Below are positions 1 through 64,000 of a stretch of 64,000 nucleotides of DNA, piece by piece; positions within the stretch are counted from its first letter, which is position 1; each line of letters starts with the position of its first letter. The position numbers and the translations under genes were made by a program. Origin of the DNA: Tidjanibacter sp. (GTDB taxonomy: Bacteria > Bacteroidota > Bacteroidia > Bacteroidales > Rikenellaceae). The notes beneath the pieces are model-generated. The model was not told where the DNA came from, did no database searches, and saw only the letters and a program-made list of their open reading frames with translations. The stretch spans positions 27,843-91,842 of the forward strand of contig JAFQNC010000026.1 of the NCBI GenBank assembly GCA_017396085.1, written 5' to 3'.

Positions 1-1
1 C

Positions 2-268
2 ATTGAGGCCGAGATTGGTGCCGAAATTAACGAATCGACCAACGTGCTCTTGGAGAATGTGAAAATCGTTCCCCGCAAGGGTGCTGCTTTGAAGATTAAC
101 AATGCCAAGGATGTGGTTGTGAGAGGTTTCCTCTGCCCCGAGGGTATGCCCGAGGCTGTGAAAGTTACCGGTAGTCGCAACCGCAACATCACCATCTCCT
201 CCCCCACCGCCGGTGCCGACAATGCCAACATCGTGGCACGAGCAGCCGAGCAGGTGAGGTTTGAGTAG
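2..268 (+). CDS. C-terminal fragment of a beta-helix protein, probably GH28 polygalacturonase (5' end outside window)
   Basis: Frame open from base 2: IEAEIGAEINESTNVLLENVKIVPRKG-LKINNAKDVVV, a beta-helix-like repeat pattern; directly upstream of pectin genes. No catalytic motif visible. Confidence 0.5.
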   Translation: MEAEIGAEINESTNVLLENVKIVPRKGAALKINNAKDVVVRGFLCPEGMPEAVKVTGSRNRNITISSPTAGADNANIVARAAEQVRFE

Positions 269-339
269 GCACACACCCTTTTACCTTATAGCATAGTTTT
301 ACACATAAGGTCCATAATCGGAGAAATAACCAACCCCCT

Positions 340-2277
340 ATGAAAAAGTTGAGATTTTTGGGCGCACTGCTTGCAGCCCTTTGTGTTGTCGGCTGCGGTC
401 CCGAGATAACCGAAGAGCCCACGCCAGAGCCCCTTACTGCACCCACGGGAGTGGCCGTTACGGCCACCACCACTACCACCATAGCCCTCAAGTGGGGCAG
501 TGTGGAGGGTGCCAAAGGATATGAAGTAAGGTGCAAGAGCGCATCGGGCTACTTCTCCACCAAGAGCGACACCACGGTAGCAACCGTGTCGGGCCTCACA
601 AAGAGCACCGACTATCAGTTGGCCGTGAGGGCCACCGATGGCGAGCGCAAGAGCCCGTGGAGTGAGTACGTTGCAGCCCGCACAGCCGACAAAGAGGATG
701 TTGGCGGTGGTGGTAATGATGACGACCAAGGCGGTGGCAATGACGACAACCAAGGCGGCGGTGGCAATGATGACCAAGGCGGCACAACTCCCGACCTTCC
801 TGATGACCCCGTGGTAACACCCCAAAACCCCGACAACAGCAAGTGGATGTTGCCCTCGTGGGAGAACGATGGCGTGGTGAGGGCCTTCCCCGGAGCCGAA
901 GGTGGCGGTATGTACACCACAGGTGGCCGTGGGGGCAAGGTGTTGCACGTAACCAACCTAAACGACAGTGGCGAGGGGTCGTTCCGTTGGGCTGTGAGCC
1001 AGAGCGGAGCACGCACCATCGTCTTTGACGTGGCCGGCACCATCCATCTCAAAAGCACCCTGCGCATCAACTCCGGCAACCTGACCATCGCAGGTCAGAC
1101 CGCTCCGGGTGATGGTATCTGCATCGCCGGTCGCACGGTGAATGTAAATGCCAGCAACATCATCATACGCTACCTGCGTTTCCGCCTCGGCAACGAGGAC
1201 AAGTCGCAGGAGGATGCCATCTGGGGTCGCTACAACAGCGACATCATCCTCGACCACTGCTCGATGAGTTGGTCCATAGATGAAGGCTCCTCGTTCTATG
1301 CCAACAAGAACTTCACGATGCAGTGGTGTATGGTGGCCGAGGCACTCAAAAATGCAGGCCACACAAAGGGTGCCCACGGCTATGGTGGCATTTGGGGTGG
1401 TCGCAACGCCTCGTTCCACCACAATATGCTCGCACACAACGACAGCCGCAACCCACGCTTTGACCACCCCGAGGTCTACGACAACTACGTTGCTACCCAT
1501 CGTGGCAATGCCGACTATCGCAACAATGTGGTCTACAACTGGGGCGGCAACTCCACCTACGGTGGTGAGGGTGCGTGGTGGAATGTGGTGGGTAACTACT
1601 ACAAGCCGGGCCCCGCAAGCAGGGAGCGAAAATATTTTGTGGATGCCAACGGTATCTACAGCAGTAGTGGCACCGACTATGGCTATGCCACAATGCACGT
1701 GAGTGGCAACTACCACGCAGGCTCCTATGCCGCAAGCATCAACTCCGACAACTGGAGCGGCATCTACCTACACGATGGCTCCAAGCCCAGCAACTACAAC
1801 TCGTGGAAATCGACCGCCCAACTCCCCATTCGCAAGAACGACACACAGCAGTGTTTCACCACCACCCACACCGCCCAGAAAGCCTTTGAGCAGGTGTTGG
1901 CCCACGTGGGCGCATCCCACCGCAGGGACAGCGTAGACGAGCGTATCGTTGGCGAGGCCAAGAATGGCACCTATACCAACAAAGGCTCCAATGGTGGCAA
2001 GAATGGCATCATTGACTCCCACACCGATGCGGGTGGTTGGCCCACCCTCTCGGCCTCGGCAGAGGAGTTGGCGAGGGTGAAGGATACGGATGGCGATGGT
2101 ATGCCCGACTGGTTTGAGAGCGAGGTGGGCACCGACAAAAATAGTGCTGCCGATGGCAACCACACCACCCTTGACAAGGAGGGACGCTACACCAACCTCG
2201 AAATCTACCTCCACTACCTCGTGCGTGAGCAGGTGGCAGCCCAATGCAGCGGCGGCACCTACGAAGCAATCAGGTAG
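340..2277 (+). CDS. Pectate lyase PL1 lipoprotein with N-terminal fibronectin-III domain and G/N/D linker
   Basis: Lipobox LCVVGC; FN3-like segment (APTGVAVT...W...Y...SPWS); AFPGAEGGG, GGRGG, GQTAPGDGI, DHCSMSWSIDE, RNPRFDH and D-x-DGDGMPD motifs of Bacteroidetes PL1. Confidence 0.92.
   Translation: MKKLRFLGALLAALCVVGCGPEITEEPTPEPLTAPTGVAVTATTTTTIALKWGSVEGAKGYEVRCKSASGYFSTKSDTTVATVSGLTKSTDYQLAVRATDGERKSPWSEYVAARTADKEDVGGGGNDDDQGGGNDDNQGGGGNDDQGGTTPDLPDDPVVTPQNPDNSKWMLPSWENDGVVRAFPGAEGGGMYTTGGRGGKVLHVTNLNDSGEGSFRWAVSQSGARTIVFDVAGTIHLKSTLRINSGNLTIAGQTAPGDGICIAGRTVNVNASNIIIRYLRFRLGNEDKSQEDAIWGRYNSDIILDHCSMSWSIDEGSSFYANKNFTMQWCMVAEALKNAGHTKGAHGYGGIWGGRNASFHHNMLAHNDSRNPRFDHPEVYDNYVATHRGNADYRNNVVYNWGGNSTYGGEGAWWNVVGNYYKPGPASRERKYFVDANGIYSSSGTDYGYATMHVSGNYHAGSYAASINSDNWSGIYLHDGSKPSNYNSWKSTAQLPIRKNDTQQCFTTTHTAQKAFEQVLAHVGASHRRDSVDERIVGEAKNGTYTNKGSNGGKNGIIDSHTDAGGWPTLSASAEELARVKDTDGDGMPDWFESEVGTDKNSAADGNHTTLDKEGRYTNLEIYLHYLVREQVAAQCSGGTYEAIR
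703..783 (+). repeat. In-frame low-complexity linker repeat (GGGNDDxQ) x3
   Basis: Three imperfect copies encoding GGGGNDDDQ, GGGNDDNQ and GGGGNDDQ between the FN3 and lyase domains. Confidence 0.8.
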
Positions 2278-2332
2278 GGGAAGGAGTGGCAGGAAGGATA
2301 GCAAAGTGCAGAAAAGAGCAACAAAGAGCAGA

Positions 2333-2392
2333 CCTTAAACTCCTTAAACTCCTTAAACTCTCAACAACCAACAACCTATAACCTATAACCAA
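2333..2392. repeat. 9-mer array (CCTTAAACT)x3 plus short heptamer array (AACCTAT)
   Basis: Read directly in the PL1 / CE12-CE8 intergenic gap. Confidence 0.85.
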
Positions 2393-2397
2393 TAACG

Positions 2398-4029
2398 ATG
2401 AAACGACTACTCACCATACTCTCCGCTCTGTGTTGCACGCTGTGCGTGGCGCAGGCACAAATCACACTCTTCGTGTGTGGCGACTCCACAGCCGCCACCA
2501 AAGACATCTCCAAAGGGTCGCCCGAGCGAGGCTGGGGACACGTGTTGCAACCCTTCTTCGACCCCGCAGAGGTGGTGGTGGAAAACCACGCCAAGAATGG
2601 TCGCAGCACCAAATCTTTCGTAACACTGGGCCATTGGCAGGTGGTGGAAGAGCGAATGAAACCGGGCGACTATGTATTCATTGAGTTTGGACACAACGAC
2701 ACCAAAGTGGATGACACTCTGCGCTTTACCACACCCGAACAGTATGGGCGCAACCTGCTCCGCTACATAGAAATCGTGCGCAGCAAGGGAGCCACCCCCG
2801 TGTTGATGACACAGGTGTGCAGGCGTTGGTGGAAGAATGGCGAGTTGGCCGACTCCCACGGAGAGTATCTCACCGAGTGCCACCGAGTGGCCAAGGAGAG
2901 CGGTGTGCTCTTCATTGATGCCGAAAAACTAACCCGAGAGTGGCTCACCCCGCTGGGCGATGAGGGCAGCAGGAGGTACTTTATGAACCTTCCCGCAGGC
3001 AAGTATCCCAGCCACCCCGATGGCAAGACCGACAACACCCACTTCACCGTGGAGGGAGCCCGCATCGTGGCCCGTATGCTCGCACGTGAGATGGTAAATA
3101 TCATCCCCGAACTGGCCCCCCACCACAGGGAGCACCACTTTGTGGTGGCCAAAGATGGCAGTGGCGACTTCTTCACCGTGAGCGATATGGTGGAGGCTCT
3201 GCCCAACTTCCACAAGGGTGTGCAGGAGCCCATTAGGGTGCTCATTAGGGAAGGACACTATGAGGAGAAGGTGGTTATTCCCTCCACCAAGCAGAACATA
3301 CACATTGAGGGCGAAGGCGAGGTGGTTATCACTTGGGGCGATTGGGCCCAAAAGGTGGGCCCCGCAGGTGGGCAGCTCGGCACCAGTGGCTCGGCAACCC
3401 TCTACAATTGTGGGCACAACATCACCATTGAGAACATCACCATTGAGAACTCCGCAGGCGAGGTGGGCCAAGCAGTGGCTCTCCAAGCAGTTGGCACAGG
3501 GGTGCAGACCTATGTTGGGTGCCGTCTGTTGGGCAATCAGGACACCTTGTATATATATGGTGTGGGCAATCGTGATGGCGAGCAGGTGAGCCACAACATC
3601 CACTGCACCTTCCGCAGGTGCTACATTGAGGGCACCACCGACTTCATCTTCGGCTCGGGAGCAGCCGACTTTGTGGAGTGCAGCATCCACTCCAAGAAGG
3701 ACTCCTACATCACCGCCGCCAGCACCTGCAAGGGCCAAGAGAGGGGTCTGGTGTTTGTGCGCTGCGACCTCACCGCCGCCGAGGGGGTAACCAAGTGTTA
3801 CCTCGGTCGTCCGTGGAGAGCCTATGCGCAGACATTCTTTGTGGAGTGCACCTTGGGTGGGCACATCCGCCCCGAGGGTTGGCACAACTGGAACAAGCCC
3901 GAGGCCGAGCGCACAGCACACTATGGCGAGTGGGGCTCCACGGGCGAGGGCGCAAACCCCAAAGCGAGGGTAAAGTGGGCCAAGAGGCTCTCACAAAAGG
4001 AGCGTAACGAATTGGTGGGCACGCTCTAA
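2398..4029 (+). CDS. Fused pectin acetylesterase (CE12, SGNH) and pectin methylesterase (CE8)
   Basis: Signal peptide; GDST, GRSTKSF, FGHND and DNTH motifs; C-terminal QAVAL, QDTLY, DFIFG and LGRPW CE8 motifs. Confidence 0.9.
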   Translation: MKRLLTILSALCCTLCVAQAQITLFVCGDSTAATKDISKGSPERGWGHVLQPFFDPAEVVVENHAKNGRSTKSFVTLGHWQVVEERMKPGDYVFIEFGHNDTKVDDTLRFTTPEQYGRNLLRYIEIVRSKGATPVLMTQVCRRWWKNGELADSHGEYLTECHRVAKESGVLFIDAEKLTREWLTPLGDEGSRRYFMNLPAGKYPSHPDGKTDNTHFTVEGARIVARMLAREMVNIIPELAPHHREHHFVVAKDGSGDFFTVSDMVEALPNFHKGVQEPIRVLIREGHYEEKVVIPSTKQNIHIEGEGEVVITWGDWAQKVGPAGGQLGTSGSATLYNCGHNITIENITIENSAGEVGQAVALQAVGTGVQTYVGCRLLGNQDTLYIYGVGNRDGEQVSHNIHCTFRRCYIEGTTDFIFGSGAADFVECSIHSKKDSYITAASTCKGQERGLVFVRCDLTAAEGVTKCYLGRPWRAYAQTFFVECTLGGHIRPEGWHNWNKPEAERTAHYGEWGSTGEGANPKARVKWAKRLSQKERNELVGTL

Positions 4030-4068
4030 GGAGAAAAACGAATTGTAAACACGCCAAACAAGATTGAG

Positions 4069-7000
4069 ATGCGAGGACAAGGAAAGAAGATAGTAGCGGT
4101 GTGCATTGCGCTATGGGCATTGGCAGTCGTGGCCCCACAAAGGGTGTCGGCCGAACCCCTGCGCGGTGTCTTTACCGAGTACTCATCCATTGACGGACTC
4201 GCACACAACAACATACACGACATCTACACCGACTCGCGCGGCTTTGTGTGGCTCTGCACGTGGAATGGTGTGAGCCGCTTCGATGGCTACACCTTCAAGA
4301 ACTACTGCACCGACCCGAAAAATATGCCCGTGAGGCACAACCGCTTCCGAGGTGTGGAGGAGGATAGCGTGGGCAACCTCTGGTTCCGCACCTATGATGA
4401 CCACATCTACCGCTTCAGCCGCCACAGCGAGCAGTTTGAGGATGTGTGTGAGCACATCGACCAACTCCACGACCGTTCCTACCGTGTGGGCAAGGTGCTT
4501 TGCAGTGCCCATTCCGACAGGGTGTGGGTGGAGTATCAGGGCTTCGGCCTTGTTGGTTTCTACAACGACAAGGATGGTAACCTGCTGTGCCACAACCTTA
4601 TTGGTAACCCCCTCTTGGGAACCGATGTTAGCCTGATGTGTGAGGGCGAAGGTGGCGAGTTGTGGGCTGTGGGCAATGATACCAACATCTTACGCATAGG
4701 TGCTGAGGGCTTCGTGGAGCGTGTGGCCACAGCCGAAGGGCCCATTGTGGAGATTATCAACTGCGGTACCCACATAGTCTGCGCCACCTCTCACTCGGTG
4801 CTGTTTGTAGACAGGCAAAGTGGTCTGGTGGCAAAAGAGGTTGCCTTCGGTAGCGACACAATCACCACGCTTGCATCCTCAAACAAGGGCCAAGTGGTCT
4901 ACGTTGGCACTCTCCGTAGCGGTCTGTGGGCCGTGGATGGCGAGAGTGGCAAGGTGGAGCACTTCCATCGTGGCTCCGTACCCAGTCGCATACGCAACCT
5001 CACCGTGGACTCCCACGGCACCGTGTGGATAACCGACACAAGGGAGGGTATCACACGTTTTGCGCCCGAGAAGAAGAACTACAAACATTTCCGACAGCAG
5101 CGCAACACCGTGGACTACTACTCCGACACCACCTCAATGGTAATCGAACAGGCCGACAGGGTGTGGATAAAGATGAACCACGTGGGCTTCGGCTACTACG
5201 ACCGCAAGAACGACACCGTGGAGTCGTTCTACAACAACCCCTCGCAGTCGGATTGCAGGATGACCAACGGCGTGGCCCACTTTGAGGTGGGCAAGGATGG
5301 GGTGCTGTGGCTCTCCACCTACTACGAGCGAGGCTTGCAACGCATTGTGCTCCAGAGGGATGATACTTCATCCTCGGGCTCGTTTGCGGGCCTGCCGGCA
5401 AGGAGTAACTACTCCGATGAGGTCAGAGCCGTGGTGTGTACCCCGCAAGGCCACACTTGGGTGGGCACCAAGGAGGGACACCTCTACTGCTACAACCAAA
5501 GACACGAACTGCTCTACCACTATGACCGTCTGCCGAATGGCAACCCTATGGGGCCCATCTATGCCATCAAGCAGGACAGCAAGGGCTACCTGTGGGTGGG
5601 TACCAAAGGCGATGGTATCTACCGACTTACACCCCCAAGTGGCGGGCGCAAGAGCCACACCTTCAAGCACCTGAAACACAGCGAGAGTAACCCTTGGTCG
5701 CTCTCCAACGACCAAGTCTACTGCATTGAGGAGGACCGTGGTGGGCGCATTTGGGTAGCCACCTATGGCGGGGCTATCAATATGCTCACCGGCAGCGAAG
5801 AGAGCCGTTTCTACAACACCACCAATAGTTTCCCCCACTACCCCACCGAGCCCGGCGAAAAGGCTCGCTACATCATTTGCGACTCGGCCGAGAGGATGTT
5901 GGTGGGCACCTCGGAGGGGTTGTTGGTGTTCAACCCCACGGAGAGTCCGGAGAGTGTGAGGTTTGTGGTGGCTCAGCGCAGTGCAGACGACAACGGCCTG
6001 AAAGCCAACGATATAATTCACATACTTAAAACCCGCAACGGGCAAGTGTGGTTGTCCACCTATGGCGGTGGCTTGTGTCGCATTGAGGGCTACACCGAAC
6101 AGGGAGCACCCCTGTTTGAAACTCTCACCACCAGTGATGGACTATCAAGCAACATCGTGTTGGCCGCCACCGAGGACAGCGAGGGCTCTCTGTGGCTCTC
6201 CACCGAAAAGGGTATCTCCAAGTTTGAGCCCAAGGAGCGCATATTCACCAACTACACCCGCTACGACACCTTCAAACCCAATCTCTACAACGAGGCCGCC
6301 GCAGCAACCGATGCACAGGGCAACGTGCTCTTCGGCAGTGCCAACGACCTCCACGTGGTAAACCCCCGTCAGATGGTGCAGGAGGACTATGACTACCGCC
6401 TGAGATTCACCTCGTTGGAGGTGCAGAACAAAGAGGTGGAGGTGGGTAGCAAGGGCTCGCCACTGGAGAGTTCCATAAGCGAGGGTGGCAGTGTGGAGTT
6501 GCCGTGGGATTATGGGCTCTTCCGCATCCAGTTTGCCTCGCTCAACTTCCGTCTGCAAAACAGGGTTAATTACCTCTACAAACTCGATGGCTACGACTCC
6601 GAGTGGACCGACTCGCACAACACGGGTGGGGCCTACTACTCCAAAGTGCCCCCGGGCAGGTACACCTTCCGTGTGAAGGCCTACGTGGGTAACCACCTGA
6701 TGGCGGGCGAGGAGATTGTGCTTCCCATACACATCGTAACTCCACCTTGGCAGTCGTGGTGGGCGTGGTGCATCTATGTGGCTCTGACTGTGGGCATACT
6801 GTGGTTCATCGGGCATCTCTACCTTCGTATGGCCAAGTTGCGCACCGAAGCACGCATTGAGCAGGACACGGCCGAGATGAAACTCAAGTTCTTCACCAAC
6901 ATATCCCACGAGTTGCGCACTCCCCTAACCCTCATTATGGGCGGCATTGAGGAGGTGCAGAAGCACGAAAACCTCTCGCCAAGGGCCGAGAACAGCCTCA

Positions 7001-8451
7001 CGCTCTCCTACAAGAACTCCAAGCGTATGCTCTCGCTCATCAACCAAATTCTCGACTTCCGCAAGGTGGTCAAGAACAAGATGGAGTTGAGGGTGGAGAG
7101 GCTTGAAATTGTGGAGTTGGCCAAAGGAGTGGTGGATGATTTCAGGGACCTTGCCGATGAGCGCAAAATCAGCCTTATGTTCTCATTTTCAAGGGAAAAC
7201 ATCACCCTTTGGGGCGACCGACAAAGGCTCGAAAGTTTGCTCTACAATCTGCTGAGCAACTCAATGAAGTTCACCCACAACAAGGGTACAATCGCTCTGG
7301 AGGTCATCTCCAACGAGGAGCAGGGCCTTGTTACCATTCGCGTGCAGGACAACGGCATAGGTATCCCCAAAGAGCGACTCGGCTCCGTCTTCGACCGCTT
7401 TGCGCAGTATGCCTCGGCGGTGAGGGGCGACACGGGTGGCAGTGGTATAGGTCTGTCGCTGTGCAAGGAGATTGTGGAGTTGCACAAGGGCACCATTGAC
7501 GTGGAGAGCAAGGTGGGAAGTGGCACAACGTTCACCATCGGGCTCCCCCTCGGCAATGCCCACTTTGAGATGAATCAGATTGACTTCGGTGGGGATAGCA
7601 CCCAAGAGGAGAGCACCACAAGTGGGCCACGCCGCAAGGGAGTTACCGCACCTGAGGGGGCACAAAAGATACTGCTCGTGGAGGACAACAGCGAGGTGAG
7701 GGCCTTCATCTACAACAACCTCATCGACACCTATCGGGTGGTGGAGGCTGCCGATGGCGAGGAGGCTCTGGAGAAAATCGCCTCCGAGCAACCCGACATC
7801 GTCATCACCGACCTGATGATGCCCAAGATGGATGGCATCGAACTCGTGAACCGCATCCGCAAGGACTTCGAGACGAGCCACATACCCGTGGTGATGCTCA
7901 CCGCCAAGCAAACCCCCGAGGAGCGCATCAGGGCGATGAAATATGGAGCCGATGGCTACATCACCAAGCCTTTCAGTATGGAACTCCTGCTGGCCAAGAT
8001 TGACAACCTGCTCTCGCAGCGCAGGATACTCTTTGAGAAGATGTCCAAAGGCTCGGCACGCAACCGCATTGTGGAGGCCATACCGAAGAGTGATGTGGTG
8101 GTAACCAACAAAGACGAGCGTTTCCTGCAACAGATTATGGCTTGGATTGAGGAGAACATCGAGAATAGCGAACTGACCATTGACGATATGGCCACCCATA
8201 TGCTCATTGGTCGCACCACACTCTACAACAAAATCAAGTCGCTCACCGGCAAGTCGCCCGTGGAACTCATCAAGGAGTATCGCCTAACCAAGAGCGAAAT
8301 GTTGTTGCGCACGGGTCAGTTTGCGGTGTCGGAGGTGGCCTACAAGGTGGGCTTCTCGGACCCCGGTTACTTCAGCCGCTGCTTCAAGGAGCAGTACAAG
8401 AGTTCGCCCGTGGAGTATCTCAAAAAGCACAAAGTGAGAGTTGAAAGTTAA
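4069..8451 (+). CDS. Hybrid two-component sensor/regulator (HTCS)
   Basis: Beta-propeller repeats, Y_Y_Y-like domain, TM helix, FFTNISHELRTPL (HisKA), HATPase, receiver (VITDLMMPKMDG) and AraC HTH (VGFSDPGYFSRCFK). Confidence 0.96.
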   Translation: MRGQGKKIVAVCIALWALAVVAPQRVSAEPLRGVFTEYSSIDGLAHNNIHDIYTDSRGFVWLCTWNGVSRFDGYTFKNYCTDPKNMPVRHNRFRGVEEDSVGNLWFRTYDDHIYRFSRHSEQFEDVCEHIDQLHDRSYRVGKVLCSAHSDRVWVEYQGFGLVGFYNDKDGNLLCHNLIGNPLLGTDVSLMCEGEGGELWAVGNDTNILRIGAEGFVERVATAEGPIVEIINCGTHIVCATSHSVLFVDRQSGLVAKEVAFGSDTITTLASSNKGQVVYVGTLRSGLWAVDGESGKVEHFHRGSVPSRIRNLTVDSHGTVWITDTREGITRFAPEKKNYKHFRQQRNTVDYYSDTTSMVIEQADRVWIKMNHVGFGYYDRKNDTVESFYNNPSQSDCRMTNGVAHFEVGKDGVLWLSTYYERGLQRIVLQRDDTSSSGSFAGLPARSNYSDEVRAVVCTPQGHTWVGTKEGHLYCYNQRHELLYHYDRLPNGNPMGPIYAIKQDSKGYLWVGTKGDGIYRLTPPSGGRKSHTFKHLKHSESNPWSLSNDQVYCIEEDRGGRIWVATYGGAINMLTGSEESRFYNTTNSFPHYPTEPGEKARYIICDSAERMLVGTSEGLLVFNPTESPESVRFVVAQRSADDNGLKANDIIHILKTRNGQVWLSTYGGGLCRIEGYTEQGAPLFETLTTSDGLSSNIVLAATEDSEGSLWLSTEKGISKFEPKERIFTNYTRYDTFKPNLYNEAAAATDAQGNVLFGSANDLHVVNPRQMVQEDYDYRLRFTSLEVQNKEVEVGSKGSPLESSISEGGSVELPWDYGLFRIQFASLNFRLQNRVNYLYKLDGYDSEWTDSHNTGGAYYSKVPPGRYTFRVKAYVGNHLMAGEEIVLPIHIVTPPWQSWWAWCIYVALTVGILWFIGHLYLRMAKLRTEARIEQDTAEMKLKFFTNISHELRTPLTLIMGGIEEVQKHENLSPRAENSLTLSYKNSKRMLSLINQILDFRKVVKNKMELRVERLEIVELAKGVVDDFRDLADERKISLMFSFSRENITLWGDRQRLESLLYNLLSNSMKFTHNKGTIALEVISNEEQGLVTIRVQDNGIGIPKERLGSVFDRFAQYASAVRGDTGGSGIGLSLCKEIVELHKGTIDVESKVGSGTTFTIGLPLGNAHFEMNQIDFGGDSTQEESTTSGPRRKGVTAPEGAQKILLVEDNSEVRAFIYNNLIDTYRVVEAADGEEALEKIASEQPDIVITDLMMPKMDGIELVNRIRKDFETSHIPVVMLTAKQTPEERIRAMKYGADGYITKPFSMELLLAKIDNLLSQRRILFEKMSKGSARNRIVEAIPKSDVVVTNKDERFLQQIMAWIEENIENSELTIDDMATHMLIGRTTLYNKIKSLTGKSPVELIKEYRLTKSEMLLRTGQFAVSEVAYKVGFSDPGYFSRCFKEQYKSSPVEYLKKHKVRVES

Positions 8452-8485
8452 AACATATTTTCCCCCATTGAATAGTATAACCCGT

Positions 8486-11017
8486 ATGAAACGACTGTTT
8501 ACCTACATCGCTCTGGTGGTGGCCACAATGTCGGTGGCCACGGCACAAGACACCCGCACAGTGCCCGAAATTAGGGGCGACAAACCTCTCTCGGTACGTA
8601 TGGCCGAGAGCGAAATGGTGCGCATACCCGATGCCGTCTATATGGATGGAGTGAAGAAGCCCAAGTGGAACTACACCACGGGGTTGGAACTCCTCTCCAT
8701 CATCCACGCCGGCGACCGCTACCAAATCGGTGCCTTTGAGAAGTATGCACTCGATTGGGTGGATGTGATGTTGAGCGAAGATGGCAAGAGCATACAGACA
8801 TACAAACTCTCCAACTACAACCTCGACCATATCTGCCCCGGCAGGCTCCTCTACCGAGCCTACGACCGCACCGGCGACAAGCGTTACCGCAACGCCCTGC
8901 GACTGATGTGGGAGCAGTTGGAGGGCCAGCCTCGCACCCCCGAGGGTGGCTATTGGCACAAGAAGGCCTACCCCAATCAGATGTGGCTTGACGGACTCTA
9001 TATGGCCGAGCCCTTCAAGACGGAGTATCTGCGTAGGTTTGGCGGCGGCAAGAGCGGTATTGACAGAAAGCACGGCTACGAGGATATTGTAAAACAGTTT
9101 GTGCTGGTGGCCGAAAAGACCTACGACCCCGCCACGGGGCTCTTCCGCCACGCTTGGGACTCCTCCAAAGAGATGTTCTGGTGCGACAAGACCACGGGCC
9201 AAAGTCAGCACGCTTGGTTGAGGGCAATGGGTTGGTACACCGTAGCCCTCGTGGAGGTGCTCGAAATGTTGCCCCCCAAGACCGAAGGTAGGGAAACACT
9301 CATCGGCCTACTCAACCACATCTTCCAGACCATTCCCGCCTTTGCCGACCCGCAGAGCGGTATGTGGTATCAGGTGATGGACTGCCCCACAAGGGAGGGT
9401 AACTACGAGGAGGCCACGGGCTCCATTATGCTCACCTATGCAATGCTCAAAGCGGGCAGGTTGGGCTTTGTGGATAGGAGTTACAGGGCCAAGGGTGCCG
9501 AGTTGTATGAGAAGTTTGTGGAGCGTTTTATGCGTGAGAATGGCGATGGAACCATCTCAATGATACAGTGTTGCGCCGTGGGCGGCTTGGGTGGCAAGCA
9601 AAATCGTATGGGCGACTTTGCCTACTACCTCTCGGAGCCCATCATTGAGAACGACTGCAAGGGCGTGGGTCCCTTCATCTGGGCCTCGCTGGAGTATGAG
9701 GCTCTGCACAACATCGACTACCGCCCCGCCGAGTTGGCCCTCACCGAGCAGACTCCCGCCTTCCCCGGAGCCGAGGGTGGCGGTATGTGGGCCACGGGTG
9801 GCCGAGGTGGCAGGGTGTTGAAGGTAACCTCGTTGGCCGATGACGGCTCGGAGGGCACACTGCGTTGGGCTCTGGAACAAAAGGGACCAAGGATGATACT
9901 CTTTGAGGTGAGCGGCACCATTGAGTTGAAAGAGATGTTGCACGTGAGGGAGGGTAACTTCACCCTCGCCGGCGAGAGCGCACCCGCAGGCGGCATCTGC
10001 ATCAGCGGGCACGACACCCGCTTTGAGGCCGACAACATCATCGTGCGCCACCTGCGTTTCCGCCTTGGAGATAGGACCAAGACACAGGAGGATGCCGTGG
10101 AATTTCGCAAGTGTACAAGGGCCATTGTGGACCACTGCTCGATGAGTTGGAGCGTGGACGAGTGCGCTTCGGCCTATGGCAACAGGGATTTCACAATGCA
10201 GTACTGCCTCATCAGCGAGAGCCTTAACCACTCTACCCACAAGAAGGGCGACCACGGCTATGGTGGCATTTGGGGCGGCCGCAACGCCACCTTCCACCAC
10301 AACCTGCTCGCACACCACACCTCACGCAACCCCCGTTTGGACCACCCCTTCATCTATTGGGGTAGCGATGAGTTGCTCTACCGTGGCACCGTGGAGGTCT
10401 ACAACAATGTGGTCTACAACTGGAAGAACAAAGCCTGCTATGGCGGTGAAGAGGGCTGGTGGAGAGTGTGCAACAACCTCTTTATGCCCGGCCCCGACAC
10501 CAAGAACAAAAAGGAGTTTTTGGAGGCCTCGGTCTACAAAAAACCCTATGCTGCCACGGGCCACTACCACATCAGCGGCAATGTGTTGGCCGGCAACGAG
10601 AGTGTTGAGCAGGACAACTGGAATGGCGTAACCATCAAGGGTGGCGCAAGCCGAGAGGATGTGGAGATGGCAGCCCCGAGGAAGATGTTTGGCGAGCCTG
10701 CGTGGTCGGCCTACGAAAGGGTGGTTGTGCAGAGTGGCGTGGGTGCCAAGCCTGCCGATGCGGTGGACCAAAGGGTACTCCAAGAGGTGTTGTTGAATGG
10801 CGGAAAAATTGTCAATTCGCAGGAGGAAGTGGGCGGTTGGCCCACCCTCAAAGGCAAGAGAAAAGTGGCCAAAGACAGCGATGGCGATGGTGTGCCCGAT
10901 AGGTGGGAGAAGCGCAACGGAATGGACAAAAATAATCCTGCCGATGGGGCCACATTGAGGGCTGACGGATATTCCAACTTGGAGCACTACCTCTTCAGCC
11001 TGACCGAAACAAGGTAA
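8486..11017 (+). CDS. Fused GH105 unsaturated galacturonyl hydrolase and PL1 pectate lyase
   Basis: ATG at 8486 gives a signal peptide (MKRLFTYIALVV...). N-domain has WNYTTG, NLDHI, HKKAYPNQMWLDGLYMA and WLRAMGW (GH105); C-domain has AFPGAEGGG and RNPRLDH (PL1). Confidence 0.9.
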   Translation: MKRLFTYIALVVATMSVATAQDTRTVPEIRGDKPLSVRMAESEMVRIPDAVYMDGVKKPKWNYTTGLELLSIIHAGDRYQIGAFEKYALDWVDVMLSEDGKSIQTYKLSNYNLDHICPGRLLYRAYDRTGDKRYRNALRLMWEQLEGQPRTPEGGYWHKKAYPNQMWLDGLYMAEPFKTEYLRRFGGGKSGIDRKHGYEDIVKQFVLVAEKTYDPATGLFRHAWDSSKEMFWCDKTTGQSQHAWLRAMGWYTVALVEVLEMLPPKTEGRETLIGLLNHIFQTIPAFADPQSGMWYQVMDCPTREGNYEEATGSIMLTYAMLKAGRLGFVDRSYRAKGAELYEKFVERFMRENGDGTISMIQCCAVGGLGGKQNRMGDFAYYLSEPIIENDCKGVGPFIWASLEYEALHNIDYRPAELALTEQTPAFPGAEGGGMWATGGRGGRVLKVTSLADDGSEGTLRWALEQKGPRMILFEVSGTIELKEMLHVREGNFTLAGESAPAGGICISGHDTRFEADNIIVRHLRFRLGDRTKTQEDAVEFRKCTRAIVDHCSMSWSVDECASAYGNRDFTMQYCLISESLNHSTHKKGDHGYGGIWGGRNATFHHNLLAHHTSRNPRLDHPFIYWGSDELLYRGTVEVYNNVVYNWKNKACYGGEEGWWRVCNNLFMPGPDTKNKKEFLEASVYKKPYAATGHYHISGNVLAGNESVEQDNWNGVTIKGGASREDVEMAAPRKMFGEPAWSAYERVVVQSGVGAKPADAVDQRVLQEVLLNGGKIVNSQEEVGGWPTLKGKRKVAKDSDGDGVPDRWEKRNGMDKNNPADGATLRADGYSNLEHYLFSLTETR

Positions 11018-11076
11018 AAGCCAAAGAGTTGGGCCCGCCGTGGGCAGCCGTCAAGGCGTGCGGAGCCAAATGCGGG

Positions 11077-11106
11077 GTGTCAAAAAATCCGTGCAAAGTG
11101 TCAATT
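11077..11106 (+). promoter_or_regulatory. Candidate HTCS binding site (GTGTCAA direct repeat, 21-bp period)
   Basis: GTGTCAAAAAATCC-N7-GTGTCAATT, immediately upstream of the susC -33 element. Confidence 0.65.
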
Positions 11107-11112
11107 TTTACA

Positions 11113-11143
11113 TTTGTATTAACGTAGTTAATTTGTATATTTG
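11113..11143 (+). promoter_or_regulatory. Bacteroidetes primary-sigma promoter for susC (-33 TTTG, -7 TATATTTG)
   Basis: TTTG at 11113-11116 and TATATTTG at 11136-11143, 19-bp spacer. Confidence 0.75.
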
Positions 11144-11335
11144 CAATACCTAAAAACCTATACTCACACCTAAAAGCACTACATTCGGACCAAAACAGTC
11201 TAAAACTACCTTACTCTACCTCCCTTGTTCGGGCACCAAAGAGTGGCAATCGGTTGCCATAGTTGCGATGGCAATTTGAACAATTCAATCAACCTATCAT
11301 AATTAACCAAATTAACATTAACCAAATTTCAAACC

Positions 11336-14300
11336 ATGAAAAACTTTACTAAAAAGTTTGCCCTACTGCTCGTAGGGTTGAGCCTTGCCCTCACAGCGGA
11401 GGCTCAAAAGGTTAGCGGTATTGTTAAGGACACGGCAGGTGAGCCAATCATTGGCGCATCGGTCATTGTCGAAGGTACTACCAACGGTACGTCTACCGGC
11501 GTTACCGGCGAGTGGAGCCTCGATGTGCCCAACGCACCGCAGAAAAAGTTGGTCTTCTCGTACCTCGGTATGAAAGACAAGACCGTGGCTATCGGTAGCC
11601 GCACCTACATCGAAGTTACTTTGGAGAACGACTCCCAAGTGATGGAAGATGTTGTGGTTGTGGGCTATGCAACCGTAGCACGTAAGGACCTTATCGGTTC
11701 GGTATCTTCGGTGGACTCCGAGACACTGACTTCGCAGCCCGTGACCAGCGTGAGCGAAGCACTGGCAGGTAAGATGGCAGGTGTGCAGGTAACCACCACC
11801 GAGGGCGACCCCGATGCCGACATCAAGATTCGTGTACGTGGTACCGGTTCGATTACTCAGGACTCTTCGCCCCTCTACATCGTGGATGGTTTCCCCGTTG
11901 ACAACATCAACGACATCCCCTCGAGCGACATCCAGAGCATTGACGTGTTGAAAGACGCTTTCTCGACCGCCATCTACGGCTCGCGTGGTGCAAACGGTGT
12001 TATCATCGTTACCACCAAGAGCGGCCAAGAGGGTAAGCTGAGCGTAAACTACAATATGTATGTTGGCGTTAAGACTATGGCCAACAGGGATGCCATTGAG
12101 GTTATGGAGCCCTACGACTTCGTTCAGTTGCAGTATGAGAACTACCTCCTCAATGGTGGTTTGAGCGACCGCTACGAGCCCGTGTTCGGTATGTTCCAAG
12201 ACATCGACCTCTACAAAGGTTTGAAGGGTAACGACTACATCGGTCAGATTTTCGGCAACCAAGGTCGCAGTATGAACCACAACCTCTCGGTGAGCGGTGG
12301 TAGGGATGGTTTCAGCTGGACTGCAAGTTATGCACGTATGGAGGATGACGCCATTATGCTTGGCTCGAACTACCTGCGTAACAACCTCAACTTGAAGACC
12401 AAAATCAAAGCCAACAAGAAACTCTCGTTTGACTTCAACTTGCGTTACTCGGACACTGACGTGCGTGGTGCAGGTGCCAACTCGCTCAACGATGGCGGTG
12501 GCTCCACCTCGGGTAGCAACGCTCGTCTGAAACACGCCGTTATCTACACTCCCATTCCCATCAAGAGCAGTGTGGAGGGTAGCGACCTCGAAGAGGACTA
12601 TGGCGACTCGGCGCCCCCATTGCAGAGCCTTAGGGACAACGACAAGAAGCGCAACCGTCAGAACTGGAACCTCAATGGTGCAGTTACTTGGAAGGCACTC
12701 AAAGGCCTCAACGTGAAGATTGAGGGCGGTTTGGACACCTATTCGCAGGCTGATTACTACTATTATGGTATCACCTCTTACAGGGCTGCCAACATCGCAT
12801 ATCCCGAGCAGAAAGGTCTGCCTTCGATTGCCTACAACGACTACGACCGCACTCGTCTGCGCAACACCAACACCATTCACTACAACGTTGGTGAGGCATT
12901 CGACTGGGAGGATAGCAAACTCGACATTCTGCTTGGTCAGGAGTACATCCTCACTCAATCGCAGAAACAGACTTCCGAACTCGGTGGCTATCCCGACTTC
13001 TTCACTGCCGATATGGCTTGGAACTTTATGGCTTCGGGTATTGCCAACAGCACCAACATCTTCTACAGCCAGGACGACAAACTCCTTTCGTTCTTCGGTC
13101 GTGTGAACTACGACTGGAAGGGTATCCTCTCGGCCAGCGCAACAATGCGTGCCGATGGTTCTTCGAAGTTCTTGGGCGCAAACCGCTGGGGCTACTTCCC
13201 CTCGGGTGCAGTTGCAGTGCGTCTGTCGGAGATTGGTGGTTTGAAGGATGTTGAGTCGCTCGACAACCTGAAGATTCGTTACAGCTATGGTACCGCAGGT
13301 AACAACAACATTCCCTCGGGCCAGACTATGCAGACCTTCAAGGCCAACACTTCGAGCTGGATTTCGCAGGGCGGTATCATCTGGTCGGCAGGTAAGACTA
13401 TGCCTAACCCCGACCTGAAATGGGAGACCACCGTTTCGCACAACCTCGGTTTGGACTTCTCGTTCCTTGGTGGTAAGGTTAGCGGTTCGGTTGAGGCCTA
13501 TCGCAACAACACCAAAGACCTGCTGATTAACTTCCCCACCGCAGGTAGTGGCTACGACACCCAGTATCGCAACCTCGGTGAGGTGCAGAACGAGGGTATT
13601 GAGGCAACCTTGAACCTGACCATCTTTGAGACCAAGAATGCAGGTTTGACCATCTCGGCCAACGCATCCTACAACCGCAATGAGGTTATAAGCCTCGGTA
13701 TGGACTACATTATGGAGAGCTCCAACTGGGCTTCGACCGAGATTAAGGGCGACTACCTCGTTGAGGCAGGCCAGCCTATGGGTAATATGTATGGCTTTGT
13801 GAGCGATGGTTTCTACACCGTTGACGACTTCGAGAGCTACGATGGCAAAGCGTGGGTACTGAAAGAGGGTGTTGCAGATGCCAGCGAGGTTGTTGGTAGC
13901 AACTATATGCGCCCCGGTGCTCGCAAGTTCAAAGACCTCTCGGGTGATGGTAAGATTAGCACCGATGCCAACTCCAAAGACAAGGCTATCATTGGTAACG
14001 CACTGCCCGATTGGACCGGCGGTCTTATCATTTCGGGTTGGATTGGCAACTTCGACTACTCGGCAAACTTCAACGCCGTGTTTGGCAACGAGATTTACAA
14101 CGCCAACTTGGTGGAGTTCACCTCGACTCGCAAGTACAACTACCGTAACCTGCTGAACACTATGACAGTGGAGAACCGCTGGACCAACGTTGATTGGACC
14201 ACCGGTGAGTTGGTGAACGACCCCGACAAGTTGGCAGAGATGAATGCCGGCAAGACCGAGGGTTCGCCTATGATTTACAACGCTGCATTCAGCGATGCTG

Positions 14301-14557
14301 CTGTTGAGGACGGTTCGTTTGTTCGTTTGGCAAGCGTAACCTTGGGTTACACTTTCCCCGAGAAACTGACCAAACGTGTTGGTATCCAGAACTTGCGTGT
14401 CTACGCAACCGGTTCCAACCTCTTCTTGTGGACCAACTATTCGGGCTACGACCCCGAGGTTGATTCGCGCCGCAGCACTCCTCTTACTCCGGGTGTAGAC
14501 TACTCGGCATATCCCAAGAGCAGAGGTGTAGTATTTGGTCTGAACCTCACATTCTAA
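11336..14557 (+). CDS. susC: SusC-family TonB-dependent transporter (pectin PUL)
   Basis: CarboxypepD-like N-terminus, EDVVVVGY, plug ([32 protein letters not shown]), NPDLKWET and terminal GLNLTF. Confidence 0.97.
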   Translation: [1073 protein letters not shown]

Positions 14558-14572
14558 ACCTCTTAAAAGACT

Positions 14573-16417
14573 ATGAAAGCGATGAAAAAGATTGCATATA
14601 TTATAATGATGATTGCCGCATCCGCATCGTTGTACTCTTGCAGCGACTTCTTGGATGTGGAGACCAAGTCGGAGTTTGACGAGTCGGTAGTATTCTCAAA
14701 CTACACCTTGGCCGAATACAACGTGTTCGGAATTTCGGATGCATTTGGTCAGACCAACGGCCACCGTGGTCGCTACCTGCCCTACTACGGCTTCAACACC
14801 GACATTGAGTGGAACAACAACACCGATGCCGGCGACAAGCGCGACCTGTCGGCCTACAACACCAAGACCGGTAACGGCCAGATGAGTAACAGCAATGGTC
14901 CTTTCGAGTGCCTCTATACCGGTGTTGAGAGGGCTAACCTCTGCATTGCAGGCCTGAAGAAACACGGCAACATTGAGAACGACCCCGAGATGGCCTACCT
15001 CTATGGCGAGGCTCTGGTGCTCCGTGCAGTGCTCTACCACGACCTGCTCAAAGGTTGGGGTGATGTTCCTGCTCGCTTTGAGCCCATCAACTCGGAGACC
15101 ATCTACATTCCCAAGAGCAACCGTGATGTGATTTACAAACAGCTTCTGGCTGACCTTGAGACCGCAATTCCTATGCTCTACTGGCCCGGCGAGAAGGCAC
15201 AGACTATGCGCACCGACCGTATCAGCAAATCGTTTGCCATCGGTATGTATGCCCGCTTGGCTCTTGCAGCAAGTGGCTACGCTCTGCGTCCTGATGAGGG
15301 TATGCTTGGTACCAACAACCCCGGCTCGGTACGCAAAACCGATGATGCCGACTTGCAGGCAAGCGTGCTCTATCCCAAGGCTCTGAACTATCTGAAACAG
15401 GCTATCAACCAGAAGTGCAACAGCCTCTATGGCAACTACATTGACCTCTGGAAGGCAACTTCGGATATGGACCTGACCGCAGGTAAGGAGACTCTGTTTG
15501 TGATTCCCTTCAGCGATGGTCGTGGTAGGTGGAACTACTCATTCGCCATCAAAGATGATGACTTCAGCGGCAGGGGTGGTAATGCAGGTCCCGTGCCCAC
15601 TCTCTACTTCGACTACGACAGCGATGATGTTCGCAGGGACATCAGCTGCGTGAACTGGAAGTGGGGCAAAGGCCACATTGCCGAGCCCTCCAACGTGAAC
15701 AACTGGTACTTTGGTAAGTACAGGTTTGAGTGGCAGATTAAGGCTCCCTATGGTGGCGGTAACGACTGCGGTGTGAAACCCATCGTGATGCGCTATGCCG
15801 ACATTCTGCTGATGGCAGCCGAGATTGCCAACAGCACCGAGTGTGGCGCAAGGGACGAGACCTTTGCTAAGAATTGCTTGTTGGAGGTCCGCGAGAGGGC
15901 TTTCAAGGGCAACGAGAGCGAGGCTCAGGCCTATGTGAACGCACTCAGTGGCGAGGAGAACATCCAACTCGCAATTGAGGAGGAGAGGAAACTGGAGTTC
16001 GTTGGTGAGTTCTTGCGCAAGGGCGACCTCATCCGTTGGGGCAAACTTGGCAGCAAACTTACCGAGACCAAACAGAACCTCATCGACCTCGCCAACTTGC
16101 AGGGCAAGTACACCTTCCTCAGTGGCGACCTCTACTGGAAGGACAATGGCGCAGAGGGTATCACCATCTACGGCCTCGAGCCCAACCAGAAGGCTGCTCC
16201 CGCAGGTGCCGAGGGTGAGTGGACCCACATCAAGGAGTATATCAAACCCGACAGGTTCTACTCCGACAAGAGCAAAGTCTACGCCTACGATGTTCTCTTT
16301 GAGAACGACCCCGACACCCGCCAGTTCTGGCCCTTATTTGATGCAACTTGCGTTGCCAACACCCAGCTCAAGAACGACTACGGCTATGCCGGTAACGATG
16401 CAGAGGGTGGCAAATAA
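14573..16417 (+). CDS. susD: SusD-family lipoprotein
   Basis: Lipobox LYSC-SDFLD; GEALVLRAVLYHDL, WGDVP, MRYADILLMAAE and EERKLEFVGE; follows susC. Confidence 0.96.
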   Translation: MKAMKKIAYIIMMIAASASLYSCSDFLDVETKSEFDESVVFSNYTLAEYNVFGISDAFGQTNGHRGRYLPYYGFNTDIEWNNNTDAGDKRDLSAYNTKTGNGQMSNSNGPFECLYTGVERANLCIAGLKKHGNIENDPEMAYLYGEALVLRAVLYHDLLKGWGDVPARFEPINSETIYIPKSNRDVIYKQLLADLETAIPMLYWPGEKAQTMRTDRISKSFAIGMYARLALAASGYALRPDEGMLGTNNPGSVRKTDDADLQASVLYPKALNYLKQAINQKCNSLYGNYIDLWKATSDMDLTAGKETLFVIPFSDGRGRWNYSFAIKDDDFSGRGGNAGPVPTLYFDYDSDDVRRDISCVNWKWGKGHIAEPSNVNNWYFGKYRFEWQIKAPYGGGNDCGVKPIVMRYADILLMAAEIANSTECGARDETFAKNCLLEVRERAFKGNESEAQAYVNALSGEENIQLAIEEERKLEFVGEFLRKGDLIRWGKLGSKLTETKQNLIDLANLQGKYTFLSGDLYWKDNGAEGITIYGLEPNQKAAPAGAEGEWTHIKEYIKPDRFYSDKSKVYAYDVLFENDPDTRQFWPLFDATCVANTQLKNDYGYAGNDAEGGK

Positions 16418-16455
16418 CAGAGACACACACTTATACCTTTGAATAATATAAGTAT

Positions 16456-19400
16456 ATGAAAAAGATATTCAGAAACATTGCATTGTTTGCTGCGACAGCA
16501 TTGGCAGCGGTGGGTTGTGCTCCCGAACAGGGCGAGATTATCGACACCATCGAGCTCAATCGTGCGCTCTCTCCTCTGGAGTTCAAAGCAAACGTGATTG
16601 CCTCCAAGGGTACAGACGTGGAGTTCTCTTGGGAGGTAATGGAAGGCGTTGAGAAGTATGAGCTTCAGCTTTTCGCCGCCGCCAAAGATGCCGAGGGCAA
16701 CACCGTTGCCCCCAACTACGATGAGGCTTCGCCCATCGACACCTACATTGTTCTGCCCGAGGAGGTTCCCTACCGAGTAGACAACCTCACAGTGGATGCA
16801 GATTTCTATGCCCGTGTGCGCAGTTGCAAGACCAACTTGGAGCCCTCGAAATGGGTGGCTCTGGAGGAGGACTTCTCGACCTTTGCAGTGCGTAACAGCC
16901 TCAACCCCAAAGTTACCGAGCGTGGCACCGACTACATCGTTGTGTCGTGGGATGCTGCCGAGGACAAAGGCGACCTGACCAGCCTGCGTGTTGCACCCGT
17001 GAGGGAGGGCGAGGAGGTTGTTATCACCTTGGAGAGCGCCGACAAAGAAGCTTGCAGCAAGAGGGTGGAGGGCCTGACCGCCTGCACCGACTACCGCTTT
17101 GAGTTGGTATTCGGCAAGAGCGGCTCGCGTGGTATAACCACCGGTTGGACCCGTCCTTCCGATTCCGGTTTCAACACTGTGGACACCGTTGAGGCTATCG
17201 TGAATGCCGTCACCGGCACCGTTGGTGATGTGAAACTCCTCGTTGAGTACAACGATGGCGTGCCCTACGTTCTTCCTGTATTTGAAGACATCCAGTGCAA
17301 CCTCTACCTCGTTGGTAAAGGCACCGGTGATGGCAAAAAACCCATCATCAACAACCTCGATATCCGTCCCAAAGTGGCTATTGAGAAAATCCACATTGAG
17401 GACTTAACACTCGATGGTGTCAACACAGCAGGTTTTGTGGTTGACAACAAGGGTGCAAAAATCACCGAGTTGGCACTCGTCAACTGCGAAATCACAGGCT
17501 ACACCAAGGGTGTACTCTATGGTAGTGGTGGTAACACCAGCGGTTGCGACGACATCCGTATTGAGGGTTGCTACATTCACGACCTCAACAATGAACTCGC
17601 TGCCAACGGTAACGCAATCGGCGGTGGTGACTTGTTGGACTTCCGTAATGGTGAATACAAGAACTTCAACATCGTAAATAACACTTGGAGCTATTGCGGT
17701 CGTTCGTTCTTGCGTATTGACATCGCAACCGAGAGTATCGTTGTTGCCAACAACACCTTCAATGCAGTTGGTATCGCTGCCAACACCAACGGTATCTTCT
17801 ATGTTACCAAAGTGGCTCCCCAAGCATTCACAAGTTCGAAGAACGTGTTCTTGAATATGAATAGCGATATCGAGGCAGTAGTAGCCAAGGTTGGTCTTGG
17901 TAAGAATGGTAGTGGTGGTTTCGCTCCAAAATTCGAGAACTGCTATTTCTTCAATGTTGCAAGCACCTATTTTAATGGCTCAAAATACACCGCTTGGGGT
18001 GCTGAGACTACTTTTGGCGAGGCTGATGCATTGGCCGATGGTGGTAAGATTCTGACCGAGGACCCCTGCGTGAACTCGGCCGGTGCCAAATTCTACCTCA
18101 ATACCACCAGCGACATCTCCGCCAAGAAGGTGGGTGACCCCCGTTGGTGGAACGCACAGCAGCCCGTGATTATCCGTGCTACCGAACTCACTCTCGTGAG
18201 CGAGCCCTACGTGTGGGACTTCACCACCAAGAGCAAGTTCGACACCGAGACCCTTGAGAAAGCAACCATCATCGACAACGTGCGCATCTACGCTACCGCC
18301 GAGGTGCCCGCCGAGGTTGTTATGGGCGAGGGCGTTAAGTTCAGCAAGGGCGCAATGGTTGGTGCCAATGGCGAGCCCGAGTACAGCGCAGTTGGTGTGC
18401 TGACCGAGGGCTATGGTGCCATCGTGGTTACCGCACAGGGCGAGAGCGGCATCGAGACTATGCAGGTTTTGGCCGGTGGCGACCGCTACACCATCTTGGC
18501 CGATGGCGAGCCCCACAAGGTTGTGTTGGGCGACCTCGCAGGCGAGAACAACATCTACGTTCTGGCTTCGAGTGCCGTTACCCTCACCAAAGTGGAGTGG
18601 ACCAAAGACATCACCCCCGACCAAACCGTGTTCCCCTTGGCTAAACCCGCCATCAACCTCTCGGCAAGCAGCCTCGATGAGGGTACTGCCGAGGCAGTTA
18701 CCGTGTCGTGGGAGGCTGTGGAAAACGCCGACAAGTATGTGCTCTCCGGCCTTGGTCAGACTTTGGAGTTCGCCGCAACCGAAGAGTTGTCGCTGACCGT
18801 GCCCGCCGAGCAGGTGGCAGTTCTGCCCGTTGGCGAGTACCCCATCACCCTGACCGCCTACCCCGTTGAGACCTCCAGCAAGTACTGCGCATCGGAGACC
18901 GCCACCGCAACCTTCAAGATTAAGGAGGTTGTCCTCGGCGCTCCCGTAACCCTCACTTGGGACTTCTCATCGGCAGCTTGGGCTGACGTAATCGCAGAAA
19001 TCAAAAACGACAAGAGTTGTACCACCTACAACAAGACTATTGATGGTTTGACTCTGAGTACCGCCACCAAATACTTGCAGGCTGCAAATAACTACATCCA
19101 AATGGGTGGTAGTGGTAGTACCACTGAGCGTGTATTCACATTTACTGCTCCTGCCAATGGTACACTCAAAGTTACTGTTGCGGGTGCGGGTAAAGAAGAC
19201 CTCAATCGCAATGTCGTCGTTCAAGTAGGTTTGGAGGGTGAAGCAACCAAACAAGTTGGTGGCGTATGGCCCGATGCAACTGAACTCACTTGGGATATTA
19301 CCTCAAATGGCGAAACCGTTTACATCTACACCGATGCAGGTTTAAGGTTCTACAAGATTGAGTACACCTACGTTCAGGCTGCTGCACAGGATTACGTTAT

Positions 19401-19851
19401 GACTCTGTCGGCAAACGGCAACGCTTTGTCCTCGAACATCACCGGTCTGCCCAGCTCGTACACCGAGGCTGAAACAACTTGGACCGCAACCGATGATTCG
19501 GGTAGCGACACCATCACCTTCGTAGGCAATGTTTACCACAGTGCTGCCAAAGGTGTTATGTGGTATTTCAACAAAGGCAAAACCGAGATTCACATTGCCG
19601 CTGATGGCTTTGGTAAGATTAAGAAAATCACTCTTACTCTTGAATCCGCTCGTAAACCCGAGTTCTTGATTTGCAAGACATCTGATGGCACGCGTGTTAA
19701 TGCAACCGAGGTTGCCGGCACCAGTGCAAGCCCCATTACCTTCGATTTCGAGGCAGCAGGTGTTAGTGCAGATGGTTTCCGCATCGACTACGACAAATCT
19801 TTGGGTAGCGACATCAAAGCTCAAACCGTAGTAATTGAGTACAGCAAATAG
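16456..19851 (+). CDS. Large surface glycan-binding lipoprotein (DUF4957/DUF5123-like, FN3 and beta-helix modules)
   Basis: Lipobox LAAVGC; LNRALSP N-terminus and GDPRW motif typical of post-SusD proteins in pectin PULs. Confidence 0.75.
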   Translation: MKKIFRNIALFAATALAAVGCAPEQGEIIDTIELNRALSPLEFKANVIASKGTDVEFSWEVMEGVEKYELQLFAAAKDAEGNTVAPNYDEASPIDTYIVLPEEVPYRVDNLTVDADFYARVRSCKTNLEPSKWVALEEDFSTFAVRNSLNPKVTERGTDYIVVSWDAAEDKGDLTSLRVAPVREGEEVVITLESADKEACSKRVEGLTACTDYRFELVFGKSGSRGITTGWTRPSDSGFNTVDTVEAIVNAVTGTVGDVKLLVEYNDGVPYVLPVFEDIQCNLYLVGKGTGDGKKPIINNLDIRPKVAIEKIHIEDLTLDGVNTAGFVVDNKGAKITELALVNCEITGYTKGVLYGSGGNTSGCDDIRIEGCYIHDLNNELAANGNAIGGGDLLDFRNGEYKNFNIVNNTWSYCGRSFLRIDIATESIVVANNTFNAVGIAANTNGIFYVTKVAPQAFTSSKNVFLNMNSDIEAVVAKVGLGKNGSGGFAPKFENCYFFNVASTYFNGSKYTAWGAETTFGEADALADGGKILTEDPCVNSAGAKFYLNTTSDISAKKVGDPRWWNAQQPVIIRATELTLVSEPYVWDFTTKSKFDTETLEKATIIDNVRIYATAEVPAEVVMGEGVKFSKGAMVGANGEPEYSAVGVLTEGYGAIVVTAQGESGIETMQVLAGGDRYTILADGEPHKVVLGDLAGENNIYVLASSAVTLTKVEWTKDITPDQTVFPLAKPAINLSASSLDEGTAEAVTVSWEAVENADKYVLSGLGQTLEFAATEELSLTVPAEQVAVLPVGEYPITLTAYPVETSSKYCASETATATFKIKEVVLGAPVTLTWDFSSAAWADVIAEIKNDKSCTTYNKTIDGLTLSTATKYLQAANNYIQMGGSGSTTERVFTFTAPANGTLKVTVAGAGKEDLNRNVVVQVGLEGEATKQVGGVWPDATELTWDITSNGETVYIYTDAGLRFYKIEYTYVQAAAQDYVMTLSANGNALSSNITGLPSSYTEAETTWTATDDSGSDTITFVGNVYHSAAKGVMWYFNKGKTEIHIAADGFGKIKKITLTLESARKPEFLICKTSDGTRVNATEVAGTSASPITFDFEAAGVSADGFRIDYDKSLGSDIKAQTVVIEYSK

Positions 19852-19883
19852 GCATCGGCCTAATTGAAACCTTATTTCAGCGC

Positions 19884-19919
19884 AAGGGCTGCCCGCAAGG
19901 GTGGCCCTTTGCTGTTTTT
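19884..19919 (+). terminator. Intrinsic terminator of the susC-susD-lipoprotein operon
   Basis: AAGGGCTGCCC-GCAA-GGGTGGCCCTT followed by TGCTGTTTTT. Confidence 0.8.
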
Positions 19920-19920
19920 A

Positions 19921-20426
19921 GAAGAGGGCAGAAAGGGCAGGAAGAGTAATTAGTAATTAGTAAAGAGTAATTAGTAAATACTTTTCTATGCTTTGGTAGC
20001 ACCACTTAAGTACTCCTCCCCTACGACAGGGGAGGCTGGGAGGGGTGGTCGAAATTGCGCTCGGCCCCGTGCACGTCCCCCTCTAAGTTAGAGGGGGTGC
20101 CACGGAGTGGCGGGGGCGTCTGTTTTGGGTAGGGCCACTAAGGACCTTAAAGCCATTAAAGTCCTTAAGGCCATTAAGGCAGACGGCAGACAGCGCCTTT
20201 GGCGCAATAGAAAAGAGCGGTAGATGCCAACCGCCTGCCTCAAAGGCAGTCGTGGCAAGACGGAGCAAAGGGCAGAAAGAGCCTCTGGGGCTGCTGGGCC
20301 TGCTGGGGCCACTAAGGAGCTTAAAGCCATTAAGGCCATTAAAGCCCGGGTATCTTTTTTAATACCCGTAATAAAATGCGCCGCAGGCACCTTAATTTTC
20401 AATTCTCAATTTTCAATTTTCAATTC
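19921..20426. repeat. Composite intergenic repeat cluster (hairpin modules A, B, C, D plus 7-mer and 9-mer arrays)
   Basis: A 20012-20058, B 20075-20122, C 20209-20261, D 20348-20369; each recurs elsewhere in the window. Confidence 0.85.
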
Positions 20427-20439
20427 CTTTTCGCCCTTT

Positions 20440-20469
20440 TTGCACAAAAATCCCTCTTTTGTGTCAATT
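20440..20469 (+). promoter_or_regulatory. Second copy of the candidate HTCS site, upstream of uxaC
   Basis: TTGCACAAAAATCC-N7-GTGTCAATT; the -7-like TACTTTTA lies 38 bp after GTGTCAA, as at susC. Confidence 0.6.
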
Positions 20470-20498
20470 ATTCGTATCGCTTTCTGAAAAGTTTTTTG

Positions 20499-20518
20499 TA
20501 CTTTTACGATGCGTAAAA
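20499..20518 (+). promoter_or_regulatory. uxaC -7 element (TACTTTTA) overlapped by palindrome TTTTACG-ATG-CGTAAAA
   Basis: Perfect 7-bp inverted repeat at 20502-20518, 41 bp upstream of the uxaC ATG. Confidence 0.5.
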
Positions 20519-20559
20519 CTATGCACAAAACAATAAACCTATAAAATACTTTTCCGTGT

Positions 20560-21969
20560 ATGAAAACTTTCAATGACGACAACTTCTTGTTGCAGACCGA
20601 AACCGCCCAGAGGCTCTATCACGAACACGCAGCCAAGGTGCCCATCATCGACTATCACTGCCACCTCATCCCCGAGTATGTGGCCAACGACCACGTCTTC
20701 GAAAACCTCTCCAAAGTGTGGCTCGAAGGCGACCACTACAAGTGGAGGGCTATGCGTACCAACGGTGTAGACGAGCGTTTCTGCACCGGTAAGGACACCT
20801 CCGACTGGGAGAAGTTCGAAAAGTGGGCAGAGACCGTGCCCTACACTATGCGCAACCCCCTCTACCACTGGACTCACCTCGAACTCAAAACCGCTTTCGG
20901 TGTGGACAAACTACTCAACCCCACCACCGCACGCGAAATCTACGACCACTGCTCCGCAATGCTCCAAACTCCCGAGCGCTCGGCACGTGGCCTGATGTTG
21001 CACTACAACGTGGAGACCGTCTGCACCACCGATGACCCCATCGACTCGCTCGAGCACCACATCAAGTGCGCCAAAGACAACTTCGGTGTGAAGGTGTTGC
21101 CCACGTGGAGGCCCGACAAGGCTATGGCTGTGGAGAACCCCGCCAACTTCCGTGCCTACATCGACCGCTTGGCCGAGGTTAGTGGCGTGGAAATCAAGTG
21201 TTTCGATGATGTGATTGAGGCTCTCCAAGTACGCCACGACTTCTTCGAGAGCGTTGGTTGCCGTCTCTCCGACCACGGCATTGAGGAGTTCTACGCTGAG
21301 GACTACACCCACGGCGAGGTGGAGGCCCTCTTCCAGAAGGTCTACGGCGGTACGGCACTCACCCCCGAGGAGACCAAGAAGTACAAGACCGCAATGATGG
21401 TGGAGTTCGCCATTATGGACCACGCAAGCGGTTGGACACAGCAGTTCCACTACGGTGCCATCCGCGACAACAACAGCCGTATGTTCGCACAGCTCGGCCC
21501 CGACACCGGTTTCGACTCCATCGGCGACTTCACCGTGGCCAAGAATATGTCGAAGTTCCTCAATATGCTCGACAAAGACGACAAACTCACCAAGACCATC
21601 ATCTACAACCTCAACCCGAGGGATAACGAACTCATCGCCACAATGCTCGGCAACTTCCAAGACGGACGCTACGGCCCCGGCAAGATTCAGTTCGGTAGTG
21701 GCTGGTGGTTCCTCGACCAAAAAGACGGTATGGAGAAGCAGATGAACGCACTCTCGGTGCTCGGTCTGCTCAGCAGGTTTGTTGGTATGCTCACCGACAG
21801 CCGCAGTTTCCTCTCCTACCCCCGCCACGAGTATTTCCGCAGAACGTTGTGTAACCTCATCGGTAACGATGTGGAGAACGGTCTGCTGCCCGCAAGCGAG
21901 ATTGACTTCCTCGGTCAGATGGTGGAGAACATCTCCTACTACAACGCCAAAAATTACTTCAAGTTCTAA
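20560..21969 (+). CDS. uxaC: Uronate isomerase
   Basis: IIDYHCHL, GDHYKWRAMR, CTTDDPID and QFGSGWWFLDQ motifs. Confidence 0.97.
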   Translation: MKTFNDDNFLLQTETAQRLYHEHAAKVPIIDYHCHLIPEYVANDHVFENLSKVWLEGDHYKWRAMRTNGVDERFCTGKDTSDWEKFEKWAETVPYTMRNPLYHWTHLELKTAFGVDKLLNPTTAREIYDHCSAMLQTPERSARGLMLHYNVETVCTTDDPIDSLEHHIKCAKDNFGVKVLPTWRPDKAMAVENPANFRAYIDRLAEVSGVEIKCFDDVIEALQVRHDFFESVGCRLSDHGIEEFYAEDYTHGEVEALFQKVYGGTALTPEETKKYKTAMMVEFAIMDHASGWTQQFHYGAIRDNNSRMFAQLGPDTGFDSIGDFTVAKNMSKFLNMLDKDDKLTKTIIYNLNPRDNELIATMLGNFQDGRYGPGKIQFGSGWWFLDQKDGMEKQMNALSVLGLLSRFVGMLTDSRSFLSYPRHEYFRRTLCNLIGNDVENGLLPASEIDFLGQMVENISYYNAKNYFKF

Positions 21970-22000
21970 ATCAATACAAACCTAAACAACCTATAATATT

Positions 22001-23437
22001 ATGGCACTCAAAGCACTCAACAAGCAGAATGTGGAAAAACCCACACTGCCCATCAAAATACTCCAGTTTGGCGAAGGTAACTTCCTGCGCGCCTTTGTGG
22101 ATTGGCAAATCGACAAGGCCAACGAAGCAGGCATTATGAACCACGGTGTGGCCATCGTGCAGCCCATCGACAAAGGTATGGCCGGAATGTTGGAGCAGCA
22201 GGACTGCCTCTACCACGTCTACCTTGAGGGCGTTAAGGACAAACAGCCCGTGAAGGACATCCGCCTCGTCAGGAGCGTGCAGTGCGCCATCAACCCCTAT
22301 GAGGACTACGCCGCCTATGAGCAGATTTTCCTCTCGCCCGAGTTGGAGGCCACCGTGTCGAACACCACCGAGGCAGGTATCCGCTATGAGGAGGGCGATG
22401 ACCTCTGGGCTCTGCCCCCCAAGAGTTATCCCGCAAAGATGACCGCACTGCTCTACAAGCGTTTCAAACACTTCGCAGGCGACCCCACCAAGGGCCTCTG
22501 CATCATCTGCTGCGAACTCATTGAGAACAATGGTTCCACGCTGAGGGAGTATGTGTTGCGCCACGCAGAGTACAACAAGTTGGGCGCCGACTTCATTGAG
22601 TGGGTGGAGAAGTATTGCCACTTCTGCGACACTCTGGTGGACCGCATCGTGCCCGGCTTCCCAAGGGAGAACATCAACGAGATTAAGGCCGAGTTGGGCT
22701 TTGATGACAATCTGGTGGTTAAGGCCGAGTTCTACCACCTGTGGGCTATCGGTGGCCCCGGCTACGAGGAGGTACAGCGCAGGTTGCCACTCGACAAGGC
22801 AGGTCTGCACGTTATCTTTATGCCCACCATCAAGCAGTTCCGCGACAAGAAGGTGCGCATCCTCAACGGCTCACACACCGGTATGGTGCCCATCGGTTTG
22901 CAGATTGGTTGCGAGACCGTTATGGACGCCTTCAACAATGCCGACCTTGAAGCCTTCATCAACACGATGGTTGCCGAGGAGGTTATCCCTATGATTGAGG
23001 AGGACCAAGCCGAACTGAAAGAGTTTGCCGCAGGCATTTTGGAGAGGTTCTACAACCCCTACATCCGCCATATGCTCAAAACCATCTCGCTCAACTCGCT
23101 GAGCAAGTGGGAGACCCGCAACTTCCCCACCGTGCTCGACAACTGGAAGAAGGCAGGCAAGGTGGCCGAGAAGGAGCTCTTCACCTTTGCAGCCCTGCTC
23201 ACTCTCTACAGTGGCAAGGTTGATTTCACTCCCGATGACACCGCCGAGCACGTGGAGTTCATCCAGAAGGTGTGGAACAGCGAAGATGTGGATGCCACCG
23301 TTAGGGCTATCGTGGGCAACCGCAACATTTGGACCGTGGACCTCACCGAGGTTGAGCCCTTCGTGGAGAAGGTTAGCGGCTATGTGAAGGTGATTTTGGC
23401 GGAGGGTATGGCCGCTGCACTGAAGAAGATGTTGTAG
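22001..23437 (+). CDS. uxaB: Tagaturonate reductase (altronate oxidoreductase)
   Basis: QFGEGNFLRAF, SNTTEAGI, TLVDRIVPG and KVRILNGSHT motifs. Confidence 0.95.
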   Translation: MALKALNKQNVEKPTLPIKILQFGEGNFLRAFVDWQIDKANEAGIMNHGVAIVQPIDKGMAGMLEQQDCLYHVYLEGVKDKQPVKDIRLVRSVQCAINPYEDYAAYEQIFLSPELEATVSNTTEAGIRYEEGDDLWALPPKSYPAKMTALLYKRFKHFAGDPTKGLCIICCELIENNGSTLREYVLRHAEYNKLGADFIEWVEKYCHFCDTLVDRIVPGFPRENINEIKAELGFDDNLVVKAEFYHLWAIGGPGYEEVQRRLPLDKAGLHVIFMPTIKQFRDKKVRILNGSHTGMVPIGLQIGCETVMDAFNNADLEAFINTMVAEEVIPMIEEDQAELKEFAAGILERFYNPYIRHMLKTISLNSLSKWETRNFPTVLDNWKKAGKVAEKELFTFAALLTLYSGKVDFTPDDTAEHVEFIQKVWNSEDVDATVRAIVGNRNIWTVDLTEVEPFVEKVSGYVKVILAEGMAAALKKML

Positions 23438-23497
23438 TGGGCACTCCACACGTAGAACACAACGTAGATACATATCCCTACACGCTATTACCACACT

Positions 23498-23923
23498 ATG
23501 GCAAACGAAAGAGATAACTGTCTGTACTGCCGCAACAAGGCGGTGCTTGACGAACTGATGATAAAGATTTGCGACTTGGACGTGTCCACCCTCTACCTGT
23601 TCCGCGAGCAGACTCACAAAGGCAGGTGTGTGGTGGCCTACAAGGACCACATTGGAGAGCAGTTTGAGATTCCCGAGGCCGACTATGTGCGTTTTATGCT
23701 CGATGTGAGGCGCACCGCAGCCGCCATCAAGAGCGCATTCGCTCCCGACAAGGTAAACTTCGGAGCCTACTCCGACACCCTTCGCCACGCCCATTGGCAC
23801 CTCGTACCCAAGTATGAGGGCGGTGCCGAGTGGGGCGGAGTGTTTGCGATGAACCCCAAGCAGACCTACCTCACCGAAGAGGAGTATGCCGAGGTTATTG
23901 AGCAGATTAAGAGCAAATTGTAA
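23498..23923 (+). CDS. HIT-family nucleotide hydrolase
   Basis: N-terminal CxxC and HAHWHLVP histidine triad. Confidence 0.85.
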   Translation: MANERDNCLYCRNKAVLDELMIKICDLDVSTLYLFREQTHKGRCVVAYKDHIGEQFEIPEADYVRFMLDVRRTAAAIKSAFAPDKVNFGAYSDTLRHAHWHLVPKYEGGAEWGGVFAMNPKQTYLTEEEYAEVIEQIKSKL

Positions 23924-23938
23924 GCAGAATGTGAAAGT

Positions 23939-23986
23939 GTGGGGGTGTGGGGCCTACGAGGGCTGTCGCACTCCCACCCATTTTTT
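23939..23986 (+). terminator. Possible terminator/attenuator between HIT and uxaA
   Basis: GTGGGGGTGTG...CGCACTCCCAC stem followed by CCATTTTTT. Confidence 0.45.
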
Positions 23987-24020
23987 GGTCAAACGAGAAA
24001 AAAAAGAAAACAGCAGCACT

Positions 24021-25508
24021 ATGAAACGCTATCTGAAAATAAACGAGGCCGATGATGTGGCTATCGCTCTGGACGACCTGTCGGCAGGCGAAGTCATCGA
24101 GGTAGACGGCAAGCAGGTTACCCTTGCCGAGGATGTGGCCAAGGGGCACAAGGTGGCCCTGCACGCCATTGCCGAGGGGGAGAATGTGATTAAGTATGGC
24201 TACCCCATCGGCCACGCCATCTGCCCCATTGCCGAGGGCGAGTGGATACACAGCCACAACATCAAAACCAACCTCCACGACAACTTGGAGTACACCTACA
24301 CTCCAAAAATCGCACCCAAGCACTACCCCGCCGACCAGCGCAAGGTGATGGGCTATGAGAGAAAAAATGGCGATATGGGTATCCGCAACGAGTTGTGGAT
24401 TATCCCCACGGTGGGCTGCGTGAACGGTCAGGCCGAGGCCATCGCCAAGAGGGTTAAGGCCGAGATGGACTGCTCCCACTTGGATGACGTGAGGGTCTAC
24501 ACCCACCCCTATGGTTGCTCGCAACTCGGTGAGGACCACCGCAATACACGCAAGGCACTGGCCGATATGGTACACCATCCCAATGCAGGTGCCGTGTTGG
24601 TGCTGGGCCTCGGTTGTGAGAACAATCAGGTCAGCGAGTTCCAGAAAGAGATTGGCTCGTGGGACGAGGAGAGGGTGCGTTTCATCGTTGCCCAAGAGGT
24701 GGAGGATGAGATTGAAGAGGGCGTGAAGGTGTGTGGCGAATTGGTGGAGATTACCCGCCACGACAAGCGCACCCCACAGCCTCTGTCGAAACTCAAAATC
24801 GGCCTCAAATGTGGCGGCAGCGATGGTTTTTCGGGCATCACGGCCAACCCGCTGGTGGGCCTCTTCTCCGATTGGCTCATCGCACAGGGAGGCACAACCA
24901 TCCTCACCGAGGTGCCCGAAATGTTCGGTGCCGAAACGATACTTATGGACCGCTCGGAGAACAAGGCGATTTTCGACCAAACGGTGTCGCTCATCAACGA
25001 CTTCAAGGACTACTTCAAACGCTACGACCAGCCCATCTACGAAAACCCCTCACCCGGTAACAAGAAGGGTGGCATCACCACACTGGAGGAGAAATCACTC
25101 GGCTGTGTGCAGAAGGGCGGTGCGGCTACCGTGGTGGACGTGTTGGACTACACCGACAGGGTCAAGAGGCGTGGTTTGAACCTCTTGCAAGCCCCCGGTA
25201 ACGACCTCGTGGCCTCCTCGGCATTGGCGTTGAGTGGCTGTCAGATGGTGCTGTTCACCACCGGCAGGGGTACTCCCTTTGGTAGTTTTGTGCCCACGAT
25301 GAAAATTTCCACCAACAGCCGACTCTACGAGTTCAAGCAGTGCTGGATTGACTTCAACGCCGGCACAATGGTCGAAGACGAGGATGCCAACGATGTGCTC
25401 AACCGCTTCATCGACAAGGTGTTGGCTACCGCCAATGGCGAGTGGCTCAAACACGAACAGACCGGTTTCAAAGAGGTGGCAATATTCAAAACCGGAGTTA
25501 CGTTGTAG
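24021..25508 (+). CDS. uxaA: Altronate dehydratase
   Basis: ATG at 24021; N-terminal SAF domain (GHKVAL, IKYGYPIG); GCSQLG, LGLGCENN, GLKCGGSDG and NPSPGNKKGG motifs. Confidence 0.95.
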   Translation: MKRYLKINEADDVAIALDDLSAGEVIEVDGKQVTLAEDVAKGHKVALHAIAEGENVIKYGYPIGHAICPIAEGEWIHSHNIKTNLHDNLEYTYTPKIAPKHYPADQRKVMGYERKNGDMGIRNELWIIPTVGCVNGQAEAIAKRVKAEMDCSHLDDVRVYTHPYGCSQLGEDHRNTRKALADMVHHPNAGAVLVLGLGCENNQVSEFQKEIGSWDEERVRFIVAQEVEDEIEEGVKVCGELVEITRHDKRTPQPLSKLKIGLKCGGSDGFSGITANPLVGLFSDWLIAQGGTTILTEVPEMFGAETILMDRSENKAIFDQTVSLINDFKDYFKRYDQPIYENPSPGNKKGGITTLEEKSLGCVQKGGAATVVDVLDYTDRVKRRGLNLLQAPGNDLVASSALALSGCQMVLFTTGRGTPFGSFVPTMKISTNSRLYEFKQCWIDFNAGTMVEDEDANDVLNRFIDKVLATANGEWLKHEQTGFKEVAIFKTGVTL

Positions 25509-25542
25509 AATTGAGAATTGAAAATTGAGAATTGAGAATTTT
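25509..25542 (+). repeat. Heptamer array (AATTGAG/AATTGAA)x4 overlapping the CE8 start
   Basis: Begins immediately after the uxaA stop codon. Confidence 0.85.
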
Positions 25543-26523
25543 AGGTTAGGGGCAATAGTTTTGCTATTAACCGGATTTTTGTGTGGGTGTGGTCCGAGCG
25601 AGAAGAGGACCCACTGGGTGGTGGCGGCCGATGGTTCGGGCGACTACCGCTCGGTGCAGGAGTGCTTGGATGCACTACCCTCAAAACCAGACCATTGGCG
25701 CACAGTGGAGATTAGGCCCGGGGAGTACCGCGAGAAGGTTACGCTCGATGTCTACAAGGACAAAGTCCACATCGTGGGCCACGATGGGGCCACCATCGTG
25801 TGGAACGACCACACGGGCCGAGTGGAGCCCGATGGGCACGTGATGACCACCTACGACACTTGGACCTTCTCGGTGCAGGCCGATGATGTGGTGGTGGAGA
25901 ACCTCACCATCTGCAACGATGCAGGCGAGGTGGGGCAGGCCGTGGCTGTGGAGACCCGTGGCGACCGCATAGAGTTCTACAACTGCCGTATGCTTGGCGA
26001 CCAAGACACCTTCTTCACCAAAGGCTACGCCTCAAGGCTCTACCTCAAGGGGTGCTACATTGAGGGCACCACCGACTTCATCTTCGGTCCCTCCATTGCC
26101 CTACTCGACTCTTGCACAATACATTGCAAGAAAGACTCCTACATCACTGCCGCCTCCACCACCGAGCGCAACCGCTATGGATACGTCTTCCGTGGGTGTA
26201 AAATCACCGCTGCCGAAGGGGTAACAAAGGTCTACCTCGGCAGGCCTTGGAAGCAGACCGCCAAGACGGTATTCATCGGGTGTGAACTCCCCGCCGCCAT
26301 CAGGCCCGAGGGGTGGCACAACTGGAACGACCGCAGGCGTGAGGAGCACTCGTTCTACGCCGAGTATGATTGCACAGGCGAGGGTGCCGACCGCAGCCGT
26401 AGGGTTGCGTGGAGCCACGCACTCACCCCCGAGGAGGCCGCCGACTACACCCCCGAGAACATCTTTGCCTTCAAGACCGGCTCGGAGGCCTTCCGCTGGG
26501 ATTGGATGCCGAGGGGGATTTGA
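25525..26523 (+). CDS. Pectin methylesterase CE8 lipoprotein (start codon uncertain, TTG or ATT)
   Basis: Lipobox-like FLCGC; QAVAV, QDTFF, DFIFG and LGRPW motifs; no ATG upstream of the signal peptide. Confidence 0.88.
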   Translation: MRIENFRLGAIVLLLTGFLCGCGPSEKRTHWVVAADGSGDYRSVQECLDALPSKPDHWRTVEIRPGEYREKVTLDVYKDKVHIVGHDGATIVWNDHTGRVEPDGHVMTTYDTWTFSVQADDVVVENLTICNDAGEVGQAVAVETRGDRIEFYNCRMLGDQDTFFTKGYASRLYLKGCYIEGTTDFIFGPSIALLDSCTIHCKKDSYITAASTTERNRYGYVFRGCKITAAEGVTKVYLGRPWKQTAKTVFIGCELPAAIRPEGWHNWNDRRREEHSFYAEYDCTGEGADRSRRVAWSHALTPEEAADYTPENIFAFKTGSEAFRWDWMPRGI

Positions 26524-26752
26524 AAATTCAAAATTGACAAAACGTTGTTTTGTCTAAAATGCTCCCGCTCGGCCGAGTCTGCAAGCAGCCTTTGCGCTCG
26601 CTTACTCGCATTTGCCAAAATTCAAAATGATTTTAGAGAGGGAAAACACCAGAAGGCCCAGAAGGCCCTTAAAGTCCTTAAGGTCCCTAAAGCCCTTAAA
26701 GTCCTTAAAGCCCTTAAGGCCCCTAATGCCCCGGCTGAACGCTAAACGCTAA
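26521..26752. repeat. Composite intergenic repeat: heptamers, module H (26560-26610), nine 9-mers (26649-26729)
   Basis: Module H matches the reverse complement of 50549-50599 at 44/51 positions. Confidence 0.8.
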
Positions 26753-26761
26753 AAAAACTAT

Positions 26762-28360
26762 ATGATGAAACACAACCTTACACTCGCAATCGCCGTGCTG
26801 GCCCTCACTACTCAGGTGTGGGCACAGGGCGTGAGCAAAACTTGGGTGGCCGACCAAGGCGATGGCACCTACAAAAACCCCGTGCTCTATGCCGACTACT
26901 CCGACCCCGATGTTATCCGTGTGGGCGATGACTATTGGATGACCTCGTCTTCCTTCGACTGCGTGCCCGCATTGCAAATTCTCCACTCCACCGACCTTGT
27001 GAATTGGGAGTTTGCAGGTGCGGTAAGGAGTTATGCACCCCAAGGGGCGCAGCAACGCCACGGAGGTGGTGTGTGGGCACCCTCCATACGCTACCACGAT
27101 GGGCTCTACTACATCTACTGGGGCGACCCCGATGTGGGTATCTATATGACCACCGCCACCGACCCTCGGGGCGAGTGGAGCACCCCGCACCTTGTGTGGG
27201 AGGGCAAGGGTATCATCGACACCTGCCCCCTGTGGGACGATGACGGCAGGGCCTACCTTGTGCACGCTTGGGCCGGCTCGAGGGCTGGTTTCAAGAGCAT
27301 ACTCTCCGCCACCGAGATGACTCCCAATGGGCGTAGGCTCATTGGCGATGAGGTGCTCATTTTTGACGGACACGCCGAGCACCCCACCGTGGAGGGCCCC
27401 AAGTTCTACAAGCGAGATGGGTGGTACTACGTGTTTGCACCCGCAGGTGGCGTGAAGGAGGGTTGGCAGATTGTGTTGCGCTCACGTGAGCCACTCGGCA
27501 AATATGAGTGTCGCAAGGTGCTCCATCAGGGCGACACCGACATCCACGGCCCCCATCAGGGCGGTTGGGTTACCGACACCGCAGGGCAGAGTTGGTTCCT
27601 CCACTTTGAGGACCGCTATGCCTATGGTCGTGTGGTACACCTCCAACCTATGGAGTGGACCGCCGATGGGTGGTGTACGATGGGTGTGGACACCAACAAA
27701 GACGGCATTGGCGAGCCCGTGAAGAGTTACCGCAAGCCCCACAGCAACGTGCCCACAAAGATATGCAGCCCCACCGAGGGAGATGAGTTCAACACCACCA
27801 CCCTTGGGCTGCAATGGCAGTGGTTTGGTAGCCACGGCCAAAGGGATTGGGCTATGCTTTCGCCCGATGGGTTCCTGCGACTCTACTGCCGCCCCTACGA
27901 CAACCTCTACGAGGCGCAAAATCTTCTTTGCCAAAAGATTACCGCCCCCAAGCAGACCATCACCGCAAAGGTGCGCTTTGTGTCCGGTGTGGATGGCGAC
28001 CGTGCGGGAGTGATTGTCCACGGCAGGGACTACGCCACCTTGTCGCTGGTGCGCACCGATGGCAAGATGCGCCTTGTGCAGACCATCTGCGAGGGTGCCG
28101 ATAAGGGTATGGGCGAGCGCATTGTGGAGGAAAAACCCTTCTCACACGAGGGGTGGATGTACCTGCGTGTGGAGATTGCCGAGGGGTGCAAGTGCAGGTT
28201 CTTCTACTCCACCAATGGCAAGCGTTGGGAGCCTCTGTGGGAGGAGTTCACCGCCAAATGGGGTGTGTGGATTGGAGCCAAGTGGGGGCTGTTTGCCGTA
28301 ACCAAGGGCAAGACCAACGATGGTGGCCGTATGGACATCGACTGGGTGAGAGTGGAATAG
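26762..28360 (+). CDS. GH43 beta-xylosidase / alpha-L-arabinofuranosidase
   Basis: Signal peptide; NPVLYADYSDPDV, WAPSI, IDTCP, EGPKFY and HQGG motifs; C-terminal beta-sandwich. Confidence 0.92.
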   Translation: MMKHNLTLAIAVLALTTQVWAQGVSKTWVADQGDGTYKNPVLYADYSDPDVIRVGDDYWMTSSSFDCVPALQILHSTDLVNWEFAGAVRSYAPQGAQQRHGGGVWAPSIRYHDGLYYIYWGDPDVGIYMTTATDPRGEWSTPHLVWEGKGIIDTCPLWDDDGRAYLVHAWAGSRAGFKSILSATEMTPNGRRLIGDEVLIFDGHAEHPTVEGPKFYKRDGWYYVFAPAGGVKEGWQIVLRSREPLGKYECRKVLHQGDTDIHGPHQGGWVTDTAGQSWFLHFEDRYAYGRVVHLQPMEWTADGWCTMGVDTNKDGIGEPVKSYRKPHSNVPTKICSPTEGDEFNTTTLGLQWQWFGSHGQRDWAMLSPDGFLRLYCRPYDNLYEAQNLLCQKITAPKQTITAKVRFVSGVDGDRAGVIVHGRDYATLSLVRTDGKMRLVQTICEGADKGMGERIVEEKPFSHEGWMYLRVEIAEGCKCRFFYSTNGKRWEPLWEEFTAKWGVWIGAKWGLFAVTKGKTNDGGRMDIDWVRVE

Positions 28361-28401
28361 ACCGAGAGTGGCGGGCTGCTTACCGCAACGCACAAAAGAA
28401 A

Positions 28402-28437
28402 AGTAGGGTGTGTCAGTTCAACACACCCTACTGTTTT
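28402..28437. terminator. Bidirectional terminator between convergent GH43 and CE1
   Basis: AGTAGGGTGTGT...ACACACCCTACT stem flanked by A- and T-runs. Confidence 0.8.
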
Positions 28438-28457
28438 ATCAGATGGTTTCTTTCTGA

Positions 28458-29600
<1,143 letters not shown>

Positions 29601-29617
29601 TTAGGGTTTTGGGGGAT

Positions 29618-30170
29618 GGTATGACGAATAGGAGTGATAGGAGTAATACCGCTTAGCAGCCCCACCCAAGAACTCCTCCCCTACGATAGGGGAGGTCGGG
29701 AGGGGTGGTCGTAATTGCAATCAGCGGCTCCGCCGCAACTATGGCGGCTAGGTCTACTAGGGCCTTTAGGGGCTTTAAGGGCTTTAAGGGCTTTAAGGGG
29801 CTGGTATGACGCCTAGGAGTGATAGGAGTAATACCGCTTGGCAGCCCCACCCAAGAACTCCTCCCCTACGATAGGGGAGGTCGGGAGGGGTGGTCGTAAT
29901 TGCAATCAGCGGTTCCGCCGCAACTAGGGCGGCTAGGACTACTAGGGGGCTTTAAGGGCTTTAAGGGCTTTAAGGGGCTGGTATGACGCCTAGGAGTGAT
30001 AGGAGTGATACCGCTTGGCAGCCTCACCCAAGAACTCCTCCCCTACGATAGGGGAGGTCGGGAGGGGTGGTCGAAATTGCAATCAGCGGCTCCGCCGCAA
30101 CTAGGGCGGCTAGGTCTACTAGGGGCGTTAAGGGCTTTAAGGGCTTTAAGGACCTTAAGGCCTTAAGGTC
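29618..30170. repeat. Three tandem ~180-bp composite repeat units
   Basis: Units start at 29618, 29803 and 29980; each has hairpin A (29672, 29857, 30034) and a (TTAAGGGCT)n array. Confidence 0.92.
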
Positions 30171-30196
30171 CTCCGGGGCTTTGGGCCCTAAACTAA

Positions 30197-30634
30197 CTAC
30201 TCCTCAACGATGGTGATGGAAAAGATGAGGTCACCGGGGCGGATGTCGTCAATCACGTCTACCCCCTCCACCACCTTGCCGAAACAGGTGTGAACACCAT
30301 CAAGGTGTTGGGTGTTCATTCGGTTGTGGCAGATGAAGAACTGCGAGCCACCGGTATCCTTACCCCTGTGGGCCATTGAGAGCACACCCCTATCGTGGTA
30401 CTGGCGCTCGGCCGAGGTCTCACAAGGGATGGTGTAGCCGGGGCCTCCCGCACCGTTACCAATGGGGCAGCCGCCCTGAATCACAAAGTCGGGAATAACG
30501 CGGTGGAACGTGAGGCCATCGTAGAACCTCTCGGTCGCAAGGCGCACAAAGTTGGCCACAGTAATGGGGGTCTCCTTCTCATAGAGCTCCACCTTCATAT
30601 CACCCTTTTCGGTGGAAATAAGTGCAAATTTCAT
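30197..30634 (-). CDS. ppiA: Cyclophilin-type peptidyl-prolyl isomerase
   Basis: [37 protein letters not shown] and [10 protein letters not shown] motifs. Confidence 0.95.
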
Positions 30635-30658
30635 AGTGTTTGTTTTTTATTTGACCTA

Positions 30659-30695
30659 CAAATATACAAATTTCCGTTTTCTTTTCTTACCTTTG
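30659..30695. promoter_or_regulatory. Back-to-back -7 elements for ppiA (minus) and yhaM (plus)
   Basis: CAAATATA at 30659-30666 (TATATTTG on minus) and TACCTTTG at 30688-30695. Confidence 0.7.
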
Positions 30696-30730
30696 ACCGA
30701 ATATACTCCACACTTTAAGGCAAAAAAGTT

Positions 30731-32023
30731 ATGTTGTCCACCGAGAGTCGCAGGGCCATCCGCGCCCTCATCCAGCAGGAAGTTGTACCCGCAATGGGGT
30801 GTACCGAGCCCATAGCCGTGTCGTTGTGTACCGCACGAGCCACCGAAACCCTCGGCCACCTGCCCGAAAAAATCACCGTACTGCTCAGTCCCAATGTGCT
30901 CAAAAACGCAATGGGAGTGGGTATCCCCGGAACGGATATGATTGGCCTGCCCATAGCCATCGCTTTGGGTGCCATCGTGGGCAAGAGTGCCTACGGACTG
31001 GAGGTGCTCAAAGAGGTGTGCCCCGAGGCTGTGGCACAAGGCGAGCAGATGATTGCCGAGGGGCGCATACAGGTGGGGCTCAAAGAGGGCGGCTGCGATA
31101 TGCTCTACATTGAGGTGGTGGCCGAAGGCGAGGGCAACAAGGCCGTGGCTGTGATTTCGGGTGCCCACACCAACTTTGTCTACATCGAGCGCAACGGAGC
31201 CGTCATCTCCGACCACCGCACACCCGCAGTGGGGGCCGTGGAGACAAAGAGTATCCCCCTCAACCTGCGCACCGTGTGGGACTACGCAATGGAGTCGCCA
31301 CTGGAGGAGTTGGAGTTCATCCTTGAGGCCCGCACGCTCAACAAGGCCGCAGCCGATGAGTCGCTGCGTGGCGAGTGGGGCCACTGCTTGGGCCGCACCC
31401 TCCAGCAGAGCGCACAAAGTCTGCGCATTATGGGCGACACCACCCTCTCGCATATGATTTCCTACACCTCCGCAGCGTGTGATGCACGTATGGGCGGAGC
31501 CAAAATACCCGTGATGAGCAACTCCGGTAGTGGCAACCAAGGCATTGTGAGTACCCTTCCCGTGGTGGTCTATGCCGAGGATATGGGCTGTAGCGAGGAG
31601 CAACTGGTGCGTGCGCTGGTGCTCTCCCACCTCACGGTCATCTACATCAAGCAGAGCCTCGGTCGTCTTTCGGCCCTGTGTGGGTGCGTTGTGGCCTCCA
31701 CGGGCTCCAGTTGCGGCATCACCTACCTGATGGGTGGTGGCTACACCGAGGTGGCTATGGCGGTGAAAAATATGGTGGCCACGCTGACGGGTATGATTTG
31801 TGATGGTGCAAAGCCGAGTTGTGCGCTCAAACTCTCAAGTGCGGTTTCTACGGCAGTGATGGCTGCCACGATGGCGGTGGAACACCACTGCGTGTCGGCC
31901 TACGAGGGCATTGTGGATGACGATGTGGACCGCTCCATCCTCAACCTCACCAGCATCGGCTCACGCGGTATGCTTGAGACCGACAAGATGATTCTCAACA
32001 TTATGACACACAAGGGGAGTTGA
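30731..32023 (+). CDS. yhaM: UPF0597/YhaM (CyuA-like) L-cysteine desulfidase, serine dehydratase alpha family
   Basis: PAMGCTEP, KNAMGVGIPG, DARMGG, SNSGSGNQG and CDGAKPSCALK motifs. Confidence 0.85.
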   Translation: MLSTESRRAIRALIQQEVVPAMGCTEPIAVSLCTARATETLGHLPEKITVLLSPNVLKNAMGVGIPGTDMIGLPIAIALGAIVGKSAYGLEVLKEVCPEAVAQGEQMIAEGRIQVGLKEGGCDMLYIEVVAEGEGNKAVAVISGAHTNFVYIERNGAVISDHRTPAVGAVETKSIPLNLRTVWDYAMESPLEELEFILEARTLNKAAADESLRGEWGHCLGRTLQQSAQSLRIMGDTTLSHMISYTSAACDARMGGAKIPVMSNSGSGNQGIVSTLPVVVYAEDMGCSEEQLVRALVLSHLTVIYIKQSLGRLSALCGCVVASTGSSCGITYLMGGGYTEVAMAVKNMVATLTGMICDGAKPSCALKLSSAVSTAVMAATMAVEHHCVSAYEGIVDDDVDRSILNLTSIGSRGMLETDKMILNIMTHKGS

Positions 32024-32089
32024 GAAATTCAAAATTTTTTAGAATGGGCAAGAAGGGCTGGCTATCTCTCCCAGAAGGCCCAGAAGGCC

Positions 32090-32131
32090 TTAAGGGCTTT
32101 AAGGGCTTTAAGGCCCTTAAAAAAAGACGTT
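32090..32131 (+). repeat. 42-bp direct repeat, left copy
   Basis: TTAAGGGCTTTAAGGGCTTTAAGGCCCTTAAAAAAAGACGTT, identical to 50447-50488. Confidence 0.9.
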
Positions 32132-32154
32132 AGACAACACTCATATACGAAGCA

Positions 32155-32754
32155 ATGGACAAGTCGCCACAAGAGATTAGTGCCGGCATAAGGGCCGGAG
32201 AAGAGTGGGCCTATCGTATGCTCTACGATGCCCACTACGAACTCTTGTGTCGCATTGCCTACGACTATGTCAAAGACACCTATCTGGCCGAAACAATCGT
32301 TGGCGACACCATTTTCCACATCTGGGAAAGGCGCGAAACACTCGACATACAAGGCCCCATAAGGCGTTATCTCATCAGGGCCGTGCGCAACCGTTGCTTG
32401 GACTTTCTCGCATCGCAGTATGTGCGCCGTACCATATCCGAGGGCGATGTGAACTCCTCCAACGAAGAGCATACCGACCTGCTTGACGGCGTGGAGGAAA
32501 TCAGCCCCCTTGGTATTCTGCTCGAAAGAGAGTTGGAAGACAAGGTGGTGGAAGCTGTGGAGCAGTTGCCCAAAGAGTGCCGAGCGGTGTTTGAGAAGAG
32601 CCGCTTTGAGGGGCTATCCTATCAGGAAATTGCCGATTCACTGGGCATTTCGGTCAATACCGTGAAATATCACATCAAGGCGGCTATCGCACGCATCTAC
32701 AACCACTTGGAGCGCTATCTGCTGGTGCTCGCCGTGGGTTGCATCTTTTTCTAA
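32155..32754 (+). CDS. ECF RNA polymerase sigma factor (Bacteroidetes PUL type)
   Basis: AETIVGDTIFHIWE, YLIRAVRNRCLD and SRFEGLSYQEIADSLGISVNTVKYHI; adjacent to FecR. Confidence 0.94.
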   Translation: MDKSPQEISAGIRAGEEWAYRMLYDAHYELLCRIAYDYVKDTYLAETIVGDTIFHIWERRETLDIQGPIRRYLIRAVRNRCLDFLASQYVRRTISEGDVNSSNEEHTDLLDGVEEISPLGILLERELEDKVVEAVEQLPKECRAVFEKSRFEGLSYQEIADSLGISVNTVKYHIKAAIARIYNHLERYLLVLAVGCIFF

Positions 32755-32774
32755 GAAAAAAACTCACTTTTTCA

Positions 32775-32806
32775 CTACCCTCCGAAGGAGGAATTTCGTC
32801 TAATAT
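32775..32806 (+). promoter_or_regulatory. Candidate ECF-dependent promoter for fecR
   Basis: CTACCCT-N16-GTCTAATAT; same layout as 34102-34133. Confidence 0.6.
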
Positions 32807-32830
32807 ATAAGACCGAGTCATTCACACACT

Positions 32831-33829
32831 ATGAACCTCTTTAATGACCAAATCGAAGGCCTCGTGGAGGCCTACCTGACAGACACCATCACTGCCGAAG
32901 AGTTGGCTGTGTTGAACACTTGGGTTTCAGCCAGCGCCGAGAACACTCAACTCTTTGAGCGCATTAGGGAGGTGTGGTTTTCAATGTCGGCAGCCAATCG
33001 CAACTTGGTTTTCGACTCCCACAAAGGCTATCAGAAATTCATCAAAAGGGTACACCGTGCACAGCGCAAGAGTTTGCGTAGCAAGGCGTTGCCCTTTGTT
33101 CGTTTGGCCACAGCAGCGGCTGCCGTGGTGGCACTCGTTGTGGTGGGCTACGTGGGTGGTCGCCACGAGGTGGAGTCCCGCTTTGAGCAGATTGTAACCG
33201 AGGCCCCGCTGGGAGCGACCTCGCAGGTGGTGCTGCCCGATGGCTCACAGGTGGTCCTCAATGCAGGCTCACGCATTGTCTACTCGCAAGGCTTCGGTGT
33301 GAACGACCGCAACATCAGCCTCTGTGGCGAAGGCTACTTTGAGGTGGCACGCAATGAGGATATGCCCTTTGTGGTGGAGAGCGACCATATGAGGGTGGAA
33401 GTGTTGGGCACCAAGTTCAATATGTGCGACTATGCCGAGGACCAAGAGGCTGCGGTGGCACTGGTGGAGGGCAAGGTAGACGTAACCAACCGTTACGACA
33501 ACATCCACGTGGAGATTACGCCCGACACACGTGCCGTCATTGACAACCGCACCCACTCTATGTCGGTGTCCAAAACCTCCGCCAGCGAAAACGTGCTTTG
33601 GCGTGAGGGCGTGCTCTACTTTGACGAGGAGCCTTTGGCCGACATCGCACGTGAGTTGGAGAGGTGCTACGGGGTGGACATTGCGATTGAGAACCCGCTG
33701 CTGAACGACTACAAGTTCTATGGCAAATTGCCCTCGCGACAACTCTCCATCGGGGAGGTGCTGGAGATTCTCTCCTCGGCAGGCGAGGTGGACTACTCCA
33801 TTGAGGGCCGACACATCACGCTCCTATAA
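32831..33829 (+). CDS. FecR-family anti-sigma factor
   Basis: TM helix; LPDGSQVVLNAGS, GEGYFEV, VLGTKFN and C-terminal DUF4974-like domain. Confidence 0.94.
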   Translation: MNLFNDQIEGLVEAYLTDTITAEELAVLNTWVSASAENTQLFERIREVWFSMSAANRNLVFDSHKGYQKFIKRVHRAQRKSLRSKALPFVRLATAAAAVVALVVVGYVGGRHEVESRFEQIVTEAPLGATSQVVLPDGSQVVLNAGSRIVYSQGFGVNDRNISLCGEGYFEVARNEDMPFVVESDHMRVEVLGTKFNMCDYAEDQEAAVALVEGKVDVTNRYDNIHVEITPDTRAVIDNRTHSMSVSKTSASENVLWREGVLYFDEEPLADIARELERCYGVDIAIENPLLNDYKFYGKLPSRQLSIGEVLEILSSAGEVDYSIEGRHITLL

Positions 33830-33983
33830 TCAAGTGCAGGAGCCATAACACAACAAGAGAACCTAAAGATTTATATTACAATCACAGCACTACAAAATCA
33901 ACCTAAAAAACGACATTGATAACCATACCTCAGAAAACGACAACTATTCGGAACTATTGTTAGTACCCTCATAGAGTTGGGAT

Positions 33984-34071
33984 AAAAAGAACCGAGGAAT
34001 CTCGCACATTCCCCGGTTCGCAAAAAAATCTCAACTCTATGCCCTTTGTACAGGTTTGCACAAGAAAAGAT
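33984..34071 (-). ncRNA. Predicted cis-antisense sRNA divergent from susC (boundaries approximate)
   Basis: Minus-strand -7 TATCTTTG (34077-34084); minus-strand terminator hairpin 33989-34019 followed by a U-run (33984-33988). Confidence 0.45.
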
Positions 34072-34101
34072 TTCCGCAAAGATAGGAAAAATTGCTTATT
34101 T

Positions 34102-34133
34102 CCACCCTATTGCAGAAGTCCAAAGTGCAATAT
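34102..34133 (+). promoter_or_regulatory. Candidate ECF-dependent promoter for susC
   Basis: CCACCCT-N16-GTGCAATAT. Confidence 0.6.
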
Positions 34134-34192
34134 TTATTAAGCAATTTAACTATTTCCGTCTATTAACACAAAATAATTCAATAAGTCAGTCT

Positions 34193-37100
34193 ATGAAAAG
34201 GAACTTAATTTTGCTCCTTTGGGCCCTGCTATTCACCATTGGGATGTCGGCCCAGAATAAACCCCTCTCGCTCAAACTTGATGGGGTGAGCGTGAAGAGC
34301 GCAATGGAAGCCCTCTCGGAGCAGAGTGGCTACACCTTCTTCTACAAGGTGGGCGAGGTGGACACCTCAAAGAGTGTCAGCATCAACGCCACCCGCATTG
34401 AGGAAGCCATCGGACAAATCTTGGCCGGTCAAAACGATGTGGCCTACGAAATTCAGGGCAACACTATCGTGGTGTCGAAAAAGGCCCCGCAGGCTCCAAA
34501 GAGCCAAAAGGCGCACGCATCCGGCGGTCAAGTGGAGGGTAATGTCTACGACAGTCAGAATAATCCTCTGGTGGGTGTGGTGGTGATGACCACCGATGGC
34601 GCCCACGCCGTAACCACCGACACCAAAGGCCACTTTGCCATCGCCGCCAAGAAGGACACCGTGTTGGAGTTTTCGTGTCTGGGCTATGCCACACGCACCG
34701 AAAAAGTCGGCACCCGCACCAATATGCGCATTGTGTTGGCCGATGACGTGCAGCAAATGGAGGCTGTGGTGGTTGTGGGCTATGGCACCCAAAAGAAGGT
34801 AAACCTCACCGGCTCGGTCTCTATGGTCAATAGTGAGGACCTCGAGGCGAGGCCTATCTCCAATGTGGCCAACGGTTTGCAGGGTATTCTCCCCGGCGTT
34901 ACCGTAACCAGCGCATCGGCACAGCCCGGTGAGTCCAACGCCACCATCAGGGTGAGGGGTGTGGGTACGCTCGGCAACTCCAACCCGTTGATTTTGATTG
35001 ATGGTGTGGAGGGCGACATCTCGGTCCTCAACCCCGAGGATATTGAGAGCGTGTCGGTGCTGAAGGATGCAGCCTCGGCCTCAATCTATGGTGCGAGGGG
35101 TGCAAATGGTGTGTTGCTCGTTACCACCAAAAAGCTCGGTAGTGGCGAGAAAATCCGCCCCTCGGTAACCTTCAACTCCTATGTGGGTGTGCAGACCCCC
35201 ACCCGATTGCCCGAAATGTGTGATGCCATTGAGTTTATGACCCTCGACAACGAGGCCCGTAGCAACATCGGCAACGCCATTGCGTGGCTTGACGATGCAT
35301 TCGACAAGGTGCGCACAGGCTCCGACCCCAACAACTTCGCCAACACCGACTGGCTCGGTGCGGTGCTGAAACCCAGCGCAATGCAGCAGAACTATGGTTT
35401 GAGCATCAATGGCAGTATGGGCGACAGCGGCTATATGCTCTCATACCGATTTTTCGACCAAGATGGTCTGACCGTGGGTAGCACCACAGGCGAGCAGAGG
35501 CACAACCTGCGCTACAAGATGGACACCAAGTTGCTCGACAAACTCACCCTTTCGTCAAACGTGGGCTATACCGCACGCAACATTGTGGCTCCCATCAACT
35601 CGCTCGTCAGTGGCGGTGGCGCAATCTACACCGCAATGCGTATCGCCCCCAACGCCCCCATCTACTACACCGATGGCACTTGGGCCTATGGTGGCGGTAA
35701 CACCAACCCCGTGGCCACCCTCACCGATGGCGGCTACAGCAAAACCTCGGCCGAAGAGGTGTCGGTGTTGGAGGTGCTCCGCTATGACATCAACAAGAGT
35801 TGGAATGTGAGCGCAACCTACAACCTCACATCCACCAACTCACTCCGTGATATACTCAAAAAGACCATCCGCTTCGTACACCCCGATTCGGGCCGAGTGG
35901 TGGAGGTAAACGCCCCCAATCAGGTGAAAAACATTGACGTGAGGGCACAGCAGCAGACCTTCATCTTGCAGAGCAACTTCGACTTCTCGGTGGGCAACCA
36001 CAACATCAGTGGCGTGGTGGGTATGTCGCAAGAGTGGTATGTGTATCGCTCCTTTGACGCCTCACGCAACAACCTCGTAACCGAATTCAACCCCACCATC
36101 AACCTCGGCGATGCCTCAACAATGAGCAACAACGCCTCGGCCAAACAGTGGGCCATTCGCTCCGGTTTCGGACGTTTGAGTTACAACTACGACGAGAGGT
36201 ACCTCTTTGAGATGAATATGCGCTACGACCTCTCCTCGCGTTTCCACCGCGACAATCGTGCGGGCTTGTTCCCCTCGTTTTCGGCAGGTTGGAGGGTGAG
36301 CGAAGAGGATTTTATGGCCTCCACCGAGGAGTGGCTCGACAACCTCAAATTGAGGGCTTCGTGGGGTAGGCTCGGCAACCAGTATGTTGGCTCGTCAAAC
36401 ACCCCCTACCTCTAACCTGACCGCCTACACCGATGACATCTCGCTCATCGGTGGCGGTGCCACCACGGGCTACACCCAATCGGTGCTCTCCAACCCCTTG
36501 CTCACTTGGGAAACCATCACGATGACCGATTTCGGCTTTGACCTCACAATGTTCAAAAACCGTTTCTCGCTCTCGTTTGACTGGTTCACCAAAGACACCG
36601 ATGGTATTCTGCTCAAACTCAACTACCCCGCACAGATTGGTGCAACCCCCTCCGAGGAGAACGCCGGCAAGATGAACAACACCGGTTGGGAGATTGATAT
36701 GGCTTGGAGGGACAAGGTTGGCGAAGTGCGCTACGGCTTTGGCTTCAACCTCTCGGATGTGAAGAACAAAATCACCGACTTGGCAGGCAACGCTCCCGAT
36801 TTGAGTGGCGACCAAGTGAGGGTTGTGGGCCTTCCCATTGACGCCTTCTATGGCTATGAGGCTATCGGTCTGATGACTCCCGAGGATTTCAAAATCTACG
36901 ACCCGAATACCGGTCAGGCTGCCCTGCCCAACATTCCCATTGTGTTGGGTAACGCCTACCAGCCCGGCGACATCAAATATAGGGACATCAGCGGCCCCAA
37001 TGGTAAACCCGATGGCCGCATCACCCCCGAGTATGACAAGAAGTACATCGGTAGCAACATCCCCCGCTACACCTACAGTTTCCGTGGCGATGTTGCGTGG

Positions 37101-37550
37101 AGAGGCTTCGACTTCAGTTTCAACCTCCAAGGTGTGGGTAAGTGTGATGGCTACCTCAAAGGCTCGGCACGCCACGCCTTGCAGGATATGGCCGCCTATC
37201 CACAAAAAGTACACTTGGAGCGTTACCACTACCTGAACAACCCCAATCCCAACACGACTTACCCTCGTTTGACCTACAACACCAAGTTTAATCAGGAGAC
37301 CTTCTCGACCTTCTGGTTGGAAGATGCCTCCTACCTCCGTTTGAAGAACATCCAGCTCGGCTACACCCTGCCCTCGGCCATCACCAAGAAGGCCAAAGTG
37401 GACAAGTGCCGCATCTACATCTCGGCCGACAACCTGCTGACCGTGAGCGATTTCTTCTACGCCTACGACCCCGAGACCCCCGTGTCGAGCGGTGGCTACT
37501 ACCCGCAAGTTAAGACCTGTGTGCTCGGTGTTAGCATCACCTTCCGATAG
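34193..37550 (+). pseudogene. susC: SusC-family TonB-dependent transducer (STN domain) split by a frameshift near 36402-36415
   Basis: N-part 34193-36415 (STN, plug, barrel to RASWGRLGNQYVGSSNTPYL-stop); the barrel continues in the +1 frame (SNLTAY...NPLLTWET...GVSITFR) to 37550. Confidence 0.8.
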
Positions 37551-37616
37551 AGGGAGCGACCCTACCATAGGACAACAACGTGTTGAACGAACAAACAAGA
37601 CAAAAGAGAGAGAGTT

Positions 37617-39308
37617 ATGAAAAAGATTATATACGGTTTTCTGATTGCCACAGCGGCACTGATGGTTGGTTGCAATGACGACTTTCTGGAGCGTCCGCAA
37701 TTTGACCAAATCACCGATGAGAACTTCTGGCAAAACGAGGCCCACCTCCAGAGTGTGGCCAACACCTTCACCACCTGTATGCAGGGTGCCTACTGGCTGA
37801 ACATCACAGAGATTATGGCCGACTTTGCACCTTGGGCCGTAACCACCGCCTTCCGCACCATCGGTGGCGGCAACTATGCCACCAACATCGGCAACCTCAA
37901 CTCCATCTGGGTGAGGGCCTACAATGGTATTGGCACCACCAACTACTTCCTCGCCAACTACAACAGGGCAGTCAATGTGAAGAAAGAAATCAGAGAACGC
38001 TATGCCGCCGAGGCATACTTCTACCGTGCCTACAACTATTGGATTCTGACCAACTACTTCGGCGATGTACCCTACATCACCGAGGTGCAAAACGTGGAGT
38101 CGCCCGATGTCTATCGTGGCAGGGACAAACGCGAGGTGGTGATTGACAACATCACCAAAGACCTCGAGGAGCACTACAAGGCTCTGCCTGAGTACATCCC
38201 CGCAGCAAGCACCGAGTTCGGCCGTGTGTCGCAAGCCGCTGCACTGGTGTTGCTCTCGCGCATCTACCTCTACAATGGTCGCTATGCCGATGCCGTAAAC
38301 GCCTGCGAGAGGGCGATGCAAAACCCCTACCACGAACTCTACACCACCGGCAAGCCCAATGAGGACTACTACAATCTGTTCACCTACACCGGACGTGCCT
38401 CACGTGTGGCAGCCAACAAGGAGACCATCCTCGCCTACGTCTACAACTACGACCTCGGCGAGAAGGCACGCACCTCCCACAACGTGTCGCGTTCCAACTG
38501 GGTACCGGGCGACTATGCTCGTTGGGTCCCCACAAAGAAGGCCATAGAACTCTACCTCACTGCCGATGGCCAGATTTGGGACCCCAAGCAGTGCAACTCC
38601 TATGAGGAGATTTTCCAAAACCGAGACCCCCGTATGTGTCAGACCATCCTCGCTCCCGGCACTCCTTGGACCGGAGGCCCCGATGGCGACATCACCAGCA
38701 CCGACAAGAGCATCTACCGCTACCCGCTGCTCATTAACGACAAGAGCGGTGCGATGACCTACACGGGCTACTATATGCGCAAGTATGTGGAGCCCTCCAC
38801 GGTGAAATATGTGAGCCACGATGACAACGACATCGTGATGATGCGCTACGCCGAGGTGCTTCTCAACTACGCCGAGGCCAAAGAGTTGGACGGCAAACTC
38901 ACCCAGCACGACCTCGACATCAGCATCAACCTCCTGCGTCAGAGGGTTGGTATGGTACCTATGGAACTCGGTAAGTTGCCCGCAGGCAGCGACATCCGCA
39001 CCGAGATTCGCCGTGAGCGCAACGTGGAACTCTTCTACGAAGGCCACCGCTACTTCGACATCATCCGTTGGAGAGAGGGCGAGACTTTGGGTGAGGACCT
39101 TGTGGGCGTAAACCGCAGGTGGCTCGACCAATCGAGGCTAAAAGTGGACCTGAGCACACTTGCGTGGGTTACCATTGATGGCGAGCAGTATCTGTTGTTG
39201 GAGACCGGTCGTACCTTCGACCCCAACAAGCACTACCTGCTCTCAATCCCCTTCGCCCAAATGCAACTAAACCCCAATCTGAAACCCAACAATCCGGGTT
39301 GGAACTAA
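37617..39308 (+). CDS. susD: SusD-family lipoprotein
   Basis: Lipobox LMVGC-NDDFLER; AEAYFYRAYNY, FGDVP, MRYAEVLLNYAEA and RRERNVELFYEGHRYFDIIRW. Confidence 0.96.
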   Translation: MKKIIYGFLIATAALMVGCNDDFLERPQFDQITDENFWQNEAHLQSVANTFTTCMQGAYWLNITEIMADFAPWAVTTAFRTIGGGNYATNIGNLNSIWVRAYNGIGTTNYFLANYNRAVNVKKEIRERYAAEAYFYRAYNYWILTNYFGDVPYITEVQNVESPDVYRGRDKREVVIDNITKDLEEHYKALPEYIPAASTEFGRVSQAAALVLLSRIYLYNGRYADAVNACERAMQNPYHELYTTGKPNEDYYNLFTYTGRASRVAANKETILAYVYNYDLGEKARTSHNVSRSNWVPGDYARWVPTKKAIELYLTADGQIWDPKQCNSYEEIFQNRDPRMCQTILAPGTPWTGGPDGDITSTDKSIYRYPLLINDKSGAMTYTGYYMRKYVEPSTVKYVSHDDNDIVMMRYAEVLLNYAEAKELDGKLTQHDLDISINLLRQRVGMVPMELGKLPAGSDIRTEIRRERNVELFYEGHRYFDIIRWREGETLGEDLVGVNRRWLDQSRLKVDLSTLAWVTIDGEQYLLLETGRTFDPNKHYLLSIPFAQMQLNPNLKPNNPGWN

Positions 39309-39324
39309 CAAGACCTTGACTTCT

Positions 39325-40152
39325 ATGATGAAAAACACACATAAGAAGATTGTGCTCACGTTGGGACTGGTGCTGTGTACGCTGCTGTGTGCATCGCAGC
39401 GTGTGCAAGCCCAAGAGGGAACAATAAGGCTCCGAGTGATGTCGATGAACATCAAAGAGGGAGGCCGGTATTGCGGTTTTCTCTCCGCTCCCTTTGCCGA
39501 GTTGATTAACCAGCACAAGCCCGATGTGGTGTGTTTGCAGGAGGTGGACCACCGCACCACTCGCAACGGAGGGCGTGATTGGTTACACGAGGTGGCAGCC
39601 GCCACGGGTATGATGCCCTATTTCTGTCAATCAATGACCTATCAGGGTGGCGGTTTCGGCACGGCACTATTGTGTCGCTACCCCTTCCACCGACTGACCA
39701 AGATTATCACCACGCTCGAAGGCGCACGAGAGCCGAGGTCCACGGGGTGGCTCTACTTTGCCCTGCCCGAGGGTGGCATTGTGAGGGTGGCCTCCACCCA
39801 CCTTGCGCTGGAGAGTTCGCAGATGACCATTCGCCACTTGGCCGATGTAAACTCCAAACTCTTTGCCGAGGACGAGAGCACTCCCACACTCCTCGTGGGC
39901 GACTTCAATGCCGCCGAGGGTAGCGACCCCATCTCCTATGCGGCCAATCGTTGGGTGGACCTCGGCAGGGGCTACGGCAACACCTACCCTTCCAGCCGTG
40001 AGGACATCACCTATGCTCCGTGTAGGCTCGACTACGTGATGGCCTACCCCAAGACGGGGTGGAGTGTGGTGAGTTATGAGATACTCGACTGCCCCGAACT
40101 CTCCGACCACTGCTTCATCGTGGCCGAGCTGACCTACACACCTAATAACTAA
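39325..40152 (+). CDS. Secreted endonuclease/exonuclease/phosphatase (EEP) family phosphoesterase
   Basis: Signal peptide; intact SMN, LQEVD, STHL, GDFN, LDYV and SDH motifs. Confidence 0.9.
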   Translation: MMKNTHKKIVLTLGLVLCTLLCASQRVQAQEGTIRLRVMSMNIKEGGRYCGFLSAPFAELINQHKPDVVCLQEVDHRTTRNGGRDWLHEVAAATGMMPYFCQSMTYQGGGFGTALLCRYPFHRLTKIITTLEGAREPRSTGWLYFALPEGGIVRVASTHLALESSQMTIRHLADVNSKLFAEDESTPTLLVGDFNAAEGSDPISYAANRWVDLGRGYGNTYPSSREDITYAPCRLDYVMAYPKTGWSVVSYEILDCPELSDHCFIVAELTYTPNN

Positions 40153-40174
40153 AAAAGGAACAACAATAGAGAGT

Positions 40175-41005
40175 ATGACAACACGCACAACAATACAGTT
40201 TCTTTGCAGAGTGTGGCCAATGTTACTGCTCGTGGCATTGGCCACCGCCTGCGGTCCCACTCCCGACAATGGGGGCGGTGGCGGAGGTAACGAAAATGGT
40301 GGTGGCGACTATGTTGCTCCCGAGGTGCCCGAAACGCCCGTGGCAACCAACCTCTTCCGTGTGGACTACTTCACCACGTTGGAGAGCGAGGGTGGTTATT
40401 TTGTGGGCAGAGATGCGGGTGTGGCCTCGCAGTTCATCTCCACTCAGGAGGCCCCGCGCTCGGTGGTCTATATGTTTGACCGATGCGACTTCACGGTAGG
40501 TAGCAAGCAGCCCGCAGTGCAGATGGCACTCGACAACAAAGCCTTCTGCTACTTCCTCCAAACGGGCCCCACCGAGGAGCAGACCACCCGTGGCACCGCC
40601 GCAGTGAGTCGCTATCAGACCTCCTTTGTGGTGGGTGTCTACGAAGAGGGCCTGCACCTGTCGGGCGTAACATTCAACGTGGGCCTCTCCAAACCCACCG
40701 CAATCACCCTCTACACGGCTCGCTTCGACACCACCGAGCAGGTGGCCAAGGCTGTGGAGCACTTTGGGGTGGATTGGCAGAACAATGGTGTGCTCGTGGG
40801 CTCGGTGGCCGTGGAGCAGAAGGAGGCCATAGAGAAGTGGTTGGCGGCCAACTTTGAGGGCTATCGTGTGGCCTTTGCAGGCAGCGAGGGTACCCCCTAC
40901 GATGTGGTGGTACTCTGTCCGGCCCTGATGGTGTGTCGCTCCATTGAGCCACTCAAGACCATCAACCTCACCTATTGGAAAGTAACGATGGAAAAATTTT
41001 TCTAA
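40175..41005 (+). CDS. Lipoprotein, probable catalytically inactive EEP-fold protein
   Basis: Lipobox LATAC; by-eye colinear similarity to the flanking EEPs, with all catalytic residues replaced. Confidence 0.6.
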   Translation: MTTRTTIQFLCRVWPMLLLVALATACGPTPDNGGGGGGNENGGGDYVAPEVPETPVATNLFRVDYFTTLESEGGYFVGRDAGVASQFISTQEAPRSVVYMFDRCDFTVGSKQPAVQMALDNKAFCYFLQTGPTEEQTTRGTAAVSRYQTSFVVGVYEEGLHLSGVTFNVGLSKPTAITLYTARFDTTEQVAKAVEHFGVDWQNNGVLVGSVAVEQKEAIEKWLAANFEGYRVAFAGSEGTPYDVVVLCPALMVCRSIEPLKTINLTYWKVTMEKFF

Positions 41006-41020
41006 CCCGAAAGATAACCT

Positions 41021-41788
41021 ATGAAGAGAACTTTTTTGATACTTGTGGCGGTGCTGGCCGTGAGCCTTGCGGGCTCGGCGAGCGAGCCACTCAAGATTTT
41101 GAGTTACAACCTCCGCTTCGGCGAACTCGCCACCGTGGAGCAGTTGGGCGACTTTGTGGCCTCACAGCAAGCCGACTTTGTGGCCTTGCAGGAGTGTGAT
41201 TGGGCCACCAAGAGGGATAGGGCCCCACACCAACACGGAGTGAAGTTCGTCAGCGAGATTGCCCACAGGGCCGGTATGTTCGGGCTCTATGGCAAGGCCA
41301 TCAACTACAAGGGTGGCTACTACGGTGTGGGCATACTGAGCCGCTACCCCATCATCAAGAGCGAGCGAGTGTTGCTGCCCCACAGGCCCAAAACCGAGCA
41401 GCGCACACTGCTTGTGGCCACCGCCGAACTCCCCGATGGCCAGCTGCTCACCTTTGTGAGTACCCACTTGGAGGTCTCTTCCAGTGAGGCACGTCAGGAG
41501 CAGGTGGAGTTCATCAACCGCTACTTTGCCGAGTGGCCCCACGCTGTTATTTTGGTGGGCGATATGAATGCCGAGCCCCACACCAAGGAGATGCGCTCGC
41601 TGGTGGAAGCAGGGTGGCAGAATATGACCAACGAGGAGAAAACCTACAGTTCCACCAACCCCACAATCAAGATTGACTACATCTTCTACCGTGGTCCCCG
41701 CAAGGCCGAATTGCGCCACACGGAGGTGGTGAAATGGTGTACCCTCTCGGACCACTTCCCCGTGGTTTCGACCATCGCAATGGAGTAA
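41021..41788 (+). CDS. Secreted EEP-family phosphoesterase
   Basis: Signal peptide; SYN, LQECD, STHL, GDMN, IDYI and SDH motifs. Confidence 0.9.
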   Translation: MKRTFLILVAVLAVSLAGSASEPLKILSYNLRFGELATVEQLGDFVASQQADFVALQECDWATKRDRAPHQHGVKFVSEIAHRAGMFGLYGKAINYKGGYYGVGILSRYPIIKSERVLLPHRPKTEQRTLLVATAELPDGQLLTFVSTHLEVSSSEARQEQVEFINRYFAEWPHAVILVGDMNAEPHTKEMRSLVEAGWQNMTNEEKTYSSTNPTIKIDYIFYRGPRKAELRHTEVVKWCTLSDHFPVVSTIAME

Positions 41789-41882
41789 CAACCGAACAAA
41801 CCAAACAATAATAAACCAAACAACAACAAACCAAACAATTAACTTTTTTATTAACCTTTTTTTTCAAAAACATTTTTACGCT

Positions 41883-43211
41883 ATGAAAAAAACATTATTT
41901 GCAATTGCAATGCTGGCAGTAGCACTGGTAGCTTGCGAGAAAGGTCCCGGCGAAGGCGCAGAAAAACTCGATGCAACCATCGCTTTGGCAGAGGGTGTTG
42001 AGGCCACTTTGGCCGAGGGTGTAGCCTATGGTAGCCCCCTTGCCATCAAAGGTACCGTAACCACCACCGCACCCCTCACCGAGGTTGTGCTGACCGGTGT
42101 AGCCAAAAATGGCAACGCCTATGCCGCCAAAGGTAGCGCACAGACTCTCGAGCAGGATGGTAACGAGGTGGACGTGCTGTGGTTTGCCGACACCAAAGAG
42201 GCAACCCACTTGGAGGTTAAACTCGTAGCCGGCAACAAGGCTGCTTCTTTCTACTACGCACTTGGCGCAGTTGAGGGCGAGTTGGCCGGTAGTGCTTGGG
42301 CAATGAGTACTGTTGCTCTCTACGCCGACAACAAAGTTGCTCACAACGTAAATGACAATGTTACTTATCCCGAAGAGAACACCGGTGCAGGTAGCGACAC
42401 CAAATCGTTCTTCTCGATGCACGGTGTTGAAATCAATGGTAAGGTTGAGCACATTCTCTCGCTCAACGAACTCTTGACTGTTGATGGCAAAAATGCTTCG
42501 ATGTGCTGGGTAAACTGCTTGGAGAAAACCGATGCTCTGCCCAAAGAGGGTAAAGAGGGTTTGGACGCTCTCACTTTCATTGGTGGCCAAAGGGGTTACA
42601 TGTTCACCGGTATGAAGAAGACTTCCTTGGGTGGTGGTACCACAGGTCGTCAGTGCGACACTCAGAAGTATGGTGAGCACCAGATTGTTGATGCAAACAT
42701 TGACGTAAACTTCACCTTCAAAGCCATCAACGGCTCGTGGATTGGTGAGAAATACAAAGACGAGGAATACAAATTCATCGATGCAATCTGGCTCAGCATC
42801 AACGACGAACTCACCACCGAAGCCGACAAGATGAGGGCATTCTACCAGTTGAGCAAGATTCAGCAGAAACTTGACAACGCCACTCTCGGTGTTGAGGAAG
42901 AGCCTACCAGCCTTGGTGGTAAGACCTATCTGCGTCGTTGGACAAACGCTGGTCAGACATCCGCAACTGCTCCTACCGAGGGTTTCCGTGCAGGCGACTA
43001 CATCATCATCCGTAGCGAGCGCACCGTAGGCGAGAACACTGTTTACTACTATGGTCTTATTCAGGTTCTTCAACTCGTTGACGATAGCCAGATGTTTACC
43101 TTGCCATCTACCAAGGGTGATTGGATGTGCATTGAACATAGTGCCGCCTATGAGCTCTTTATGAAGCCCAACTACTTCGCTGTTAAATCGCAGATGGAGA
43201 TTGCCAAATAA
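41883..43211 (+). CDS. Surface lipoprotein of unknown function (putative glycan-binding protein)
   Basis: Lipobox LVAC-EK; no family recognised; last gene before a terminator. Confidence 0.75.
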   Translation: MKKTLFAIAMLAVALVACEKGPGEGAEKLDATIALAEGVEATLAEGVAYGSPLAIKGTVTTTAPLTEVVLTGVAKNGNAYAAKGSAQTLEQDGNEVDVLWFADTKEATHLEVKLVAGNKAASFYYALGAVEGELAGSAWAMSTVALYADNKVAHNVNDNVTYPEENTGAGSDTKSFFSMHGVEINGKVEHILSLNELLTVDGKNASMCWVNCLEKTDALPKEGKEGLDALTFIGGQRGYMFTGMKKTSLGGGTTGRQCDTQKYGEHQIVDANIDVNFTFKAINGSWIGEKYKDEEYKFIDAIWLSINDELTTEADKMRAFYQLSKIQQKLDNATLGVEEEPTSLGGKTYLRRWTNAGQTSATAPTEGFRAGDYIIIRSERTVGENTVYYYGLIQVLQLVDDSQMFTLPSTKGDWMCIEHSAAYELFMKPNYFAVKSQMEIAK

Positions 43212-43231
43212 GCAAACCCTAAAACAAACAA

Positions 43232-43281
43232 TTGCCGATGCGGGGAAATTCTATGTGTGGCCCCGCATCGGCAACTTTTTC
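43232..43281 (+). terminator. Intrinsic terminator after the PUL lipoprotein
   Basis: TTGCCGATGCGGGG...CCCCGCATCGGCAA followed by CTTTTTT. Confidence 0.8.
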
Positions 43282-43326
43282 TCAACCACACACACAAGAC
43301 CAACACACTAAAAACAACAACAAATA

Positions 43327-45492
43327 ATGATGAAACTGCTGCAACGATTTTGGATATTTATGGTGGTGTGTGCCACCTTGGTAGGATGTAGTGCCCAACA
43401 GAAGGAGCGCACCCAACAGATTGCTGCGGCACGTGGGGTGATTGAGCGCACACTCGGCGCAGAGCCACAAAACCTCACACTCAAACTTACCGCCCCCACA
43501 GCAGAGGGGCTGGATACCTACAACATCTCGGCCACGGGCGGACACCTCACCATAGAGGGCTCCTCGCCCACGGCTTTGTGCTACGCTTTCAACCACTATC
43601 TCCACCGCGCCTGCCACTCGCAGGTGGTCTGGGGCGGCAAGCACCTGTGTGTGCCCACCGAGTGGCCCGACTACAGCGAAAGCGGCACCTCGCCCTATGA
43701 GTTGCGCTACTTCCTGAACGTGTGCACCTTTGGCTACACCGCCCCCTACTGGGATTGGGAGCGTTGGGAGCAGGAACTCGACTGGATGGCTCTCCACGGA
43801 GTGAACTTCCCCTTGGCAAGCGTGGCCAGCGAGGCCATCGCAAGGCGTGTGTGGGTGCGACTCGGACTCACCCCCGAGGAGGCCGATGCCTTCTTCACGG
43901 GCGCAGCACACCTGCCTTGGCACCGTATGGGCAACCTCAACTCCTTTGACGGCCCCCTCACCGAGGAGTGGCACGAAGGACAAATAGAACTCCAGCACAA
44001 AATACTCGCCCGTATGCGAGAACTCGGTATGAACCCCGTGGCCCCTGCCTTTGCGGGTTTTGTGCCCCCAACATTCATTGAGAAAAACCCCGACATCACC
44101 TACAACCAACTCCTCTGGGGCGGCTTCGACAAGTCGTTCAACGCAGTGGTGTTGGCCCCCAACTCTCCTTGGTTCAGCAAGATTGGACAGCTCTTTGTGG
44201 AGGAGTGGGAGGCCGAGTTTGGGGATGCAACATACTACCTCTCCGATAGTTTCAACGAGATGCGCTTGCCCGTGGAGCCCGGCGACACCGAGGGTAAGCA
44301 CGCCCTGTTGGCCGACTATGGCGAGGCCATCTACAACTCCATCATCGCCGGCGACCCCGATGCCGTGTGGGTAACCCAAGGCTGGACTTTCGGCTACCAG
44401 CACGACTTCTGGGACAAGGAGAGTATGCAGGCCCTGTTGAGCCGTGTACCCGATGATAGGATGATTATCATCGACCTCGGTTGCGACTACCCCAAGTGGG
44501 TGTGGAAAACCGAGCAGACGTGGAAGGTACAAGAGGGTTTCTACGGCAAAAAGTGGATATTCAGCTATGTGCCCAACTTCGGTGGCAAGGTGTTGCCCAC
44601 GGGCGAACTCCAAATGTATGCCACCTCTTCGGCCGAGGCTCTCGCTTCGCCCGCCAAGGGCAACCTCGTAGGTTTCGGCTCGGCCCCCGAGGGCTTGGAG
44701 AACAACGAGGTAGTCTATGAGTTGTTGGCCGATATGGGCTGGACCTCCGAGGCCATCGACCTTGACGAGTGGGTGGAGAACTACTGCACCGCACGCTACG
44801 GAGCCTACAACGAAAACATCAAGGCCGCTTGGGATGCCTTCCGTGGGAGTGTCTACTCCTCGCTCTACTCCTATCCGAGGTTTACGTGGCAGACCGTGGT
44901 GCCCGACCAGCGCCGCAAGAGTGCCCACGACATCAACGACCTCTTTGGCGAGGGTGTTGTACACCTGCTGGCCGCAGCCGAGGAGTGTGGAGGCTCGCCC
45001 CTCTATGTGAACGATGTGGTGGAGATGAGCGCAATGTGGCTCTCCGAGGTGGCCGACCGACACTACGAAAAGGCCCTCTCGCTCAAAGCACGTGGCCACA
45101 AGCGTGCCGCAAAGGCCGAACTCACACAAACCATCGAAATACTCCGCGGTGTAGACGCCCTGTTGGCCCACCACCCCAACCACAGGCTTGAAAATTGGGT
45201 AACCTTGGCCCGCAAGTCGGCCGAGAGTGTGGAGGCCCAAAATGCTGCCGAGGCCAACGCCAAGAGGCTGATTGCAACTTGGGGCGGTTGGCAGGAGGAC
45301 TATGCTGCAAGGCTGTGGAGCGATATGGTGGCCCGCTACTACATCCCTCGTCTGGAAATCTACTTTGCCCACGGAGCCGCCGCCACCGACAAGTGGGAAG
45401 AGGAGTGGATTGGCACCCCGATGACGGAGTTTGCCACCGCAGAGGGCAACCCCGTGGAGCTGGCAAAAAGCCTCGTGGAGCACTATAAGTAG
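43327..45492 (+). CDS. GH89 alpha-N-acetylglucosaminidase (lipoprotein)
   Basis: RYFLNVCTFGY, WERWEQELDWMALHGVN, WHRMGN, DSFNEM and PEGLENN motifs. Confidence 0.95.
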   Translation: MMKLLQRFWIFMVVCATLVGCSAQQKERTQQIAAARGVIERTLGAEPQNLTLKLTAPTAEGLDTYNISATGGHLTIEGSSPTALCYAFNHYLHRACHSQVVWGGKHLCVPTEWPDYSESGTSPYELRYFLNVCTFGYTAPYWDWERWEQELDWMALHGVNFPLASVASEAIARRVWVRLGLTPEEADAFFTGAAHLPWHRMGNLNSFDGPLTEEWHEGQIELQHKILARMRELGMNPVAPAFAGFVPPTFIEKNPDITYNQLLWGGFDKSFNAVVLAPNSPWFSKIGQLFVEEWEAEFGDATYYLSDSFNEMRLPVEPGDTEGKHALLADYGEAIYNSIIAGDPDAVWVTQGWTFGYQHDFWDKESMQALLSRVPDDRMIIIDLGCDYPKWVWKTEQTWKVQEGFYGKKWIFSYVPNFGGKVLPTGELQMYATSSAEALASPAKGNLVGFGSAPEGLENNEVVYELLADMGWTSEAIDLDEWVENYCTARYGAYNENIKAAWDAFRGSVYSSLYSYPRFTWQTVVPDQRRKSAHDINDLFGEGVVHLLAAAEECGGSPLYVNDVVEMSAMWLSEVADRHYEKALSLKARGHKRAAKAELTQTIEILRGVDALLAHHPNHRLENWVTLARKSAESVEAQNAAEANAKRLIATWGGWQEDYAARLWSDMVARYYIPRLEIYFAHGAAATDKWEEEWIGTPMTEFATAEGNPVELAKSLVEHYK

Positions 45493-45534
45493 CGCACGCC
45501 CAGACAAACGAACAAAAAAAACGAACAAACAGAT

Positions 45535-47823
45535 ATGACTCAAACCGCAAAAAGCCTATTCCGATTGTTGTGGGTGTGGGTGGGAGCACTCCTTGTTGGG
45601 TGCGCCCCCGATGCCACCCAAACCACCTTCTCGCTCCGTGAGCAGACCGAGGCTGCCGAAGCACTCGTGGAACGTGTAACCGATGGCCGTGCCGATGATT
45701 TCAGGGTGGTAATTACCCAAAAGCAGGTCGATGGCAAAGACTACTTCGCCCTCTATGCCGACCCTCAGCAGCAGGGTGTGGTGGTGCTCGAGGGTAGCGA
45801 TGGAGTGTGTGTGGCAAGTGCGCTCAACCACTACCTGCAAGAGTGGTGCGGTTGCCACATCAGTTGGTGTGGCTCCAGCGTGGAGTTGCCCGAAAGGCTC
45901 CCCCTGCCGCAAGGTAAAACCATCAAAACAAGCCCCTACAAGTATCGCTACTGCTTCAACTACTGCACCTTCAACTACACTATGAGTTGGTGGGACAAGG
46001 AGCGTTGGCAGTGGGAAATTGACTTTATGGCACTCAACGGCATCAATATGCCCCTTGCCGTAACGGGCCAAAACTCCGTGTGGCAGCGGGTCTATCGGTC
46101 GCTCGGCTTCACGGACAAAGAGTTGGAGGGCTTCTTCAGCGGCCCCGCCTACTTCAACTGGTTTTGGATGGGCAATCTGGACGGTTGGGGCGGTCCGCTG
46201 CCGCAGAGTTTCTTCCGCAAGCACGAGGCACTCCAAAAATACATCCTCCGCAGCGAGCGAGCACTCGGTATGAAGCCCGTGTTGCCCGCCTTCACAGGCC
46301 ACGTACCGCCCTCGTTTGAGCAGAAGTTCCCCGATGTGAGGGTACGCAAGACCTCGTGGGTGAACTTCCCCGAGGTTGCTGTGCTGGACCCCGAGGAGGA
46401 GATGTTCGACCGCATTGGCGAGATGTTCATCAGGGAGCAAGCCGCACTCTATGGCACCAACCACCTCTACTCGGCCGACACCTTCAACGAAAATGACCCC
46501 CCAAGCACCGACTCGGCCTACTTGGCAGGTATGAGTCGCAAGGTGTTTGAGTCGATGAGGGCTGCCGACAGCGAGGCCGTGTGGGTGATGCAGGGGTGGC
46601 TGTTCCACCACTCCGATGACTTCTGGGGCGAGCCCGAAATAAAAGCCCTGCTGGGTGCGGTGCCCGATGATGGTATGATTATTCTCGACCTTTGGAGCGA
46701 GCGTTTCCCCGTATGGCAGCGCACCGAAGCCTACTATGGCAAACCTTGGATATGGTGTATGTTGCACAACTTCGGCCAAAACATAACCCTCTCCGGCAAC
46801 TCCGCACGTGTAGCACAAGGCCCCGCAAGCGCACTCGCCTCGCCCAAGTCGGGCAAGATGTGTGGCATTGGACTCACTCCCGAGGGCATTGAACACAACC
46901 CGATGATGTTCGCTATGATGTTGGAAAACGTGTGGCGAGAGGAGCCCATAGAGGTGGGCGACTTTGTGGCCGACTATCTGGAGGAGAGGTATGGCAGTCG
47001 CAACGAGCAGGCCGAGCAAGCGTGGGGCATCATCGCCGAGAGTGTCTACAACAACGATGTGAGCAACGGAGGCCCCGAGTCCATCATCACCGGCAGGCCC
47101 AACTTCAAGATGAACCCCGGAGGCACCACCAACGTCAAACTCCACTACGACCAAATGGAGTTGGCCACAGCGTGGGACCTGCTGATGGAGTGTGCCGAGG
47201 AGTTTGAGGAGAGCGAGGGCTACCGCTACGACCTTGTGGACATCACTCGTCAGGTGATGGCCAACCACGCCACCGTGTTGCAACAAGCGTGTGCCGAGGC
47301 CTACAAAAGTGGCGACATTGAGGCCTTCGATGGCGCAGCAAACCAATTTATTTCCTATCTTTGGGACTTTGAAGAACTACTCTCCTCACGAGAGGAGTTG
47401 TTGCTCGGCAGGTGGCTGGAAGCAGCCAAAGCGATGGGTACCAACGCCGCCGAGCGAGGCCTCTATGAGCAAAACGCCCGCAACCTGCTCACCACTTGGG
47501 GCAACAAGGATTGCCGCATCAGGGACTATGCCTGCCGTCAGTGGTCGGGAATGGTCGGCGGGTTCTACATCCCCCGCTGGGAGCGATTCTTCGCAAGCGT
47601 GCGTGAGGCTATGAGCAAGGGAGTGGAGTTTGACCAAAAACTCTTTGACGAGCAGAGCAAAGAGTGGGAATGGGAGTGGACCTTCGGCAAGGAGTGCTAC
47701 CCCACCACTCCACAGACCGATGAGATTGAGGTGGCACGCAAAATGCACTCCAAATATAGAAGCCAGTTGGAGCCCTTGCCCTATGTGGTCGCTCCCTCGG
47801 CCAAGAAGATTATTGAGAGTTAG
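45535..47823 (+). CDS. Second GH89 alpha-N-acetylglucosaminidase (lipoprotein)
   Basis: RYCFNYCTFNY, WEIDFMALNGIN, WFWMGNL, DTFNE, HNFGQN, PEGIEHN and DYACRQWSG motifs. Confidence 0.95.
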   Translation: MTQTAKSLFRLLWVWVGALLVGCAPDATQTTFSLREQTEAAEALVERVTDGRADDFRVVITQKQVDGKDYFALYADPQQQGVVVLEGSDGVCVASALNHYLQEWCGCHISWCGSSVELPERLPLPQGKTIKTSPYKYRYCFNYCTFNYTMSWWDKERWQWEIDFMALNGINMPLAVTGQNSVWQRVYRSLGFTDKELEGFFSGPAYFNWFWMGNLDGWGGPLPQSFFRKHEALQKYILRSERALGMKPVLPAFTGHVPPSFEQKFPDVRVRKTSWVNFPEVAVLDPEEEMFDRIGEMFIREQAALYGTNHLYSADTFNENDPPSTDSAYLAGMSRKVFESMRAADSEAVWVMQGWLFHHSDDFWGEPEIKALLGAVPDDGMIILDLWSERFPVWQRTEAYYGKPWIWCMLHNFGQNITLSGNSARVAQGPASALASPKSGKMCGIGLTPEGIEHNPMMFAMMLENVWREEPIEVGDFVADYLEERYGSRNEQAEQAWGIIAESVYNNDVSNGGPESIITGRPNFKMNPGGTTNVKLHYDQMELATAWDLLMECAEEFEESEGYRYDLVDITRQVMANHATVLQQACAEAYKSGDIEAFDGAANQFISYLWDFEELLSSREELLLGRWLEAAKAMGTNAAERGLYEQNARNLLTTWGNKDCRIRDYACRQWSGMVGGFYIPRWERFFASVREAMSKGVEFDQKLFDEQSKEWEWEWTFGKECYPTTPQTDEIEVARKMHSKYRSQLEPLPYVVAPSAKKIIES

Positions 47824-47859
47824 GAACATAGGTTTTTACAGCCACCGACACACAAAAGT

Positions 47860-49020
47860 ATGAAAAAGATAACCATAGCAGTGGACTCCTTCAAGGGCTC
47901 CCTCTCCTCCGCAGAGGTGGCCGAGGCAGTGGCGCAGGGCATAGAGGCCGTGTTGCCCCATTGCGAAGTGTGCAAGGTGAGCATAGCCGATGGTGGCGAA
48001 GGCACAGCCGAAGCACTCGTGGAGAGCCTCGGTGGGGAGTGGGTGCAGATGGTGGCCGGCGACCCTTTGGGCAGGCCCATTGGGGTGCGCTATGGAGTGA
48101 TTGAGGAGGGGCGATGTGCCGTGGTGGAGATGGCCACAGCAAGCGGACTTCCCCTGCTCACTCCCGAGGAGCGCAACCCACTGCTCACCTCCACCATTGG
48201 CACCGGAGAGATGATTGCCAACGCCATAGGGCGAGGGTGTCGCAAGTTCCTCGTGGCCATTGGCGGAAGTGCCACCAACGACTGCGGAATGGGTATGCTC
48301 CACGCCTTAGGCTACCGCTTTGTGGATGCTCAGGGCGAGGTCCTACAACCTTGTGGTGAGGCCTTGGTGCAAATTGACCACATTGACGACACTCTTGTAA
48401 GCCCTCTGCTCCGAGAGTGTGAGTTTGTGGTGGCCTGCGATGTTACCAACCCACTCTATGGACCCAACGGAGCCGCCCACATCTTTGCACCCCAAAAGGG
48501 AGCAACCCCACAGATGGTGGAGCAGTTGGACCTCGGACTGCGCAACTTTGCACGCACCGTGAGGGCCTACAACGGCTGCGAGGTGGACTTCGTGGAGGGC
48601 GCAGGAGCCGCCGGAGGACTCGGTGCAGGCTTCGTGGGAGTGTTGGATGCCAAGTTGCAGAGGGGCATTGATATGGTTATGGAGGCGTTGCACTTTGAGG
48701 AAAGGCTCCTCGGTAGCGACCTCGTCATCACCGGCGAGGGGTGCATCGACTACCAGACCGTGATGGGCAAAGCCCCCAGCGGAGTGTTGCACGCCGCCAC
48801 CCGTCAGGGAATTCCCGTGGTGGCCATTGGCGGAGGTGTGAGGTGGTGTGAGGCCCTCGAAAAAAGTGGGTTTGCCGTCATCGTTGCCGCCACCCCCGAG
48901 GGTGTGGAGTTGCAGGAGGCTATGCGCCCCGAAGTGGCAAAAAGGAACGTGAGGCTCGCCACCGAGCGCATAGTGGAGCAGTGGGTGGCCACACGCACAC
49001 AAAGAAAAGTAGAACAATAA
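47860..49020 (+). CDS. glxK: Glycerate kinase (GlxK/GarK family)
   Basis: DSFKGSL, ADGGEGT, EMATASGL, GGSATND, GAAGGLG and TGEG motifs. Confidence 0.96.
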   Translation: MKKITIAVDSFKGSLSSAEVAEAVAQGIEAVLPHCEVCKVSIADGGEGTAEALVESLGGEWVQMVAGDPLGRPIGVRYGVIEEGRCAVVEMATASGLPLLTPEERNPLLTSTIGTGEMIANAIGRGCRKFLVAIGGSATNDCGMGMLHALGYRFVDAQGEVLQPCGEALVQIDHIDDTLVSPLLRECEFVVACDVTNPLYGPNGAAHIFAPQKGATPQMVEQLDLGLRNFARTVRAYNGCEVDFVEGAGAAGGLGAGFVGVLDAKLQRGIDMVMEALHFEERLLGSDLVITGEGCIDYQTVMGKAPSGVLHAATRQGIPVVAIGGGVRWCEALEKSGFAVIVAATPEGVELQEAMRPEVAKRNVRLATERIVEQWVATRTQRKVEQ

Positions 49021-49069
49021 ACAGCGAGGGGACTCACCCCTCTTTCCGACCTAACATTATTTTCGGTTT

Positions 49070-50329
49070 ATGATGATGAGTGCTATTGGAGCATTGGTGG
49101 GCTTGGTGTTGTCCATCGTGCTGATTGTGCGCAAACTATCGCCCGTCTACAGCCTTTTGTTGGGCGCACTTGTGGGCGGTCTGCTTGGCGGACTCGGCAT
49201 TGAGGCCACCGCCACCACAATGGTGAGCGGAGTGAAAGACATCACCCCCGCCATAGTGCGTATTTTGGCCGCAGGTGTGCTCTCGGGTGTGCTAATCAAG
49301 AGTGGCGCCGCCGAGAGCATATCTCACACTATTGTGGAAAAACTCGGCCGCAAGCAGGTCTACCTCGCACTGGCCCTCTCGGTGATGTTGCTCACCGCCG
49401 TGGGCGTGTTCGTTGATGTGGCCGTAATCACCGTGGCCCCCGTGGCCATAATGATTGGGCGCAAGTTGGGAGCCTCAAGGTTCAAGATTTTGCTCGCAAT
49501 GATTGGTGGCGGCAAGTGTGGCAACATCATCTCGCCCAACCCCAACACCATCATCGCAGCCGAAAATATGGAAGCACCGCTCTCCTCGGTGATGTTCGCA
49601 GGCCTCGTGCCCGCCATCATCGGACTCCTCGTTACGGTCTACGTCATCATCCCCCTGATGCCCAACAGCGACCTCTACACCCCCACCTCGGACAAGGAAG
49701 AGGATGGCAGCGGAACAAAGGCACTCCCCTCATTTTGGGCCAGCGTGGCAGGTCCTCTGGTTGCCATCGCACTGCTCGCCCTGCGACCCCTTGCAGGGGT
49801 AGCGATTGACCCTCTGGTGGCTCTACCCGTGGGCGGAATTGTGGGCATTGCAACCACCCGCACGTGGAACAAGGCCGGCGAGAGCATAAGTTTCGGATTG
49901 GAGAAGATGTCGGTGGTGGCGGTGTTGCTCGTGGGCACGGGTGCCATAGCCGGCATAATCAAGGCCTCCTCGCTCACCGACCTGCTCATCGGAGTGATGG
50001 GCAGTGGCGAGGGCGGCAGGGTGTTGCTGGCTCCGCTGGCAGGTGCGATAATGTCGGCCGCCACAGCCTCAACTACCGCAGGAGCCACCGTGGCTTCGGC
50101 CTCCTTTGGACAGACCATTCTCGCCGCAGGCATACCGGCAGTGTGGGGCGCAGCAATGATAAATGCAGGTGCCACGGTGCTGGACCACCTGCCCCACGGC
50201 TCGTTCTTCCACGCCACCGGCGGCTCGGTGGAGATGAGCATAAAACAACGCCTGCGCCTTATCCCCTACGAATCGCTCGTGGGCCTTGTGCTGGCCACCT
50301 GTTCCACCCTCGCATACCTCTTGAGTTGA
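49070..50329 (+). CDS. GntP-family sugar-acid permease (probable glycerate importer)
   Basis: Multi-TM protein with GGGKCGNIISPNPNTI and DHLPHGSFFHATGG; directly downstream of glxK. Confidence 0.85.
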   Translation: MMMSAIGALVGLVLSIVLIVRKLSPVYSLLLGALVGGLLGGLGIEATATTMVSGVKDITPAIVRILAAGVLSGVLIKSGAAESISHTIVEKLGRKQVYLALALSVMLLTAVGVFVDVAVITVAPVAIMIGRKLGASRFKILLAMIGGGKCGNIISPNPNTIIAAENMEAPLSSVMFAGLVPAIIGLLVTVYVIIPLMPNSDLYTPTSDKEEDGSGTKALPSFWASVAGPLVAIALLALRPLAGVAIDPLVALPVGGIVGIATTRTWNKAGESISFGLEKMSVVAVLLVGTGAIAGIIKASSLTDLLIGVMGSGEGGRVLLAPLAGAIMSAATASTTAGATVASASFGQTILAAGIPAVWGAAMINAGATVLDHLPHGSFFHATGGSVEMSIKQRLRLIPYESLVGLVLATCSTLAYLLS

Positions 50330-50339
50330 GAACAAGGGG

Positions 50340-50880
50340 AATTCAGAATTCAGAATTCAGAATTCAAAATTGTCCCCCTCTAAGTTAGAGGGGGTGCCCG
50401 AAGGGCGGGGGCGTCTGTGAAAGGGCAGAAAGGGCAGAAAGGGACTTTAAGGGCTTTAAGGGCTTTAAGGCCCTTAAAAAAAGACGTTGGAGGTTGGACA
50501 AAAAAATGCAGAGAGCGGAGAGAATTGAAAATGGAAAATTGAAAAAGTTGCGAGTAAGCGAGGGCAGAGGGTGCTTGCACACTTTGCCGAGCGAGAGCAA
50601 CTAAAAGCCACCAAAGGTGGGTTAATTTTGGTGTGCCTTCTGCACGGGTATTAAAAAAGATACCCAAGACGCAATCAGTGGCTTCGCCGCAGAAAAGAGC
50701 GGTAGATGCCAACCGCCTGCCTCACGGCAGTCGTGGCAAGACAGGGCCATAGGCCGTTTTGTGTTTTTGGGTGGTGGGGTTATCTGACGTTTGAAAGCGG
50801 TAAAAATGCAGAGAGCGAGGCAAATGCAAGGCGCACGAGAAAGCGGGCCCGCAGTTTGCTTGTGCAAATGAGGAGCCCGC
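50340..50880. repeat. Composite intergenic repeat cluster between convergent gntP and cysS
   Basis: (AATTCAG)x3, B 50372-50417, 9-mers, H 50549-50599, inverted D 50644-50665, C 50691-50742. Confidence 0.85.
50447..50488 (+). repeat. 42-bp direct repeat, right copy
   Basis: Identical to 32090-32131. Confidence 0.9.
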
Positions 50881-50923
50881 TTATCGAAGGGCAACGCAGC
50901 AGTTGCCCGCTATTCTGCATTTT

Positions 50924-52387
50924 TTACTCCCAAGTGGAAGTCCCGTCCTTATTATCCTTCACCTTGATGCCGATGGCCGAAAGTCTATTGCGAATGAGGT
51001 CGGCAGTGGGCCAATCTTTGTTCGCCTTGGCATTGCTGCGAATCTCCAAAATCATATCCATCAGAGGCGAAATCTTGTCGTCTGCACCCTCGGCACGCTC
51101 GTTGCGAAGGCCCAGAATGTCAAACACGTAGAGGTTTACCACCCTGCGAAGTTCCTCCAAGTCGGCAGCCGAAATGGTCTGCTCGCCCGAAGCAATCTGG
51201 TTGATGATGCGCACCCAGTCGAACAAGGCACTGATGACCATAGGCGAAGAGAGGTCATCATTCATAGCATCCTCACAACGTGTGCGTAGGTCCGCAACTT
51301 CCACACTCGAACTCTCCGAAGCCTTCAACGTGGCCAATGTGTCCACAGCCTTCATCAGTCGCTCGTAGCCCTTCTCGGCAGCCTTCAAGGCCTCGTTGGA
51401 GAAGTCAAGCGTGGAGCGATAGTGGGCCTGAAGGATGAAGAACCTCACGGTCATAGGCGAGTAGGCCTGCTCAAGTTTGTCGTGGGTGCCGGTGAAGAGT
51501 TGCTCGAGGGTGATGAAGTTACCCAACGACTTACCCATCTTTTGGCCACCGATGGTAATCATATTGTTGTGTACCCAATAGCGGGCCGAGTCCTTACCCT
51601 GCGAAGCGCACGACTGGGCTATCTCGCACTCGTGGTGGGGGAACATAAGGTCCATACCGCCACCGTGGATGTCGAACTGCTCACCGAGGTATTTGGTGCT
51701 CATTGCCGTACACTCCAAGTGCCAGCCGGGGAAGCCATCGCTCCAAGGCGAGGGCCAGCGCATAATGTGCTCGGGCTGTGCCTTCTTCCAGAGGGCAAAG
51801 TCGAAGGAGTTGCGCTTGTCGCTCTGACCGTCAATCTCACGTGTACCCACAAGCACATCGTCAAGGTTACGGCCCGAGAGTTTACCGTAGTGGAATTTCT
51901 CGTTGTATTTGACCACATCAAAGTAGATGGAGCCGTTGCTCTCATAGGCATAGCCTGCATCAAGGATGCGCCTTACGAGGTCAATCTGCTCAATGATGTG
52001 TCCGCTTGCGTGGGGCTCAATGGAGGGTGGCAACACACCGAGTTTGTCCATAAAGATGTGGTAGCGGTTGGTGTAGTACTGCGCCACCTCCATAGGTTCA
52101 AGTTGCTCGAGTCGTGCTTTCTTGGTGATTTTGTCCTCGCCCTCATCAGCATCGTGCTCGAGGTGGCCAACGTCTGTAATGTTACGCACATAGCGCACCT
52201 TGTAGCCGAGTGCTCGCAGGTAGCGGAAGAGCAGGTCGAAGGTGATGGCGGGGCGGGTGTGGCCAAGGTGTGGGTCGCCATAGACGGTGGGGCCGCACAC
52301 ATACATTCCAACGTGCTCGGGATTGAGTGGAACAAACTCCTCTTTCAGGCGAGAGAGTGTGTTGTATAGCATCAACTTTGTAGCCAT
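50924..52387 (-). CDS. cysS: Cysteine--tRNA ligase
   Basis: [32 protein letters not shown] and KMGKSLGNF motifs. Confidence 0.98.
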
Positions 52388-52439
52388 AGTCTTTTGTATA
52401 ATCTGTTGTTTGAGGTTGTAAAAATACTCATTATTTTTT

Positions 52440-52447
52440 TAACTTTG
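52440..52447 (+). promoter_or_regulatory. -7 element for the DUF2723 gene
   Basis: TAACTTTG, 37 bp upstream of ATG 52485. Confidence 0.65.
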
Positions 52448-52484
52448 CAAAATTATAGTGCATTTAATCCGTTACCATAGCAGT

Positions 52485-55400
52485 ATGAAGCGATATAACA
52501 CGATTAACAACCTGCTCGGATGGCTCACTTTTGCCATCTCGGCAGTGGTCTACATCCTCACCACCGAGCCCAGTGCAAGTTTCTGGGACTGTGGAGAGTT
52601 CATCCCAACATCCTACAAACTCGAAGTGGGCCACCCTCCCGGAGCACCTCTCTTTATGATGATTGCCAACTTCTTCTCGCAGCTGGCCTTTGGCAACGTG
52701 GAGAAGGTGGCTCTGATGGTGAATATCTCCTCGTGTTTGGCGGCAGCGGCCACCATTTTGTTCCTCTTCTGGAGCATTACCCACATCGTGCGCCGTATGT
52801 TGTGCCGCAGGGATGAGGAGCCGCAGGGTGGTAAGCTCATCACCATTATGGGTGCGGGCCTTGTGGGCGCACTTGCCTACACCTTCACCGACACCTTTTG
52901 GTTTTCGGCAGTGGAGGCGGAGGTCTATGCCCTCTCCTCGCTCTTCACTGCGGTGGTCTTTTGGGCCATACTCAAGTGGGAGAACGTGGCCGACCAGAAG
53001 GGTAACGAGCGTTGGCTGGTGCTGATTGCCTACCTGATGGGCCTCTCCATCGGTGTGCACATCCTCAACCTGCTCACCATCCCCGCACTGGTGTTTGTCT
53101 ACTACTTCCGCAAGACCCCGAAGGTTACCACTTGGGGCATTGTGAAGATGACGCTCATCAGTGGTGCGTTCATACTCTTTGTGAACTCCATCGTCATCCC
53201 CTACACCACCCAGATTGGTGCTTGGTTTGACCGTGTGCTCAACAGCGTGGGAGTGCCTGTGAACGTGGGCTTTGCGCTCTACGCAGTGCTGCTCTTTGTG
53301 GCCCTCGGTGTGGCCATTTGGTACACCCAGACGAGGGGCAAGAAGTTGGCCAATATCATCGTAACGTGCCTTACGGTAATTCTCATCGGCTACTCCTCCT
53401 ACGCCTCGGTAATCATCCGTGCGAGTGCCAACCCGCCGATGAACTCCAACCACCCCGACAATCCCTACGCACTGCTCTACCTGCTCAACCGTGAGCAGTA
53501 TGAGGCACAGCCCATCCTCTCGGGTGTCTCCTATGCCGCACCCATCACCGATGTCAAGTATCGCACCAAATACTACGTCAATGACGAGGGAAAATATGTG
53601 GGCGAGCAGACCATCAGTGGTTATGAGTACCCCTCGAAGTTCAAAATGCTCTTCCCGCGTATGTGGTCGAGCAAGGAGAGCCACATTGAGGGCTACAAGT
53701 CGTGGGGCGGAGTGCAGGGACGCAAGAAGATTCGCTACGATGGGGAGGTCTATGAGGTACCCACCTTTGGCGAAAACCTCCGCTACTTCTTTGGCTACCA
53801 GCTCAACTTTATGTATTGGAGGTACTTCCTGTGGAACTTTGTGGGCCGTCAGAGCGACAACCAGAGCGTGGGCGAAATTACCGATGGTCAGTGGCTCTCG
53901 GGCATCAAACCCATAGACGAACTGATGCTCGGCCCGCAGGACAACCTGCCCGACACGATGAAAAACAACAAGGGCCGCAATAGGTACTATTTCATCCCCT
54001 TCATCCTCGGCCTCATTGGTCTGCTGTGGCAACTCGGTCGCAACCCGAGGTACTTCACGGTGGTGATGTGGTTGTTTGTGATGATGGGCGTAGCCCTTGT
54101 GGTCTACTTCAACTCGCCCCCCGGGGAGCCCCGCGAGAGGGACTATGTCTATGCCGGCTCGTTCTATGCCTTCTGTATGTGGATAGGTATGGGCGTGGTG
54201 GCCGTCAAAGAGTGGCTCTCGAAGGTGTGGAAGAAGAGCGACAAGGCTCCCGCCGTGGTGGCCACGGTGGTATGCCTGAGTGTGCCCACCATCCTCTGTG
54301 CCGAGAACTGGGACGACCACGACCGCAGTGGGCGCTATGTGATGCGTGATATGGGCTACAACTACCTCTCCACCGCACTACCCAACTCCATAGTCATCAA
54401 CTTTGGCGACAACGACACCTACCCGATGTGGTACAATCAGGAGGTGGAGGGCATCAGGCCCGATGTGCGCATTATGAACCAAAGTTACCTCGGTGGCGGC
54501 TGGTACATCGAGCAGATGAAGCACAAGTACAACGACTCCGAGCCCGTGCCATTCTCGTTCCCCAAGGAGAAGTATATGTATGCCAACGAATACATCTTCG
54601 TAGAGGATGTGGTAGACTACCGTGTGCCCATCGGTCAGGCTATGGACATCGTGCGCAGCGAAGCGCGAGGCACCAAGTTCAACTACGGAGAGTTGGCCTT
54701 CGACTTCCTCCCACAACATAAACTCGCCCTGCCCGTGAATAAGGAGAACGCTATTGCTGCCGGCATCGTCAAGCCCGAGGATGCACACCTTATGCTCGAC
54801 ACGCTCGAACTCGACATCAAGGGCAACACCCTTGAGAAGCCCGAGGTGATGGTGCTCGACCTGCTGGCTCACTTCGACTGGAAGAGGCCCATCTACTTCG
54901 TGCAGCCCACGTTGATGAAAAACCTCGGCCTGCAAGACTATCTCCAATATGATGGTTTCGGCTATCGCCTTGTGCCCATCAAAACCCCTGTGGAGAGCAT
55001 ATCCACAATGGGCCGCATTGACACCGACTACCTCTACAACAACATTATGAATGTCTACCGCTATGGTAACATCAAAGACGAGAGTGTCTACATCGACAAC
55101 TTCTCGCGTTACAACATCAACTCCACCCAAATCCGTGGCGGCTTTGCTCGCTTGGCGGAGGCTCTGGTGGCCGAAGGTCGCAAGGAGGAGGCGGTGAAGG
55201 TGCTCGACCGTGGAGCAGAGGAGATTCCCTTCTCGCAGGTGCCCCACAACTACCAGACTTTCCCCTACATTGATGCCTACTATGCCGCAGGCGACACCGC
55301 CAAAGGCGATGCACTCGCAAGGGATTTTGCACGCGACATCACCCAAAAACTCTACTACTTCTTCACCTTCCCCGACCGTCAGCAGGACTACATTGCCGAT

Positions 55401-55634
55401 GAGATGGTGGACAACTTCCAGTACTTGGAGCACCTCATCTACTCGCTCGCACTGCCCAATGGCCGTATGGAGCTGGTGAATGAGTTGGACAAGAGTTTGG
55501 AGATAGCCGAGTTGTTCTTCGGTATGACAAGGGATGAGAAAGGTCAGCCCCAGAGCACCATACCTCCCGTGAACGACCGCACCCGCAAGGAATTCCTCGA
55601 AGGCATTGAGGGGCACTTTCTAATTGAAAATTGA
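52485..55634 (+). CDS. DUF2723 membrane protein (TMEM260-like GT-C glycosyltransferase)
   Basis: WDCGEFI, HPPGAPLF, AVEAEVY, RERDY and GDNDTYP motifs; many TM helices. Confidence 0.88.
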   Translation: MKRYNTINNLLGWLTFAISAVVYILTTEPSASFWDCGEFIPTSYKLEVGHPPGAPLFMMIANFFSQLAFGNVEKVALMVNISSCLAAAATILFLFWSITHIVRRMLCRRDEEPQGGKLITIMGAGLVGALAYTFTDTFWFSAVEAEVYALSSLFTAVVFWAILKWENVADQKGNERWLVLIAYLMGLSIGVHILNLLTIPALVFVYYFRKTPKVTTWGIVKMTLISGAFILFVNSIVIPYTTQIGAWFDRVLNSVGVPVNVGFALYAVLLFVALGVAIWYTQTRGKKLANIIVTCLTVILIGYSSYASVIIRASANPPMNSNHPDNPYALLYLLNREQYEAQPILSGVSYAAPITDVKYRTKYYVNDEGKYVGEQTISGYEYPSKFKMLFPRMWSSKESHIEGYKSWGGVQGRKKIRYDGEVYEVPTFGENLRYFFGYQLNFMYWRYFLWNFVGRQSDNQSVGEITDGQWLSGIKPIDELMLGPQDNLPDTMKNNKGRNRYYFIPFILGLIGLLWQLGRNPRYFTVVMWLFVMMGVALVVYFNSPPGEPRERDYVYAGSFYAFCMWIGMGVVAVKEWLSKVWKKSDKAPAVVATVVCLSVPTILCAENWDDHDRSGRYVMRDMGYNYLSTALPNSIVINFGDNDTYPMWYNQEVEGIRPDVRIMNQSYLGGGWYIEQMKHKYNDSEPVPFSFPKEKYMYANEYIFVEDVVDYRVPIGQAMDIVRSEARGTKFNYGELAFDFLPQHKLALPVNKENAIAAGIVKPEDAHLMLDTLELDIKGNTLEKPEVMVLDLLAHFDWKRPIYFVQPTLMKNLGLQDYLQYDGFGYRLVPIKTPVESISTMGRIDTDYLYNNIMNVYRYGNIKDESVYIDNFSRYNINSTQIRGGFARLAEALVAEGRKEEAVKVLDRGAEEIPFSQVPHNYQTFPYIDAYYAAGDTAKGDALARDFARDITQKLYYFFTFPDRQQDYIADEMVDNFQYLEHLIYSLALPNGRMELVNELDKSLEIAELFFGMTRDEKGQPQSTIPPVNDRTRKEFLEGIEGHFLIEN

Positions 55635-55720
55635 AAATTGAAAATTGAGAATTTTCCTTAAACTCCTTAAGGACTTTAATGGCTTTTAGGGACTTTAGGG
55701 CCATTAGGGCAACTAGCAAA
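55622..55720. repeat. Heptamer (AATTGAA) array supplying the DUF2723 stop, followed by a 9-mer array
   Basis: Stop TGA 55632-55634 lies inside the second heptamer. Confidence 0.85.
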
Positions 55721-55799
55721 GATAGAAGGAATAGCGCGTGGAAGCCCCACTCCAAGCATAGGGGAAAATATTTACTATTTACTAATTACTATTTTGACT

Positions 55800-56939
55800 A
55801 TGCGCCGACTGACTCTTTCATTATTACTTACCATTGCAACGCTCACTTCCGCCACAGCCCAAGAGGTTGTGGGAAGGTTGCCACGTGGGTGGCAGCCACA
55901 GCAGGAGTACCCTCTGGCGTGGAGCGGAGAGGGCGATTTTGACGCTTGGCGCACCGAGGGGCGCAACAAGGTGGTGGAACTGATGGGCCTGCCGCCCAAG
56001 GCACCTCGCACAACCTCCTACACCACCCTCGCAACCGAAAGGCGCAATGGCTACACAGCCCACAAGATTGAGTTTGAGATTTCCGAGGGTAACCCCATCA
56101 AGGCCTATTTGCTTGTGCCCGACACCCCGGGACCACACCCCGCACTTGTGGCTATGCACGACCACGGAGCCAAATTCTCCATAGGCAAGGAGAAGGTCAT
56201 CAGGCCCATTGGCGAAACGCCCGAGGTGTGTGCCGAGGCCGAGGATTGGCTCGACAAGTGCTACGATGGAGTCTACACGGGCGACCTCTATGCCTCACAG
56301 GGCTATGTGGTGTTGGCAGTGGATGCGCTCCTGTGGGGCAACCGTGGCGAGGGGAGCGATGGTAGGCAGACCAAATACGACACCCAGCAGGCCCTCGCCT
56401 CCAACTGTCTGAAACTCGGCACCTCACTGGTGGGCATAATCACGTGGGACGACCTGCGCAGCATTGAGTGGCTCGCCGCACAAGAGTTTGTGGACCCCGA
56501 GCGCATTGGTGTCTATGGCCACTCTATGGGCGGACACAGGGCGTGGATGGCCGCAGCACTCTCCGACAAGGTGGCTGCCGTGGCCTCGGTGTGTTGGATG
56601 GCCACCTCACACGCACTCCTCGCACAAGGTAACAACGAACTCAAAGGGGGCTCGGCCTTCACGATGCAGGTACCGATGCTCTCACGATGGATGGACAACC
56701 CCGATGTGGCAGCCCTCGCTTGTCCAAAACACGCACTCTTCATCTCGGGTGCACAAGACAAACTCTTCCCCGCAGGGGTGGTGGAAGCCTACGAAAAGAT
56801 GGCCTCCGTGTGGGCCGGTCAGGGGACAAAAGATAGGTTTGAATGGATATTGTGGCCCTCGCCACACTACTTCGGCCACGATATGCAGGCCAAAGTGGGT
56901 GCCTTCTTCGATGTGGCACTCAAAGGTAAAGCCAAATAA
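55800..56939 (+). CDS. Secreted alpha/beta hydrolase (dienelactone hydrolase-like esterase)
   Basis: Signal peptide; HDHG, GHSMGG nucleophile elbow and C-terminal PHYF. Confidence 0.8.
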   Translation: MRRLTLSLLLTIATLTSATAQEVVGRLPRGWQPQQEYPLAWSGEGDFDAWRTEGRNKVVELMGLPPKAPRTTSYTTLATERRNGYTAHKIEFEISEGNPIKAYLLVPDTPGPHPALVAMHDHGAKFSIGKEKVIRPIGETPEVCAEAEDWLDKCYDGVYTGDLYASQGYVVLAVDALLWGNRGEGSDGRQTKYDTQQALASNCLKLGTSLVGIITWDDLRSIEWLAAQEFVDPERIGVYGHSMGGHRAWMAAALSDKVAAVASVCWMATSHALLAQGNNELKGGSAFTMQVPMLSRWMDNPDVAALACPKHALFISGAQDKLFPAGVVEAYEKMASVWAGQGTKDRFEWILWPSPHYFGHDMQAKVGAFFDVALKGKAK

Positions 56940-56940
56940 G

Positions 56941-56982
56941 GCTAACGGCCAGTGGCTAACGGCTAATGGCTAACAGCCAACA
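56941..56982. repeat. Heptamer array (GCTAACG-like) at the junction of two convergent genes
   Basis: Six imperfect units; they supply the last codons and stop of the HAD gene. Confidence 0.75.
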
Positions 56983-57613
56983 GTTCCGTAAAATCATTGA
57001 CAATGAGGTCGGGGGATGTCTTGGCGGCAAGTTCCTCGGCGGTGTGGGTGGAGGCAATGGCAACAACCTTCATACCCGCAGCCCTCGCCGCAGCAACCCC
57101 CGCAACAGCGTCTTCAAACACCACACACTCCTCGGGTGCAAGGCCCAAGCGGGCAGCCGCAGTGAGGAAAATCTCGGGGTCGGGCTTGCAGCGGGTAACC
57201 ATATCCCCACTGATGCGCACGCTGAAAAACTCCTCAATACCACACCTCTCCAACACAAATTCGACATTCTCACGAGGGCCCGAAGAGCCCACAGCACACG
57301 CCACGCCCTCCGCACGCAGACGTTGCAAAAACTCCACAAGGCCCGGGGTGGGTTTAATGGTGGGAGCATAAATCTCACGATAGACAGCCTCCTTCTCGGT
57401 CGCAAGGCCCTCAACGCCCTTCTGCTCCACAAGCCACGCAGGAAACAAGGCCCTGATGATGTCCTCATTGCCACGCCCATTGAGGTGGCTGAAATCCTGC
57501 CCCGGCTCGGCCTGAAGGTTGTAGCGTGCGCCCATCTCCGCAAAGGCGAGGAAGTGAACCTTCATATTGTTCACCAAGACGCCATCCATATCGAATATTG
57601 CTCCTTTTATCAT
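56963..57613 (-). CDS. HAD-family phosphatase (beta-phosphoglucomutase-like)
   Basis: ATG 57613; IFDMDGVLV, VGSSG, CKPDPEIF and VFEDAVAG motifs. Confidence 0.9.
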   Translation of the reverse strand: MIKGAIFDMDGVLVNNMKVHFLAFAEMGARYNLQAEPGQDFSHLNGRGNEDIIRALFPAWLVEQKGVEGLATEKEAVYREIYAPTIKPTPGLVEFLQRLRAEGVACAVGSSGPRENVEFVLERCGIEEFFSVRISGDMVTRCKPDPEIFLTAAARLGLAPEECVVFEDAVAGVAAARAAGMKVVAIASTHTAEELAAKTSPDLIVNDFTELLAVSH

Positions 57614-57635
57614 AGTCGGTTTGTTAAATTTCAAG

Positions 57636-57652
57636 CAAAAGTATTATCTTTG
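57636..57652. promoter_or_regulatory. Adjacent divergent -7 elements for HAD (minus) and rex (plus)
   Basis: CAAAAGTA 57636-57643 and TATCTTTG 57645-57652. Confidence 0.7.
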
Positions 57653-57684
57653 CCTAAAATAACAAAACCCAAAAGGAGAAAAAG

Positions 57685-58323
57685 ATGTCAGAGTTGCAGT
57701 CATTACCCGAGAAAACGGTCGAAAGGTTGAGCGAGTACAGGCGTACCCTATTGCGTTGTCAGAAGCAGGGTATCACCCACATATTCTCACACGTTCTCGC
57801 TGGCATACACGGACTTACAGCCGTACAAGTGCGCCGTGATTTGATGCTCATAGGCTTCTCCAGCGACACCAAAAAAGGCTACGATGTGAGCGTGTTGGCA
57901 AACTTCATCAGCGACATTCTCGACTCCGAAGCACCGATGAACATAGGCGTTATCGGTATGGGCCACCTCGGTCAGGCCATCACCAAGTATTTCAACGGCA
58001 AGGGGCTCAAACTCAAAATCGTTGCCTCCTTTGACGTGGACAACCAAAAGGTCGGCTCCGTCATTGACGACATCCCCTGCTACTCTATGGAGGAGTTTAC
58101 CGATAGGGTGGAAGAACTCGACATCAACATTGTAATTCTCTCCTGTCCCTCCAGTAAAGCCGAGCAAACCGTGTTGCCCATTGTGAATGCGGGCATCAAG
58201 GGCGTGCTCAACTTCACCTCCAAGCCGCTCAATTTCCCCCTCGGAATTGTGGTGGAAAACTACGATATTACCACCCTACTCGAAAAGGTGGCATATTTCG
58301 TGAAGGAACAGGAGGAGAGTTGA
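57685..58323 (+). CDS. rex: Redox-sensing transcriptional repressor Rex
   Basis: RLSEYRR, QVRRDL, GYDV, IGMGHLG (NAD-binding), FDVD and GVLNF motifs. Confidence 0.92.
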   Translation: MSELQSLPEKTVERLSEYRRTLLRCQKQGITHIFSHVLAGIHGLTAVQVRRDLMLIGFSSDTKKGYDVSVLANFISDILDSEAPMNIGVIGMGHLGQAITKYFNGKGLKLKIVASFDVDNQKVGSVIDDIPCYSMEEFTDRVEELDINIVILSCPSSKAEQTVLPIVNAGIKGVLNFTSKPLNFPLGIVVENYDITTLLEKVAYFVKEQEES

Positions 58324-58324
58324 C

Positions 58325-58418
58325 AATTGAAAATTGAAAATTGAAAATTTCCCTCTCCTAAGTTAGGAGAGAGTGAATTAAGGGCAGGAAAGAAACTGAC
58401 AACTGACAACTGACAACC
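58325..58418. repeat. Heptamer arrays flanking a B-like hairpin
   Basis: (AATTGAA)x3, CCCTCTCC-TAAGTTA-GGAGAGAG, (ACTGACA)x3. Confidence 0.8.
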
Positions 58419-58440
58419 GAAAGGTTGCGAGTGAGAAGAT

Positions 58441-59223
58441 ATGCGCATACACTATAGTTTTGACGACAACGTAGACGAGATTGTGAGGCCGGTGGTAACC
58501 ATCGGCTCCTTTGACGGTGTACACTCCGGACACCTTGTGATGCTACGCAAGGTAGACGAGGTGGCACGCAAGGTGGGTGGCAGTCGCGTGGTCGTTACCT
58601 TCTCGCCGCACCCTCGCGAGGTGTTGCCCGGTGGAGGTAACATTGAACTTCTCACTACCCCACCCGAAAAAATAGCACTCCTTGAGGAGGCCGGTGTGGA
58701 CCACCTCATTGTGGCCCGTTTCTCGCCCAACTTTGCCGCACGCACGGCAGAGGAGTTCGTGAGGGATTTCCTCGTGGGCAGACTCCACCTGCACACACTC
58801 GTTGTGGGCTACAACCACCGCTTCGGCAGCGATGGCAGGCAAACCCCCAGCGACCACTTCGAGAGGCTCGGCAAACTCTATGGTTTTGACGTGGTTAGGT
58901 GCTCGGCACTAACCAGCCACGGAGCCAAAATCAGTTCTACCGTAATCCGTGGTCTGCTCGCCGAAGGGCACCTCGATGATGCTGCCGATATGCTCGGACA
59001 CCGCTACTTTGTTACCTCCACCGTGGAGCGTGGCTGCTTGGCACACCTGATGACCAACAAAATGATGCCCCCCGTGGGTAGGTACTTGGTCGATGTGGCC
59101 GGCGAAAGGGATGTGTTGGAGATTGACGAGGAGTGTGGCATAAGGCTCGAAAGTGGGCGCACCATTCGTGAGGAGGTGCGCATAACCTTCCTTGAAGCAC
59201 TCCCCGATGAGGCGGAAATATGA
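58441..59223 (+). CDS. ribF: RibF-like FMN adenylyltransferase with degenerate riboflavin-kinase domain
   Basis: GSFDGVHSGH, TFSPHP, VGYNHRFG and KISSTVIR present; kinase PTAN motif absent; only 260 aa. Confidence 0.8.
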   Translation: MRIHYSFDDNVDEIVRPVVTIGSFDGVHSGHLVMLRKVDEVARKVGGSRVVVTFSPHPREVLPGGGNIELLTTPPEKIALLEEAGVDHLIVARFSPNFAARTAEEFVRDFLVGRLHLHTLVVGYNHRFGSDGRQTPSDHFERLGKLYGFDVVRCSALTSHGAKISSTVIRGLLAEGHLDDAADMLGHRYFVTSTVERGCLAHLMTNKMMPPVGRYLVDVAGERDVLEIDEECGIRLESGRTIREEVRITFLEALPDEAEI

Positions 59224-59259
59224 CACAGAAAACACCCCAAAGAACCCCAAATACCGATT

Positions 59260-59664
59260 ATGTTCTACGAAGATGAAGTAACGCTCCGAGTACGCTACAA
59301 GGAGACCGACCAGATGGGCTTTGTGCACCACTCCAACTACCCCGTCTACTATGAGTATGCCCGCACGGAGATACTCCGCCGCAAGGGTGCCACCTACAAG
59401 ATGATGGAAGAGATGGGTGTGATGATGCCTGTGAGGGAGATTGGAATGAAGTTCCTCACTCCTGCTCGCTATGACGACCTTCTGACCATCAAGTGTGTGA
59501 TGAACGAAATCAAGGGTGCAAGGCTCCGCTTCGACCACGAAATTCGCAACGAAGCGGGCGACCTTGTGAACACGGGCTTTGTGGAGTTGGTCTTTGTGAA
59601 CACCACCACACATAGGCCCTGCCACGCCCCTCAGTGGTTTGTGGACCTCTTCAAAGCGGAGTAG
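59260..59664 (+). CDS. Acyl-CoA thioesterase, YbgC/FadM family
   Basis: RVRYKETDQMGFVHHSNY and PARYDD motifs. Confidence 0.92.
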   Translation: MFYEDEVTLRVRYKETDQMGFVHHSNYPVYYEYARTEILRRKGATYKMMEEMGVMMPVREIGMKFLTPARYDDLLTIKCVMNEIKGARLRFDHEIRNEAGDLVNTGFVELVFVNTTTHRPCHAPQWFVDLFKAE

Positions 59665-59699
59665 ACAAGCGACTGCTGACAACCGCCAATCTACCCAGA

Positions 59700-59895
59700 C
59701 AACTGACAATAGGAATGATAGGAGGAATACCACCCTGCTATCGTTCCTATTATTCTTATCTCTCCTATCTTTCCTAACGGCCTTAAGGGCCTTAGGGTCC
59801 TTAAAGCCCTTAAGGGACTCAATCGGCCCAGTTGGCCCAGTCGGCAACAGACGCCCCCGCCACTCCGTGGCACCCCCTCTAACTCAGAGGGGGAC
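59700..59895. repeat. Composite repeat: 9-mer array plus inverted module B (59848-59895)
   Basis: Module B differs from 20075-20122 at one base. Confidence 0.85.
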
Positions 59896-59935
59896 CTACT
59901 TCGTGCCAGATGGGTATCTCTTTGGGGGCTCAAAA

Positions 59936-59977
59936 AAAAGTCCTTCCCTTCGGCAGGTGCCGAGGGGAAGGACTTTT
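59936..59977. terminator. Bidirectional terminator
   Basis: AAAAGTCCTTCCCTTCGGCA-GGT-GCCGAGGGGAAGGACTTTT. Confidence 0.85.
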
Positions 59978-60012
59978 GCTCTATATGCTCTTTCCAGCGC
60001 GTGTGGCGTGGA

Positions 60013-61323
60013 TTAGCTGTTTTTGATGTAGGTGTAGTGGGCACCATAGCGCTCGTAGGCTGCCCTCTCCAACTCCTCGCGGTGGTCGGGGTGAGCAATC
60101 TCGATGAGGGCCTTGGCACGCTCCTGCAACGACTTACCATAGAGGTCGGCAGCACCATACTCGGTAACCACCCAGTGTACGTGATTACGAGTGGTAACAA
60201 CACCTGCACCCAAGGTCAAAGTGTTGGCAATCTTGCTGATACCCTTGTTGGTAACCGAAGGCATTGCGATGATGGCCTTACCGCCCTTCGAGAGCGAAGA
60301 GCCATAGATGAAGTCTACCTGACCACCCACGCCCGAGTAGAACTTGGTACCGAGCGAGTCGGCGCACACCTGACCGGTGAGGTCAATTTGGAGTGCCGAG
60401 TTGATGGCGCAGAACTTGGGGTTCTGGGCGATGATGAAGGGGTCGTTGGTGTAGGCAACATCTTTCATCAGCACACCGGGGTTGTTGTCGATGAAGTCGT
60501 AGACCTCCTTTGAGCCCATCAGGAAGGTCGAAACAATCTTACCCTTGTCGGTAACCTTGTTCCTACCGTTTACCACACCCTTCTCAACCAGTGGCAACAC
60601 GCCATCGGCGAACATCTCGGTGTGGATACCGAGGTCTTTGTGGCCACCCAACTGCGAGAGCACAGCATTGGGAATTGCACCGATACCCATCTGCAAGCAG
60701 GCACCGTCCTCAATGAGGGCTGCACAGTGGCGACCGATGGCTGCATCCACCTCGGTAATCTCGGCAATGTGTCCCTCCATCAGAGGCTGGTCGTCTTCCA
60801 CGAAGTAGTCAATCTGCGAGATGTGGATGAAGGCATCGCCAAACGCACGGGGCACATATTTGTTTACCACGGCCAACACATAGTCGGCGCACTCAATGGC
60901 TGCGAGGGTAGCGTCTACCGAGGTACCCAGCGACACATAGCCGTGGGCATCCACAGGCGATACCTGAATCATAGCCACATTGCAAGGCAGCACGCCTGCG
61001 CGGTAGAGTTTCTGTGTCTCGGAGAGGAAAATCGGAATATAGTCGGCATAGCCGCTTTGGGTTACCTTACGCACGTTGCCACCCACAAAGAAAGAGTCGA
61101 GTTGGAATACGCCCTCAAACTTGGGGTCTGCATAGGGAGCGGGGCCCTCGGTGTGGAGGTGGTGGATGTGTACATCTTTAAGTTCGCCGGCCTCACCCCT
61201 GCGGCACATAGCCTGAATAAGGCACTGGGGGGCACTTGCCACCGAGCTCAAATGAACGTGGTCGCCCGATTTGATAACCTTCACGGCCTCGTCTGCGGTG
61301 GTAAAAGTAATTTTGTTGTTCAT
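60013..61323 (-). CDS. Acetyl-CoA hydrolase/CoA-transferase family protein (4-hydroxybutyrate CoA-transferase-like)
   Basis: ATG 61323; LQMGIGAIP, HTEMF, INSALQIDLTGQV, GVGGQVDF and VTEYG motifs. Confidence 0.9.
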   Translation of the reverse strand: MNNKITFTTADEAVKVIKSGDHVHLSSVASAPQCLIQAMCRRGEAGELKDVHIHHLHTEGPAPYADPKFEGVFQLDSFFVGGNVRKVTQSGYADYIPIFLSETQKLYRAGVLPCNVAMIQVSPVDAHGYVSLGTSVDATLAAIECADYVLAVVNKYVPRAFGDAFIHISQIDYFVEDDQPLMEGHIAEITEVDAAIGRHCAALIEDGACLQMGIGAIPNAVLSQLGGHKDLGIHTEMFADGVLPLVEKGVVNGRNKVTDKGKIVSTFLMGSKEVYDFIDNNPGVLMKDVAYTNDPFIIAQNPKFCAINSALQIDLTGQVCADSLGTKFYSGVGGQVDFIYGSSLSKGGKAIIAMPSVTNKGISKIANTLTLGAGVVTTRNHVHWVVTEYGAADLYGKSLQERAKALIEIAHPDHREELERAAYERYGAHYTYIKNS

Positions 61324-61376
61324 CACTGTGGTGTTTTTATGATTGGTTTCTTTTTATGATGTTCTGAATTTCCCGC

Positions 61377-61434
61377 CAAAGGTAACTATTTTTTTGTGAA
61401 ATGGTTGCCACACCATTATAAATTATTACCTTTG
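61377..61434. promoter_or_regulatory. Divergent promoters for CoA-transferase and korA, with a possible Rex half-site
   Basis: CAAAGGTA 61377-61384, TACCTTTG 61427-61434, TTGTGAAATGGTTGCCAC 61394-61411. Confidence 0.6.
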
Positions 61435-61487
61435 CTCGCAATTAGACACCTAAACTTTAACACAAAAAATCAAAACTCGAAACCACT

Positions 61488-63332
61488 ATGAATGTAAAAG
61501 AGTTGAAAGATGTTGTCATCCGTTTCTCCGGCGACTCCGGTGATGGTATGCAGCTCACAGGCACTTTGTTTTCGGACACCGCCGCTCTTTTTGGTAACGG
61601 TATTTCCACATTTCCCGACTATCCGGCCGAAATTCGCGCCCCGCAGGGCACCGTGGCAGGCGTGTCGGGCTTCCAAGTACACTTCGGCAGCAGCCGTATG
61701 CTCACCCCGGGCGACTACTGCGATGCGCTCATCGCAATGAACCCCGCCGCACTGAAAGCCAACGTTATGTGGCTCAAGAAGGATGCAACAATCATCCTTG
61801 ATGGCGACTCGCTCGATGAGAAGAGCATTGCGAGGGCCGGCTTTAAGACCAACGACCCGCTGGAAGAACTCGGCATAAAGGAGTACAACATCCTCACCCC
61901 CGACATCACCTCGATGACCAAAGAGGTGCTCAAAGATTCGGGGCTTGACAATAAGGCCATCGTGAAGTGCAAAAATATGTTTGCACTCGGCATTTGCCTC
62001 TTCCTCTACGACAAACCACTTGACCACGCCACCGCCTACATCCGCACCAAGTTCGGCAAGAAAAACCCTGCCGTTGCAGAGGCCAACGTGGCTGTGCTCA
62101 ATGCCGGTTGGAACTATGCCCACAACACCCACTCCTTCGCCAACACCTACACCGTGCAACCGGCCGAGTTGGAGAAGGGTCGCTATCGCAGCATCAGTGG
62201 TAATGTGGCCACAGCGTGGGGTTTTATGGCAGCCAGCGAAAAGAGTGGTCGCCCGCTCTTCTGTGGCTCCTACCCCATCACTCCCGCCACGGTGATTTTG
62301 GAGGAACTCGCCAAACACAAAGAGTTGGGCGTGAAGACCGTGCAGGCCGAGGATGAGATTGCAGGTATCTGCACCTCCATTGGTGCGGCCTTTGGTGGTG
62401 CTTTTGCCGTAACAACCACGAGCGGCCCCGGACTTTCGCTCAAAAGTGAGGCTATGGGCTTGGCAGTGATTGCCGAGTTGCCACTGGTGGTGGTAGATGT
62501 ACAGAGGGGTGGCCCCTCCACGGGTCTGCCCACCAAGACCGAGCAGAGCGACCTGATGCAGGCCCTTTGGGGACGTAATGGCGAGTGCCCGATGGTGGTG
62601 TTGGCAGCAAGTTCGCCCAGCGACTGCTTCGACTTTGCCTTCACCGCAGGTAAGATTGCAATGGAGCATATGACCCCTGTGGTGTTGCTCACCGATGGTT
62701 TCATCGCCAACGGCTCGCAGCCTTGGAAGATTCCTTCAATGAAGGACTATCCCGAAATTCACCCGCCCATCATCACCGAGTTGCCCGAAGATGAGCCCGT
62801 ATATATGCCCTACAAGCGCGATGAAAAACTCGCTCGCCGTTGGGCACTGCCCGGCACCGAGGGCCTTGAGCACCGCATCGGTGGCTTGGAGAAGGATGCC
62901 CTCAAAGGTAGCGTGTCGCACGACCCCAAGAACCACCAGTTGATGGTCCACACAAGGGCCGCAAAGGTGGCAAAGGTGGTGGACTACATCCCCGAGCAGA
63001 AGGTTATGGGCCCCGAGGAGGGCGAGTTGCTCGTGGTTGGCTGGGGTGGTACCAAGGGCCACTTGCAGGCCACCGTGGAGAAGATGCAGGCCGAGGGTAA
63101 GAGCGTTGCTCTGTGCCACTTCAACTACATCAACCCCCTGCCCAAAGGTGTGGAGGAGATTTTCGCAAGGTACAAGAAAATCGTTGTGTGCGAACTCAAC
63201 GAGGGCCAGTTTGCGAACTACCTCCGTATGAACTTCCAGCAGTTCCACTACGAGCAGTACAACAAGTGTCAGGGACTTCCCTTCACCACCGTGGAGTTGG
63301 AGGCCAAGTTTAACGAATTATTGGAGAAATAG
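61488..63332 (+). CDS. korA: 2-oxoacid:ferredoxin oxidoreductase alpha subunit
   Basis: SGDSGDGMQL, YPAEIRAP, SYPITPA, QAEDEIAG, TSGPG and QRGGPSTGLPT motifs. Confidence 0.93.
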   Translation: MNVKELKDVVIRFSGDSGDGMQLTGTLFSDTAALFGNGISTFPDYPAEIRAPQGTVAGVSGFQVHFGSSRMLTPGDYCDALIAMNPAALKANVMWLKKDATIILDGDSLDEKSIARAGFKTNDPLEELGIKEYNILTPDITSMTKEVLKDSGLDNKAIVKCKNMFALGICLFLYDKPLDHATAYIRTKFGKKNPAVAEANVAVLNAGWNYAHNTHSFANTYTVQPAELEKGRYRSISGNVATAWGFMAASEKSGRPLFCGSYPITPATVILEELAKHKELGVKTVQAEDEIAGICTSIGAAFGGAFAVTTTSGPGLSLKSEAMGLAVIAELPLVVVDVQRGGPSTGLPTKTEQSDLMQALWGRNGECPMVVLAASSPSDCFDFAFTAGKIAMEHMTPVVLLTDGFIANGSQPWKIPSMKDYPEIHPPIITELPEDEPVYMPYKRDEKLARRWALPGTEGLEHRIGGLEKDALKGSVSHDPKNHQLMVHTRAAKVAKVVDYIPEQKVMGPEEGELLVVGWGGTKGHLQATVEKMQAEGKSVALCHFNYINPLPKGVEEIFARYKKIVVCELNEGQFANYLRMNFQQFHYEQYNKCQGLPFTTVELEAKFNELLEK

Positions 63333-63346
63333 GAGGATAGAAGGCT

Positions 63347-64000
63347 ATGAAATACACACAAGCAGATTTTAAGAGCGACCAAGAGGTCAAATGGTGCCCC
63401 GGTTGTGGCGACCACTTCATCCTTAACGCTGTGCAGAGGGCTATGCCCGATGTGGCAGAGATTGCAGGCCGCAAACGCTCGGAGTTTGTGGTGGTGTCGG
63501 GCATTGGTTGCTCGTCCCGCTTCCCCTACTATATGAAAACCTACGGCTTCCACTCCATCCACGGACGTGCCAACGCCATTGCTACCGGCTTGAAGGTGGC
63601 CAACCCGGGTGTGAGTGTCTTTGTGGCCACAGGCGATGGCGACTCGCTTGCCATTGGTGGCAACCACTTCATCCACGCCATCCGTAGGAATATCGACCTC
63701 AACGTGGTGCTGTTCAACAACGAGATTTATGGCCTCACCAAGGGCCAATACTCGCCCACCTCAAAGTTGGGTAAGATTACCAAGACCTCGCCCTATGGCA
63801 CGATTGAAAAACCCTTCAACCCGGGCGAACTCATCATTGGCGCAAAGGGCACCTTCTTTGCCCGCTCCATTGACGTGGAGGTGGACATCACCCGCCAGTG
63901 CCTTGTGAGGGCAGCCCAACACGATGGTTTTTCGATTACGGAGGTGCTCCAGAACTGCGTAATTTTCAACGATGGAGCCCACGCTGCATTTGCCAAGGAC
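63347..64000 (+). CDS. korB: 2-oxoacid:ferredoxin oxidoreductase beta subunit (3' end outside window)
   Basis: Translated by eye from ATG 63347: [37 protein letters not shown] and [12 protein letters not shown]. Confidence 0.93.

Follow-up and report, generated by a model that had tools for sequence, protein, structure and literature searches.

Perfect 42-bp direct repeats around a GH89 PUL belong to a genome-wide family of intergenic mosaic repeats

The two perfect 42-bp direct repeats that bracket a GH89 PUL in a ruminant-gut Bacteroidales species belong to a family of intergenic mosaics that is dispersed over the whole genome, and are not a sequence private to this locus. They lie in a window of 64,000 nt, the whole stretch of DNA analysed, and were followed up in the genome from which the window comes (G000, a 95%-complete assembly of 2,020,692 bp in 40 contigs) and in its relatives. 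A MAG from the genus of this species carries the label Tidjanibacter sp. The first-pass annotation had taken the PUL for an accessory cassette that is gained or lost by recombination between the two copies; if true, an integrase-free PUL flanked by repeats would give gut Bacteroidales a simple route for the gain and loss of glycan degradation. Sequence comparison with related species does not support the repeats as either the scar or the engine of PUL movement. We consider it probable that the 42-mers are ordinary family members, that the PUL is resident and that arrays were laid over both of its junctions later; the repeat flanking the PUL would then be a late and species-specific instance of the simple-sequence mosaics that are ubiquitous between genes in this genome.

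The repeat pair and the PUL it brackets

The bracketing reported in the first-pass annotation is exact: the 42-mer (TTAAGGGCTTTAAGGGCTTTAAGGCCCTTAAAAAAAGACGTT) occurs twice, both times on the + strand and in direct orientation, with a distance of 18,357 bp between the copies (table 1). Between the left copy and the ATG of the sigma factor gene (32155) lie 23 bp, as had been described, and the right copy starts 117 bp past the gntP stop (50329). We found no third copy in the window at up to 3 mismatches (expectation 0 in 100 shuffles), and a search of the whole assembly (2.02 Mb) returned only the two copies that flank the PUL. Contigs from JGI metagenomes, in which this species is not represented, gave 0 matches. 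In the 42-mer a tandem array with a 9-bp unit (TTAAGGGCT; 3.2 units) is followed by a hairpin and A7GACGTT, and identity ends abruptly on both sides of the 42-mer, where the flanking modules differ. The mosaic around the right copy consists, in order, of GAATTCA x4, a hairpin module, GAAAGGGCA x3, the TTAAGGGCT array, A7GACGTT, and more modules. Modules at 50373-50418, 50520-50627, and 50802-50925 of the same spacer are multicopy in G000 and in the relatives G004, G010, and G019, and 52% of the yhaM-sigma spacer is covered by 16-mers with at least three copies in the genome.

Table 1. Positions in the window of the repeats, spacers, and genes discussed
Feature	Coordinates	Strand	Description
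Neighbouring spacer	29583..30196	+	Three ~177-bp tandem units, each with a TTAAGGGCT array (29775, 29952, 30128)
SDH_alpha-family gene (YhaM/UPF0597-like)	30731..32023	+	PF03313, E = 2.5e-65; left anchor
yhaM-sigma spacer, 131 bp	32024..32154	+	CCAGAAGGC x2, 42-mer, AGAC + 19 bases, sigma ATG
Left 42-mer	32090..32131	+	Two TTAAGGGCT units, TTAAGGCCC, then TTAAAAAAAGACGTT; exact match
GH89 PUL block	32155..50329	+	ECF sigma to GntP-family permease; Pfam, NCBIfam
gntP-cysS spacer, 594 bp	50330..50923	+	Mosaic of dispersed modules
Right 42-mer	50447..50488	+	Within full-length mosaic; exact match
cysS (cysteinyl-tRNA synthetase)	50924..52387	-	PF01406, E = 4.7e-107; right anchor

Matches to Pfam and NCBIfam models uphold the gene labels of the first-pass annotation. 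The PUL encodes, in order, an ECF sigma factor, a FecR anti-sigma factor, SusC (split by a 2-bp frameshift), SusD, EEP, an unknown protein, EEP, an unknown protein, two GH89 proteins, a glycerate kinase, and the GntP-family permease. Its left anchor, here called yhaM, has orthologs in 20 species of the genus and is a putative cysteine desulfidase on the strength of its PF03313 match. That the PUL carries no integrase of its own was confirmed by a Pfam scan of all 13 ORFs of 32155-50329, which revealed neither an integrase nor a transposase; a scan of the window found no tRNA. The GC content of the PUL is 55.8%, against 54.3–54.7% for its flanks, and its nucleotide identity between species is 75–84%, against 80–90% for the flanks; thus neither atypical composition nor a divergence unlike that of the flanks, as in an island-type signature, was seen. 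Because divergence and GC content match those of the flanks, the PUL appears to be an old, resident, operon-sized synteny block.

The yhaM-cysS site in related species

In the relative G010 (contig C43) cysS (8224-9684, +) and yhaM (9794-11080, -) are adjacent and converge on each other, forming a clean empty site in a region that is colinear with positions 12200-59655 of the window (about 47 kb) save for the PUL. A related genome with an empty site had been predicted, and one with a single 42-mer copy in it; the first part of this prediction holds and the second does not. The 125-bp spacer of G010 has a bidirectional terminator hairpin of the ordinary kind; the repeat is absent from it, and it has no stretch of 10 or more bases in common with either junction spacer of G000. 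The same PUL is located elsewhere in G010 and G004, between housekeeping genes, and its neighbors at the G010 site (amylases, GHMP kinase, SufE, and SecA) include no integrase, transposase, or tRNA; no IS end was found in or beside the PUL either there or in G000. In the sister species G019, yhaM, sigma, FecR, and SusC are contiguous as in G000 (80% nucleotide identity), and the yhaM-PUL junction contains neither the 9-mer array nor the 42-mer; of the yhaM-sigma spacer only the ATG-adjacent GACGTTAGAC part is in common. Direct repeats between the PUL flanks do not exceed 6 bp in G019 and 7 bp in G019, G010, and G004 together.

These junctions bear directly on the idea that the 42-bp repeats served as the recombination substrate for insertion or excision of the PUL between yhaM and cysS, which we judge very improbable. 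The copies are perfect, direct, and exclusive to the two flanks, G010 has an empty site, the block has no integrase, and 42 bp is longer than the minimum of ~25 bp that Shen and Huang reportedly found in 1986 for RecA-dependent recombination in Escherichia coli. Repeat units can also be deleted or duplicated at short range within the species: in another strain the spacer at 29583-30196 has one ~177-bp unit fewer, and the gain or loss of this tandem unit is the sole repeat-mediated change that we saw within the species. However, the empty site contains no module, G019 has the same insertion and no repeat, and the junctions of the other PUL site in G010 and G004 are repeat-free as well. The arrays must be later than the placement of the PUL if G019 is a guide, because it has the yhaM-PUL junction without an array, and the equal divergence of PUL and flanks likewise argues for a placement that is older than the arrays. 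Moreover, all 11 of the long same-species contigs that encode an exact yhaM or cysS protein retain the PUL and none is a PUL-less copy. Their junctions are identical where they could be read, with no differences in the left 42-mer in contigs L036 and L037 or in the right one in contig L041. Deletion between the 42-mers is possible, and no product of it was observed. What stands of the cassette proposal is that the PUL changes position between species as one unit; gain and loss by way of the 42-bp repeats does not.

A further candidate, almost certainly wrong, is that the repeats are the attachment sites, or the duplicated target site, of a PUL-bearing integrative or transposable element. An accessory block with a direct repeat at either end would fit such an element, but neither here nor at the G010 site is there an integrase, a transposase, an IS end, or a tRNA, the sequence is missing from the empty site, 42 bp far exceeds known target duplications, and parts of the sequence are scattered throughout the genome in both orientations. 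The lack of a recombinase together with the repeat-free empty site already contradicts this candidate, and it was rejected.

The PUL itself is stable in content, its gene order being preserved in G019, G004, G010, G011, and G002, and its position agrees with the yhaM tree, in which G000 and G019 together are sister to G004 and G010. The outgroups G011 and G002 carry the PUL in still other contexts and so do not polarize the move. In G000 the counterparts of the flanks of the G010/G004 PUL site lie on separate contigs, next to other neighbors and without repeats, and therefore do not allow a simple reciprocal event to be reconstructed. Under the reading that we favor, of a resident PUL with later arrays, the PUL would have reached the yhaM-cysS site before the split of G000 and G019 or would have left it in the lineage of G004 and G010, and the relocation would be one of the ordinary chromosomal rearrangements of a genus with shuffled gene order. 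The 9-mer arrays would have been added to both junction spacers afterwards, in the G000 lineage and in a species-specific manner, and would probably have spread by expansion or by copying between spacers. The 42-mer pair may now be a rare RecA substrate for loss of the PUL.

Gene order in the genus is indeed heavily shuffled. The yhaM-cysS spacer is empty in G010, holds the PUL in G000 and G019, and holds other genes in G015 (7.7 kb) and in G014, where a 38-kb mosaic is made up of blocks from seven G000 contigs; in G004 synteny is broken. All synteny breaks relative to G010 and G004 between 12.2 and 64 kb of the window fall in repeat-bearing spacers of G000, and this coincidence makes a link between repeats and rearrangement possible. 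A stronger claim, that mosaic repeats promote operon-scale gene shuffling, with the yhaM-cysS spacer as a recurrent breakpoint and the 42-bp pair as the usable substrate of the next event, is in our view decidedly unlikely.

A dispersed family of intergenic mosaics

Although the 42-mer itself has just two copies in the genome, its parts are abundant. The tail AAAAAAAGACGTT, which had been described as occurring once per copy and nowhere else in the window, does so there, yet is found 19 times in the G000 assembly, each time preceded by a 9-mer array of the TTAAGGSCY type. A 24-mer array core has 26 matches in G000, including three in the window beyond those in the 42-mers (29775, 29952, and 30128). 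TRF identified 53 and 30 arrays of AAAGCCCTT and AAGGCCCTT, respectively, so that there are at least 83 9-bp arrays of the 42-mer type in the assembly, and more than 200 arrays of AAAATTG/AAAATTC/AATTCTC. Overall, 16-mers with three or more copies cover 3.3% of the genome, amounting to 16% of noncoding bases versus 1% of coding bases. Hairpin modules or arrays are present in 20–30% of spacers of at least 100 bp, a count that is approximate because the genome-wide gene map was built with a greedy ORF heuristic and not with a gene caller. The modules appear to follow one order, [GAATTCA]n, hairpin, [GAAAGGGCA]n, [TTAAGGGCT]n, A7GACGTT, and [AGACGTT]n, with 7- and 9-bp units, and would fill spacers at transcription-unit boundaries.

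Brackets of this kind around gene blocks are common in G000, with 22 other direct exact repeats of at least 42 bp spaced 2–40 kb apart on single contigs and enclosing blocks of 2–40 kb. Since the repeats sit at operon boundaries, whole operons lie between any two of the spacers that hold them; and since the inner spacers of the PUL are short and have 0 cover by dispersed repeats, the nearest repeat-bearing spacers are those at its two ends. For scans of repeat-dense genomes the lesson is that perfect repeats on both sides of an operon are no evidence that it moves, and that orthologous junctions in relatives must be examined before mobility is inferred.

The tail-bearing copies form 171 pairs, of which the PUL-flanking one is the best, with 42 bp, and this best-matching pair also consists of neighbors, a coincidence expected by chance in only ~1.6% of random pairs. 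Direct repeats at least 42 bp long and 2–20 kb apart number 14, against ~7 under random placement, and because this is about twice the expectation local copying between neighboring spacers is likely to occur in this genome. The 42-bp identity of the PUL-flanking pair in particular could therefore be the product of gene conversion or template switching between neighboring spacers, which would leave the question of PUL mobility unaffected, and the sharp loss of identity on both sides of the 42-mer fits such an event. Nevertheless, the runner-up pair shares 41 bp while being unlinked, on two contigs, the tiny unit vocabulary of the arrays lets long shared strings arise easily, and a selection effect enters because the first reading was limited to pairs within one window. 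We thus regard a local origin of this identity as somewhat unlikely; the 42 bp are at the top of the normal range of the family and not beyond it.

Of 47 species, 10 have the 24-mer array; G019, G004, and G010, the three closest to G000, do not. A 20-mer (GGCCCTTAAAAAAAGACGTT) searched against GTDB species genomes gave one chance match (Litorimonas) and one match in a MAG of the same genus, where it lies in a spacer orthologous to one on contig C11 of G000. The longer modules show 93–100% identity between species whose genes show 78–90%, and this degree of conservation raises the prospect that modules are functional punctuation at the ends of transcription units, that is, insulator- or terminator-like hairpins or sites for protein- or RNA-binding factors, and that the pair marks the two ends of the PUL unit. 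The modules are placed accordingly, at operon boundaries only and with none inside the PUL; RNA folding gives the left 42-mer a stable 13-bp hairpin, with A7 after it, at -16.1 kcal/mol (z = -2.9) and the mosaic on the right a z of -4.05; and nine AGACGTT tails lie 18–48 nt ahead of start codons, comparable to the TAACTGA heptamers (PMC4679880). On the other hand, orientation relative to genes is unbiased (16 in the same direction and 15 in the opposite one), and the hairpin is followed by A7 and not by a T run, so that it is no canonical terminator on either strand. G019, G004, and G010 have no arrays at the orthologous junctions, copy number differs among strains, and Rfam returned no family in the whole window or in the gntP-cysS spacer; scans for terminator and promoter consensus sequences found no match at either 42-mer. 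On balance this functional role is unlikely. The repeat system nonetheless deserves a study of its own, as it takes up 3.3% of the genome and includes modules that surpass genes in conservation between species.

Comparison with known repeats and islands

Accessory PULs and genomic islands of Bacteroides are moved by integrative conjugative elements or are flanked by att sites. Like them, the GH89 PUL is present in some species only, at varied sites, and with an empty site in a relative. Unlike them, it has no integrase, tRNA target, or mobility genes, its composition is native and its divergence that of its flanks, and its direct repeats are missing from both the empty and the orthologous occupied sites. 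Of the features of an att element, it has the end repeats (in G000) and lacks a recombinase and an attB. Another precedent is that of the TRIP1 repeats of E. coli, where homologous recombination between dispersed short repeats leads to deletion or rearrangement (PMC10888264); the PUL is similarly a dispensable block between direct repeats of tens of bases, in principle a RecA substrate, but no recombination product was found for it.

REP elements and BIMEs of Proteobacteria are associated with RAYT transposases (PMC2817692). The G000 repeats resemble them as high-copy intergenic palindromic elements that form mosaics at operon ends, and REP/BIME sequences are known to serve now and then as substrates for duplication and deletion. 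In contrast to REP/BIME, the G000 repeats have no conserved REP head motif, and tandem arrays of short units prevail over alternating REP palindromes. A search of G000 for RAYT (Y1 transposase, PF01797) gave 0 matches, whereas the family was found in 6 of 14 control genomes.

Long simple-sequence repeats located between genes include the STRR of cyanobacteria. Heptamer-type repeats are known as intergenic G-rich heptamers from Xanthomonas and Nostoc (PMC4692102) and as TAACTGA direct repeats from Beggiatoaceae, Cyanobacteria, and five Bacteroidetes (PMC4679880). The G000 repeats share their defining features, being numerous noncoding tandem arrays of units within the 6–9-bp range: the arrays have 7–9-bp units, are confined to spacers, number dozens to hundreds per genome, and often lie just upstream of start codons. 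No mobilizing enzyme is known for either. Patchiness among relatives and quick turnover are also common to both, as seen in the presence of the array in 10 of 47 species and in the unit difference between strains. The G000 repeats differ from heptamer-type repeats in that several arrays and hairpins are chained in fixed order into mosaics of up to ~600 bp, and in that the dominant 9-mer of the 42-mer is half of a palindrome (TTAAGGGC/GCCCTTAA).

The 42-bp repeat and its family

The GH89 sugar-use block (PUL), which runs from an ECF sigma gene to gntP, is bracketed by two exact copies of the 42-mer TTAAGGGCTTTAAGGGCTTTAAGGCCCTTAAAAAAAGACGTT on the same strand, 18,357 bp apart, as the first-pass annotation had described; its gene descriptions within and around the repeats also hold on the basis of Pfam matches. 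There are exactly two copies in the window, where no near-matches were found and the expectation for shuffled sequence is zero, and the genome-wide count that the annotation had called for returned only these PUL ends in the whole assembly (2.02 Mb, 40 contigs, 95% complete; the window is C17:27843-91842).

Features of the bracketed block and its surroundings (window positions)
Feature	Position	Remarks
Spacer with tandem units	29583-30196	three ~177-bp units, TTAAGGGCT array in each
SDH_alpha/YhaM-like gene	30731-32023	left of PUL
42-mer, left copy	32090-32131	+ strand; ends 23 bp upstream of ECF sigma ATG
Start-proximal tail	32119-32154	A6-7GACGTT(AGACGTT)n type
PUL	32155-50329	start: ECF sigma, FecR anti-sigma, SusC (two ORFs), SusD; middle: two EEP-fold genes and two genes without Pfam match; end: two GH89 (NAGLU) genes, glycerate kinase, GntP permease
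Split in SusC	36400-36415	2-bp deletion
Glycerate kinase and GntP-family permease	47860-50329	
42-mer, right copy	50447-50488	+ strand; starts 117 bp past stop of GntP-family permease gene
gntP-cysS spacer modules	50373-50418, 50520-50627, 50802-50925	
cysS	50924-52387	strand opposite to PUL
Abhydrolase gene	55852-56911	

The 42-mer has two TTAAGGGCT units, then the variant TTAAGGCCC, then TTAAAAAAAGACGTT; being built of units of a dispersed repeat family, it is not a private sequence. Its units pair mutually (TTAAGGGC/GCCCTTAA) in a 13-bp hairpin (-16.1 kcal/mol) followed by A7, which makes no canonical terminator on either strand. The tail AAAAAAAGACGTT has 19 genome copies, all after a TTAAGGSCY-type 9-mer array and usually with GAAAGGGCA arrays before and AGACGTT heptamers after, an order which shows that the family has a grammar. 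The 24-mer array core is present in 26 genome copies, 5 of them within window 29.7-50.5 kb. By TRF, the two main 9-mers form 53 and 30 arrays and three A/T-rich heptamers together more than 200, repeated 28-mers cover 1,289 intervals, and 16-mers present at least three times make up 3.3% of the genome, 16% of non-coding DNA and 1% of coding DNA (spacer statistics are based on heuristic ORF calls). The repeats match no Rfam family. Copies confined to the two ends of a block might be taken for att sites or a target-site duplication; the 42-mer is assembled from genome-wide units, and we give this reading practically no credence. That the repeats are functional punctuation at operon ends is unlikely in our assessment; they do favour operon boundaries, and the elements show no preferred orientation relative to flanking genes (16 vs 15).

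The bracket is in wide excess over random sequence but only marginally unusual within this genome. Direct exact repeats of at least 42 bp on single contigs number 47-48, and the 22 that are spaced 2-40 kb bracket gene blocks as the PUL pair does. When the tail-bearing copies are compared in all 171 pairings, the longest shared stretch (42 bp) is that of the PUL pair; the runner-up shares 41 bp between two different contigs. Repeat modules occupy window spacers at 19.9, 26.6, 29.9, 32.1, 50.6, 55.7, 58.4, and 59.9 kb and are absent from the spacers inside the PUL, so that the nearest two repeat-bearing spacers are necessarily its ends. Long direct repeats 2-20 kb apart are in mild excess (14 seen vs approximately 7 expected), which suggests some copying between adjacent spacers. 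That the 42-bp identity arose by local copying, although we lean against it, has a real chance of being correct and is compatible with the reading of the pair as a late overlay that we favour below.

Position of the PUL in relatives

Forty relatives were searched with the YhaM, CysS, and GH89 proteins, and the matching loci were compared. In the related species G010, yhaM and cysS are convergent and 125 bp apart, and both arms of its contig C43 are colinear with window 12200-59655, the 18.9-kb PUL being the sole difference. In G010 and G004 the whole sigma-to-gntP block lies elsewhere with unchanged gene order and 75-84% nucleotide identity, between homologues of C28:19367 onward and C9:78308-81889 of our genome and beside amylase, GHMP-kinase, SufE, and SecA genes. 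In G019, whose assembly is fragmented, yhaM, sigma, FecR, and SusC are contiguous, placing the PUL at the same site as in our genome. The YhaM tree groups our genome with G019 as sister to G004 and G010 (100/99 support for all four together); PUL position thus follows phylogeny, and one relocation on either branch suffices.

The outgroups G011 and G002 carry an intact SusC-to-gntP block, each in yet other contexts. The cysS-yhaM gap is 7.7 kb in G015 (C29) and in G014 is a 38-kb mosaic of segments from seven contigs of our genome (C14:2000-47000). Across the genus, blocks of 1-5 kb have been reshuffled; with gene order so fluid at operon scale, the PUL is not alone in behaving like a cassette. 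Within window 12.2-64 kb, all synteny breaks relative to G010 and G004 fall in spacers that bear repeats in our genome, and three other repeat-bearing spacers are colinear, a pattern from a small sample that is confounded because repeats and breakpoints both favour operon boundaries. At the gntP end in G019 (C129 1-1366 and C150) the abhydrolase gene is next, inverted; this suggests that the cysS-TMEM260-abhydrolase segment adjoining the PUL may be inverted there, where contigs end in repeats. The glycerate kinase and GntP permease genes are members of the conserved unit; they accompany the GH89 genes in each of the five other species with the block (G019, G004, G010, G011, and G002).

Age of the repeats at the PUL junctions

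The annotation had proposed gain or loss of the PUL by recombination between the repeats and had anticipated an empty yhaM-cysS site with a single copy. The empty site exists in G010, but its spacer, occupied by an ordinary bidirectional terminator hairpin along with a few unrelated heptamers, has no stretch of at least 10 bases in common with either junction spacer of our genome. The occupied G019 yhaM-sigma spacer lacks both the 9-mer array and A7 and shares only GACGTTAGAC beside the ATG. The longest direct stretch shared by the PUL flanks is 6-7 bp in G019, G010, and G004 vs 42 bp in our genome. Of 47 species in the genus, only 10 have the 24-mer array, and none of these is among the three closest. 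PUL divergence is like that of the flanks, and GC content is the same. Repeat-free junctions and flank-like divergence and GC content indicate that the PUL was at yhaM long before arrays stood at its ends; its arrival therefore cannot have left the 42-bp identity as a scar. The repeats, absent from both the empty site of G010 and the occupied site of G019, are not supported as a means of PUL gain, and we consider repeat-mediated gain or loss very improbable. It is instead probable that ubiquitous mosaic simple-sequence repeats produced the 42-mer pair as a late overlay specific to this species: the PUL, an old resident block, would have been relocated by ordinary rearrangement, and the repeats would later have been laid over its two operon boundaries in this species.

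Exact protein matches were found on 15 contigs for YhaM and 11 for CysS. The PUL adjoins in all 11 long same-species contigs, among which no PUL-less variant was seen. Readable junction spacers of three same-species loci (L036, L037, and L041) are identical to the window, both 42-mers included; three short Logan contigs stop within the 42-mer, where a break is expected because the repeat exceeds the word length of the assembler. L037, 99.8% identical to our genome, has one ~177-bp tandem unit fewer in spacer 29583-30196 and a 2-bp indel in SusC; the difference in unit number shows that repeat units do slip or recombine with one another at short range. SusC is intact in L037 (1119 aa; CTCTCAAACC vs CTCTAACC here), and the frameshift is common to our genome and L036. 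The minimal length for RecA recombination in E. coli is below 42 bp, so the pair could, as a possibility and not a finding, serve as a rare RecA substrate.

Comparison with known intergenic repeats

In behaviour the repeats are like the long simple-sequence or heptamer repeats known from intergenic DNA of Xanthomonas and Nostoc (PMC4692102), and they also resemble the TAACTGA repeats of Beggiatoaceae, Cyanobacteria, and some Bacteroidetes (PMC4679880). Placement is like that of REP/BIME mosaics (PMC2817692), whereas the RAYT transposase of those systems was not found in our genome. Of 33 A6-7GACGTT(AGACGTT)n tails, 9 end 18-48 nt upstream of a start codon (further examples at C19:7471 and C22:18320, 19522, and 20954), which is reminiscent of heptamer repeats that have been reported from other phyla immediately before start codons (PMC4679880). 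G004, G010, and G019 have multiple copies of the three longer gntP-cysS spacer modules at 93-100% identity, vs only 78-90% for orthologous genes, and G019 has at least six copies identical over 46 bp; this points to selection on the modules or their recent spread. In Tidjanibacter sp. RGIG9095 (a MAG of the same genus from water deer rectum), locus L043 is 83% identical to C11 of our genome and keeps an A7GACGTT and array module (6700-6790) at the spacer orthologous to C11:51248, which shows that some copies are old and have kept their position.

Follow-up and report, generated by a model that had tools for sequence, protein, structure and literature searches.

A conserved SusC/SusD locus of Tidjanibacter sp. 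and its relatives, and its proposed role in the use of an alpha-GlcNAc, phosphoester and glycerate glycan

Gene content of the locus

We analysed a window of 64,000 nucleotides from Tidjanibacter sp. (GCA_017396085.1 JAFQNC010000026.1:27843-91842). On the basis of open reading frames and of Pfam and NCBIfam matches, positions 32155-50329 were found to be a single co-oriented SusC/SusD locus under ECF-sigma/FecR control, with adjacent SusC and SusD genes and co-oriented enzyme genes (two EEP and two GH89), as expected of a polysaccharide utilisation locus (PUL) (Table 1). All genes named in the original prediction (ECF, FecR, SusC/D, two EEPs, two GH89s, glycerate kinase and GntP) are real and lie where they had been placed, but two lipoproteins between SusD and the GH89 genes had been left out. 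Within 32155-50329, Pfam detected neither a sulfatase nor a lyase, and no further glycosidase was recognisable. A 42-nt direct repeat flanks the cassette on both sides; as TTAAGGGCY 9-mer arrays of this family occur at more than 100 sites across the genome, it provides no evidence of an attachment site.

Table 1 Features of the locus, with positions counted from the first letter of the window
Feature	Position	Strand	Evidence
ECF-type sigma factor	32155-32754	+	Sigma70_r2, Sigma70_r4_2, Sigma70_ECF domains
FecR-type anti-sigma factor	32831-33829	+	FecR, FecR_C domains
SusC-like TonB-dependent transporter, STN signalling domain	34194-37550 (ORFs 34046-36415, 36384-37550)	+	STN, CarboxypepD_reg, Plug
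SusD-like lipoprotein	37617-39308	+	SusD_RagB, SusD-like_3 domains
EEP1, predicted secreted phosphoesterase, endonuclease/exonuclease/phosphatase fold	39316-40152	+	PF03372, 82 bits
EEP-fold lipoprotein without catalytic residues (276 aa, predicted pseudo-enzyme)	40175-41005	+	hhalign, AF2/Foldseek
EEP2, second predicted secreted EEP phosphoesterase	41021-41788	+	PF03372, 72 bits
Orphan lipoprotein unk442 (442 aa)	41883-43211	+	no Pfam/NCBIfam match
GH89a, predicted alpha-N-acetylglucosaminidase lipoprotein	43327-45492	+	NAGLU_N, NAGLU, NAGLU_C domains
GH89b, predicted alpha-N-acetylglucosaminidase lipoprotein	45535-47823	+	NAGLU_N, NAGLU, NAGLU_C domains
Class I glycerate kinase (GlxK)	47860-49020	+	PF02595, 458 bits; TIGR00045, 433 bits
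Divergent GntP-family (IT superfamily) permease, predicted glycerate importer	49070-50329	+	PF02447, 84 bits
42-nt direct repeat bracketing the cassette	left 32090-32131, right 50447-50488	.	family of TTAAGGGCY 9-mer arrays

With regard to the import genes, the true start of SusC is the ATG at 34194, where a signal peptide is encoded. Near 36412 the gene has lost 2 bp and reads CCTCT--AACC versus CCTCTCGAACC in every relative compared (L049, L048, L050, L037 and L086); in relatives, SusC is one unbroken gene of 1115-1136 aa. The locus may therefore be inactive in this particular genome, although an error of assembly could also account for the frameshift. SusD identity in relatives ranges from 61 to 99%, and the ECF sigma gene is kept at the head of their cassettes.

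EEP1 and EEP2, which share about 25% identity, both score above the PF03372 cut-off and carry the residues for metal binding and catalysis of active EEPs (N, E, H, D-x-N, D and S-D-H). The claim that both are intact was borne out by the invariance of these residues in 19 orthologues of EEP1 (N45, E76, H162, D196, N198, D239, S263, D264 and H265) and in 17 of EEP2 (N30, E58, H149, D181, N183, D219, S243, D244 and H245). EEP1 has a type I signal peptide and probably starts at the ATG at 39325. The 276-aa lipoprotein encoded between them lacks a Pfam match; its lipobox (Cys26) leads into a G/N-rich linker. Comparison with the EEP1 family by hhalign gave a probability of 94.5% (E 8e-8), and the best Foldseek matches of its AF2 model (pLDDT 87) all have the EEP fold (3TEB, TDP2, LINE-1 EN and DNase I), whereas the catalytic motifs are missing from its family in a 20-sequence alignment. 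Sequence and model thus indicate that this protein is an EEP-fold pseudo-enzyme, and it is a candidate surface binder of phosphoglycan. The presence of three EEP-fold proteins, including a predicted surface pseudo-enzyme, points to a phosphodiester substrate.

BT3783 is a precedent for an EEP-fold sugar phosphatase inside a PUL (PMC4978465). The BT3783-type sugar-6-phosphatase subfamily was considered for the EEPs of the locus and rejected, as no sequence relationship was detectable: BT3783 (3MPR/4C1R) was not listed at E <= 0.01 in single-sequence or profile PDB searches. The analogy with BT3783 is confined to fold and role.

Unk442, which has no match in Pfam or NCBIfam, comprises an N-terminal Ig-like sandwich and a C-terminal domain with invariant ENTGAGSDT and GRQCD motifs. 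The AF2 model is confident for residues 30-146, and Foldseek gave no match outside them. The full-length family contains only about 12 clusters at 50% identity among 1.84 billion representatives, and a member was found in every related locus; on these sequence counts, unk442 belongs to a very small orphan family.

Both GH89 paralogues have the three NAGLU domains and retain the FNE motif (acid/base Glu) and the PEG motif (nucleophile Glu), consistent with the predicted activity. They have diverged to about 32% identity; GH89a carries an LVGC lipobox, and GH89b scores 586 bits against human NAGLU (4XWH) and 412 bits against C. perfringens GH89. A separate orphan GH89 is encoded elsewhere in the genome, beside a sialate-esterase-like gene, and could serve host glycans.

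Conservation of the cassette and of its glycerate genes

The whole cassette was found in 49 other species representatives, from Cryptobacteroides/"Tidjanibacter", Alistipes, Muribaculaceae and Paludibacter. The search for GH89+GH89+EEP+glxK+gntP synteny that had been proposed was positive: the order SusC-SusD-EEP1-pseudoEEP-EEP2-unk442-GH89a-GH89b-GlxK-GntP is kept in five congeners, down to about 55% identity, and also occurs in Alistipes, Rikenellaceae, 'Bacteroides' UMGS933 and mouse, chicken and ruminant MAGs. The cassette lies in at least three distinct flanking contexts, and the gene arrangement is far beyond chance. The locus is also present in non-host Paludibacter MAGs from digesters, biofilms and bioreactors.

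Accessory genes differ among loci and include an S1_46-like sulfatase, a third EEP and a T9SS beta-helix protein; in some related loci, a GFO/IDH/MocA oxidoreductase stands in place of GH89. The sulfatase, a Ser-type FGly enzyme found in about 10 related loci, scores 604 bits against 7OZ8, which was deposited with the paper first describing S1_46 structures and the GlcNAc-3-sulfatase BT1918, and it has no orthologue in the genome analysed here. The absence of a sulfatase noted originally thus holds for the locus itself but not for all of its relatives. Lyases, GH88 enzymes, galactosidases, fucosidases and sialidases are missing from all of the approximately 50 loci.

GlxK is the sole copy in the genome and follows GH89b after a gap of 36 bp. 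Its TIGR00045 score far exceeds the cut-off of 168, in agreement with a class I glycerate kinase, and the 2-kinase and 3-kinase equivalog models score under their cut-offs. The permease is above the PF02447 cut-off of 22.5 bits, scores 85 bits with TIGR00791, well under the cut-off of 293, and also matches CitMHS and Na_H_antiport_2. Within the genus, this type of GntP is confined to locus-bearing genomes with one exception, G015, in which a glxK-gntP pair stands beside serine dehydratase and peptidase genes without a PUL. Since, in addition, glycerate kinase is single-copy in 23 of 24 congeners, with or without the locus, the pair can serve other purposes.

Co-occurrence of glxK-gntP with the GH89/EEP genes in relatives, which the original prediction had set as a test, was strongly confirmed. 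A glycerate kinase and a GntP-family permease are present in 33 of the 36 loci that extend 6.9 kb or more downstream and can thus be judged, the kinase being of class I in 25 and of class II in 8; one shorter locus also has class II. In the 25 class I loci the glxK-gntP pair follows the GH89 genes. The nine class II loci, all from a Paludibacter clade, combine a DUF4147/MOFRL kinase, which scores 317-319 bits against the glycerate kinases 2B8N and 1X3L and is named glycerate kinase by NCBI and IMG, with a canonical GntP (287-305 bits). In L077, L078 and L074 this pair is operon-internal, between unk442 and further genes of the locus. Replacement of the class I enzyme (PF02595) by an unrelated class II kinase is a non-orthologous displacement; as the class II loci form one clade of the SusD tree (support 100/100), it represents a single evolutionary event rather than several, which limits its weight as support. 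Since one kinase class replaces the other and the pair lies mid-operon in some loci, glycerate is probably a real product of the substrate and not a hitchhiker. This displacement is the decisive new result for the link to glycerate and ties the locus functionally to glycerate kinase.

These observations also bear on the idea that the locus targets an alpha-GlcNAc-capped or sulfated host glycan (fragments of heparan sulfate, for example, or gastric-type mucin), with the EEPs in another role and glxK-gntP as linkage passengers. ECF/anti-sigma PULs of B. thetaiotaomicron are typically host-glycan loci, GH89b is very near human NAGLU, the characterised relative of the accessory sulfatase acts on 3-sulfated GlcNAc, and glycerate kinase is a core gene of the genus whose pair with gntP occurs without a PUL in G015. 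We nevertheless regard a host glycan as improbable, given the lack in the family of lyases and of the other enzymes that breakdown of heparan sulfate or mucin would require, the missing sulfatase orthologue, the swap of kinase classes within the locus with its operon-internal pairs, the co-occurrence of the permease with the locus, the family-wide conservation of a predicted EEP-fold binding protein, the occurrence in free-living Paludibacter, and an orphan GH89 that could take over such substrates. A heparin/heparan sulfate utilisation locus in particular was rejected: PL12/13/15, GH88 and GAG sulfatases are absent from the window and from the 49 related loci, except for the accessory S1_46-like sulfatase in about 10. 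GH89/NAGLU also serves in the heparin/heparan sulfate PUL of B. thetaiotaomicron and in the lysosomal breakdown of heparan sulfate (NAGLU, SGSH), but the phosphoesterases and the glycerate genes are additional here.

Proposed substrate and mechanism

Taken together, an alpha-GlcNAc, phosphoester and glycerate content of the substrate is well supported by the conserved genes. We know of no polymer of alpha-GlcNAc, phosphodiester and glycerate other than C. difficile-type LTA. The repeat of this polymer, PS-III, is ->P-6)-a-GlcNAc-(1-3)-a-GlcNAc-[1-2-GroA]-(6->, as the original prediction had it, and thus holds exactly two alpha-GlcNAc bonds, which differ from each other, besides a single 6-P-6 diester and a single glycerate (PMC13558421; PMC10642750). 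On balance, we lean towards a PUL that targets a bacterial envelope phosphoglycan, namely the type V LTA (PS-III) of C. difficile and related Peptostreptococcaceae. While the chemical content originally proposed stands, its identification with type V LTA and the assignment of one enzyme to each bond are proposals drawn only from the chemical fit.

The same chemistry could instead come from another source, in a glycan that is possibly undescribed and in some hosts sulfated; capsules or wall polymers made by further Firmicutes, by Actinobacteria or by bacteria of the environment would be examples. The occurrence of the locus in bioreactor, biofilm and digester Paludibacter as well as in gut taxa would agree with this, as would the variable accessory genes, which suggest structural variants of the substrate. 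When the literature was searched for other polymers of GlcNAc and glycerate, all papers that came up were on C. difficile, a sign of how thin knowledge of the field is. No second polymer of such composition is known to us or turned up in the literature searched. As no conserved enzyme is left without a match in PS-III, and as Peptostreptococcaceae also inhabit digesters and animal guts, we consider another source rather unlikely. LTA is not, to our knowledge, sulfated, which counts against type V LTA given the sulfatase in about 10 related loci.

For type V LTA, we infer the following order and location of steps. Released polymer would be caught at the surface by SusD, the dead EEP-fold lipoprotein and unk442, and imported through SusC. 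In the periplasm, one EEP would cut the 6-P-6 diester and the other would remove the remaining 6-phosphate, after which the two diverged GH89s could split different alpha-GlcNAc bonds, one to GlcNAc O3 and one to glycerate O2. Free glycerate would enter through the GntP-like permease and be converted by glycerate kinase to phosphoglycerate, which feeds glycolysis. Against this scheme, the locus encodes neither an endo-acting surface enzyme nor, as had been pointed out, enzymes that could deal with the GlcN residues (in 15-30% or more of repeats) or with the triglucosyl-diacylglycerol anchor, and a search of this genome, which is 95% complete, detected no nagA (TIGR00221).

Parts of this scheme have counterparts in known systems. 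In E. coli, mannosylglycerate is used by MngAB together with glycerate kinase: a glycosidase frees glycerate, which the kinase then phosphorylates, as predicted here. However, that system relies on a PTS for uptake of a small solute and acts in the cytoplasm, with another sugar and other enzyme families, no outer-membrane polymer import and no phosphodiester. The Bacillus glycerophosphodiesterases GlpQ and PhoD act on teichoic acids, and would share with this locus the use of teichoic-acid phosphodiesters as a nutrient source; they scavenge phosphate from the cell's own poly(glycerol phosphate), have another fold, lack SusC/D and leave sugar and glycerate carbon unused. A further parallel is provided by the yeast alpha-mannan PULs of B. 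thetaiotaomicron (BT3783, BT2630; Cuskin et al. 2015, PMC4978465). These too are SusC/D loci, and their periplasmic EEP-fold enzymes strip phosphate off a microbial cell-wall phosphoglycan and let exo-glycosidases finish, as we predict here. In contrast to their GH38, GH76, GH92 and GH99 enzymes, this locus has GH89, two EEPs with a dead EEP lipoprotein, and a glycerate kinase/permease module; its EEPs have no detectable relationship to BT3783 beyond the superfamily, and its substrate would be Gram-positive instead of fungal.

No paper describing a type V LTA-degrading system was found in the literature searched. If confirmed, this gut Bacteroidales locus, which is kept in about 50 species, would be the first system known to feed on a teichoic acid.

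Gene content and spread of the locus

The locus at 32155-50329 comprises twelve genes in a single run on the forward strand, as seen from ORF calls, Pfam and NCBIfam (table below). Intergenic distances in the run are 7-115 bp, and no convincing forward-strand terminator was found inside it. An SDH_alpha-family gene lies upstream and cysS downstream, on the opposite strand. The locus recognized in the original prediction is real and forms a conserved, coherent unit; Pfam and NCBIfam bear out the genes that were listed at the time, but the 276-aa and 442-aa lipoproteins had been omitted. As assembled, the susC gene lacks 2 bp in comparison with a conspecific genome and with every other relative compared.

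Genes of the locus (window positions)
Gene	Position	Strand	Basis or remark
ECF sigma factor	32155-32754	+	Pfam/NCBIfam
FecR anti-sigma factor	32831-33829	+	Pfam/NCBIfam
SusC with STN domain	34194-37550	+	as two ORFs: 34046-36415, 36384-37550
SusD	37617-39308	+	Pfam/NCBIfam
EEP1 phosphoesterase	39316-40152	+	Pfam/NCBIfam
276-aa lipoprotein	40175-41005	+	without Pfam match
EEP2 phosphoesterase	41021-41788	+	Pfam/NCBIfam
442-aa lipoprotein	41883-43211	+	without Pfam match
GH89a	43327-45492	+	Pfam/NCBIfam
GH89b	45535-47823	+	Pfam/NCBIfam
Class I glycerate kinase	47860-49020	+	Pfam/NCBIfam
Divergent GntP-family permease	49070-50329	+	Pfam/NCBIfam

The host is a 2.0-Mb Bacteroidales genome, the public relatives of which are labelled Candidatus Cryptobacteroides or "Tidjanibacter". 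The gene order from SusC to GntP is identical in 5 of 24 congeners. An alignment of the 442-aa protein, used to scan a single genome from each species, recovered 49 loci, and the core, consisting of FecR, SusC, SusD, EEP1, the 276-aa protein, EEP2 and the 442-aa protein, is kept in essentially all of them. These loci were found in gut MAGs from ruminants, humans, mice and chickens, with Alistipes, Rikenellaceae and Muribaculaceae among them. Digesters, biofilms and bioreactors are the source of further carriers, namely Paludibacter, Paludibacteraceae and "Porphyromonadaceae sp. NP-X". The neighbours of the cassette differ by lineage: SDH_alpha and cysS in the window, a GHMP kinase and an alpha-amylase in locus L037, and GT4 and acyl-ACP thioesterase genes in locus L039. 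In all three contexts, glxK and gntP accompany the cassette.

Some loci are rearranged. GH89a and GH89b are apparently fused in one 1429-aa ORF in a locus lacking glxK (L042:10473-14762), an additional GH89a copy sits between gntP and glxK in L058, and SusD and EEP1 are duplicated in L081/G011. Two perfect 42-nt direct-repeat copies bracket the locus of the window (within 32090-32134 and 50438-50491) and are the sole perfect 42-mers of the TTAAGGGCY family. This 9-nt unit forms intergenic arrays, frequently terminating in AAAAAAGACGTT, throughout the genome, at more than 100 sites and on most contigs. As the bracketing repeat belongs to this genome-wide family, its reading as an attachment site was rejected.

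Phosphoesterases, lipoproteins and accessory proteins

EEP1 and EEP2 keep all catalytic and metal-binding residues of the superfamily, which are invariant in 17-19 orthologues, and both have ordinary signal peptides. Their assignment to a characterized EEP subfamily failed, the matches being weak and at superfamily level only. By hhalign, the 276-aa lipoprotein is a homologue of EEP1 (94.5%, E 8e-8), and its confident model is an EEP fold (pLDDT 87), with Foldseek matches to 3TEB, TDP2, LINE-1 endonuclease and DNase I. Its catalytic residues are missing in 20 of 20 orthologues. As a lipidated, linker-tethered and dead phosphodiesterase, it is a candidate surface binder of a phosphodiester glycan.

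The 442-aa lipoprotein belongs to a tiny family, with approximately 12 full-length clusters at 50% identity among 1.84 billion representatives, which appears to be restricted to loci of this kind. Its N-terminal domain is Ig-like, and its C-terminal domain has no recognizable fold. An attempt to assign the protein by fold gave no identity: the AF2 model is moderate (pLDDT 69), and Foldseek matched nothing beyond Ig-like domains. Compared with its conspecific counterpart (L049:10001-11257), the protein is approximately 90% identical in the N-terminal domain, approximately 40% in the C-terminal domain and 56% overall; the remaining genes of the two loci are 90-100% identical. The ENTGAGSDT and GRQCD motifs are retained in the diverged domain. 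The pattern resembles allelic replacement, or the effect of diversifying selection on a surface-exposed domain.

GH89a and GH89b share approximately 32% identity, and each has an LVGC lipobox and keeps the FNE and PEG glutamate motifs. GH89b matches human NAGLU with 586 bits. Both enzymes are always kept in loci where GH89 is present. In some Paludibacter-type loci, a 471-aa GFO/IDH/MocA oxidoreductase is found instead of GH89 and may perform oxidative deglycosylation; no GH109 structure was present among its PDB matches. Paludibacter-type loci (L077:13959-18001; L079:18556-20055) also encode a third EEP and a protein of 491-499 aa that matches neither Pfam nor the PDB; the latter contains NxGGA repeats resembling a beta-helix and has a C-terminal tail of the T9SS type. 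No link was found between this protein, which looks like a T9SS-secreted beta-helix, and the 442-aa lipoprotein.

About ten related loci from Alistipes and others (L052, L053-L055, L059, L062, L069, L073, L088 and L089) carry, at varying positions in the cassette, a Ser-type FGly sulfatase with the motifs SSTPAR and SSTPARAGLLTG. The gene is absent from the genome of the window. This sulfatase matches PDB 7OZ8, from the S1_46 structure set, with 604 bits, which is roughly orthologue-level closeness. That entry was deposited with the paper giving the first S1_46 structures and the GlcNAc-3-sulfatase BT1918; the S1_46 tree in that paper uses the phosphonate monoester hydrolase/phosphodiesterase group. 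The accessory enzyme could act on substrate variants that carry sulfate, or be a third phosphoesterase.

Exchange of the glycerate kinase

The original prediction was made to depend on glxK and gntP co-occurring with the GH89 and EEP genes. In 36 loci, 6.9 kb or more of sequence follows the 442-aa gene, and 33 of these encode a glycerate kinase and a permease. The class I kinase and the window-type permease are found in 25, whereas eight, plus one shorter locus, have a canonical GntP (287-305 bits) and, 3-4 bp after it, a DUF4147/MOFRL gene. L079, the locus of Porphyromonadaceae sp. NP-X, is of this class II variety. The DUF4147/MOFRL product is annotated as a glycerate kinase by NCBI and IMG, and matches the MOFRL-type (class II) glycerate kinases 2B8N and 1X3L with 317-319 bits. 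The two kinase classes are unrelated in sequence and in fold. As the class II loci form a single, fully supported clade in the SusD tree, the replacement was one event, and it shows that the function was retained by selection although the genes changed. The three kinase-less loci are scattered singletons within class I clades of the same tree.

In L077, L078 and L074, the permease-kinase pair is placed between the 442-aa gene and further genes of the locus, and thus cannot be dismissed as an adjacent housekeeping operon. Of 24 congeners, 23 have one copy of the glycerate kinase gene; those without the locus have it at another site, where the permease is absent. In this genus, only locus-bearing genomes and congener G015 have the window-type permease; in G015, the glxK-gntP pair adjoins serine dehydratase and peptidase genes and no PUL is present. 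The pair can thus stand alone as a glycerate module; it was recruited to the locus and is not exclusive to it.

Candidate substrate and its implications

Two active EEPs and one of binding type point to a substrate with phosphodiester or monoester groups, and two anciently diverged GH89s to two kinds of alpha-GlcNAc bond. The conserved enzymes call for these features and glycerate, and for nothing else. A substrate combining alpha-GlcNAc, phosphoester and glycerate is therefore well supported. None of approximately 50 loci has the lyases, GH88 or other glycosidases that breakdown of heparan sulfate or mucin would require. An intact third GH89 of 744 aa, which lies outside any PUL of the genome (G000:C3:74667-76900; L019:12668-14902, - strand), could serve such uses; it adjoins a SASA-family (sialate O-acetylesterase-like) gene and has orthologues in congeners G004 and G010.

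The PS-III repeat of C. difficile LTA, ->P-6)-a-GlcNAc-(1-3)-a-GlcNAc-[1-2-GroA]-(6-> (PMC13558421, PMC10642750), matches the conserved enzyme set with no enzyme in surplus. Synthetic a-GlcNAc-(1-3)-a-GlcNAc-(1-2)-GroA and GlcNAc-GroA have been published (PMC13558421, PMC13614052). Type V LTA, the substrate proposed originally, is thus the best available identification, and we consider the case for it evenly balanced. More tentatively, gut and environmental Bacteroidales may possess a horizontally mobile locus that is dedicated to feeding on the LTA of C. difficile and other Peptostreptococcaceae. We infer every step of this catabolism. The EEP-fold sugar phosphatase BT3783 of the yeast mannan loci provides a precedent within a PUL (PMC4978465), although EEP1 and EEP2 are not close to it. 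The locus of the window has no obvious surface endo-enzyme, and it lacks enzymes for the glycolipid anchor of LTA and for its GlcN residues. A search of the 95%-complete genome yielded two NagB-like genes, at C27:78010 (an ORF of 672 aa) and C5:118630, and no nagA (TIGR00221).

Few polymers of gut Firmicutes are as abundant as teichoic acids. Full-text searches found no paper linking GH89, SusD or PULs to teichoic acid or glycerate, and no Bacteroidota locus consuming a teichoic acid is described in the literature searched. PS-III/LTA is common to C. difficile strains and in development as a vaccine antigen. Replacement of one glycerate kinase family by an unrelated one within a single locus type is a comparative result in its own right, and a clear and cheap entry point for experiment. 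If the LTA reading is true, the locus would be the first teichoic-acid PUL, and the dead EEP would represent a novel class of surface proteins that bind phosphoglycans. GH89 would extend past host glycans and, for the first time, have a substrate from outside the host, in which it would also cleave the linkage between GlcNAc and glycerate; two orphan protein families would gain a function. Degradation of PS-III/LTA by commensals would be relevant to tools for cutting PS-III into defined fragments, to cross-feeding on dead Gram-positive cells and to what becomes of this immunostimulatory molecule in the gut.
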